DNA from: Candidatus Saccharimonadota bacterium
GTDB lineage: Archaea; Nanohalarchaeota; Nanosalinia; Nanosalinales; Nanosalinaceae
Length of the DNA: 32,000 bases
Assembly: GCA_001761425.1 (NCBI GenBank)
Contig: CP012986.1
Location: 480,001 to 512,000, forward strand
Reading direction: 5' to 3'
Shown: piece by piece, positions 1 through 32,000 of the stretch
Numbering within the stretch: position 1 is the first letter of the stretch
Layout of the letters: every line of letters starts with the position of its first letter
Notes under the pieces: model-generated
What the model was told of the DNA's origin: nothing
Database searches by the model: none
Seen by the model: the letters and a program-made list of their open reading frames with translations, nothing else
Translations under genes and position numbers: made by a program

Positions 1-1691
1 TCTGGGAGCTAGTCACGTTGATTGATGTCATGCTTCTCGGTCACTGGATCGAGATGAGAAGTGTTAGAAAGGCCTCGGGCGCGCTGGAGGAACTGAAAAA
101 GCTGATGCCAGATACTGCTGAGAGAATTACAGAAGGAGAGACTGAAGAGGTTAAAGTCTCAGAGCTGGAAGCCGCAGATTGCTCAAATAGAGAATCTGCT
201 TGCAGCAGCAATCCAGAGGAATGCTGCGAAGGTGATAAAGTGCTTGTCAGGCCTGGAGATTCAATACCGGCGGACGGAGAAGTTTTTGAGGGAGAGTCTT
301 CTGTCGATGAATCCATGATAACAGGTGAATCAAAACCCGTCGACAAGTCAGAGGGAGATGAGGTTATCGGAGGAACTGTCAACAAGGAAGGTTCTCTGAG
401 GATCGAGATAACTGCTACAGGAGAGGAAACTGCTCTTTCCGGCATCATGAACCTGGTGGAGGAAGCTCAGGAATCAGAATCAAGGTCTCAGAAGCTCGCG
501 GACAGGGCAGCAGGACACCTGTTCTACATCGCGCTCGGATCAGGCCTTGTAACAGGCATCGTTTGGACTCTGGCGGTTGGCTTCGGATTAACTGTCATTG
601 AACGCGTTGTGACGGTTCTCGTAATCGCCTGTCCGCATGCTCTAGGCCTTGCTGTACCGTTGGTTGTTGCTATTAATACGTCGATGGCGGCAAAAAACGG
701 TATCCTGGTGAGAGACAGGATTGCGATGGAGGAGGCGAGGAAACTGGATACAGTTATTTTTGATAAGACAGGCACTCTGACCGATGGAGAACAGTCTGTG
801 GTTGATATGGAAGCTGAGAATCGGGATGAGGCCTTGAAGAAGATGGCAGCTGCTGAATCTGATTCCGAACATGTAATCGCACAGGCGATCAGGGAGAAAG
901 CTCACGAGGAAGGCCTTGAAATTCCTGATTCCTCGAATTTTGACAGTATCTCCGGTAAAGGAGTTAGGGCAGAGGTTGAAGCCAGGGAGGTCTACGTTGG
1001 AGGCCCTAATATGCTGGAGCATCTTGGAGTCGAGAAAAAATTCGGAGACTTTGCTGATAAGTCCGGGGAGGAGGGCTATACAGTGGTCTACGTGGTTGAG
1101 GGTGACGAGGTTACGGCTGCTGTTGCTCTGGCTGATAAGATCCGTGATGAGAGCCGTGAAGCTGTTGAGGAACTTCAGGGTCGAGGCCTTGAGGTTGCGA
1201 TGCTGACTGGAGATTCTGAAGATGTTGCTGAGTCTGTCGCTGGGGAACTCGGTATTGATACCTGCTTCGCAGAAGTTTTACCGGAGGATAAGGATTCTAA
1301 GGTTCAGGAGATCCAGGATGAAGGTAAAGAGGTTGCGATGGTCGGTGACGGGGTTAACGATGCGCCAGCTCTTACAAGAGCGGACGTTGGAATCGCGATT
1401 GGTTCCGGTACTGATGTAGCGGTGGAGTCCGCGGATATCATCCTGGTGAGAAATGATCCTCTGGCGGTCGTTAGACTTCTCAACCTGTCTGATTTGAACT
1501 ACAGCAAGATGATTCAGAACCTGTTCTGGGCAACAGGGTATAATGCTCTTGCGATTCCGCTTGCAGCCGGTGTTGCAGCACCGATCGGTATCATGCTTTC
1601 GCCAGCGGTTGGAGCCGGTATAATGTCACTGTCGACTGTTATAGTTGCGATTAATGCCCAGTTGATGAGGAGAAAGAGTATCGAGGCCTAA
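1..1691 (+). CDS. P1B-type heavy-metal (copper) translocating P-type ATPase, 5' end outside window
   Basis: The frame is open from nt 3 ([15 protein letters not shown]...), so the TTG at 18 is not the true start. Motifs seen: ITGES (actuator), [13 protein letters not shown] (CPH membrane metal site, CopB-like rather than CPC), DKTGTLT phosphorylation site, [15 protein letters not shown] hinge. Confidence 0.9.
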
Positions 1692-2902
1692 CTTCTGTAA
1701 CGGCAGTTTATCTCGTCTTTTCTGTTTTCTATGACTTCTTTCTTTTCCTCAGTGTCTTCGGGTATTATTCTTTCGCCGTATTCGCCTCCTCCGCCCGGTA
1801 TCATCACTATTTCATCGTTTCTGAACTTCCTGATAGATTCTGCCACTTCTCTATCAACCTGGGCCAGCTGCTGGATATCCTTCTCCACCAGTATATCTAT
1901 TTCAGCGCCGAACTCCTTGTTCAACGTCTCATACCTGTCCTGAACAGTCTTTGTCGTCGGAGAGGCGTGGCCTACCGTGTACTGGATAATTTTCGCTAGC
2001 GGAGGAAGATGCAGGTAATCAACACTGTAGCCAGATTCCTTGTCTGATAATTCGTTGACTCTGTCTCTAACTCCTTTCTTGATCGTTCCAGAACACTCCT
2101 GGCAGCTCCAGTCAAAATCTTTCGCTTCCTCAACTGAGTACTTCTGATGGCAGGAGTTGCACGCTGAACAGTGGTACTTTCCTTCTCGCGGGTCAAGGCC
2201 TACGTTTAACCTGAGTTCACCAGCTTTTCCTTTGAAGAGCTTTTTCAGGCCTTCAAAGCTTTCCTCTTCCAGTTCTGCACGGTTAAATTCCCGGCCTAAA
2301 CGATGTGGCCATGGAGAGTGTGCATCACTGTTCGATAGAAAGACTAAGTCTTTATGTTCTGAGATTTTGGAAGCCATCTCGGAGTCTGCGGAGAGGCCTA
2401 GCTCCAGGAAATCCAGGTTTTCGACCTGGTCGCCGTAGCATTCTTTTAACGAATCTTTCTTCCCGTAGACCGCAGTGTAGGGTGTGAATGCGTGGCAAGG
2501 CCCGATTAAACAATCGTGTTTCTTCGCGATTTCTACTATTTTCTCGCCGTTTGCTTTGATTCGAGGCCTTCCCTCTCTCCTTATATCATCGCTGAGTTCC
2601 TGGAAATCCTGGTAGGCCTTCTCTACTGTTTCAAGGTCGGGAAAGATTATCAGGTGGTGGATTCGATCTTCGTCCTCTACCTCTGTAGTGGGTAGAAACT
2701 TGATGTCTCTGTGTTTCAGGTATCCATTTTTCTCAATAGTTTCTTCTTTTACGTGTTGGAGCCACTTCGGGTTTAAGATGTCTCCGGTTCCGACCATGTC
2801 GAGGCCTTTCTTTTCTGCTTCTTCGGCGATTACAGGTATCTCCATCTCCGGGGATACTCCGCCCGAGTGTTTTCCGTGGATGTGCAGGTCGAAGTCGGTC
2901 AT
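1688..2902 (-). CDS. PHP-domain endonuclease Q-like protein (TIGR00375 family)
   Basis: 404 aa with an ATG start. The N-terminus has the PHP signature [13 protein letters not shown], with later HAFTP and SNSDAHSP histidine motifs. An internal CxxC...CxxC zinc finger is present ([10 protein letters not shown]...WSCQECSG). Length and architecture match archaeal EndoQ. The stop overlaps the convergent ATPase stop by 4 nt. Confidence 0.75.
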
Positions 2903-3053
2903 CCTCTATCTGAACTGTTGAGGCCTGATTTTTTATGGATTCCTGAATCAGGTTTTTCCGATGTATCTTATCGAATCGGCTGGCTTCTCGGTTTTACAGG
3001 TAGGCCTGTTCGGGTACTTCCTCATAAAAATCTCCAGGAGAGGATAGGACACA

Positions 3054-3542
3054 GTGGACAGAAAAGAAAAGATATTTATCGCGGCCGCAGCACTCCTCAT
3101 TACCCTGGTAGCGATAACAGTCCTGACATCTCCTGATTCCAGAGAAGGCCTCGACGGCGACAGGGTTAATGCAACATTTGACATACGTGAGAAACCATGG
3201 GTGCTTCTTCAAGTCGCTGATAATGAAACAGAGAGGAGAGAAGGCCTCATGAACGTGACGGAACTCGGGAAGCACGAGGGAATGATATTCATCTACAAAA
3301 AGGAGGCTCCGAGAGGTTTCTGGATGAAAAACACGTTGATACCGCTGGACATGATATTCCTCGACGCGGACAGACAGGTCATCAACGTGGAGACGGCCTA
3401 TCCAGAGCCGAACACTTCTGAGGAAAACCTGACTCTTTACAGAAGTGAAAGGCCTGCCAAGTACGTTATAGAAGTGAACGCAGGGTTTGCGGAGAACTAT
3501 TCTGTAGAGGAAGGAGATGCTGTGGAATGGAATCAGCCCTGA
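3054..3542 (+). CDS. DUF192 domain protein with N-terminal membrane/signal helix
   Basis: GTG start preceded by AGGAG at about 3036. Hydrophobic N-terminus IFIAAAALLITLVAITVL. DUF192-like core: REGLMNV...GMIFIY...FWMKNTLIPLDMIFLD...VIEVNAG. Confidence 0.75.
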   Translation: MDRKEKIFIAAAALLITLVAITVLTSPDSREGLDGDRVNATFDIREKPWVLLQVADNETERREGLMNVTELGKHEGMIFIYKKEAPRGFWMKNTLIPLDMIFLDADRQVINVETAYPEPNTSEENLTLYRSERPAKYVIEVNAGFAENYSVEEGDAVEWNQP

Positions 3543-3559
3543 AGATTAATTTTTCTGGA

Positions 3560-5023
3560 CTAGGTGAATCTTTCGAGATCGCTCTGTGGAGCACCTGCTT
3601 TCTCCAGTATATCTTCTCTGTCGTGTCTCGAACTCAGTGAGGCCTTCTTCCAAAGCTTGTCGTCCTCAAACGCAGCGTAGGCCTCTGGTGCTTTCTTCTT
3701 GAAGAATTTCCTAGCCTTCTTCGCTTCTTTACTGTAATCGAGAATAGGTTCAGGATAGTTCCTGCCGATCCTGACCCCGCATTCCTCCTGAACTTTCTCC
3801 GGCATCTTCCACGGCTCCGCAATATACTGGTCAGGAACAGGCCTTAATTCTGGAAGGTATTTCCGGATGAACTTTCCATCAGGGTCGTTGTCCTCTACCT
3901 GTTTTGTCGGATCGTAAATCCTGTTTGCGTGGACGCCGATTAAACCGCTCTGCATCTGCCACTGGTAGTAGTTTATCGCGACATCAGCGTCTATCAGGTG
4001 TTTGTAGAAGTGATCTGCCCCAATCTTCCACCATTGCTTCAAAATATAGCTGAAAAAAGAGGCACACATAGCCCGCATCCGGAAGTTCAGCCAGCCAGTT
4101 TCCCTCAGGGCACGCATCGACGCATCTACCAGTGGATAACCTGTCTCACCTTTTTTCCAGGCCTCAACTTTCTCCTCATCGAAGTTTTCCTTGTTCAGGC
4201 CTCTGTAGACAGGGTTGATCGCCTCCCTGAACAGCTTGGAGTTAGCCTCGATTTTTCTCTGGAAATGCTTCTGCCAGACAATCCTGTCCAGAAACATCTG
4301 TACGCTTTGAACGTTTTCGACCTCGTATTTCTTTTCCTCAGCTTCTTGGTAGACCTCACGCGCCGATATACAGCCGTAACGGATGTAAGGCGAGAGATGG
4401 GACGTAGAGGCCTCCGCCTTTGAAGGGGACGAGATACAGCCTGAATACTGGCCGATTCTGTCATTGAATTCCTCTAAACGGTTTAAGGCCTCATCTCTTC
4501 CGCCCCTACCGAACTTTTCCTTGTCAGACTCGATTTCGTATTTTTCTCTGATTCTGTCTATCGATACCTCTGAACTTACTGGAGGCCTTGAAAGTTTTTC
4601 TCCTGGACTGTGAGGCCTCGAGCTGAAGTATTCGCTGATTCTTTCTTTCCAGGCCTGTCTTTCAATGTTTTCTGTGGCTGGGCTCTGGCTAAAATCTCTG
4701 TATTTTTCTCTCAGAATTTTTTCTCTTTTCTGCTGGAAATGGTTGGGGTCTCGGTTGAAGAAAATACTGTGATCTTTCGAGAGTTTTTCCAGCTTTTCTT
4801 CTGGATCTCCGTGAACCAGTGTAAGATGTGTTCCGAGCTCGGTGTACTGACGGTTCAGGTCCTTCAAAGATTCCAGGACGAACTCTATCCTCTGATCCGA
4901 GACAAGATCGTTTTCAAGCCACGAAGGATCAAATATGAAGACTGGAAAGGCCTCTTCTCCTGCCTCTGAGACAGCTCTGTTGTCGTATGCTCTGAAATCG
5001 TATCTGTGGAGGACCAGGTCCAT
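3560..5023 (-). CDS. cryptochrome/photolyase family protein (FAD-binding; subclass unresolved)
   Basis: The ORF track gives 3560..5128. I place the start at Met36 (5023, MDLVLHRYDFRAYDN...) because the longer form overlaps the upstream gene by 35 nt and photolyases begin with this beta-strand. C-terminal FAD-domain motifs: GETGYPLVDASMRAL..TGWLNFRMRAMCASF, QWQMQSG, NRIYDPTKQ. It has WQKHF where class I enzymes have WREF. Confidence 0.85.
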   Translation of the reverse strand: MDLVLHRYDFRAYDNRAVSEAGEEAFPVFIFDPSWLENDLVSDQRIEFVLESLKDLNRQYTELGTHLTLVHGDPEEKLEKLSKDHSIFFNRDPNHFQQKREKILREKYRDFSQSPATENIERQAWKERISEYFSSRPHSPGEKLSRPPVSSEVSIDRIREKYEIESDKEKFGRGGRDEALNRLEEFNDRIGQYSGCISSPSKAEASTSHLSPYIRYGCISAREVYQEAEEKKYEVENVQSVQMFLDRIVWQKHFQRKIEANSKLFREAINPVYRGLNKENFDEEKVEAWKKGETGYPLVDASMRALRETGWLNFRMRAMCASFFSYILKQWWKIGADHFYKHLIDADVAINYYQWQMQSGLIGVHANRIYDPTKQVEDNDPDGKFIRKYLPELRPVPDQYIAEPWKMPEKVQEECGVRIGRNYPEPILDYSKEAKKARKFFKKKAPEAYAAFEDDKLWKKASLSSRHDREDILEKAGAPQSDLERFT

Positions 5024-5093
5024 ATCATTTAGTGTTGGTCCTACTGTTAAATTAGAGATCAGTACCGAAATTTTTGCTGTCTGTAGATAGGCC

Positions 5094-5597
5094 TCAGCTC
5101 CATTGGTTTTCCATGTTTCCGAAGGCATGGGTCAGTGATCTTTCTGTGAACTCTGGCCGGTCTATCTCTCCTTCTGTCAGCAGTGATACTGCGCCTTTTC
5201 CCTCTCTCAGATCTTCTCCCATCACTTCTACCATGACGTCGCCGAGTTCCTTCTCCTCAAGCTTCTCTGAGATCTCTTCTGGAAGCCTGGATCTACCGCT
5301 GCCACCCTCATAGAATTTCTCGCCGTCAAAGATAGTCGACCACACTGATAGAAATACTTTACCGCCTATCTCCTCGACATAGCCCTCTACACCGACTCCC
5401 AACAAGTCTTTATCTCCCGTTTTAAAGGCCTGTCTGGCTCTTTTCTCTGCACCTTTCTTCGCCTCCTCTACTGACATCGGTTGATCAGGTGCATCTACCT
5501 TGACCGACCTGATTTCATATTCGCTGTAGAATCTTTCAGCTGACTGCTTCAAGGCCTTGACTTTAGCTTTGTTCTCTGATCCCAGGACTAGTTTCAC
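5094..5597 (-). CDS. inosine/xanthosine triphosphatase (DUF84 / YjjX-family non-canonical purine NTPase)
   Basis: 167 aa, GTG start. Colinear by eye with YjjX-type proteins: N-terminal GSENKAKVKAL, PDQPMSVEEAKKGAEKRA, GVGVEGY, C-terminal KGAVSLLTEGEIDR. Confidence 0.7.
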   Translation of the reverse strand: MKLVLGSENKAKVKALKQSAERFYSEYEIRSVKVDAPDQPMSVEEAKKGAEKRARQAFKTGDKDLLGVGVEGYVEEIGGKVFLSVWSTIFDGEKFYEGGSGRSRLPEEISEKLEEKELGDVMVEVMGEDLREGKGAVSLLTEGEIDRPEFTERSLTHAFGNMENQWS

Positions 5598-5615
5598 ACA
5601 TCGACTTTTTTGCCA

Positions 5616-5628
5616 AAAATTTATTTTC
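5616..5628. promoter_or_regulatory. shared AT-rich TATA-like box in a 53-nt divergent spacer
   Basis: aaaaatttatttt lies about 25 nt from the minus-strand start at 5597 and about 29 nt from the plus-strand ATG at 5651. That spacing is compatible with two leaderless divergent transcripts. Confidence 0.3.
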
Positions 5629-5650
5629 TCTCGGATCCCTTACGTGGTAC

Positions 5651-6475
5651 ATGAGTTCTGATTTTGGCTCTGATTTTGATGAGATGAGTGACCGGGAGAT
5701 AGCGGTTGAGCTGGATATAACCGAGGATGAAGCCAGGGATCGACGCAGGGAGTCAGGTTTCCTGAACCTGGAGGAGTTCGTGGATGATCAGGGTCCGGAA
5801 GACAGGAAACAAGTTGATCTCGAACTTGGAGAGATGGAAAGGAGGAAACTTCAGGGGTTTATGGGTGAGAAAGTAGCAGATCTTATGATGAACAGGGTTC
5901 TGGACCATATAGGCGATCACTTGAAAGATTCATGGGTTCTTAGAGACAAGCTGCATCTGATCAACGCAGATTCAAAGTTTCAGAGGTACTGGGCCTCGGG
6001 CAGACCCCGTCAGGGAGAGATCAGGATAGAGGGAAGAAACCTGAAGCATTCAGGAAATACAGAAGAGGAACTAGAAGACCATGTCAGGGAAAGATGTGCA
6101 GTTGCAGACGGCGAAATCTTCAAAAAGTTCAGAGAGGTTAGAAACCCTTTCATAGACTTCAGCTTCTACGCCGTAAAAAAAGATGGCAGAGAAGAGGTAG
6201 AGTTCAACGTTGAGGACTACTCCAGTAACAGGTTTGAAAACAGTCAGAAGCTCAGAGAAGAAATCCCGAGAATTAAGGACTTCAAGATCGTAATGATAGA
6301 GGTCAAAACCACAAAAGATAACGCAGAAAACCTTTTCTCAACCAACCAGAGAAAGGCAAAAAACATGGCCCAGAAATCCCCCTTCCTCGAATTCTTCAGC
6401 CTGAAAGTGGACAAAGAATTCCAGGAACTGGGAATACCCGAAAAATTTGACGGAGAGATCAAAAAACACTCATAG
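5651..6475 (+). CDS. hypothetical acidic protein with a possible C-terminal PD-(D/E)xK (Hjc/Mrr-like) nuclease motif
   Basis: 274 aa with acidic, halophile-like composition. The C-terminal third has FIDFSFYAV...KIVMIEVKTTKDN...STNQRKA, which resembles the D...E-x-K...Q pattern of restriction-endonuclease-fold proteins. This is motif-level evidence only. Confidence 0.55.
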   Translation: MSSDFGSDFDEMSDREIAVELDITEDEARDRRRESGFLNLEEFVDDQGPEDRKQVDLELGEMERRKLQGFMGEKVADLMMNRVLDHIGDHLKDSWVLRDKLHLINADSKFQRYWASGRPRQGEIRIEGRNLKHSGNTEEELEDHVRERCAVADGEIFKKFREVRNPFIDFSFYAVKKDGREEVEFNVEDYSSNRFENSQKLREEIPRIKDFKIVMIEVKTTKDNAENLFSTNQRKAKNMAQKSPFLEFFSLKVDKEFQELGIPEKFDGEIKKHS

Positions 6476-6542
6476 CCCCGCCTAAAAAAGTGCTCTAAAA
6501 CACTCAACCACATTCAAACCATTTTCCCACCAAAACCCAAAC

Positions 6543-7259
6543 ATGGAAACCGATAACTCGGAGGAAAGAATCAGAAACATCCATCAAGACCTTCTGGATG
6601 TGTATGGAGAACAGGGAGATCACGACGATGAAGACGGTGTCAGACAGCTCTTAATCACGATACTTTCACAGAACGTAGCGGATGAAAACACGGCAAGAGC
6701 AGCGGAAAACCTGTTCAACGACTTCAAAAACTACAGAGAGATAGAAAAGGCCTCTGTCGAAAAACTTGCGGACTCTATCAATCCTGCAGGCCTTCCGGAG
6801 ACAAAGGCGGAGAGAATCCAGAGAACCTTGAAGGCCTTGAAAAAGCATGGAGATTCAGACAACTACAGTGTAGATTTTCTCGGCGAGATGGAGGATTCAG
6901 AGGCACAGGCCTGGCTTGAAGAGATCAAAGGCATAGGCCCGAAGACAGCATCTGTTTTACTAAATTTCCATTTCGATGCAGATGTTATGCCGGTGGACAC
7001 ACACGTAGAAAGAATTTCTAAACGTTTTGGACTGATTCCGTTTTCAGCTTCAAATGAAAAAGCCCACGAGCTTCTGAACGAATCAGTTCCGCATGAAATA
7101 AAGAACAGTTTCCACATGCTGATGATTGAACACGGGAAAAACAACTGCACGGCCAGAAACCCGACTTGTGAAGACACGAAGCTGAAAAATTACTGCAGCT
7201 ATTACCAGAAAGTCAAAACCGGCGATCTAGAGCCTGAAGAGTATCCAGAAGAGGCCTGA
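6543..7259 (+). CDS. nth: endonuclease III-like HhH-GPD DNA glycosylase/lyase
   Basis: HhH motif IKGIGPKTASVLL including the catalytic-type Lys, VDTHVERI Asp motif, and a C-terminal Cys cluster CTARNPTCEDTKLKNYC. Confidence 0.85.
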   Translation: METDNSEERIRNIHQDLLDVYGEQGDHDDEDGVRQLLITILSQNVADENTARAAENLFNDFKNYREIEKASVEKLADSINPAGLPETKAERIQRTLKALKKHGDSDNYSVDFLGEMEDSEAQAWLEEIKGIGPKTASVLLNFHFDADVMPVDTHVERISKRFGLIPFSASNEKAHELLNESVPHEIKNSFHMLMIEHGKNNCTARNPTCEDTKLKNYCSYYQKVKTGDLEPEEYPEEA

Positions 7260-7262
7260 CCC

Positions 7263-7868
7263 ATGAGTATTGAAGATGCGATCGACAACTGGTCATCAGT
7301 CAAGAAATTCACAGATAGAGAAATCGAGGAGGAGAAACTGGAGAAAATTTTTGATTTGACGACGAACGCTCCGACAGCCTTTAACTTACAGCCTTACAGG
7401 TTCATCGTCCTCGACTCAGAAGAGGCTAAAGAAAAAGCCGTGAACTCCGCAATACCGATCAACAGATGGATCCAGTACGCCGACAAAATTGTTGTTCTGG
7501 TAGGGGATGAGGAGATCGATGTTAACGCTGACCAGGTTCTCAGCCATAAGCTGGAGGAAGGAAAAATCGACGAGGAGAAAGCAGAAAATCTCAGAGAGAT
7601 GTATAAGAGGTACAAGAACCGTGACGACGAGTTCATAATGGGCTGGCTCACACGGAACACGATGATTCCGGCCACATCCTTCATGCTGGCCTGTAAAAAC
7701 TTCGGAATCGGTAGCTGTCCTGTAAGAGGTTTCAGCCAGCCGAAACTTTCCGAAAAACTAGATCTGAAGGAAACTGAGAGGCCTATTTTGCTGATTCCGA
7801 TCGGTTATCCTCGTGAAGAGGACAGGAATTGGAGAAGAGATGGGGAAGAAATTTTTGAGATTCGCTAG
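7263..7868 (+). CDS. nitroreductase family protein
   Basis: 201 aa. RSVKKF-like N-terminus (WSSVKKFTDREI), APTAFNLQPYRFIVL, C-terminal LLIPIGYP. These are typical of the NAD(P)H nitroreductase fold. Confidence 0.8.
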   Translation: MSIEDAIDNWSSVKKFTDREIEEEKLEKIFDLTTNAPTAFNLQPYRFIVLDSEEAKEKAVNSAIPINRWIQYADKIVVLVGDEEIDVNADQVLSHKLEEGKIDEEKAENLREMYKRYKNRDDEFIMGWLTRNTMIPATSFMLACKNFGIGSCPVRGFSQPKLSEKLDLKETERPILLIPIGYPREEDRNWRRDGEEIFEIR

Positions 7869-8219
7869 AAGTTCGTAATTCTACTTCAGAAGGTTTCTCC
7901 TCCAGTTGAAGACTTTTTCTCGTCAGCGTAAGCCTGAAATCAAAGCCTCCCTCATCAAGCCAGATAATCCTATCACTACTTTCACACTCCTTCCGACGGT
8001 TATTTGCACCTCCCAAAAAACTACAGCATCTCTACAAAGACCTCATTCAAGAACCTCCGGTAAGTGGATTTTGCCGGGCTGAGGTGCTCAAAAAACTTTT
8101 GGAGAACCTGAAACTTTAATCAGTAACTTCTTTTCACTAGCTTCAATCTCTGATAATTTCCTAATCTTGCCAAGAGAGTTCTAGATAGTTTTTTAACGAT
8201 TGATAAACAAATCGTCAAT

Positions 8220-8369
8220 ATGCCAGAGGCGGTGGAAAAACCAGAAGACAGGGATGCAGATGAACTTCTGGAAAGATTCAAGCAGTCAGCGAAGGAAGCT
8301 GTAGAAGGCAAGACCTCTAAAATAGGAGAGGTCAAAGATCGGATTGAAGGAAAGAAACAGGATCACTGA
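8220..8369 (+). CDS. possible small charged protein (49 aa), not in the ORF track
   Basis: My manual translation is MPEAVEKPEDRDADELLERFKQSAKEAVEGKTSKIGEVKDRIEGKKQDH*. Its composition fits the acidic proteome better than the Ser/Leu-rich antisense ORF 8120..8335. It converges on the 8332..8670 gene and overlaps it by 38 nt, which lowers confidence. Confidence 0.25.
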   Translation: MPEAVEKPEDRDADELLERFKQSAKEAVEGKTSKIGEVKDRIEGKKQDH

Positions 8370-8670
8370 TTTTCTTCGTCAGCTTTTTAGCCTCTTTCTT
8401 GGTCAATACCGTTAAACAGTAAATCTTGCCGTTATCTTTTTCGTCGAGATATTTTCCTTCTAGGAACCATGCTCTGAAGTCACGTCCAAGATTCATCTGC
8501 AAAACAGGATTCATATTACCGGAAAGATACTTGTCAAGCGCCTGACCTGGCGAAGCACCGATACCAAGATTCTTTTCAATAGACTCAACCTTGCTGTAAA
8601 AAGTATCTCTCACCCTGCTGGAAAATCGCTCCAAATCCTCTTCCGCAGTCTCAGTGACTTTGATTTCCAT
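8332..8670 (-). CDS. RelE/ParE-superfamily-like toxin-fold protein
   Basis: 112 aa. The N-terminus IKVTETAEEDLERFSSRVRDTFYSKVESIEKN parallels the canonical 'xxFSxxAxKDLKKLxxxxxxRIxxxIxxLxxNP' helix pair. The later LQMNLGRDFRAWFLEG...KIYCLTVLTKKEA parallels 'RxRVGDYRxIYxI...IxIxxIxHRKxxY'. Pattern-level evidence only. Confidence 0.4.
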   Translation of the reverse strand: MEIKVTETAEEDLERFSSRVRDTFYSKVESIEKNLGIGASPGQALDKYLSGNMNPVLQMNLGRDFRAWFLEGKYLDEKDNGKIYCLTVLTKKEAKKLTKKISDPVSFLQSDL

Positions 8671-8676
8671 TGATTA

Positions 8677-9345
8677 TTATTCTTCACCTTGTTCGATTTC
8701 ACTTATTCTACTTTCGAAGAATGCCTTAGCCACTGGTAGATCTTTTTCCTCTCTGACATCAAACTTGTTGCCGTCAGCATCAATGAGCCGAAGTTTTACA
8801 TCTTCAGGGGCTTCTGAAGGCGATTGAATATTCTTATTTGATGCTTCGTTTAATTCACCCGAGGACTCCTCAGTTCCTTCCGTAGTCTTTTGAGGCTCAT
8901 AATCTAACATTTCGCTGTAAAGTTTCTTTACCTTATCCGCATGATTTTTGGCCTCTCCAGGAGTGGTGTCCGCAACCTCACTGACCTTAATCCAGAAATC
9001 CTCTCCAGCAGGCTTACCTCCGGTGTACTCATATAGCTCATGTAGGAGATCAATATTCTGCAAAGCCTGAAACTTAGCTCTCCTCTCTGCCTCATCACTC
9101 TTAGGGTGGACAATATCTCTGCCGAGGTCAGTTGCCTCGTAATTATTGTCAACCAAGCCAAACTTCTTCAAATCTGCTCTCTTCTTTTTATAGGCTCCAG
9201 AATTTGCATTTTTATGCCCAATAGCTTGAGCAAAGTTCTCTTGGTTATTAATCTGGCTATTCAGCTCTTTAACAAGAATCTCAATGTTTTCAAGAGCATC
9301 ATCAAACCCATACCGAGGAAACCTAAAGTCACCGATGTTTGGCAT
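8677..9345 (-). CDS. hypothetical protein (222 aa), possible helix-turn-helix N-terminal half and acidic linker
   Basis: ATG start. It ends 7 nt upstream of the RelE-like gene, an operon-like spacing. Acidic composition. I recognise no family. The segment FAQAIGHKNANSGAYKKKRADLKKFGLVD...TDLGRDIV looks wHTH-like. Confidence 0.6.
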   Translation of the reverse strand: MPNIGDFRFPRYGFDDALENIEILVKELNSQINNQENFAQAIGHKNANSGAYKKKRADLKKFGLVDNNYEATDLGRDIVHPKSDEAERRAKFQALQNIDLLHELYEYTGGKPAGEDFWIKVSEVADTTPGEAKNHADKVKKLYSEMLDYEPQKTTEGTEESSGELNEASNKNIQSPSEAPEDVKLRLIDADGNKFDVREEKDLPVAKAFFESRISEIEQGEE

Positions 9346-9367
9346 AACTATGTAATAGCCATAAAAA

Positions 9368-9375
9368 CTTATAAA
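9368..9375 (-). promoter_or_regulatory. TATA box for the 222-aa gene (leaderless spacing)
   Basis: The minus strand reads TTTATAAG, beginning 23 nt upstream of the ATG at 9345. Confidence 0.35.
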
Positions 9376-9423
9376 TGCTGCGGGAGCTACGGCTTTCTTT
9401 GCTCAATCGGATAAATATTTGCT

Positions 9424-11277
9424 CTAGACTTCCCTGAATTTCTCTAGAATAGAGGCATTCTCATCCTCCTGAGTATCCAGCGAATCGAGCACCGTCTCAA
9501 CCTCTTCCTCGTTCAAATCATAAAGGTTGAAGACGATCGCATCAATCAATTTATCGGTCTCCTGAATCTCGCTCTCTAACTCTTCAGCTTCTTCCCTGTT
9601 ATCAATGAATTTTTCCAGGCCTGATTCTACATCTTCCAGTTTTGGCAAAGTCAACTCTTCCAACCTGTCGACAACAGAGTTGGTCTTTGTAGCCGATTCT
9701 CTGAAGTTGGCGAAGCCGTCGGCCTCCTCTACAGCCAGAGAAACAAACTCCTCAATCAGAGGCTTCAACTTCTCATCAACATCGAATTTCATCACAGGCA
9801 CTGACTCGGTCTCAAAGTAACCCCACCGATCTAACTCATCCTCATCAATATTTTCACTGTCCTCAGGCTTGTAACGAGCAGAAGCCATTAAGATTAATTG
9901 GGTATTTCTCTCTTCGAACTCGACACCGCCAATCCTCAAAGAATCACGATCAGCAGAAGTATCACTCAAAACATAATCAGAAAGGCCTTCAGCTGGCGTG
10001 TAGAGATCGCCTAAAGTTTTGCCGTCGGAGTAATTTCCTAAATAGTCTTGGATATTGAGATTGATTGAGTTCAGAGATTCTTTCAGATTCAGCATATGCT
10101 CAACTTTATCCTTAATCTGTGGATCTGTTTGATCTGATAATAAGGGCAACTCGTTCATATACTGGGTTTTGAATCTAAGATAGCCTCCTCTAGCTTTAGC
10201 ACATTCTATTGAGAGATACCACTCTAATAGAGAAGAATTTAGCTGTGAGAGGTGGAAATTACTATTTGAGTCTAGGATGAATCCCGTCATATCTAGGAAG
10301 GTTCCATCATCCATTGTAAAGTTAGCGACTTTGGATATATCAGGATAAATGATTTTTTCTTCTTCAAACTTGTCATAGTAGTCGCAAGCCCTTAGTTCGT
10401 ACCATTCTAGAGAAGAGTTCTTAATGTCATACCTTTCTGCTAGAGACTCCTTATTTTCTCTTAAGTAACCAGCCACACCTGAGTAATCATTTAGGTCAAT
10501 CGGCTCTAGTTCTCCATCTTTCTTTTCATATGGGAAAAGAAGGAATTTTTCATTTTCAGGTCTGCTATATCTCTTTACTTCTTCACCTTTCAAGAATGGT
10601 CTGAAGAGATCTTTCTCATGTTCCTCATTAACTATATCCCTAATATCATCTTTATCGACGATATAGACCTCATTTAAGCCAGTTTTTATGCCAACCAGAG
10701 GTTCCCCTATTACATCGGAAAGAGGTTCTCCTTTATCTTGAACTTTATTTCGAATATCTTTTTCAGTTTCTGAGATAAATTTCCATTCCCCTGTGCCTAG
10801 TGCAGAAAGTGGGACTTCTTTGGCGAGTTCACTTACTTTCTTTGTGAGATTGTCAAATCCTAGATCCTTAAATTGAGCATATTTGAATTTATCTGCATCC
10901 AATTGCTTGGACAAAATAACTGTAGCCGGGTAAGCACTCACATCATCTCCAAATACTGGAAGATCTTGGAAGTCAATGAATTCTTCCAGCGTTGTTTCCT
11001 CCATTAGATAGTTTCTAAGAGTTTCTCCTGAATCTACTTTAGTAAATTTATGAGAGACAATATATCCGAGTTTATCAGATGCTATATAATTAGCTCTCTC
11101 AATGAAATAAGAATAGAGATCGCCTCTACCTGTGTAGACATCATAATTAAGTTCTAGATACTCTTTGAGTTCTGTGATTACTTCTTGTCTGACATATGGA
11201 GGGTTTCCTATTACTGCGTCGAAGCCAGTTGAATCGTGTGTGTGTGTGTGTGTGTGTGTATTTTTCTTTTTGCTCAA
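9424..11277 (-). CDS. type IIG restriction-modification enzyme, C-terminal fragment (MTase motif IV plus target-recognition region)
   Basis: The ORF opens at a TTG just before the repeat: (M)SKKKN-THTHTHTH-DSTGFDAVIGNPPYV. NPPY is motif IV of gamma-class N6-adenine MTases. This is followed by DLYSYFIE, GYIVSHKF, a long variable TRD-like region and the typical tail LYDLNEEEVETV. It is not an independent gene; it continues 11147..13579 in another frame. Confidence 0.85.
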   Translation of the reverse strand: MSKKKNTHTHTHTHDSTGFDAVIGNPPYVRQEVITELKEYLELNYDVYTGRGDLYSYFIERANYIASDKLGYIVSHKFTKVDSGETLRNYLMEETTLEEFIDFQDLPVFGDDVSAYPATVILSKQLDADKFKYAQFKDLGFDNLTKKVSELAKEVPLSALGTGEWKFISETEKDIRNKVQDKGEPLSDVIGEPLVGIKTGLNEVYIVDKDDIRDIVNEEHEKDLFRPFLKGEEVKRYSRPENEKFLLFPYEKKDGELEPIDLNDYSGVAGYLRENKESLAERYDIKNSSLEWYELRACDYYDKFEEEKIIYPDISKVANFTMDDGTFLDMTGFILDSNSNFHLSQLNSSLLEWYLSIECAKARGGYLRFKTQYMNELPLLSDQTDPQIKDKVEHMLNLKESLNSINLNIQDYLGNYSDGKTLGDLYTPAEGLSDYVLSDTSADRDSLRIGGVEFEERNTQLILMASARYKPEDSENIDEDELDRWGYFETESVPVMKFDVDEKLKPLIEEFVSLAVEEADGFANFRESATKTNSVVDRLEELTLPKLEDVESGLEKFIDNREEAEELESEIQETDKLIDAIVFNLYDLNEEEVETVLDSLDTQEDENASILEKFREV

Positions 11278-13579
11278 CTTTTTCTTTTAATTCGCCGAAG
11301 AATACCTGTGGGAATTCTAGCTGCCAGTGGAAGTAATTTCTGTCTTCGGCATCGGACTGGGCGTTTTTAAACCATTCTGTGTCCTCAAATGGATTTCCGG
11401 GGTTGCCGATGTTGATTAGGAAGTTCTCGTAGTCGCTGGAGTTGGCTTCTTCCGAGAAAAATTGGCGTGTGTGAATGTTGGCGAGTTGTTGGAACTGTTG
11501 GTAGAGGGTGTTGTTTGAGATGAATTTTTTGTAGGCCTGTTCTTTTTCATGGATTTGTTGGACCGTGTTTTCTGGCATCTGTTCGATTTCTAGGTACTGC
11601 CTCTGAAAGTTTTCCCTGGCTTCTTCAGGGCTGAAGTTGAAGTCTTCATTATCGAGTCTTTTCTGGTTTTCTGTTGGATGTGTGAAAATGTTGTCGAAGT
11701 TTGATCCGATTAATGAGTTGCCGTGTTTGAGGTGGTGGTCTAGGAAGTTGAGTGGTTTTCCTTCAGCCATTGTCTCGATCCAGAGGGATAATTTACCTAG
11801 CTCTACTGCGAGTGGGTTGATGTCAACTCCGTAGATGCAGTTCTGGACTACTTGTCTTTTAGCCCAATTGAGGCCTTCTTCGTCTTCTTCGATGTCTTGA
11901 TGTTTTAGAGGCACTCCGTGGTAGATTTCTTTGGCTATGCATTCTGTTGCTTCTGTAAGGAAGTGTCCTGATCCCATTGCAGGGTCGCAGACGTTTAATT
12001 CAAGTAATGAGGCGATTTTTTGGTTCTCTGCTTTTTCCTGTTCTTTTTCGTCCATCTTTTCTATTTCTTCTAGTGTTGGCTGGTCTTCAAGTTTTTCTTC
12101 GACTTTGGGCCCTACTGTGTTTTCGACTATGTATTCTACGATGTAGTCTGGTGTATAGTAGCTTCCTGTGGCTTTTCTTTCTCCTGATTCGTTTGTGAGA
12201 TAGATTCCGCCTTTCTCAACTTTTTTGTCAGCTTCTGAAAATTCTATATCTGTTTCTGAATCCTTAATCCATTCTCCTGATTTTAGGATCAAGTTTTCTT
12301 CTGCTTCCTTCAATTTGTGTTCAAGAAGGCCTTCGTAAATGCTTCCTAGGTGGCGTATGTTGAAGGATTTGTAATCTACTGTCTTGAGTTTATCTTCATC
12401 ATTTCTCAATGCAAGTAGCTTGATTATTTCCTTGACGTAATTTCCTCTAAGAGCGTTTTCTTCTAGGAAACGATTTTCTTCTCCATTTTCGGGGTCGAAA
12501 AGGCCTCCGTTGTATGGAGGTATTTCTGTGCTGTGTAGATCCTGTCCGGAGTTGACTGCTGAGAATAAGTTAGTGATTCTACTATTCCATGCTATAGTAT
12601 TTTTCTGGAGATGAACATGGTTGGGTTTATCAATTATTTTTTCCTTATACCATTTTAGGCTTAGTGCTTCGTCATAGGCTTTGTCTCCAACGGGTAAGAG
12701 GCCTCTGCTTTCAGCATTGAGTATGAATAGAAGTCTGTATAGAAGGATAAGCGAACTTTTTTGTGCCAGTTCTATGTTTTCAGGAGTTTTTTCCAGATTA
12801 TTTTCTGGAGTGTTGATAAATCCGCGTCCTGCTACTTCCAGTGCCGAATAGATCTTTTCTTTAAGGTTGTCCTCGAGTTCTTTCGAGAATTTTTCTGATC
12901 CTTCAAGGACTTTGTCTGCAAATCCTGACTCCTTTGGTAGAAAGGCTTCCTGTCGGAAAAGCAAGTAGAATAATTTGAAGTCTTCAAGTGCTTCTTCATC
13001 TTTTGGTTTCGTGATTAAATTGATCAGATCAACTTCATAGAATGTTTTTGTATCAAGGTCGTCGTAGCAGTAAAGCCTCCATTTCCTGCCGTTAGTTAGT
13101 ATTCCCCATTTAATTCTGGTTCTGTCAACATAGTTGAAAATCTGGTATTTGGGGTTAGAGTGATCTGTCTTTTCTCCGCTGTCCAGAGGCCTATCCCAAT
13201 CTTTGGCATCCGCTACAACATAACTTTCACTGAAATAATCTTTTTCGTCTGAATTCAAAATCTCTTTTTGCTGATCTTTATCTTTCAAAAAGAGATAATC
13301 TGGTTTAAGGCGCTCGCCTCCCACTGTCTTAGATTTTTCAGTTACAAAATAATGTCCAAGAATCTCTTCTAAAATTCTATCTATGAACTCTTTCTGTGTA
13401 TCGGATTCTCCCTGATCTTTTCTCAAGATTTCTTTATTTTCTTGAAATATTTCTCTTACTTCATCAAATTTTTCTTCAACTTCTGCCTCCTTCCATTCGG
13501 GTAAGTCGGGGAGTCTTTCTTCCAAGAAATGCGGTGTAAATAGATTGTTCTTATATTCACTGAGAGTTGTCTGAGCCAC
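11147..13579 (-). CDS. type IIG restriction-modification enzyme, N-terminal fragment (PD-(D/E)xK nuclease, helical region and MTase motif I)
   Basis: GTG start. Nuclease motifs: KPDYLF...VVADAKDW...GILTNGRKWRLY. MTase elements: GSYYTPDYIVEYIV, motif I VCDPAMGSGHFL, YGVDINPLAVELGKLSLWI, HGNSLIG, FHWQLEFPQVFF. After residue Tyr774 it enters the (AC)12 tract and runs 36 out-of-frame codons to a stop. Confidence 0.88.
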   Translation of the reverse strand: MAQTTLSEYKNNLFTPHFLEERLPDLPEWKEAEVEEKFDEVREIFQENKEILRKDQGESDTQKEFIDRILEEILGHYFVTEKSKTVGGERLKPDYLFLKDKDQQKEILNSDEKDYFSESYVVADAKDWDRPLDSGEKTDHSNPKYQIFNYVDRTRIKWGILTNGRKWRLYCYDDLDTKTFYEVDLINLITKPKDEEALEDFKLFYLLFRQEAFLPKESGFADKVLEGSEKFSKELEDNLKEKIYSALEVAGRGFINTPENNLEKTPENIELAQKSSLILLYRLLFILNAESRGLLPVGDKAYDEALSLKWYKEKIIDKPNHVHLQKNTIAWNSRITNLFSAVNSGQDLHSTEIPPYNGGLFDPENGEENRFLEENALRGNYVKEIIKLLALRNDEDKLKTVDYKSFNIRHLGSIYEGLLEHKLKEAEENLILKSGEWIKDSETDIEFSEADKKVEKGGIYLTNESGERKATGSYYTPDYIVEYIVENTVGPKVEEKLEDQPTLEEIEKMDEKEQEKAENQKIASLLELNVCDPAMGSGHFLTEATECIAKEIYHGVPLKHQDIEEDEEGLNWAKRQVVQNCIYGVDINPLAVELGKLSLWIETMAEGKPLNFLDHHLKHGNSLIGSNFDNIFTHPTENQKRLDNEDFNFSPEEARENFQRQYLEIEQMPENTVQQIHEKEQAYKKFISNNTLYQQFQQLANIHTRQFFSEEANSSDYENFLINIGNPGNPFEDTEWFKNAQSDAEDRNYFHWQLEFPQVFFGELKEKVEQKEKYTHTHTHTRFNWLRRSNRKPSICQTRSNHRTQRVSRT
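11236..11259 (-). repeat. (AC)12 / (GT)12 dinucleotide microsatellite inside the R-M coding sequence
   Basis: The plus strand reads gtgtgtgtgtgtgtgtgtgtgtgt (24 nt). On the coding strand it encodes alternating Thr-His. It lies between FHWQLEFPQVFF and GFDAVIGNPPY, flanked by the A-rich AAAAAGAAAAAT. Confidence 0.97.
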
Positions 13580-13675
13580 TGGAACCCCTATACAAACTAC
13601 ATTGTTAGAACTTTTTAGTAGCTTTCCAGTTCCAGTTTAGAGGAAGAGGCCTCTGGCTAGAGTTTGTAGGAAATT

Positions 13676-13915
13676 TTGAAGGCGGAAAACGAAGAGTTAG
13701 AGCTTTATTATTCTCTGTCTGATGAGGGTTGGGACGGTCGAATAGGTCATATACAGAACCATGTGCCCAGGGAACTGGAGGCCTTGGAAGAAAAAGTTTT
13801 CTACATCTGCGGAGTTCCTGCCATGGTGGTTCAAACGGAATCTTTGCTGGAGGGAGCTGGCGTAGAAGAAGAGAATATCGTGATTGAAGGCTGGGAGAAA
13901 GGCGAAGTATCCTAG
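13676..13915 (+). pseudogene. 5'-truncated remnant of a ferredoxin-NADP reductase-like (FAD/NAD(P)-binding) oxidoreductase
   Basis: The 79 codons match only the C-terminal NAD-binding end of FNR-family proteins (W.GRIGHI...VFYICGVPAMV...L...GV....I..E.W). It opens at a TTG, with an in-frame TAG at 13667-13669. About 150 N-terminal codons are missing, and the R-M gene start lies 96 nt away. Confidence 0.6.
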
Positions 13916-14043
13916 AAGTACGTTTTGAACCCTCTTTTGTAGCTATAGACTATATCGAATCTTCTGCCCGGATATTCTCTCCGGTATCCTACATTGTGAT
14001 GCTCTACCAGAATATTTTCCACGGATGTGAAGATTAGAGTCAG

Positions 14044-15456
14044 TCATAATCCTAAACTTTCTCTGAAGGCCTCAGCGTTCTCCACATGCTCCTCTACTGT
14101 TTCTTCGTTCATCCTGTTGAGTGTGGAGGTCATGAAGCTCATTCTATGGATGTCCGAAATTTTTTCTTCGTGTTTTTTGATGAAGTTCCAGTAGAGGCCG
14201 TCCCAGTGGTCTTCCCAGTCTCCTCCGTCGTAGTGACTCATTTTGTTGATGTAGTTTGAGGATGAGATGTATGGTTTGGTCATCATGTTCTCCCAGGAGT
14301 ACTGAGACATCCCGTAGATGTTCGGTACCATAACCCAGTCATAGGAATCGATAAACATCTCCATGAACCACTCGTAAACTTCATCCGGTTCAATCTCCAG
14401 CAGAAGCATCACATTACCGAGAACCATCAAACGCTCGATGTGATGGCAGTAAGCATCATCTAGAGCGTGTTGAATAGAATCATCTACAGGTGGAAGGCCT
14501 GTCTCACCGGTGTAAAATTCTTCGGGTAATTCGTTATCAGCGTCCCAGAAATTCGCCTCTCGCATCTCCGGCTCCAGCTCGTACATCGCCCTGATAAATT
14601 CTCGCCAGCCAATAATCTGACGCAAAAAACCTTCCAAAGAATTCATAGGATAATCATTTTCTTCATGGGCCTCCAGAGTTTTTTCAACCACTTCTTCAGG
14701 AGTGATCAAGCCGATGTTTATCGAAGAGGAGAGCAGTGAGTGGAAACCAAACTTTAGGCCTGAGTCGATCGCATCCTGGTAATCGCCAAAGTTTTCCAGT
14801 CTATTTTCCAGAAAGTCCTCCAAATTTTCTAAGGCCTGTTCACGGGTTACAGGCCAGAAAAAATCTTCCAGCTTCCCAGGATTCTCTGGAAAGTTTTCCT
14901 CGATGTATTCTCTGGCTTCTTCGACATGTTTGGATGAAAACTGCGGGATCTCGGGTTTTTCCATGTCCTCTGGCATTTTCTTCCTGTTTTCCGGGTCAAA
15001 GCTCCATTTACCGCCTTCAGGTTTTCCCTCTTCATCGATGAGGACGTTGAACTTCTTCCGCATCTGTTTGTAGTAGTTTAGTTGGAAGTACTCGTGGCTC
15101 TGGAAGTATTCCTCGTTGAAATCCATGGATGCCATGAATCCAGGATTTTCCTCAAAAAATAGTTCTGTATCGTGTTTTTCCGCCAGGCCTTGAAGTTGGT
15201 TCCGGACCTTGTGGTCTACTGGATCGTAGATCCTGATCTTGTCTTCTTTTTTGAAGATCTGGGCTATATCCTCATCGTATTCCAGGTATTCTACATCAAA
15301 TCTTTCGCTGTAGGCCTTCATTGAGGCTCTATGTAGGATCAGCTTCTTTTTGTGGAAGTTGAAGTCTGTGAAGTATCTGGAATGTTCTACCAGGTATTTT
15401 TTGTCTTCTTTTACTGGTTCTGGGAAGAGCTGGTTTGGGAGGATTATGGATGCCAT
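14044..15456 (-). CDS. cryptochrome/photolyase family protein of the FeS-BCP / bacterial (6-4) photolyase-related clade (COG3046-like)
   Basis: 470 aa. N-terminus ILPNQLF...YFTDFNFHKKKLILHRASMKAY. C-terminal region HHIERLMVLGN, DSYDWVMVPNIYGMSQY, KPYISSSNYINKMS, LYWNFI. These are all characteristic of the PhrB/CryB-type family. Confidence 0.8.
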   Translation of the reverse strand: MASIILPNQLFPEPVKEDKKYLVEHSRYFTDFNFHKKKLILHRASMKAYSERFDVEYLEYDEDIAQIFKKEDKIRIYDPVDHKVRNQLQGLAEKHDTELFFEENPGFMASMDFNEEYFQSHEYFQLNYYKQMRKKFNVLIDEEGKPEGGKWSFDPENRKKMPEDMEKPEIPQFSSKHVEEAREYIEENFPENPGKLEDFFWPVTREQALENLEDFLENRLENFGDYQDAIDSGLKFGFHSLLSSSINIGLITPEEVVEKTLEAHEENDYPMNSLEGFLRQIIGWREFIRAMYELEPEMREANFWDADNELPEEFYTGETGLPPVDDSIQHALDDAYCHHIERLMVLGNVMLLLEIEPDEVYEWFMEMFIDSYDWVMVPNIYGMSQYSWENMMTKPYISSSNYINKMSHYDGGDWEDHWDGLYWNFIKKHEEKISDIHRMSFMTSTLNRMNEETVEEHVENAEAFRESLGL

Positions 15457-15504
15457 GGGATCTTGTTTTTCTGGGAATTTATTTGTGGTTTGTTCTTTTT
15501 TTGG

Positions 15505-15933
15505 TTATTTGAAGTTGTATTCTGTTTTGATCTGTGTTTTAACTGATTTGTGTATGAAGCAGTTTTTCTCGGTTGCTGAGGCGATTTCGGAGGCTTTTTC
15601 TTTGTCTTTTACTCCTGTTACTTTGACTGTTATTTCGGCATTTTTGATCATGGGCCTGGTGTCTGTTCCTCTTTCCAGGGAGGCCTTGATTTCTGTCTCT
15701 ATTTTCCTGTAGGTCAGGTCCTTTCTGTCTGCGATTGATTTGAATGTTGCGGTGACACATGTCTGGATTGAGGCGGTGAAGAGGTCTTCAGGGGATGGGT
15801 TTTCGTCTGATCCTCCGAATTCTTTGGGAGGGCTCATCTGTGTTTTAAGGTTTTCAGATGTCTCCAGGCTCCATTTGTCCTCTTCTTTTCTGGTTTCGGA
15901 TTCTCCTTTGAATGTGATGGGGTAATCGATCAT
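15505..15933 (-). CDS. OsmC/Ohr family protein
   Basis: 142 aa. SPEDLFTASIQTCVTATF and EKNCFIHKSVK provide the two conserved Cys contexts of OsmC-like peroxiredoxins. Confidence 0.8.
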   Translation of the reverse strand: MIDYPITFKGESETRKEEDKWSLETSENLKTQMSPPKEFGGSDENPSPEDLFTASIQTCVTATFKSIADRKDLTYRKIETEIKASLERGTDTRPMIKNAEITVKVTGVKDKEKASEIASATEKNCFIHKSVKTQIKTEYNFK

Positions 15934-15994
15934 GTTTCATACGTGTGTTATCGAAGGATTTATTTGTTCAGAGGGTTAACATGTTTCTGTATTT

Positions 15995-16240
15995 ATGGAA
16001 AGAAATGTTGGAAGAACTGATCAGGTTGTAAGGATTTCAGGAGGAGTAGTTTTACTTGGTCTCGGAGTGAATGCAGTGATGGATACCTGTGTTCCAGACC
16101 TCTATGCTCCGTTATTTGCAGGTATAGGAGGTATAATCCTTGGTACAGGTATTATCAGGAAGTGTCCGATCTGTAAGGTGACAGGAATAGATACTACTGA
16201 GGGTTCGGAGGCCGAGGAAGACGGAGCTGGCCAGGACTAG
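15995..16240 (+). CDS. DUF2892 (YgaP-like) small membrane protein
   Basis: 81 aa. N-terminus NVGRTDQVVRISGGVVLLGLG, a second hydrophobic helix, then RKCPICKVTG. This is the typical DUF2892 layout. Confidence 0.7.
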   Translation: MERNVGRTDQVVRISGGVVLLGLGVNAVMDTCVPDLYAPLFAGIGGIILGTGIIRKCPICKVTGIDTTEGSEAEEDGAGQD

Positions 16241-16295
16241 ATCCTGGAGGCATTCCCCGCTTTTCCCCTTTTCTTAGTTTTTATCTAAACAAGGT

Positions 16296-17651
16296 CTATC
16301 TTCCCAGTGCGTTTTCAAACATTTTTTTACCGACGTGATATCTCTGGTTGAAGTTGATTATTGGATCAGGATAATCCAGATCATACTTGTTTCTCTCTTC
16401 CTGGCTCATCTCAACCCAGTTATGGATTGAATCCGGGTCAAGGCCTCTTAGCTCGGGAATCCAGTGCTTGATGTATTCTGCTTCGCTGTCGTACTTTCTA
16501 CCCTGTTTGACCGGATTAAATATTCTGATGGAAACTGAGTCAGTTCCTGTTGAGGCTGCCCACTGCCACCCTCCGATGTTCGAGGCTGTGTCATGATCCA
16601 CAAGGTGTTTACGGAAAAACCTGGCACCTTCCCTCCAGTCGATCATCAGGTGTTTGGTCAGGAAAGATGCGACGTTTTGCCGGGTCCTGTTGTGCATATA
16701 ACCAGACTCAAGTAACTCCCTCATCCCTGCGTCTACAAACGGAACACCGGTCCTTCCCTCTTTCCAGGCCTCTAGCTCCTCCTGACTGTTCTGCCACTCT
16801 ACAGCGTTTTCAAAATTCCTGTAATTTTCCTCTACAGTCCCGGGATTATGCCAAAGCACCTGGTAGAAAAACTCTCTCCACGCAAGTTCGTTCCTGTACT
16901 TCGCATAGTTCCTGATCCTGGAAGAATCCTCATCTCTGTCAATCAGGTTCTCCACGTCTTCGAGAACCTTTCTCAGGCCTAACATACCGGAGCTGTAATA
17001 CATGGAAAGCCTTGAGACCGAGTTAGGCCTTGCGATTTCGTCTCTTCTGTCCCTGTACTTTTCCAGCCGGTTATCTCTGAAATCCTTCCATCTCTTCAGC
17101 CCGGCTTCTTCGCCTGCTTCAGGTATGTCGGCGGAGGCCTCTTTTCCAGGTATTTTTTCTGATATTTCCGGGTTTTCAGCAAAGTTTTCAGGCCTTTCCG
17201 CAGGTTTACTTTTTTTGATTTTCTTCCATTCTCTGTAGAAAGGTGAGAAGGTTCCGTATTCTTTCGAGAGCTCTCCAGGTTCCACGAGCAGTCTGTCCTG
17301 GAATCCGTGTGTCTCAACGTCTAGCTCTTCGATTTCTGCCTCTATCTTTCTCTTTAGAGGTGTGTAGCTTCTGTTGTAGAATATTTTTTCTACATTGTTT
17401 TCCCCGATAATTTTTTCCAGTTCCCCTTTGGTCTTCCCTTTTCTGTAATGCAGCTGAGATCTATTCCTCCTGTACCTGCTGTCCAGCTGCTTTAAACCTT
17501 TTTTTCTGAAGGCCTTTTTGTTCCGCCCCGTATTTTTTCTGATGCGAGGGTCGTCGATGTAGACCGGAACTGTTTCGCCGTTTTCTGAGGCCTTTTTCAG
17601 GCCTCTGTTGTCGTGGGTTCTGAGGTCGTCTCTGTGTAGGAAGATGTTCAT
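16296..17651 (-). CDS. phr: deoxyribodipyrimidine (CPD) photolyase, class I-like
   Basis: 451 aa. N-terminus IFLHRDDLRTHDN. C-terminal region LAWREFFYQVLWHNP, GRTGVPFVDAGMREL..SGYMHNRTRQNVASFL, GGWQWAASTGTD, IRIFNPVKQ. Confidence 0.9.
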   Translation of the reverse strand: MNIFLHRDDLRTHDNRGLKKASENGETVPVYIDDPRIRKNTGRNKKAFRKKGLKQLDSRYRRNRSQLHYRKGKTKGELEKIIGENNVEKIFYNRSYTPLKRKIEAEIEELDVETHGFQDRLLVEPGELSKEYGTFSPFYREWKKIKKSKPAERPENFAENPEISEKIPGKEASADIPEAGEEAGLKRWKDFRDNRLEKYRDRRDEIARPNSVSRLSMYYSSGMLGLRKVLEDVENLIDRDEDSSRIRNYAKYRNELAWREFFYQVLWHNPGTVEENYRNFENAVEWQNSQEELEAWKEGRTGVPFVDAGMRELLESGYMHNRTRQNVASFLTKHLMIDWREGARFFRKHLVDHDTASNIGGWQWAASTGTDSVSIRIFNPVKQGRKYDSEAEYIKHWIPELRGLDPDSIHNWVEMSQEERNKYDLDYPDPIINFNQRYHVGKKMFENALGR

Positions 17652-17814
17652 CTTTTTTCTCTTTTTGTGATTGCAACGGAGTTGGAGGTAGTCAGGACCA
17701 GTTAAGTTAGATGCCTTTCTATGGATAAACTGGCAGTGCTCAAGAATTTAACTGTTTTGATAACTCTCTGTAGGCCTTGAGTTTTATCAATCGGGAGTTT
17801 TCAAACTCTTGTTA

Positions 17815-19205
17815 ATGAGCAGACTGCTTTTGAAGAATCTTTCTGTAGTTTCTGGAACTGGCGAGGTTGTAGAAGAGACATCTGTAGTTATTGAAGATGA
17901 TAGAATAGTGGGGATCGGGGTGGAGGATGGTTCATCTTTTGATACTGTGGTCGATTGTGAAGGCCTTGTCGCTATCCCTGGAATGGTTAACAGTCATTCG
18001 CATATGGAGTTGAGCAGTGCTGAGGAGATCTTTCTTGACCAGTCTTCTAGAGAGATTTTATTCGAGCTTTTCCCTGTTGTACAGAGTATCTGGGATAGTG
18101 GAAGGGAAGACTTGATCAGTTCGGGTTATCGTTATGCTTGTTACAGTTTTCTGAGAAACGGTATAACGACTGTTAACACTCTTGATGATCATCCTGAAAC
18201 CGGGATTGATATCGTCGGCGAGTCCGGGATGAGAGCGGTGATGGGTTTTTCTCCAGGCGACCTGTTTCTGAATGCGGATGCTGAGGAGATAATCGAGCGG
18301 GAAAGAAAATTCATTGAGAACTACAGCGGCGCTTATGAAGGAAGAATCACGCCGAGCGTAAGCTGTCAGGGCGATCTCTACTGCTCACAGGAACTATGGA
18401 AAGGAGTAAGCGAACTGAGTGAGGAGTATCCGGAGCTTCCGTTCCACACTCTGTACTGGAGATGCCGGAATCCAACCAGATGCCTCAGGCACACGGCTTC
18501 AAGGGCACAGTAGATCTGCTGGAAAGCAAAGACCTTCTCGGAGAAGACTCCGTACTCGCACACTTCACCCACGCAGATAAAAAGCAGCTGGAAAAAATAG
18601 AAGAAACCGGTACAGGCCTTGCACACTGTCCATCAATCCTTGCCTACGACTTCAACGGTGTATGGCCAAATGTAGATACAGCAGACAAGGAAAACATCAG
18701 TACAGGCCTTGGAATAGATGACCACTACCTGATAGAATCAGAAAATCTTTTTCAGGAGGCCAGAAAAGCAAAGGAAAAACTGGAAGACGAGAAAAACTAC
18801 AGGATCAGCTACAAAGGCCTTTTCAGGAAAATGACGAGCGAGGCAGCTGAAGCAGTAGGCCTCGGAGATGAGATCGGAAGTATAGAGAAAGGGAAGAAAG
18901 CAGACATCGTACTCCTAAACTTGGAAATCGATTTTGAAGGAAATGTCTACAGGCAGATAATAGAGAACGCAGATGAGGAAAATATCCAGGAAGTCTTTGT
19001 AGACGGCGAACAGGTAGTAAAAGATGGAGAAGTAACAACTATGAATAGAGACGAAGTTCTGGAGGAGAAGGAACAGGTGAAGCAGGAGTTCCGCGAGGAA
19101 CTGGATAAGAGATTCTTCAAAACACGGATGTTGTTCAAAACACTGAGGATAATCGACTACAGAACACTGAAACTGATTCCGTACAAACTCAGAAACCTTT
19201 TCTAA
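17815..19205 (+). pseudogene. amidohydrolase-superfamily deaminase (MtaD/chlorohydrolase-like) disrupted by a 1-nt frameshift
   Basis: Two overlapping ORFs (17809..18513 and 18462..19205) carry consecutive parts of one protein. The first has PGMVNSHSHMEL (HxH). The second has VLAHFTH, GLAHCPS, KADIVLL. The probable start is the ATG at 17815. Inserting one base between 18451 and 18452 yields ...LPFHTHVLEMPESNQ... and a single ~463-codon frame. Confidence 0.8.
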
Positions 19206-19282
19206 GGGATCGAAGAGCTTTTAGAGATGCTTCAGTTCCTGTTTTAAGGCTTTTCAGGGGGGGAAAGAAAAAAGTATTGTGT

Positions 19283-19303
19283 GAGGCCTTTTTTTCAGGC
19301 CTC
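19283..19303. terminator. hairpin made of two AGGCCT copies between convergent genes
   Basis: GAGGCCT-ttttttc-AGGCCTC, a 7-bp stem. It lies 6 nt beyond the RNase J stop. On the minus strand it is followed by CTTTTTTCTTT; on the plus strand the loop itself is a T7 run. Confidence 0.45.
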
Positions 19304-19308
19304 TGGAG

Positions 19309-20628
19309 TTACTTGTCTAGGTTGATGATGCGTCCGTTTTCGGATACGTAGATGTTTTCTTCTAGTGTGTATCCTTCTTCTCTTGCGAGTTGGACGTAGT
19401 CTCCCTGTTTCTGGATTGGTCCGTGGCTTGGGATGATCTGTTCTGGGTCCAGGAATTGGATGAAGTCTCTGTGGTCTTCTCTGTGGGCGTGTCCTGTGGT
19501 GTGGATGCCTTTGTAGAGTCTGACTCCTTTTTCCTTCATTTTTTTCTCGAGTTCGTAGCGGTTGGCTTCGTTGACAGGGCTTGGGATTACCTGGCTGGAG
19601 AAGATTACGTGGTCTCCTTCTTCGAATTCGAAGCCGTAGGTTCCTGATGTGATTTTGTCGAGCTGTGCTCCTGGTTCTCCCTGGTTCCCTGTTGCCACGA
19701 CGAGCCATTCGTTGCGTTCTCCGTCCACTCTGGACATGAGTTCGTCGCATTCGTCGAAGTATGAAACGACTTCGATCTGGTCTGTATTGATCAGGTCCAG
19801 TTCCTCTGCTGATTCGACGTACTCTTTGAGGCTTCTTCCTACGAAGGCGATTTTTCTGCGTCCGTTGTTGGCGTCGATTACTGAGTTGAGGCGTCCGATC
19901 TGGCTGGAGAATGTTGAGAGGAGTACTGCTCCACCTGCTTTGTAGCAGGAGTTCAGTACGTCTTCAAGCTCTACTCTGACGGATTCTTCTGAGCGTGCGC
20001 GTCCGTCTTCCTCTACTCTTGTGGTTCCGGGGATCATCAGTTTTACTCCTTCTTCGCCGACTTCTTTCAGTCGTTCTACATCGGTTGTCTCTTCGATGAT
20101 CGGGCTCTGATCGATCTTCATGTCGTTCCCATAGACTACGTATCCTTCTGGAGTATCCAGTAGGGATAGGGTTGCGTCCGGGATGGAGTGGTTGACATGC
20201 GCGAACTCAAGCGAAAGCTCGTCTGTGATATCTACTTCGTCTTCTTTCTCGACTCCAATGACAGGATTGTTGATATTTTTCCTGTCGTCTTCAAGAGTCC
20301 TTTCCACTATCTTTTTCGTGTAAGGGCTTGCATAGATCGGACAGTCGTAAGCTCCTGCAAGCTTCGGAATTCCCCCAACGTGGTCGAGATGTCCGTGCCC
20401 GATAACGATACCGACTACATTTTTATCCGCTTCGAACAGAGGTTCGTCCTCTGGAACGGCCTCGATCTCAAGGCTCTGATTTGTTGTCATTTCATCTACC
20501 TGTCCTTCAGAGGATACTACGGATTCCATATTATAACCCATGTCGAAGATAACGACCTGGTCATCAACTTCGACGGCAGTCATATTCTTGCCGACTTCCT
20601 CGTATCCTCCCAATGTGTAAACTTTCAT
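19309..20628 (-). CDS. rnj: ribonuclease J (archaeal beta-CASP metallo-beta-lactamase RNase)
   Basis: 439 aa. MBL motif IGHGHLDHVGG. beta-CASP-type later motifs HTTGHAHREDH and IPSHG. Size and N-terminus (MKVYTLGGYEEVGKNMT) are typical of archaeal RNase J. Confidence 0.85.
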   Translation of the reverse strand: MKVYTLGGYEEVGKNMTAVEVDDQVVIFDMGYNMESVVSSEGQVDEMTTNQSLEIEAVPEDEPLFEADKNVVGIVIGHGHLDHVGGIPKLAGAYDCPIYASPYTKKIVERTLEDDRKNINNPVIGVEKEDEVDITDELSLEFAHVNHSIPDATLSLLDTPEGYVVYGNDMKIDQSPIIEETTDVERLKEVGEEGVKLMIPGTTRVEEDGRARSEESVRVELEDVLNSCYKAGGAVLLSTFSSQIGRLNSVIDANNGRRKIAFVGRSLKEYVESAEELDLINTDQIEVVSYFDECDELMSRVDGERNEWLVVATGNQGEPGAQLDKITSGTYGFEFEEGDHVIFSSQVIPSPVNEANRYELEKKMKEKGVRLYKGIHTTGHAHREDHRDFIQFLDPEQIIPSHGPIQKQGDYVQLAREEGYTLEENIYVSENGRIINLDK

Positions 20629-20754
20629 AGTTAAAAAATCACCGTATTTTGAAATCTTACAGAAAATAAATCAGAGCCGAATCTTATAAATGGAGACTAC
20701 AGAAAACCCGGAGGCCTGATAGATTCTTAAGTTTTCAAGCTGGAACCAAATAAC

Positions 20755-22053
20755 ATGTATTCTCAAGGCCTCCAGCAAAAGTTCGAGGAAAAAGACATCG
20801 AAGTAGGAGACAGGATAAAAGTCAAGGACAGAGAAGGCCTGTTAATGCCTAAACCAGACACAGGAGACAGCGAGATAATAAACCTGAAACTGGACAGCGG
20901 ATACAACATAGGCCTTGAACCTGAAAAAGTAGAACTTGTGGAGAAAAAAGAATCTGAAGGCCTCAAAAGACCGGAAGTGACACACAGTGAGGACAAGCCG
21001 GACGTACTGATCCTGCATACTGGAGGAACGATCGCCTCACGTGTATCCTACAAAGAAGGAGGGGTCAAACCTGCTTTCGAGCCTGAGGATCTCGTACAGA
21101 TGTACCCTGAACTGGACGAAGAAGTTAATATCCATAGCGAGGTCATCGCACAGATGCTCTCCGAGGATATGGAGCCAGCACACTGGCAGGAAATTGCCGA
21201 AAAGATAGATGAAGTACAGGGCGAATACGACGGTATAATAGTAGGCCATGGAACCGATACGATGAGCTACACAGGGGCAGCACTGACACTGATGCTTCAA
21301 GGCCTTGATACAGGAGTTATGCTTGTAGGATCACAGCGCTCTTCAGACAGGCCTTCAAGCGACGCTTCTATGAACGTTTACTGTGCCTCCAAATTCCTGA
21401 CAGAGACAGAGTTCTCAGGTGTCGGCATCTGCATGCATGAAACCTCCAGTGACAACTGGTGCAATATTTTACCGGCGGCGAAGGCCCGGAAGATGCATAC
21501 ATCCCGCAGAAATGCGTTCAGCCAGATCAACGCAGAAAAAATAGGCCGTATAAATTACAAATCGGGCGAGATAAAGAAGAACTTCGAAAAAGAAGATGAA
21601 GAATACGAGTTAAGGCCTGAACTGGACGATAACGTTGGAATGATTCGTATAAGACCTGGAATGAGGCCTGAAGAAGTTGATTTCCTGATCGAGCAGGATT
21701 ACAACGGTGTGATAATTGAAGGTACAGGTCTCGGTCATATGCCTGTGAACGCTTTCGATGATAAGACTCAGCATCACGACAGGATTCTGGAGAAGCTTTC
21801 CGAGCTGGCGGACGATGCTGTAGTTGTGATGAGTTCCCAGTGTCTGAACGGCCGTGTTGACATGAATATCTACTCCGCGGGAATCAAGATTCAGGAAGCA
21901 GGTGTTATCTCGGCTCAAGACATGCATCCGGAACTTGCGTACGTCAAACTGATGTGGAGCCTCGGACAGGCCTCGGACAGAGAGGAAGCCGAAGAAATTT
22001 TCCAGGAAAACTACAGCGGTGAGATCTCCAAGAGGTCGATGTATCATGGCTGA
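20755..22053 (+). CDS. gatD: Glu-tRNA(Gln) amidotransferase subunit D
   Basis: 432 aa. N-terminal AD1-like domain followed by an asparaginase-type domain with ILHTGGTIAS, HGTDTM and GTGLGH. Confidence 0.92.
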   Translation: MYSQGLQQKFEEKDIEVGDRIKVKDREGLLMPKPDTGDSEIINLKLDSGYNIGLEPEKVELVEKKESEGLKRPEVTHSEDKPDVLILHTGGTIASRVSYKEGGVKPAFEPEDLVQMYPELDEEVNIHSEVIAQMLSEDMEPAHWQEIAEKIDEVQGEYDGIIVGHGTDTMSYTGAALTLMLQGLDTGVMLVGSQRSSDRPSSDASMNVYCASKFLTETEFSGVGICMHETSSDNWCNILPAAKARKMHTSRRNAFSQINAEKIGRINYKSGEIKKNFEKEDEEYELRPELDDNVGMIRIRPGMRPEEVDFLIEQDYNGVIIEGTGLGHMPVNAFDDKTQHHDRILEKLSELADDAVVVMSSQCLNGRVDMNIYSAGIKIQEAGVISAQDMHPELAYVKLMWSLGQASDREEAEEIFQENYSGEISKRSMYHG

Positions 22054-22094
22054 AAACATGGAAGCGATGTGCAGCATGGTTTATTGCGTGTCTC

Positions 22095-22115
22095 GAAGGC
22101 CTTTGACAGGCCTTC
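22095..22115 (+). terminator. hairpin made of two AGGCCT copies downstream of gatD
   Basis: GAAGGCCT-ttgac-AGGCCTTC, an 8-bp stem. It lies 42 nt after the gatD stop and is followed by TTGTTT. Confidence 0.4.
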
Positions 22116-22274
22116 TTGTTTCAGAAGGCTCTGAGAGCTTTCGGGAGAACGAGCGTAACCAGTTGAGGTCGATGTACAGTGGGTGAACAAACCGCAGAGA
22201 CCTCTGGAGGAGACTGTAAGAAGGATCTGGACGAGTTCGATAGAAAGGCTAAAACGTTTATTGAGGAGGGCAAG

Positions 22275-22514
22275 ATGTCCCGTCTGAAAGATATACTTAG
22301 AGAATACACTATGTGCGCAGCGTACGAGACAGGTCAGGAGATCAGGAATCCCTCACGTTTCCTGAAGGCCTCTGAGGTTGATATAGAGAATATCCAGGAT
22401 TTTACCGAGTACCGTGTTGCTAAATCCATGCTGAGATCGAAAATAAAACAGAGAAAGCGTGGAAGACTTTTCAAAATCTTTGAAGGAAACTTTGTTTCCA
22501 GCTTCCTGATGTAA
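22275..22514 (+). CDS. hypothetical small protein (79 aa from the ATG; the ORF track extends to a GTG at 22179)
   Basis: The ATG at 22275 is preceded by GAGGAGGG 5-12 nt upstream. I recognise no family. The C-terminus is basic (KIKQRKRGRLFK). Confidence 0.45.
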   Translation: MSRLKDILREYTMCAAYETGQEIRNPSRFLKASEVDIENIQDFTEYRVAKSMLRSKIKQRKRGRLFKIFEGNFVSSFLM

Positions 22515-22522
22515 AGGCCTTT

Positions 22523-23062
22523 ATGACAGAGATTTACGGCGTCACAGGTATGCCCATGGCAGGTAAGACTACAGTAGCGGAGGCCTTAGAGGATGAGGGC
22601 TTCGCGGTACTGGATATGGGTGATGTTGTCAGGACTGAGATGGAGAAAAGAGGTAAAGACGTCAGCGACACTGGAGAGTTCGTGAGCGGTCTCAGGGAAG
22701 AGAATGGCATGGATGCTATAGCCCGGCTTTCAACTCCTTATCTTGAGGAGATAATCGGCGAAAAGAAAAAAGTAGTTATAACCGGTATGAGAGGCTGGAA
22801 CGAGAAAGAAAGATTTGAAGACGAAACTGGAGAAGAAATAGAGGTAATCGCTGTCTGGGCTTCCAGAGAGGAGAGAAAAAGACGCAGAGAACAGAGGCAG
22901 AGGGATGAAGACATCGAAGGCGATGGATTCCATGAAAGAGATCTCAGAGAGATACAACAGGGAGTAGGGAAACTGATGGCCCTCAGCGACCACATAATAA
23001 AAAACGATACTGTAACACTGAGAGAATTCGAGGAAAAGGTGAAAGATCTTGCCAGATCATGA
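22523..23062 (+). CDS. P-loop nucleotide kinase-like protein (UPF0200 / dephospho-CoA kinase-like)
   Basis: 179 aa. N-terminus IYGVTGMPMAGKTTVAE...VLDMGDVVR (Walker A plus the typical following motif). Confidence 0.7.
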   Translation: MTEIYGVTGMPMAGKTTVAEALEDEGFAVLDMGDVVRTEMEKRGKDVSDTGEFVSGLREENGMDAIARLSTPYLEEIIGEKKKVVITGMRGWNEKERFEDETGEEIEVIAVWASREERKRRREQRQRDEDIEGDGFHERDLREIQQGVGKLMALSDHIIKNDTVTLREFEEKVKDLARS

Positions 23063-23318
23063 ATTCGCAGGAACCATACCCTCAACGACATCAAAGGCCT
23101 ACGATGAAGAGAAAAAAGCAGAAAAGGCCTTCCAGGAGCTTTACGAAGGCCTTGATGGAACCTATGATCTCAGAGAGATAGGAGATATGTCTGCTATCTA
23201 CGAGGATGGAGAGAGTTCTCCTGTAGCTACAAGAGAAGGCGATACACTGACTTTGCTAGGTGAGGATATCGAGGAGACATTCAGGGATCTCGGCTATGAA
23301 CTTGAGGTGAACGAATAA
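23049..23318 (+). CDS. hypothetical small acidic protein, translationally coupled to gatE
   Basis: 89 codons from a TTG; the first in-frame ATG is at codon 47. Acidic composition. Its TAA stop overlaps the gatE ATG (TAATG) at 23318. No family recognised. Confidence 0.45.
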   Translation: MPDHEFAGTIPSTTSKAYDEEKKAEKAFQELYEGLDGTYDLREIGDMSAIYEDGESSPVATREGDTLTLLGEDIEETFRDLGYELEVNE

Positions 23319-25165
23319 TGGATTATGAAGAACTTGGATTCAAATGCGGTATAGAGATACATCAACAGCTTAACACGGAGGAAAAACTTTTCTGCAACTG
23401 CCCCGTCGAACTTGAGGATGAGGCAGCAGATGCGAACGTCGAAAGATATCTTAGAGCGGTCGCAGGAGAGAGCGGAGAGAAGGACGAAGCTGCTGAGCAG
23501 GCAGCACGTCGTTCACAAAAGTTCGTGTACAACTACTACAGTAGAAACAACTGTCTGGTCGAGATCGACGAGGAACCACCTCATTCTATGGACGAGGAGG
23601 CCTTGGAAACTGCTTTGACCTTTGCTCGTATGGTAGATGCGAATATCCCGGCAGAGATCCAGGTAATGCGTAAAATGGTCGTCGATGGCTCCAACACTTC
23701 AGGTTTCCAGAGGACAGCTATGGTAGGCCTTGATGGGAAACTTGAGACAGACTCAGGTAAAGTTACTATCGATGACATTGAACTTGAGGAAGAATCTGCT
23801 GGAGTGCATGAGAGAACACAGGAGGAAGCAGTTTACGATCTTAACAGGCTGGGCGTACCGCTTGTGGAGGTAGGAACCGATGCATCGATCAAGAACCCGG
23901 AACATGCCCGCGAAGTGGCGGAGGAGATCGGAATGCTTTTGAGATCAACAGGAAAAGCAAGGAGAGGCCTTGGAACTATCAGGCAGGACGTCAACGTCTC
24001 TATCGACGGCGGATCAAGGGTTGAAATCAAGGGCTTCCAGGATGTCGAGAACATCGATAAACTGATAGAGCTGGAGGTTAGGAGACAGAAAAATCTCATC
24101 GACCTCGGAAAGGAACTGGAAAAACAGGAGATAGTAGGAGACAACGTAACTCATCACTTCGAGGACACAGATAACCATATTGTTTCTACAGTGCTTGAAA
24201 ACGATGGAGCAGTCTACGCACTGAAGCTTCCAGGCCTTACTGGCAAGATGAAGCAGAATATCTCCGGCGAACGCTACCTGGCGAAAGAACTCGTCGACTA
24301 CGCAAAGGCAGAAGGTGTACAGGGCATTCTACACACAGACGAGGACCTTGAAAATTATGGTCTTGTAGAGGAGTTCGGAAAGGTCGCAGAAGACTTCAGG
24401 AAAGAAGACGAAGACGTAATAGCAGTAATCGCAGCAGAGGAAGAGAAGGCAAAAGCTGCAGCCCAGTCAGTACAGAAGAGAGCAGAGATGATTTATACTG
24501 GGGAAATCCCTGAAGAAACCAGAGCTGCAGAACAGAACTTCACAACCTCTTATTCAAGGCCTCTACCGGGAAGCGCAAGAATGTACCCTGAAACAGATAT
24601 CCCATCGATCAGGATAGAAGACGAAGAAGTCGAAGAAATTGATGAGAATCTGCCGAGGACTCTGGAGGAAAGAGAAAAACAGTACAGAGAAGAAATCGGC
24701 GGAGAACTTGCCTCACAGATCGTAGGCTCGGAAAGACTAGGCCTCTTCGAAAAATTCAAGGAAAACTACGATTCCAAGCTGGTCGCAAACTTCTTCACAA
24801 ATACCCTGGCTCAGCTGGAGAAAGAGTACAGAGTCAAATCCCTTGGAGAACAGGACTTCAGGGCGATCTTCGAAGGCCTCAAATCTGAGGACATCGCAAA
24901 AGACGATATAGAGGAAGTTGTTGAAAGAGTTGCTTCAGGAGAAAAAACAGAGGAAGTCATAGAAGACATCGCCGAGAAAAAGGCCTCCGAAGATGATATA
25001 CGTGAAGCGGTCAGAGAAGTCCTTGATGAGAAAAGTGACATGGTGGAGGAGCAGGGTATGCATTCTCAGGGTGCTTTGATGGGAGTTGTTATGGCCCGTG
25101 TCGAGGCCTCGGGAGATCAGGTTTCAGAGATTCTTCAGAAGGAGCTTCAGGAAAGAGTTGATTAG
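23318..25165 (+). CDS. gatE: Glu-tRNA(Gln) amidotransferase subunit E
   Basis: 615 aa. N-terminus LGFKCGIEIHQQL, then SGFQRT, EEESA, VPLVEV, RQDVNVSI, and a C-terminal GatB/YqeY-like tail. Confidence 0.93.
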   Translation: MDYEELGFKCGIEIHQQLNTEEKLFCNCPVELEDEAADANVERYLRAVAGESGEKDEAAEQAARRSQKFVYNYYSRNNCLVEIDEEPPHSMDEEALETALTFARMVDANIPAEIQVMRKMVVDGSNTSGFQRTAMVGLDGKLETDSGKVTIDDIELEEESAGVHERTQEEAVYDLNRLGVPLVEVGTDASIKNPEHAREVAEEIGMLLRSTGKARRGLGTIRQDVNVSIDGGSRVEIKGFQDVENIDKLIELEVRRQKNLIDLGKELEKQEIVGDNVTHHFEDTDNHIVSTVLENDGAVYALKLPGLTGKMKQNISGERYLAKELVDYAKAEGVQGILHTDEDLENYGLVEEFGKVAEDFRKEDEDVIAVIAAEEEKAKAAAQSVQKRAEMIYTGEIPEETRAAEQNFTTSYSRPLPGSARMYPETDIPSIRIEDEEVEEIDENLPRTLEEREKQYREEIGGELASQIVGSERLGLFEKFKENYDSKLVANFFTNTLAQLEKEYRVKSLGEQDFRAIFEGLKSEDIAKDDIEEVVERVASGEKTEEVIEDIAEKKASEDDIREAVREVLDEKSDMVEEQGMHSQGALMGVVMARVEASGDQVSEILQKELQERVD

Positions 25166-25221
25166 AGGCCTTTCTCCCGTTTATCATTTACTGTTGTTAT
25201 TTTTCTGTGTATCCGTACGTC

Positions 25222-25229
25222 TTTAATAT
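25222..25229 (+). promoter_or_regulatory. TATA box upstream of the thermosome gene, with GGTGA Shine-Dalgarno-like element at 25253-25257
   Basis: TTTAATAT is centred about 42 nt upstream of the ATG at 25268. GGTGA lies 10 nt upstream of the ATG. Confidence 0.35.
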
Positions 25230-25267
25230 TTTAACAAGCATCATCAGGAATAGGTGAATTAGATTTT

Positions 25268-26932
25268 ATGCCAGGATTAGGTGGACAGCCAGTTTTTATC
25301 ATGTCGGAAGATGCGGAACGTCAAACCGGAGAAGATGCTCAGGAAAATAATATTGATGCGTGTAAGTCGGTTGCTAAGGCCGTTCGTACCACGTTAGGTC
25401 CTAAGGGTATGGACAAGATGATGGTTGATTCTGTCGGCGATCTGGTGGTTACGAACGATGGTGTGACCATACTTGAAGAGATGGATCTCCAGCATCCTGC
25501 TGCTCAGATGATGGTGGAGGTCGCACAGACCCAGGAAGAAGAGGTTGGCGACGGAACAACCACTGCAGTAGTTCTCGCGGGAGAACTGCTGAAACAGGCA
25601 GAAGATCTTCTTGACCAGGAGATCCATCCTACCGTGATTACCAAAGGCTACAGGAAGGCCCGTGAAAAGTCCACAGAAGTTCTCGATGATATCTCCGAGG
25701 ATGTAAATCTTGGAGATGATGATATACTTCAGAGAGTAGCTATGACTGCGATGACAGGTAAATCTGCAGAATCAGCTCGGGATTATCTTGCTGAGATTGG
25801 AGTTGAAGCTGTCAATCAGGTAGCAGAGGAGAGAGAAGATAGAATTGTAATTGATAGAAAATCTATAAAGCTTGAGAAGAGTGAAGGAGGCTCAGTTGAG
25901 GAAACAGAGCTTGTTCAGGGAGTTATCCTTGACAAAGAGAAGGTTCACGGAGACATGCCCGACCATGTAGAGGACGTGGATATAGCACTTCTCAACAGTC
26001 CTATCGAGGTCAAGGAGACCGAGACAGACGCCGAGATCAACATCTCCGATCCAGGCCAGATGAAAAACTTCGTAGAGCAGGAAGAGGAACAACTGAAAGA
26101 GATGGTAGAAGCTATCGACTCAGCAGGAGCCGACGTAGTTCTATGCCAGAAAGGCATCGATGACATGGCCCAGCATTATCTCGCAAAGAAAGAAATTCTC
26201 GCGATCAGAAGGGTCTCAACCTCTGACCTCAAAAAACTGTCCAACGCGACAGGAGCAAGTACTGTAACAAACATCAAAGACATCACGAACTCTGACCTCG
26301 GGAACGCTGGAAGCGTAAGGCAGAGAAAGGTCGGCGGAAACACGATGACATTCGTACAGGACTGTCCAGAGGCAGAATCTGTCTCAATCCTCGTGAGAGG
26401 AGGAACAGAACACGTAGTAGACGAGATCGAGAGAGCGATGGAAGACGCCATCGGAGGGGTATCAAGCGGTCTCCGCAACGGCCAGGTAGTAGGAGGTGGA
26501 GGCGCAACAGAAGTAGAACTCGCACAGGAACTCCGTGACTACGCCGACTCAGTAGGCGGAAGAGAACAACTGGCAATCAACGCCTTCGCAGACGCACTTG
26601 AAGTCGTTCCAAGAACCCTAGCAGAAAACGCAGGCTTCGATCCAATCGACACACTAGTCGATCTCAGAAATAAACACGACTCCGGGGACACATGGAGCGG
26701 AATCGATGTAACATCTGGAAAAAGCGAAAAACTGTTCGACAAAGGAGTCGTCGAGCCAAAACAGACCAAGACACAGGCCGTCCAAAGCGCCTCTGAGGCC
26801 TCCGAGATGATCCTGCGTATCGACGACGTGATCTCCGCATCAGGATTCGACAGTGAAGGAGAAACAGGAGGCGGACCACCTTCCGGAGGAATGCCTGGCG
26901 GAGGAATGGGCGGTATGGGAGGAATGATGTGA
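25268..26932 (+). CDS. ths: thermosome subunit (group II chaperonin)
   Basis: 554 aa. [46 protein letters not shown], and the GGM-rich tail [15 protein letters not shown]. Confidence 0.95.
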
Positions 26933-26981
26933 AGCCGTTAGGCTGATCATCTTCCAACTTTCCAGAAACTCTCAGAGCTTC

Positions 26982-27008
26982 GGCTGGGCGACATGATGTG
27001 GCTCAGCC
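26982..27008 (+). terminator. weak hairpin plus T-rich tract after the thermosome gene
   Basis: GGCTGGGC ... GCTCAGCC gives an 8-bp stem if one G-U pair is allowed, with an 11-nt loop. It is followed by tttctctacattttctttctcttttttct. Confidence 0.25.
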
Positions 27009-27057
27009 CCCTCAGGCCTTTCTCTACATTTTCTTTCTCTTTTTTCTAAATCATTGG

Positions 27058-27066
27058 TTATAAATA
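27058..27066 (+). promoter_or_regulatory. TATA box for the pilus-locus first gene, with GAGGT at 27093-27097
   Basis: TTATAAATA is centred about 46 nt upstream of the ATG at 27108. GAGGT lies 10 nt upstream of the ATG. Confidence 0.35.
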
Positions 27067-27107
27067 CCGGCAGTGGTAATTCTGTGTCATAAGAGGTTAC
27101 GAAAACT

Positions 27108-27836
27108 ATGTCTGATAGAGATGAGGTAGAGCTGGACGGCGGAGATGACGATTACGAGGTCGTGCCTGTAGGGCCTTTAAGAAAACTTGAAAGAAGAGTT
27201 GATGAGCTTCAGAAACAGACCAAACAGCAGAATCAAGGCGGAGCAGGAGGTCAGGCCTCTGCTGCGAACGATGAGATGATCCGTGATGTCATCGATATCA
27301 TGAAGTCGAATCAGAAGATTGTCAATGATATGACTGAGTCCACTCACGAACTGAAAAACAGTGTTGAGGACTTGACCCACAAGATGGACGAAGTTGTCGA
27401 TAATATGAACCAGTTCATGGATCTCCTGACGGAGGCCTCCGAGATGGATATGGAGGGCGAAATGGTGAGTGATATGGAGCAGCGTGTTGCTGATGCAATC
27501 GGCAACCAGATGCAGGAAGTCGCTCAGGATATCAGGCAGTCGAATCAGGAGGTTGTCGATAATCTGGATAATATTAACGAGAGTTTGAGGAAAACTTATG
27601 CCTCCCAGAATAACTCTGTAAGGCACTCGCAATCGACAGGTTCACAGGCAGGAGGCCAGATGCCTCAGGCCTCCCAGGGCAGTGGAGGCGGTTCAGGCCT
27701 TGATATGGGCGGTGGCGGAAATGGCGGTCAAACCAGGGCTCAGGATCAGGGAAGAGGTCAGATGGGAGGTAATAATGATGACCGCATGGAAAAGTTGAAG
27801 CAAAGATTTAACCAAGATAGGAGCAACAATGAGTAG
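27108..27836 (+). CDS. hypothetical coiled-coil protein with Q/N/G-rich low-complexity C-terminus
   Basis: 242 aa. Acidic N-terminus, then heptad-like helical repeats rich in D/E/M/N/Q, then GSQAGGQMPQASQGSGGGSGLDMGGGGNGGQTRAQDQGRGQMGG. It overlaps the next pilin gene by 8 nt. Confidence 0.65.
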   Translation: MSDRDEVELDGGDDDYEVVPVGPLRKLERRVDELQKQTKQQNQGGAGGQASAANDEMIRDVIDIMKSNQKIVNDMTESTHELKNSVEDLTHKMDEVVDNMNQFMDLLTEASEMDMEGEMVSDMEQRVADAIGNQMQEVAQDIRQSNQEVVDNLDNINESLRKTYASQNNSVRHSQSTGSQAGGQMPQASQGSGGGSGLDMGGGGNGGQTRAQDQGRGQMGGNNDDRMEKLKQRFNQDRSNNE

Positions 27837-28299
27837 AAAGGGAGTTACTCCCGTTGTTGCAACAGCTCTTTTGATTGGTATTGCCGTTTCTACAGCTCTG
27901 ACTGCTTCTGTGTTTATGGATAACACTCTTTCTGATGTGAAGGGTAATTTTGAAGATGAAATTAACGACAGAGATAAGGAATCTGATTCAGGGATGACTA
28001 TTCAGTATGGTTACGAACAGGGAGGTTATTTGTTTACGGATGTGAGAAATACTGGTTCCATAGCTTTGCCTCTTAAAGACAATGATACCCGGACTCTTTC
28101 TGTATACATGGATGGGAGGCCTAATAATGACTGGGAGTATCTTTCTGACAGAGATGTGCTTGGACAGGATGCTACTGTTACTATTAACACCAGTAGGCCT
28201 TTCCCGGGTCAGGGTAACTCAACTGAGGTTGATATCAGAGGAGCTTACGGTACTGAATCCAGTATTATCTGTTATAACGACGGATCAAACTCCTGTTAA
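27829..28299 (+). CDS. archaeal type IV pilin-like protein (class III signal peptide)
   Basis: MSRKG/VTPVVATALLIGIAVSTALTASVF is a short basic leader followed by the Pilin_N (DUF1628-type) hydrophobic helix. The C-terminus is CYNDGSNSC. Confidence 0.8.
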   Translation: MSRKGVTPVVATALLIGIAVSTALTASVFMDNTLSDVKGNFEDEINDRDKESDSGMTIQYGYEQGGYLFTDVRNTGSIALPLKDNDTRTLSVYMDGRPNNDWEYLSDRDVLGQDATVTINTSRPFPGQGNSTEVDIRGAYGTESSIICYNDGSNSC

Positions 28300-28300
28300 A

Positions 28301-28310
28301 TTATTTAAAT
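28301..28310 (+). promoter_or_regulatory. TATA box, leaderless spacing to the pilin gene at 28332
   Basis: TTATTTAAAT is centred about 27 nt upstream of the ATG. Confidence 0.35.
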
Positions 28311-28331
28311 GAGTGAACTTGATTAGTCAAT

Positions 28332-28892
28332 ATGACACGATCTATTAGGTCAAGATTTAGTCGAAAAGGTATAACGCCTATAATCGCCACGGTCCTGCTT
28401 CTAGGTATTACTGTTGCGATCGGTTTAACTGTTTACACCCAGGCACAGGGAATGATTGGAAATACTGATACATCAAATATTAACAGATTGCAGGAGACAG
28501 ATGTTAGTTTGACGCCAGTATTTGATAACGATGGCGAAATGCAAGTCCAAGTCAGTAATAAGGGAGACCGGGCGATCAACGTGAGTGACTTTACAGTATA
28601 CTACGGTCCTCCAAACTATGATCCGGTATCCTACTCAGTGCTTGAGGCACAGGCTTCAGACTGGACAGTAGGAAATGATGGAAATCAGTGCTTTACCTCG
28701 AACATGTCCTCAGGAGCAGATTCTATGGACAATGATATCCTTGAACAGGGAGAAAGAGCGTCCTGTTCGACAGGCGTGAAATTCCCTGGAGCGCTTGAAT
28801 CTGTAGAGATCAGAGTTGAGGCGGACGACTTTGAATACAGCCAGTCCACGTTGTGTAGCGTGGACAGCGAGGACGCAAACAGCTGTAGTTAG
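28332..28892 (+). CDS. archaeal type IV pilin-like protein (paralog A)
   Basis: MTRSIRSRFSRKG/ITPIIATVLLLGITVAIGLTVYTQAQG. 186 aa with four Cys, including the C-terminal CSVDSEDANSC. Confidence 0.85.
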   Translation: MTRSIRSRFSRKGITPIIATVLLLGITVAIGLTVYTQAQGMIGNTDTSNINRLQETDVSLTPVFDNDGEMQVQVSNKGDRAINVSDFTVYYGPPNYDPVSYSVLEAQASDWTVGNDGNQCFTSNMSSGADSMDNDILEQGERASCSTGVKFPGALESVEIRVEADDFEYSQSTLCSVDSEDANSCS

Positions 28893-29006
28893 AAAACCTC
28901 GGCCACCCATATTTTTCACTTATTTCTTCCTCAGCTTATCTTCTTTTTCTGGAGTCTTCACACACCGAGACTTTTTTGTACTGTAAGTTGAAGGCCTTTC
29001 CGAGGA

Positions 29007-29017
29007 ATTTTTAAAGA
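29007..29017 (+). promoter_or_regulatory. TATA box upstream of pilin paralog B
   Basis: AATTTTTAAAG is centred about 26 nt upstream of the second in-frame ATG (29038). This suggests a leaderless start at 29038 and a 13-residue leader, the same length as in paralog A. Confidence 0.3.
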
Positions 29018-29028
29018 AGGATTGACAT

Positions 29029-29589
29029 ATGTCCTATATGCTTAGAGATAAGTCTGAAATGTCGACAAGGAAAGGTATAACGCCCATTATTGCGACTGTT
29101 TTGCTTCTGGGTATTACTGTTGCAATTGGTTTAACTGTTTACACCCAGGCTCAGGGCCTTCTTGAGGGAGCTGGAGATACTTCCAATTTTGACAGGGTTA
29201 GAGCTACAAGTATATCCTTGAGTCCTGTCTACAGCGATAGTGGTATGCAGTTGCAGGTCAGTAACAAGGGAGATCGGGCGATTAATGTAACTGATTACAC
29301 GATTTACTATGGTCCTCCGAATTATGATCCCGTGACATGGGAAGTTCTTGATGCTCAGACTGATAACTGGGTAGCAGGAAATGGGAATAAGTGTTTCACT
29401 CCAGATATGAAGGATTCCGATCAGATGGATAACAACATTATCGAGCCTGGAGATAGGGCTACATGTTCTACAGGCGTGGCGTTCCCGGGGGCGCTTGAAT
29501 CAGTGCAGATCAGGGTTGAAGCTGATGATTTCAATTACGATACGGGTTATACCTGTTCTGTTGATTCGTCCAGTGCCAAGACATGTTAG
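29029..29589 (+). CDS. archaeal type IV pilin-like protein (paralog B; start may be 29038)
   Basis: ...MLRDKSEMSTRKG/ITPIIATVLLLGITVAIGLTVYTQAQG. The mature N-terminus is identical to paralog A. The four Cys positions are shared, with C-terminal CSVDSSSAKTC. Confidence 0.85.
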   Translation: MSYMLRDKSEMSTRKGITPIIATVLLLGITVAIGLTVYTQAQGLLEGAGDTSNFDRVRATSISLSPVYSDSGMQLQVSNKGDRAINVTDYTIYYGPPNYDPVTWEVLDAQTDNWVAGNGNKCFTPDMKDSDQMDNNIIEPGDRATCSTGVAFPGALESVQIRVEADDFNYDTGYTCSVDSSSAKTC

Positions 29590-29652
29590 TTTTTTCTTTT
29601 CTTTCTTATCACCTTGTTTTATATTTAGGTATTACCTATACTTGTTTAGTTT

Positions 29653-30297
29653 ATGAAAGGTCAGACTCAGGCTGTTACGGCTGTTATGATTACGGGCATT
29701 GTTATGGGAGGTATTGGAACTGCGTATCTTTGGGGTGTTCCAATGCTGGAGAAAAGACAGGTTGAACAAGAAGTTACTACAACGGAAGAAGATGTTTTGA
29801 ATCTCAGAGAGGAGATTGAATCCGTGAGTCAGAGAGGTTCGGGAGCTTCGTCCTCTGTCTCTATAGATGCAGATACTATAACGGTAAATAATGAGGATGA
29901 GTATATTCAGATCACAAATCAGCTGGATCAGTCAGCTGAACAGGGCTTTACATGGAGTCTTCTCGATGGTCAGGGATATCAGAATCTTTCGTGGACTACT
30001 GGTGTAGCAGCTATAGAAGGAGAGGATACTCCTGGTGTAGTTGCTTTCCGGTCAGTGGCTGGAGAGGACTCTTCTGAAATCACTTACCGTGTAGAGTTCA
30101 GAAACCTGTGTTCGGAGAGTTCTGGCGAGGTTTCAAAAGTAGATATTGAATCTGATGGGCAGACCAGGGCCTCTGGAAGCACTGAAATCACCTTCACCAA
30201 CGATGGGGAAGAGGTCAGTAACACTGTGATTCCAGATGGCGCATGTGAAGGAAGGACCACCCGGACCAGCACCCAGATAGGTATACAGTTAGGTTGA
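29653..30297 (+). CDS. pilin-like / minor pilin candidate with class III-like signal
   Basis: MKG/QTQAVTAVMITGIVMGGIGTAYLWG followed by a Ser/Thr/Glu-rich, beta-rich-looking domain. 214 aa. Confidence 0.6.
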   Translation: MKGQTQAVTAVMITGIVMGGIGTAYLWGVPMLEKRQVEQEVTTTEEDVLNLREEIESVSQRGSGASSSVSIDADTITVNNEDEYIQITNQLDQSAEQGFTWSLLDGQGYQNLSWTTGVAAIEGEDTPGVVAFRSVAGEDSSEITYRVEFRNLCSESSGEVSKVDIESDGQTRASGSTEITFTNDGEEVSNTVIPDGACEGRTTRTSTQIGIQLG

Positions 30298-30301
30298 TAG
30301 A

Positions 30302-30718
30302 ATGAGCAAAGGCCAGCACCTGGCTCTGGAATCAGTAGCTACATTTGGCCTTACACTCATAGCAGCAGTAGGAGTTGTCCAGATGTTTGGCCAGGTAAAC
30401 GATGGAGTAGTCACCAGCACCGAGGAAACACAGGCAGAGGTTGTCGGCGACGTGGTAAGAAGTACAGTGATTCAAATGGAATCAAGTTCAGAACAGGAAA
30501 GAGGATACCATCAACTGGAGCTTCCCGAAAAAATAGGGGGAAAAGACTATACTGTGGCACTCAAGCAGGGAAAAGTACTGGTCTTCACAGATAATAACGA
30601 ATTCAGCCAGAACTTCAACCTAGGATCTACAGATAAAGTTCAGGAAGGTTCGGCGCAGGGAGGAAGCGTCCGCATATTCAAAAACAGCGAAGGATACACT
30701 TTGAGGTCAGGAAGATGA
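30302..30718 (+). CDS. pilin-like / minor pilin candidate with class III-like signal
   Basis: MSKG/QHLALESVATFGLTLIAAVGVVQMF. 138 aa. Its stop overlaps the next gene's ATG (ATGA). Confidence 0.55.
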   Translation: MSKGQHLALESVATFGLTLIAAVGVVQMFGQVNDGVVTSTEETQAEVVGDVVRSTVIQMESSSEQERGYHQLELPEKIGGKDYTVALKQGKVLVFTDNNEFSQNFNLGSTDKVQEGSAQGGSVRIFKNSEGYTLRSGR

Positions 30719-32000
30719 ACCCGGGAATGCAGAACTTAATAAAACGTCTACAAAGGCTAAAGCATCCAGAAAGATTCGAACAAAGGGAAGATGAGAGAGA
30801 AGATAGCCCAGGAGTAAGTGTACCTATTCCAGGAGATTTCGATCCAGAAACAGTAGAACAGGAAAGTGAGGAGGAACAAAGTGAAGGCCTTGAGGATACA
30901 GATATAACATATCCTTTGACTCCGACTGATCCTGCGGAAGGAGAAACGGTCTATGCATGGGCTCATATCACCTGGGACGAACAGGGAGAGGAACTTGTAT
31001 ACAGGGTTATAGAGCCTCAGAGAACGCCTAGGACAGATCAGATCCTTGATAAGATCAAAAATATTCTTGAGAGCAGTTTTGACGTTGATTTCAATGAACT
31101 TGCTACTGATGAGGCCCATGAATATCTTGAGGATAAAATTGATCATATTATAGACAAGTATGATATCTCTCTAAACGGTAAGGAACAGCAGATAATCCGA
31201 TACTATGCAAAGAGAGACTTTGTAGGCCTTGGCAAGCTTCAGCCGTTGATGAATGACACAGAGGTTGAGGATATTTCGTGTGACGGCCTTGATATACCTG
31301 TCTATGTTGATCACAGGAATCCGAAGTTTGGTTCGATCAAGACTTCGGTGATGTGGACGGAGGCCGAGGAGCTTAACAGTTTCGTGATGAAGATGGCTCA
31401 GAGATGCGGTAAATCAGTTTCTGTGGCCAATCCTTTGCTTGATGGTTCTCTTCCGGATGGATCACGTGTACAGGCGACACTTGCGACAGATATTGCCAGG
31501 AAGGGTTCGAACTTCACTATCAGAAGGTTTACAGAGGATCCTTTGACACCAGTCCATATGATGGATTTCGAGACAGAGAACGCCCAGTTACTCAGTTATC
31601 TCTGGTTTATGATTGAGCATGAGAAATCTACCTTGATCGCAGGTACTACGGGAGCAGGTAAGACTTCACAGCTCAACGCTTTGTCTCTGTTCATCAAGCC
31701 GGAGAAAAAGATCGTCTCAATTGAGGATACGCCGGAGCTCAGGCTTCCACATGATCACTGGGTGCCGGAAGTCGCAAGAAGTGGTTTCGGATCAAGTGCT
31801 GAAGAAGGCGGAGAAGTATCTCTTGATAACCTGTTGAAGGAGTCTCTGCGTCAGAGGCCTGAGTTTATCATTGTTGGTGAGGTCAGAGGTGAGGAGGCCT
31901 ATATCCTGTTCCAGCAGATGGCCACAGGGCATACAGGTATGTCGACGATCCACGCTGATTCTCTTGGCATGCTTATGGATCGTTTGACAACTAACCCGAT
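30715..32000 (+). CDS. type IV pilus/archaellum-family assembly ATPase (FlaI/PilB/VirB11 superfamily), 3' end outside window
   Basis: Not in the ORF track because it has no stop within the window. I translated it by hand and the frame is open from the ATG at 30715 to 32000. Motifs: Walker A AGTTGAGKTS, SIEDTPEL (Asp box), Walker B PEFIIVGEVRGEEA, His box TGHTGMSTIHA. The N-terminal extension is acidic. Confidence 0.88.
   Translation, partial: MNPGMQNLIKRLQRLKHPERFEQREDEREDSPGVSVPIPGDFDPETVEQESEEEQSEGLEDTDITYPLTPTDPAEGETVYAWAHITWDEQGEELVYRVIEPQRTPRTDQILDKIKNILESSFDVDFNELATDEAHEYLEDKIDHIIDKYDISLNGKEQQIIRYYAKRDFVGLGKLQPLMNDTEVEDISCDGLDIPVYVDHRNPKFGSIKTSVMWTEAEELNSFVMKMAQRCGKSVSVANPLLDGSLPDGSRVQATLATDIARKGSNFTIRRFTEDPLTPVHMMDFETENAQLLSYLWFMIEHEKSTLIAGTTGAGKTSQLNALSLFIKPEKKIVSIEDTPELRLPHDHWVPEVARSGFGSSAEEGGEVSLDNLLKESLRQRPEFIIVGEVRGEEAYILFQQMATGHTGMSTIHADSLGMLMDRLTTNP

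Follow-up and report, generated by a model that had tools for sequence, protein, structure and literature searches.

Why does one six-base palindrome recur roughly every 280 bp along an archaeal chromosome, in genes and spacers alike? The stretch of the Nanohaloarchaea archaeon SG9 genome analysed here (the window; 32,000 bases, 45.5% GC) carries 114 dispersed copies of AGGCCT on both strands (positions 1..32000), 101 of them in genes and 13 in spacers, or 3.56 per kb. We suggest that this abundance very probably reflects a real directional process that acts at the level of DNA and is specific for the hexamer.

Abundance and placement of AGGCCT

Base composition alone (zero order) predicts 6.3 copies, which makes the excess 18-fold, while dinucleotide-preserving shuffles (n=100) gave 7.19 copies (sd 2.34, maximum 14), a 16-fold excess. 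An earlier reading of the window from its sequence alone had estimated by eye ~110 copies against 5–10 expected, with two-thirds of all GGCC tetramers lying inside the motif. The exact counts bear out these estimates, the last at 114/167 (68%), and a hexamer census within the window agrees with them, placing AGGCCT first of 4096 hexamers at Markov orders 0, 1, 2 and 3. The maximal-order (5-mer) expectation is 102 copies, a figure that is uninformative because AGGCC and GGCCT are themselves almost wholly derived from the motif. Independent assemblies show the same enrichment, among them a contig from JGI, one from Logan, MAGs produced by other studies and a RefSeq genome that is complete; it is therefore no artefact of assembly. 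Targets of active restriction-modification systems are normally avoided rather than accumulated; the 18-fold excess is the opposite of such avoidance, as the sequence-only reading had pointed out.

Genic copies occur on both strands and in all codon phases (17, 41 and 43 in phases 1, 2 and 3), and the 13 spacer copies are contained in 2,276 nt (5.7 per kb vs 3.4 per kb in genes), making spacers the richer compartment despite their lower GC. When synonymous codons were shuffled with proteins and codon usage kept, 11.6±3.2 genic copies were obtained versus the 101 observed (z=27.6). The earlier claims that the motif occupies all phases, both strands and the spacers, and that the signal lies in DNA and not in codons, are thus upheld, and the phases given for the copies at 70, 249 and 542 of the first gene were correct. 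As in other highly iterated palindromes (HIPs), all frames and non-coding DNA are occupied, with no underlying peptide motif. No conserved flanks were found around the window copies; the one bias there, against T at -1 and against A at +1, is imposed by coding. Extended palindromes occur close to where they had been noticed (near 12701 and 13646), namely AGAGGCCTCT at 12697 and 13645, and AAGGCCTT is present 15 times. Spacing is over-dispersed (CV 1.26) and without regularity, and 3 close pairs are observed, compared to ~5 expected under random placement by arithmetic from the spacings. We conclude that AGGCCT is neither a repeat element nor a by-product of coding.

Some copies are arranged in pairs able to form hairpins. 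Between the convergent genes for an amidohydrolase and RNase J, GAGGCCT-T7C-AGGCCTC (19283..19303) folds with -15.6 kcal/mol on the plus strand and -15.3 kcal/mol on the minus strand (z -2.8 and -4.4), and in these fold predictions looks like a terminator. Ca. Nanosalina VS9-1 has the same two-copy hairpin at the orthologous location (L007 6386-6405), where in the unenriched sister L021 a hairpin is built on another stem, GAGGGAA/TTCCCTC. A second two-copy hairpin, GAAGGCCT-TTGAC-AGGCCTTC (22095..22115), lies 42 nt downstream of gatD, its centroid being an 8-bp stem with a z-score of only -0.7. A photolyase gene has the arrangement GAGGCCT-T4C-AGGCCTC as well, within its 5' end (17587..17605).

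The motif is read as a unit. Outside AGGCCT, GGCC has an O/E of 0.63, equal to that in unenriched relatives, which rules out a HaeIII-type GGCC methylase, one of the causes proposed from the sequence alone. Variants at the inner positions are at background level, and the raised variants are confined to the outer positions: AGGCCA, a 5/6 match, is at 6 times the unenriched level in locus L011, and AGGCCC, another, at 5.7 times in the VS9-1 clade. We conclude that the whole hexamer is what the directional process reads.

Distribution, saturation and effect on proteins

Enrichment is patchy in nanohaloarchaea: AGGCCT is saturated in two separate clades, reaches intermediate levels in some lineages and stays at background in most, and each saturated clade has unenriched or weakly enriched sister lineages. 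The AGGCCT-rich side includes SG9, VS9-1, NHA29 and the DAL-WCL_22 MAGs; further MAGs of the same study lack the enrichment. Saturation is about 0.73 in the window and 0.57, 0.34 and 0.21 in loci L011, L024 and L019, respectively, compared to 0.00–0.21 (mostly 0.13 or less) in unenriched nanohaloarchaeal loci. L024 is at background level apart from AGGCCT-rich patches.

Within the window, AGGCCT fills about three-quarters of the positions that the proteins permit (99/130, 76%), and in most core genes 100% of them. In gatE (23318..25165, plus strand) all 9 of 9 are filled, whereas its orthologs in unenriched relatives hold 0–1 copies and only 3–8 motif-compatible peptides. The densest of the larger genes is a photolyase gene on the minus strand (3560..5128), with 12 copies (7.65 per kb) and 12 of its 13 permitted positions filled. 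AGGCCT sites align gap-free to other hexamers in orthologs and the flanks are unconserved, indicating propagation by substitution, as in HIPs, rather than by insertion of a repeat unit. At aligned positions where the amino acids agree, enriched genomes have AGGCCT in 90% of cases and unenriched ones in 13%. AGGCCT is written in by point substitution and then kept. Its positions are conserved above control words, again as in HIPs: they are retained among relatives in 74% of cases vs 23% for control hexamers, a difference that cannot discriminate, since with near-full permitted positions in both genomes re-creation mimics conservation. Between the two enriched clades the values are 44% vs 17%.

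The proteins themselves bear the marks of the process. Of the comparisons at motif sites, 26% in phase 2 and 16% in phase 3 show a conserved amino acid, against a background of 41%, and the window proteins contain 431 motif-compatible peptides vs 261 in unenriched orthologs (1.65 times, p=1e-10; ~2 times against GC-matched orthologs). In gatD (20755..22053, plus strand), with 9 copies of the motif, there are 12 such peptides vs 3–9 in orthologs from unenriched relatives, and its protein sequence has therefore been reshaped. The process writing AGGCCT is strong enough to alter amino acids where constraint is weak; its action is local, proceeding site by site, and specific to the lineage.

Two regions lag behind the rest. 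In a low-GC island (0.39–0.42) on the minus strand (8332..13579), 8 of the 19 permitted positions are filled, and no copies are present within 7785-9616. The island comprises two ORFs without known function and a split type IIG/PglX-like N6-adenine methylase-nuclease, the closest homologs of which lie outside the other AGGCCT-rich lineages; it is a recently acquired restriction-modification island. Zero copies are found in four small genes of a type IV pilus-like locus (28332..30718, plus strand), of which the first two (28332-29589) have 0 of 4 permitted positions filled and the other two hold no permitted position. Judging by their sequences these four may be read as pilin-like, and one gives a weak match to DUF7266.

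Candidate causes of the enrichment

As the most likely mechanism we tentatively put forward a methylase acting together with repair, i.e. a methylation ratchet of the type proposed by Elhai. Elsewhere in its genome SG9 would encode an enzyme that recognises this hexamer in DNA, most likely a cytosine methyltransferase of the StuI type acting on AGGCCT, and the enzyme would be coupled to post-replicative mismatch correction. Errors in the nascent strand that complete AGGCCT would be marked and escape correction, and errors that destroy it would be reverted; such escape could let site-creating changes become fixed at a rate orders of magnitude higher. All tolerated positions would be expected to become saturated, newly acquired DNA to be slow to catch up, and lineages to show an on/off pattern with gain or loss of the enzyme. 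The two saturated clades with their unenriched or weak sisters fit an enzyme gained and lost. That saturation has reached one site per 280 bp speaks for a mechanism operating per site and against a per-fragment advantage, because returns from the latter would diminish long before that density. The low-GC island (8/19), the pilin-like genes (0/4), the patches of L024 and the graded saturation among loci point to local, time-dependent action.

No AGGCCT-specific methyltransferase, Vsr, MutH-like or other candidate gene was seen in ~100 kb of AGGCCT-rich loci, where the sole DNA methylase is the split type IIG N6-adenine enzyme; of SG9's 1.125 Mb, ~43 kb were covered. We know of no methyl-directed strand discrimination in archaea. 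AGGCCT-specific systems exist in bacteria, where the restriction-modification system of Alcanivorax borkumensis methylates AgGCcT (PMC12128166). The lineage-specific enrichment of 5/6 matches (AGGCCA, AGGCCC) suggests that partial matches bring a graded benefit, which counts against an all-or-none ratchet unless the specificity of the enzyme is relaxed at the outer positions. Furthermore, the high positional conservation is equally expected from purifying selection on functional sites, as was argued for HIP1 (Xu et al. 2018, PMC5861425).

An unlikely though substantive alternative is a DNA exchange signal: AGGCCT, perhaps methylated, would be favoured in uptake, transfer or integration, and molecular drive would spread the alleles carrying it. 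This would account for sites at less conserved amino-acid positions and their higher density in spacers, for the two-copy hairpins downstream of genes, for depletion in acquired islands, for lineage "dialects" at the outer positions, and for AGGCCT-rich patches in the otherwise poor genome of L024. It is also consistent with an endonuclease III-like glycosylase and nitroreductase gene pair (6541..7859, plus strand; 6 copies) whose similarity across the two AGGCCT-rich clades is unusually high, with 81% nucleotide identity to Ca. Nanosalina VS9-1 vs 70% for gatE. However, a 6-bp palindrome offers little discrimination, close pairs are no commoner than under random placement, and the type IV pilus-like locus of the window occurs in unenriched relatives too; to our knowledge, nanohaloarchaea are not known to be competent. 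With sites already 280 bp apart, one more would hardly improve the uptake of a fragment, and uptake could therefore hardly lead to the filling of 76–100% of permitted positions and the rewriting of proteins. [quoted passage not shown]

Selection for a function of each site is, in our view, similarly improbable. The hexamer could bind an abundant chromatin or nucleoid protein, or serve as a dense methyl self mark in a symbiont that exchanges cytoplasm with its host; the positional conservation, both among relatives and between enriched clades, the graded enrichment of 5/6 matches and the conclusion reached for HIP1 (PMC5861425) speak for it. Yet near-full sites re-created in place would mimic that conservation, spacing is over-dispersed and not regular, the enrichment is missing from sisters that share lifestyle and gene set, and selection on each site would need the strength to alter proteins thousands of times over.

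Far less probable is classical very-short-patch repair, also raised by the sequence-only reading, in which a GGCC/AGGCCT m5C methylase would be joined by a T:G-specific Vsr- or Mig-like enzyme that restores the deamination neighbour. AGGTCT/AGACCT is indeed the lowest of the nine one-mismatch classes, and an HhH-GPD glycosylase is encoded in the window. The latter, however, is of the endonuclease III-like housekeeping type, present also in unenriched relatives, and GGCC is unenriched in other contexts. The neighbours of AGGCCT stand at 0.70–1.33 times their level in unenriched relatives (0.70 for AGGTCT/AGACCT, 1.06 for AGGCTT/AAGCCT); no single drained neighbour was found among the nine classes, the deamination neighbour included, and each is at least 6 times rarer per word than AGGCCT. 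A single entry path is therefore insufficient to lift AGGCCT many-fold above all nine classes: the simple form of such repair is ruled out, and the classical model is largely refuted. From the earlier interpretation, the DNA-level nature of the signal and its likeness to HIP1 stand, while the HaeIII-like methylase and classical very-short-patch repair fall away. That the enrichment is an artefact, whether of assembly, base composition, codon usage, favoured dipeptides or some dispersed repeat element, has nothing more in its favour than that AGG, GCC, GGC and CCT are usable codons. This reading is already refuted by the synonymous shuffle, the occupation of all phases and spacers, the unconserved flanks, and an enrichment seen in independent assemblies and not in other MAGs of the same study.

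Comparison with known systems

In E. coli, Dcm and Vsr raise CCWGG and lower CTWGG, the methylated word gaining through sequence-directed mismatch repair. That is a modest gain, at the cost of a single specific neighbour, unlike the 18-fold excess of AGGCCT, which drains none. The uptake sequences USS (Pasteurellaceae) and DUS (Neisseriaceae) are genome-wide over-represented words that lie in tolerant protein positions and as hairpin pairs after genes, are lineage-specific with dialects and spread by molecular drive. AGGCCT resembles them in over-representation, tolerant positions, hairpin pairs, lineage specificity and dialects. However, USS and DUS are non-palindromic words of 9–12 nt at ~1 per kb with experimentally shown uptake bias, whereas AGGCCT is palindromic, only 6 nt long and set in flanks that carry no information, and we know of nothing like that uptake bias in nanohaloarchaea. 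In Alcanivorax borkumensis SK2, with its StuI-type system, SMRT sequencing showed AgGCcT to be methylated on both strands; its 1,674 sites were not reported as enriched (PMC12128166), whereas the same word has been accumulated here. If the Alcanivorax genome measures ~3.1 Mb, those sites would amount to ~0.5 per kb.

We found no earlier report of nanohaloarchaeal AGGCCT enrichment in the literature, and the nearest precedent is CAGGCCTG, an octamer that serves as an alternative HIP in Synechococcus sp. PCC 6312, which is without HIP1 (0.37 per kb, O/E 14.7; PMC5861425). It shares the AGGCCT core, but only 4 of the 114 copies here are CAGGCCTG, the flanks being without signal, and AGGCCT is ~10 times denser and in another domain of life.

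HIP1 proper (GCGATCGC) is a short GC-rich palindrome of cyanobacteria, 15- to 300-fold over-represented (PMC4390886, PMC5861425), and AGGCCT differs from it in being a hexamer of unrelated sequence in an archaeal (DPANN) host. HIPs are described as quasi-periodic with periods of 10–90 kb, compared to the 43.5 kb of the SG9 stretch available here, and their genomes as encoding a methyltransferase specific for the palindrome or for its core (Elhai 2015, Xu et al. 2018). With its 18-fold excess AGGCCT exceeds the ~15-fold over composition and 0.2 per kb at which HIPs begin, and its density of 3.4–4.1 per kb is above the reported HIP1 range (0.2–2.73 per kb). The likeness, which the sequence-only reading had recognised, extends further: both words are dispersed by substitution and not insertion, in genes and spacers, keep their positions among relatives, concentrate one-mismatch deviations at outer positions and are patchily distributed, polyphyletically so in HIP1 (PMC4390886, PMC5861425). 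We conclude that AGGCCT in SG9 is an archaeal HIP-like highly iterated palindrome, and that this tiny salt-loving archaeon provides a simpler system in which to trace the cause of the unexplained HIP1 palindromes.

Excess of AGGCCT in genes and spacers

The window (GC 45.5%) contains 114 exact copies of AGGCCT in its 32,000 bases, against a zero-order expectation of 6.3 and 7.19±2.34 copies (maximum 14) in dinucleotide-preserving shuffles (n=100). At Markov orders 0, 1, 2 and 3 no other of the 4096 hexamers is as over-represented, and 114 of the 167 GGCC tetramers (68%) have the A/T flanks that make them AGGCCT. The excess claimed in a sequence-only reading of this DNA is thus real and very strong, and checking bore out every coordinate, codon phase and extended palindrome given there. 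The maximal-order Markov check proposed along with it was run but is uninformative as a test (expectation 102, observed 114), because the 5-mers AGGCC and GGCCT are almost wholly made of the motif; orders 0-3 and protein-preserving shuffles were used in its place. The readable 43.5 kb of SG9 contains 146 copies (3.36/kb), which extrapolates to ~3,800 per genome. Close pairs of AGGCCT are not in excess, as 3 were observed and ~5 are expected at random by our own arithmetic.

A logo of all 114 copies with ±12 nt of flank shows no signal except a deficit of T at -1 and of A at +1, caused by the prohibition of the stop codon TAG in phase 2. This stop avoidance accounts for the flank bias, and an extended motif RAGGCCTY was rejected on that ground; the flat flanks therefore indicate that AGGCCT is not part of a longer repeat or mobile element. 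Genic copies number 101, on both strands and in all codon phases (17/41/43), and a further 13 lie in 2,276 nt of spacer, giving 5.7/kb in spacers compared to 3.4/kb in genes, even though spacer GC is just 39.5%. When synonymous codons were shuffled with proteins and codon usage kept, the genes retained 11.6±3.2 copies against the 101 observed (z=27.6). Enumeration of the peptides that permit the motif (R-P; [K/E/Q]-A-[F/L/S/Y/C/W]; x-G-L) showed that 99 of 130 permitted positions in window genes (76%) carry it. Core genes are mostly at or near complete saturation: 9/9 permitted positions are filled in gatE, 7/7 in the P-type ATPase, 6/6 in the TIGR00375-family gene and 12/13 in the photolyase.

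The process that writes AGGCCT overrides protein sequence. In phases 2 and 3, the amino acids across motif sites match those of unenriched orthologs in just 26% and 16% of comparisons, compared to 41% at background positions. Over the same aligned residues, window proteins hold 431 motif-compatible peptides and unenriched orthologs 261 (p=1e-10); with GC-matched genomes as the reference, the figures become 173 and 85, respectively.

The gene content of the window (GatD/GatE, thermosome, three photolyase-family genes and a type IV pilus-like locus) marks an archaeon. Exact protein matches, to a 1.125-Mb JGI contig and to NCBI AOV94804 and AOV94805 of 'Nanohaloarchaea archaeon SG9', assign it to Candidatus Nanopetramus SG9 from Atacama halite. 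The window contains no rRNA or tRNA genes. The three photolyase/cryptochrome-family genes (3560-5128, 14044-15456 and 16296-17651) sit within 14 kb in a 1.1 Mb genome, which fits a high-UV halite habitat. One belongs to the DPRP (photolyase-related) type, and all three rank among the most motif-dense genes.

Some regions lag behind. A low-GC island at 8332-13579, with two unknown ORFs and a split type IIG / PglX-like N6-adenine enzyme, has 8 of 19 permitted positions filled, and the pilin-like genes at 28332-29589 have none of four. This is the pattern predicted by slow, genome-wide conversion of newly acquired DNA, and the island looks recently acquired. The thermosome gene has one copy, with 1/3 permitted positions filled. 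RNase J has no copies, but this is ordinary and not avoidance of the motif, since the protein offers only 0-2 motif-compatible peptides in every lineage.

Two genes in the window are split. The type IIG / BREX PglX-like methylase-nuclease (9424-13579, minus strand) occupies two overlapping ORFs of 810 and 617 aa (792 and 526 aa in the JGI calls), while in relatives the intact enzyme is one protein of ~1000 aa; two assemblies show an identical split, and the gene is therefore probably a frameshifted pseudogene. An amidohydrolase at 17815-19205 (plus strand) likewise consists of two overlapping ORFs corresponding to the N- and C-terminal halves of Amidohydro_1, and may be either frameshifted or truly split.

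Distribution among nanohaloarchaea

Motif density was compared across the 27 loci, almost all of them nanohaloarchaeal, that a GatE scan of the genome collection retrieved. Strong enrichment (3.0-4.1 AGGCCT/kb) was seen in the window, in two 'Ca. Nanohalobium sp.' MAGs (L003 and L004) whose GatE is 88-89% identical to that of the window, in Ca. Nanosalina sp. VS9-1 (L007) and in MAG NHA29 (L012). Three loci were intermediate (L011, 1.85/kb; L024, 0.96/kb; L019, 0.82/kb). The remaining nanohaloarchaeal loci, at 0.55/kb or less, and three non-nanohaloarchaeal loci were at background; among them are Ca. Nanosalina J07AB43 (L021), the sister of the VS9-1 clade, and further MAGs of the study that produced L003 and L004. 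Close relatives differ in having or lacking the enrichment, even MAGs under one GTDB genus name, and in a GatE neighbour-joining tree the saturated genomes fall in two separate clades.

Saturation, the filled share of permitted positions, is 0.59-0.73 in strongly enriched loci, 0.57 in L011, 0.34 in L024, 0.21 in L019, and 0.00-0.21 (mostly 0.13 or less) in unenriched nanohaloarchaeal loci. Where an ortholog has identical amino acids spanning a window site, AGGCCT is found in 36 of 40 cases in strongly enriched genomes versus 13 of 99 in unenriched ones. Positional retention among the closest relatives is 74% for AGGCCT and 23% for control hexamers in the same alignments, and between the two enriched clades it is 44% and 17%, respectively. 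Against unenriched genomes AGGCCT is retained at only 4% compared to 11% for the controls, and the sites are therefore derived. Lineage-specific sites between the window and its closest relatives (8 and 9) mostly involve several nucleotide differences together with amino-acid changes, which indicates that turnover of the motif is ongoing.

The intermediate density of L024 arises from two patches at full density, one of 4 kb (1-4000) and one of 0.7 kb (17690-18417), the rest being at background. The patches cover orthologs of the photolyase, glycosylase, nitroreductase and pilus ATPase genes of the window, and look like either DNA imported from a motif-rich donor or a chimeric assembly. The endonuclease III-like glycosylase and nitroreductase pair (window 6541-7859, L007 671-1992) is 81% identical at the DNA level between the window and VS9-1, compared to 70% for gatE, and the glycosylase protein is 88% identical compared to 69% for GatE; these identities suggest recent transfer between AGGCCT-rich clades or unusually strong constraint. 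AGGCCT is also of practical use as a marker: low filling flags recently acquired DNA in enriched lineages (the restriction-modification island, the pilin-like genes), and in motif-poor genomes, such as L024, copies flag import from a motif-rich source.

A hairpin GAGGCCT-TTTTTTC-AGGCCTC (19283-19303), where the amidohydrolase and RNase J genes converge, is stable on both strands (z of -2.8 and -4.4), and a matching two-copy hairpin occupies the orthologous place in VS9-1 (L007, 6386-6405). The unenriched J07AB43 also has a hairpin downstream of RNase J, ~30-60 nt before position 6507, with a stem of GAGGGAA/TTCCCTC. The structure is kept, as GAGGCCT/AGGCCTC in the two enriched genomes and as GAGGGAA/TTCCCTC in J07AB43, and it appears that paired changes introduced the motif into a stem that already existed.

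Viral contigs were scanned for three clustered AGGCCT copies in search of nanohaloarchaeal viruses that might share or avoid the motif, and the matches listed included chance matches and tandem repeats. One of these, at 435-853 of contig L076, is an ordinary array of a 19-bp repeat (CTGCGTAGAGCTTTCAGGC...) containing AGGCCT, and has nothing to do with the dispersed copies. The best dispersed match among those listed is an unrelated phage family (L031 and L152-L166 in IMG/VR, ~37% GC) with a local cluster of 13 dispersed copies in ~3.6 kb and an observed/expected ratio of 6-17 across 8-20 kb. A phage- or plasmid-like contig of 52% GC (L118) has 22 copies in 10.8 kb (~7.6-fold). Both observations mean that AGGCCT enrichment may exist in other biological contexts.

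Recognition of the hexamer and possible mechanisms

A hexamer-specific, directional process creates and keeps AGGCCT, site by site, wherever it is tolerated, and is switched on in some lineages only. Nine classes of one-mismatch neighbours occur at 0.70-1.33 times the level of GC-matched unenriched genomes, except GGGCCT/AGGCCC at 3.5 times, and AGGCCT outnumbers every one of these neighbours at least sixfold per word. Variants at the inner positions are at background in every lineage, whereas those at the outer positions are raised lineage by lineage, as 'dialects': AGGCCC/GGGCCT reaches 5.7 times the unenriched level in the VS9-1 clade, and in L011, a 7.6-kb contig and hence a small sample, AGGCCA/TGGCCT is at six times that level (1.98/kb, on par with AGGCCT at 1.85/kb) and TGGCCA is absent.

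We tentatively favour an Elhai-type methyltransferase ratchet (PMC4390886), although we would not give it an even chance. In this model, a hexamer-specific methyltransferase would mark nascent-strand errors that happen to complete an AGGCCT; the marked errors would evade mismatch correction, and errors destroying a site would undergo normal repair. Bacteria do have AGGCCT-specific modification systems (PMC12128166). Saturation at one site per 280 bp favours a bias that acts locally, one site at a time. Several points count against the ratchet. No gene for a hexamer-specific methyltransferase was found in ~100 kb of enriched DNA, and the 8.3 kb upstream and 3.2 kb downstream of the window on the SG9 contig hold no relevant genes. 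When every long ORF of the nanohaloarchaeal loci was searched by regular expression for motifs of C5- and amino-methyltransferases, the enriched loci yielded only the split type IIG / PglX-like enzyme, and two unenriched genomes yielded ORFs containing NPPY or DPPY. The sole DNA methylase in the enriched DNA that was read thus sits in the lagging island and is not common to the other enriched lineages. Methyl-directed repair is not known in archaea. The graded enrichment of 5/6 matches would further require relaxed specificity at the outer positions.

Direct selection on each site, which Xu et al. concluded for HIP1 (PMC5861425), would make AGGCCT a protein-binding site or self mark, and we regard it as unlikely here. 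Conservation does not separate it from the ratchet or from an exchange signal: where permitted positions are nearly all filled, re-creation of a site in place mimics its conservation. We find it similarly improbable that AGGCCT is a DNA exchange or uptake signal. This would echo the recent proposal of a methylation-dependent role for HIP1 in promoting transformation (bioRxiv 10.64898/2026.06.24.733823), but an advantage gained per fragment (uptake), like one gained per genome (architecture), would be expected to bring diminishing returns well before a density of one site per 280 bp is reached.

Very-short-patch repair linked to a StuI- or HaeIII-like methyltransferase, put forward in the sequence-only reading, does not survive the neighbour counts, since one-position repair of the Dcm/Vsr type would be expected to bring the motif into equilibrium with its other neighbours and cannot yield the observed pattern; HaeIII-type specificity fails as well, because GGCC outside the hexamer has an O/E of 0.63, within the 0.43-0.86 of unenriched relatives, and a GGCC-specific system is therefore excluded.

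Two gene products were considered and rejected. The split type IIG / PglX-like methylase (9424-13579), weighed as the cause, is an N6-adenine enzyme in a low-GC, lagging island, with homologs absent from the other AGGCCT-rich lineages. The HhH-GPD glycosylase (6543-7259), a candidate Mig-like partner for T:G repair, has the scores of an endonuclease III-like enzyme and also occurs in unenriched genomes.

Relation to known iterated palindromes

We found no report of AGGCCT enrichment in archaea or nanohaloarchaea among open-access papers and preprints, and the paper describing the SG9 genome does not mention the motif. It is conceivable, if rather doubtful, that AGGCCT is the first highly iterated palindrome outside cyanobacteria and the first in Archaea, switched between lineages by gain or loss of a single recognition system, and perhaps a methylated 'kin' mark biasing repair or exchange among host-dependent symbionts. 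If so, it would offer a minimal, comparative and cultivable model for the 30-year-old HIP1 problem. The origin and upkeep of hyper-abundant palindromes such as HIP1 has been a standing question since 1993, and here a stronger signal of the same kind is present in genomes of just ~1.1 Mb, with three quarters of permitted coding positions filled. Minimal genomes, sister lineages with and without the motif and available co-cultures make the cause testable, and it could be identified by comparing ~1-Mb genomes.

The analogy with HIP1 drawn in the sequence-only reading holds in every respect compared: fold enrichment, density, spread by substitution, use of all frames and of spacers, positional conservation and outer-position deviations, a bias of deviations that HIP1 shows too (PMC4390886). 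The AGGCCT system is, however, not HIP1 itself. Its nearest precedent is CAGGCCTG of Synechococcus PCC 6312, over-represented at 0.37/kb with an O/E of 14.7 (PMC5861425), which has the AGGCCT core in common; unlike in that case, the flanks in SG9 are uninformative, the motif is about tenfold denser and the organism is archaeal.

What the first reader, a model, noticed from the sequence alone, without database searches (positions are those of the whole stretch)
11236..11259. (AC)12 microsatellite inside the methyltransferase core splits a type IIG R-M gene: candidate phase-variable restriction system in an archaeon
Seen directly:
- A perfect 24-nt dinucleotide repeat lies within coding sequence. 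It sits between the conserved FHWQLEFPQVFF block and the catalytic GFDAVIGNPPY block (motif IV) of a single-polypeptide nuclease-methyltransferase-TRD enzyme.
- In either frame the tract reads as alternating Thr-His.
- With 12 units, the upstream frame (Tyr774) leaves the repeat one base out of register and stops after 36 codons.
- With 13 units (or 10), the two ORFs fuse into one ~1385-codon frame (774 + 8 + 603 codons).

Interpretation:
- The repeat lies in a loop that is normally short in this family, so it looks like an accommodated insertion rather than random damage.
- In bacteria, simple-sequence repeats in R-M or mod genes are the classic slipped-strand ON/OFF switch (contingency loci, phasevarions).
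- I am not aware of this being established for archaeal R-M systems. It would imply population-level switching of virus defence or of the methylome.
Basis: partly seen in the sequence, partly recalled or inferred. Interest (0 to 1): 0.85.

Follow-up and report, generated by a model that had tools for sequence, protein, structure and literature searches.

The report
Archaeal restriction gene with slippery on/off repeat
A run of twelve AC units splits a combined restriction-and-methylation gene in a tiny salt-loving archaeon, and near-identical genomes elsewhere differ only in the number of AC units, some of them in frame, so this looks like the reversible on/off switch well known in bacterial pathogens but barely documented in archaea.

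Summary
(AC)12 lies at 11236-11259 on the minus strand, inside a type IIG restriction-modification gene (9424-13579) of Nanohaloarchaea archaeon SG9. It sits in the loop before the catalytic NPPY motif. Tract-less relatives have 4 residues in that loop.

With 12 units the gene splits into 810-aa and 617-aa ORFs. With 10, 13 or 16 units it is a single ORF of 1383-1387 aa.

The phase-variation reading is supported by public assemblies:
- The same insertion and tract occur in five nanohaloarchaeal lineages, with 5 to 15 units.
- Three pairs of otherwise (near-)identical contigs differ only at the tract: 12 vs 14 units (0 mismatches in 20.9 kb), 8 vs 9 (0 in 22.5 kb), 14 vs 15 (8 in 12.6 kb).
- Two of the eight alleles are in frame (1226 and 1398 aa).
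- Every out-of-frame allele is one unit from an intact ORF.
- dN/dS is 0.06-0.19 upstream and 0.09-0.13 downstream of the tract.

This argues against a plain pseudogene, a fixed recoding site or an invariant intact gene.

The mechanism is the known bacterial one; the closest case is Campylobacter Cj0031. The novelty is taxonomic. Switching rate and enzyme activity are untested.

The parts
11236..11259 (-). (AC)12 hypermutable tract, read as alternating Thr-His. 12 units is out of frame; 13 or 10 units would be in frame.
   Evidence: Length variants in other assemblies.
9424..13579 (-). Whole type IIG restriction-modification gene: nuclease, helical region, gamma-class N6-adenine methyltransferase, TaqI-like TRD and a conserved C-terminal domain. 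4156 nt at 12 units; 1385 aa at 13 units.
   Evidence: Pfam Eco57I 5.1e-36, N6_Mtase, TaqI_C, MmeI_Mtase. PADLOC REase_MTase_IIG models. Foldseek hits to CamA, BseCI, PglX, BpuSI and MmeI.
11147..13579 (-). Upstream ORF, the OFF-state product (810 aa): nuclease, helical region and the N-terminal half of the methyltransferase (motif I), ending in 29 out-of-frame codons.
   Evidence: Identical to NCBI AQV86_02595.
9424..11277 (-). Downstream ORF (617 aa from TTG 11275-11277): tract, motif IV (NPPY), the C-terminal half of the methyltransferase, TRD and the conserved C-terminal 216 aa.
   Evidence: dN/dS of the C-terminal domain is 0.09-0.13.
11227..11296 (-). Expanded linker GELKEKVEQKEKY(TH)nDST, replacing the 4-residue linker of tract-less relatives. 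It consists of an A-rich Lys/Glu-coding stretch plus the tract.
   Evidence: Predicted disordered, pLDDT 33-47.
11194..11226 (-). GFDAVIGNPPY (motif IV, catalytic). The block GGCTTCGACGCAGTAATAGGAAACCCTCC that starts it is 100% identical in nucleotides in all five tract-bearing lineages.
   Evidence: Tract-less L014 differs at 6 synonymous sites.
11957..11986 (-). AdoMet-binding motif I (DPAMGSGHFL).
   Evidence: Invariant or nearly invariant columns in 40 sequences.
13202..13303 (-). PD-(D/E)xK nuclease motif: P93-D94 ... D124-A125-K126.
   Evidence: D94 and K126 are invariant and P93 and A125 are at least 90% conserved in 37 sequences. AF2 model pLDDT 88. Foldseek top hit is DrdV, followed by restriction-endonuclease-fold proteins, all at weak E-values.
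8332..9345 (-). Two small genes of unknown family (222 aa and 112 aa) that travel with the R-M gene in the SG9 lineage only. Whether they belong to the system is uncertain.
   Evidence: No Pfam or PADLOC hit. Present in L004 and absent from syntenic L002/L005.

Best explanation
The gene encodes a single-chain type IIG restriction-modification enzyme of a nanohaloarchaeon. The nuclease, the N6-adenine methyltransferase and the target-recognition domain are on one polypeptide.

A subclade of these genes acquired an insertion of about 60-70 bp in the short loop before catalytic motif IV. The insertion ends in a perfect (AC)n tract. Because the unit is 2 nt, slipped-strand mispairing during replication adds or removes units and moves the downstream half (NPPY, TRD) in and out of frame.

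In-frame lengths (13 units here) give the full enzyme, with a disordered (Thr-His)n loop. Other lengths give a truncated protein that lacks the catalytic motif and the DNA-recognition domain, so restriction and methylation are lost together.

The population therefore holds a mix of ON and OFF cells: a contingency locus. The window shows an OFF allele one unit short of ON.

Shown:
- the tract and its frame arithmetic;
- conservation of the tract in five lineages;
- tract length as the sole or nearly sole difference between otherwise identical contigs;
- natural ON alleles;
- no other lesions;
- purifying selection on both halves.

Inferred:
- slippage as the cause;
- reversibility and a high switching rate;
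- enzymatic activity;
- that the switching is adaptive (virus defence versus cost or DNA uptake).
For: Frame arithmetic.

The same insertion and tract are present in W (12 units), L001 (14), L002 (14), L003 (8) and L007 (5).

Protein clusters at 90% identity contain length variants. P0241 has 14 units and is otherwise identical to SG9. P0243 is in frame with 15 units. P0246 is in frame with 9 units.

blastn comparisons:
- W vs L004: 20,896 bp, 0 mismatches, 1 gap, which is the tract.
- L003 vs L006: 22,468 bp, 0 mismatches, 1 gap, which is the tract.
- L002 vs L005: 12,629 bp, 8 mismatches, 1 gap, which is the tract.

In all eight alleles a change of one unit or none gives one intact ORF of 1226-1416 aa.

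dN/dS upstream of the tract is 0.06, 0.11 and 0.19. For the core it is 0.09-0.11, and for the C-terminal domain downstream of the tract 0.09-0.13.

No other simple repeat occurs in 173.6 kb. A non-SSR frameshift in the neighbouring amidohydrolase is identical in W and L004, whereas the tract differs.

The family assignment rests. The loop insertion is predicted to be disordered.

Bacterial precedents: cj0031, a type IIG gene with a polyG9 tract two thirds of the way into the gene, where the tract is present in only a subset of alleles and the ON state restricts phage (PMC4889913); and MmyCI mod, (AG)12 OFF versus (AG)10 ON (PMC3498834).
Against: No read-level data were available. Each allele is an assembly consensus.

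At least two of the three pairs (0 mismatches over more than 20 kb) may be re-assemblies of the same reads. In that case the differences reflect within-sample heterogeneity or assembler choice rather than independent populations.

Six of the eight alleles are OFF, and five of those six are in the same phase (one unit short). That could hint at something other than free switching, though it is not significant (binomial p about 0.2).

No in-frame allele of the SG9 lineage itself was found.

Activity of the enzyme with a 24-residue loop next to the catalytic site is untested.

The tract-bearing subclade is small: 4 protein clusters among more than 50 nanohaloarchaeal homologues.
Confidence: 0.8

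Rival explanations
1. Recoding. The one-unit-short configuration is the functional design. Full-length enzyme is made from it by -2/+1 ribosomal frameshifting (tRNAs re-pair perfectly 2 nt back on an AC repeat) or by RNA-polymerase slippage that adds one AC unit, which gives low, tunable expression.
For: Five of six out-of-frame alleles, from four lineages with different tract lengths (5, 8, 12, 14, 14 units) and different flank lengths, share the same phase. (AG)n tracts in a Mycoplasma bovis mod gene show frame-dependent leaky suppression (bioRxiv 10.64898/2026.04.01.715767).
Against: Otherwise identical in-frame alleles exist (L005, L006), as does an allele in the other out-of-frame phase (L004). 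No conserved stop or slow codon follows the tract, and sequence conservation ends about 45 nt downstream, leaving little room for a conserved stimulatory structure. The phase bias is not significant and fits a bias towards contraction. Leaky suppression could coexist with DNA-level switching.
Confidence: 0.08
2. Assembly or sequencing artefact. The tract has one true in-frame length, the gene is simply intact, and the observed lengths are stutter or de Bruijn graph errors.
For: Dinucleotide repeats stutter in PCR-based Illumina libraries. SG9 had only about 20x coverage and was re-assembled by hand (bioRxiv 10.1101/029934). The pairs with 0 mismatches may share reads.
Against: Six of eight assemblies, made with at least four pipelines (IDBA-UD, Logan, MEGAHIT-style ENA, JGI), would all have to be wrong. 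These include 10-bp and 16-bp tracts that are well within read and k-mer length. W and L004 differ by two units. Contigs are built from k-mers that are present in the reads, so both lengths must occur in the data.
Confidence: 0.05
3. Plain pseudogene. A defence gene is decaying, and a microsatellite happens to be where the frameshift fell.
For: The window allele and most other alleles are out of frame. The SG9 genome has other broken genes nearby: the amidohydrolase at about 18451 and an oxidoreductase remnant at 13676-13915.
Against: There is no second lesion in any of the eight alleles. In-frame alleles exist. dN/dS is 0.06-0.19 on both sides of the tract at dS 0.4-1.2. The tract is perfect and retained in five lineages.
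Confidence: 0.04
4. Split gene. The two ORFs are translated separately (TTG/GTG starts lie just upstream of the tract) and assemble into an active enzyme.
For: The downstream ORF has a TTG start in W, L001 and L002 and a GTG start in L003, in each case just 5' of the tract.
Against: The split falls inside the catalytic domain, between motifs I-III and motif IV. The ORFs overlap by 131 nt, which is not a coupling arrangement. The candidate start differs between lineages: TTG in W, L001 and L002, where L003 has CTG and its GTG lies at a different position. In-frame fused alleles and about 50 single-chain relatives exist.
Confidence: 0.03

Closest known systems
Cj0031 (cj0031/cj0032) of Campylobacter jejuni NCTC11168: a phase-variable type IIG R-M enzyme (PMC4889913)
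   Same: Both are single-chain type IIG enzymes of about 1250-1400 aa. In both, an intragenic simple repeat in the middle to distal part of the gene splits it into two annotated ORFs when out of frame. The tract is present in only a subset of alleles, and the TRD region is highly variable between alleles. In Cj0031 the ON state methylates and restricts phage.
   Different: Cj0031 is bacterial and has a poly-G mononucleotide tract of 9. It has been tested experimentally. Here the host is a DPANN archaeon, the tract is (AC)5-15 inside a loop insertion next to motif IV, and the evidence is comparative only.
Mycoplasma type III mod genes with dinucleotide tracts: MmyCI (AG)12 OFF / (AG)10 ON (PMC3498834); M. 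bovis mod1 (AG)n (bioRxiv 10.64898/2026.04.01.715767)
   Same: A long perfect dinucleotide repeat lies inside a methyltransferase coding region. 12 units is out of frame and 10 units is in frame. The organisms have small genomes and live in association with a host.
   Different: These are type III systems with separate Mod and Res subunits, so Mod can act as an epigenetic regulator on its own. The repeat is AG rather than AC, and the organisms are bacterial.
Phasevarions: SSR-controlled type III and type I methyltransferases of Haemophilus, Neisseria, Helicobacter and others (PMC5909438, PMC7383803)
   Same: Slipped-strand ON/OFF switching of an N6-adenine methyltransferase, giving a methylome that is heterogeneous across the population.
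   Different: A regulatory role has been demonstrated there and is unknown here. The REBASE surveys searched mention no archaeal example, and report that only 6 of 4490 type I dinucleotide cases exceed five units.
Type IIG/IIL enzymes of known structure: DrdV (7lo5), MmeI (5hr4), BpuSI (3s1s)
   Same: The domain order is the same: PD-(D/E)xK nuclease, helical connector, gamma-class methyltransferase, TRD. Foldseek matches.
   Different: Sequence similarity is low (11-14% identity in the structural alignments). The nuclease-domain match is weak (E about 0.01). There is an extra conserved C-terminal domain of about 216 aa. None of these enzymes carries a repeat tract.
DISARM DrmMI and BREX PglX methyltransferases
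   Same: They share the Eco57I-type methyltransferase core. The best PADLOC hit is DrmMI at 3.2e-99 over residues 454-1148, and there are PglX structural matches.
   Different: No Drm or Brx partner genes are nearby. The NCBIfam PglX score of 127 is far below the cut-off of 500. An N-terminal nuclease domain is present here.

Membership tests
Type IIG restriction-modification enzyme (Eco57I/MmeI-like single chain) | N-terminal PD-(D/E)xK endonuclease domain | tested here: met
   P93-D94...D124-A125-K126, with D94 and K126 invariant in 37 homologues. PADLOC REase_MTase_IIG model PDLC03613 matches residues 10-759 at 2.8e-58. AF2 pLDDT 88. The Foldseek top hit is DrdV, followed by restriction-endonuclease-fold proteins, but E-values are only 0.01-0.1.
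Type IIG restriction-modification enzyme (Eco57I/MmeI-like single chain) | Gamma-class N6-adenine methyltransferase with motif I and motif IV (NPPY) on the same polypeptide as the nuclease | tested here: inconclusive
   Both motifs are present and conserved. In the window allele (12 units) they lie in different ORFs. They are on one chain at 13 units and in the natural alleles P0243 and P0246.
Type IIG restriction-modification enzyme (Eco57I/MmeI-like single chain) | C-terminal target-recognition domain | tested here: met
   PF12950 TaqI_C 1.1e-8, above its cut-off. Sequence and structure matches to M.BseCI, CamA and M.TaqI.
Type IIG restriction-modification enzyme (Eco57I/MmeI-like single chain) | Site-specific methylation, and cleavage at a fixed distance from the site | not testable with these tools
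   Needs expression of the 13-unit allele and enzymatic assays at high salt.
SSR contingency locus (phase-variable gene) | Simple repeat, with a unit that is not a multiple of 3, inside the reading frame (or promoter) | tested here: met
   (AC)12 at codons 774-782 of a 1385-codon gene.
SSR contingency locus (phase-variable gene) | Tract length varies between otherwise identical or near-identical genomes | tested here: met
   12 vs 14, 8 vs 9 and 14 vs 15 units, with 0, 0 and 8 mismatches over 20.9, 22.5 and 12.6 kb.
SSR contingency locus (phase-variable gene) | Both ON and OFF lengths occur and the gene is otherwise intact | tested here: met
   Two ON and six OFF alleles. All are within one unit of an intact 1226-1416 aa ORF. 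dN/dS is 0.06-0.19.
SSR contingency locus (phase-variable gene) | High-frequency reversible switching within a clonal population, with a phenotype | not testable with these tools
   Needs per-read tract counts, culture passaging, and methylome or virus-challenge assays.
DISARM (DrmMI) / BREX (PglX) | Adjacent partner genes (DrmA/B/C or BrxA/B/C/Z/L), and a family score above the curated cut-off | tested here: not met
   The neighbours are photolyases, OsmC, a nitroreductase, a glycosylase and two unknown small genes. NCBIfam BREX_1_MTaseX scores 126.9 against a cut-off of 500.
Programmed frameshift (recoding) site | The shifted arrangement is fixed in orthologues | tested here: not met
   In-frame alleles (L005, L006) and an allele in the opposite phase (L004) exist.

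The most novel reading that the evidence does not exclude
Nanohaloarchaea, which are DPANN ectosymbionts with genomes of about 1 Mb, use a portable (AC)n cassette to bet-hedge a combined restriction-methylation enzyme. That would create population-level methylome heterogeneity: an archaeal 'phasevarion'. It would tune virus defence against DNA traffic with the haloarchaeal host.

The cassette comprises the tract plus flanks that are identical in nucleotides. It sits exactly where allele similarity collapses, at the boundary with the swapped TRD, so it has moved between divergent alleles by recombination. ON/OFF switching would thereby be coupled to specificity shuffling.
Probability: 0.2. Interest if true: 0.85.

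Novelty: new member of a known kind. Interest (0 to 1): 0.66.

Why it matters
SSR-driven phase variation of restriction-modification genes is a textbook strategy of host-adapted bacteria. Its existence in Archaea is essentially undocumented. The literature searches here found no archaeal case, and a 2025 review names the archaeal distribution as an open question.

This locus gives a concrete, testable example in a DPANN symbiont from halite and saltern communities:
- Natural ON and OFF alleles are already visible in public assemblies.
- Public read sets can be re-analysed for per-read tract lengths.
- Related nanohaloarchaea are available in co-culture.

If confirmed, bet-hedging of defence or methylation would extend to archaea and to non-pathogenic extreme environments. 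The case also warns annotators that 'split' R-M genes in metagenome-assembled archaeal genomes may be switchable rather than dead.

Tried and rejected
1. DNA pattern scans with both conserved flanks (GAGCAAAAAGAA N19-49 GGCTTCGACGCAGTAAT) found nothing in genome contigs, metagenome contigs or viral contigs. The pattern does match the window and L001-L003, so these collections apparently lack the relevant contigs.

2. Protein-based scans of genome contigs and metagenome contigs returned 16 related loci. None had a tract or any other simple repeat, and those that could be read had 4-9-aa linkers.

3. A second homologue search with a 310-aa query around the tract returned only short proteins and no tract-bearing ones. 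A third search with the 810-aa ORF added no new tract-bearing cluster.

4. DISARM and BREX membership was considered because DrmMI and PglX models hit. It was rejected for lack of partner genes and sub-threshold scores.

5. A fixed programmed frameshift was considered when the first four alleles all shared one phase. It was downgraded once in-frame and opposite-phase alleles turned up.

6. The sigma-70 promoter and terminator scan gave counts at shuffle level and is not applicable to archaea.

8. I could not confirm that SRR2630167 belongs to the SG9 study SRP064713.
Full report
**Observation**

The + strand of the window carries a perfect (GT)12 at 11236-11259, which is (AC)12 on the coding minus strand. 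No dinucleotide-preserving shuffle of the window produced such a run. It is the only simple repeat of 10 nt or more in the 32 kb.

Two minus-strand ORFs abut it. ORF 11147-13579 is 810 aa; Tyr774 is followed by THTHTHT and 29 out-of-frame codons. ORF 9424-11277 is 617 aa and starts MSKKKNTHTHTHTHDSTGFDAVIGNPPY.

I rebuilt the gene with other unit numbers. With 7, 10, 13 or 16 units there is one ORF of 1381-1387 aa with no other stop. With 11 or 14 units it stops at 788 or 790 aa, and with 12 units at 810 aa.

**What the gene is**

The 13-unit protein matches Pfam Eco57I (5.1e-36), N6_Mtase, MmeI_Mtase and TaqI_C. It also matches PADLOC type IIG REase-MTase models, one of which covers residues 10-759.

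An alignment of 37 homologues shows an invariant D94 and K126 within P-D...(D/E)-A-K. An AlphaFold model of residues 1-460 has pLDDT 88. Its best PDB match is the type IIL enzyme DrdV, followed by restriction-endonuclease-fold proteins, although E-values are weak at 0.01-0.1.

A model of residues 441-1180 matches CamA (2.5e-24), M.BseCI, BREX PglX, BpuSI, MmeI and M.TaqI.

The DrmMI and PglX models also hit. However, no DISARM or BREX partner gene is nearby, and the NCBIfam PglX score of 127 is far below its cut-off of 500.

I therefore read this as a stand-alone type IIG R-M gene. It sits in a low-GC islet (37-42% against 45-50% in the flanks).

The host is Nanohaloarchaea archaeon SG9 (Ca. 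Nanopetramus SG9). This genome was assembled from Atacama halite at about 20x Illumina coverage (bioRxiv 10.1101/029934).

**The loop**

In about 40 close homologues the linker between FHWQLEFPxVFF and GFDAVxGNPPY is exactly four residues. Here it is GELKEKVEQKEKY(TH)nDST. In the model of the in-frame protein this segment has pLDDT 33-47, between better-predicted flanks, as expected for a flexible surface loop.

**Related loci**

Among the best 120 homologues, four protein clusters carry a TH tract, and all four representatives are truncated at it.

Their DNA shows the same insertion and a perfect tract: 14 units in L001, 14 in L002 (syntenic with the window) and 8 in L003 (Nanohaloarchaea SW_7_43_1).

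At this point all four alleles shared one out-of-frame phase, which suggested a fixed recoding site. Listing the members of the 90% identity clusters changed that picture:
- P0241, from a Logan assembly of SRR2630167, is identical to the SG9 protein but has 14 units (the other out-of-frame phase).
- P0243 (JGI, 1226 aa) is the in-frame 15-unit allele of the L002 lineage.
- P0246 (ENA, 1398 aa) is the in-frame 9-unit allele of the SW_7_43_1 lineage.
- P0247 has 5 units.

I fetched the DNA and compared it by blastn:

| Pair | Aligned length | Mismatches | Gaps | Tract units |
|---|---|---|---|---|
| Window vs L004 | 20,896 bp | 0 | 1 (the tract) | 12 vs 14 |
| L003 vs L006 | 22,468 bp | 0 | 1 (the tract) | 8 vs 9 |
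| L002 vs L005 | 12,629 bp | 8 | 1 (the tract) | 14 vs 15 |

The tract is thus the sole, or almost the sole, polymorphism between these contigs. As a contrast, a non-repeat 1-nt deletion that splits the neighbouring amidohydrolase is the same in the window and in L004.

**Is the gene alive?**

In all eight alleles a change of at most one unit gives one intact ORF of 1226-1416 aa.

| Region | Comparison | dN/dS |
|---|---|---|
| Upstream half | L006/L007 (dS 0.70) | 0.06 |
| Upstream half | L001/L005 | 0.11 |
| Upstream half | W/L001 | 0.19 |
| Core region | among W, L001, L005 | 0.09-0.11 |
| C-terminal domain (downstream of the tract) | among W, L001, L006 | 0.09-0.13 |

This is not a decaying pseudogene.

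No other di- to hexanucleotide repeat of 5 or more units occurs in 173.6 kb of these loci.

**Distribution**

Sixteen further related loci from the genome and metagenome collections have no tract, and those that could be read have 4-9-residue linkers. The N-terminal ORF search added no new tract-bearing cluster. The tract therefore marks a small subclade.

All members of that subclade share the A-rich insertion and a block after the tract that is identical in nucleotides (GGCTTCGACGCAGTAATAGGAAACCCTCC). A tract-less relative differs from this block at six synonymous sites. This points to a single origin, with later spread by descent or recombination.

The genes are mosaic:
- The N-terminal part is 50-66% identical between alleles.
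- The core (residues 560-772) is 91-93% identical among W, L001 and L005.
- Identity collapses to 22-30% immediately after NPPY, where the TRD has been swapped.
- The last 216 residues are again 83-89% identical.

**Mechanism**

The best-supported reading is a classical contingency locus. Slipped-strand mispairing changes the number of AC units and toggles translation of the catalytic and recognition half. Because nuclease and methyltransferase are one chain, both activities are lost or gained together.

The window allele (12 units) and the Logan allele (14 units) flank the in-frame length of 13.

Shown: the anatomy, the polymorphism, the ON alleles and the selection. Inferred: the slippage mechanism, the switching rate, reversibility, enzyme activity and adaptive value.

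Caveats:
- The alleles are assembly consensuses.
- At least two of the three pairs may be re-assemblies of the same reads. I could not verify that SRR2630167 belongs to SRP064713. If they are, the differences indicate within-sample heterogeneity rather than independent populations.
- Five of the six OFF alleles share one phase. This is not significant, but it keeps leaky recoding as a possible add-on. Such leakiness has been reported for (AG)n tracts in Mycoplasma bovis mod.

**Comparison with what is known**

The closest case is Campylobacter jejuni cj0031. It is a 1243-aa type IIG enzyme split by a poly-G tract two thirds of the way into the gene. The tract is present in only some alleles, the TRDs are variable, and the ON state restricts phage (PMC4889913).

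Mycoplasma MmyCI mod has (AG)12 OFF and (AG)10 ON (PMC3498834).

Surveys of REBASE for SSRs in type III and type I systems do not mention archaea, and they note that long dinucleotide tracts are very rare. A 2025 review of phase variation lists the archaeal distribution as future work (PMC11868660). My searches for archaeal or DPANN phase variation found no described case. The only 'archaeal' citation for contingency loci that I traced is a 1987 hybridisation study of simple repeats.

**Verdict**

The mechanism is a known kind, and this is a new member of it in a new domain of life. It is backed by natural ON/OFF alleles and can be tested directly with existing read sets.

Noticed in passing
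window 17809-19205 (+), around 18451: The amidohydrolase gene is split into two overlapping ORFs by a 1-nt deletion (CACACTC-TGTAC, against CACACTCATGTAC in the intact 458-aa gene of syntenic L002). The deletion is not at a repeat. It is identical in the window and in the independent Logan assembly L004, so it is probably a real, ordinary frameshift.
   Followed up: partly
window 13676-13915 (+): A 79-aa ORF is a remnant of an NAD_binding_1 oxidoreductase (PF00175, 9.6e-6). An intact 230-aa FAD/NAD-binding gene occupies the same position in syntenic L002. The R-M islet therefore appears to have been rearranged in the SG9 lineage.
   Followed up: partly
window 8332-9345 (-): Two genes (222 aa and 112 aa) with no Pfam or PADLOC family lie directly downstream of the R-M gene. 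They are present only in the SG9 lineage and absent from syntenic L002/L005. In L001, L003 and L006 the R-M gene instead neighbours an NTP_transf_2 protein of 222 aa, paired with a HEPN protein in L001.
   Followed up: partly
window 9424-11190 (-) compared with L001, L005, L006 and L007: The alleles are mosaic. Identity drops from about 90% to 22-30% immediately after the NPPY motif, where the target-recognition region has been swapped, then rises again to 83-89% in the last 216 residues. That final stretch is a conserved C-terminal domain with no Pfam match.
   Followed up: partly
window 11198-11226 (-), and the same block in L001-L007: The 29-nt block GGCTTCGACGCAGTAATAGGAAACCCTCC after the tract is 100% identical in all five tract-bearing lineages, even though synonymous divergence nearby is 0.4-1.2. 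The tract-less relative L014 differs at six synonymous sites. This suggests recent spread of a tract cassette, or a constraint at the nucleotide level.
   Followed up: partly
window 3560-5128, 14044-15456 and 16296-17651 (-): Three photolyase/cryptochrome-family genes, plus an HhH-GPD glycosylase and OsmC, surround the R-M islet. This is a dense cluster of light and oxidative damage repair genes in a 1.1-Mb genome.
   Followed up: no
window 10001-14000: GC content is 37-42% across the R-M gene, against 45-50% in the flanking housekeeping genes. This is consistent with horizontal acquisition of the islet.
   Followed up: no
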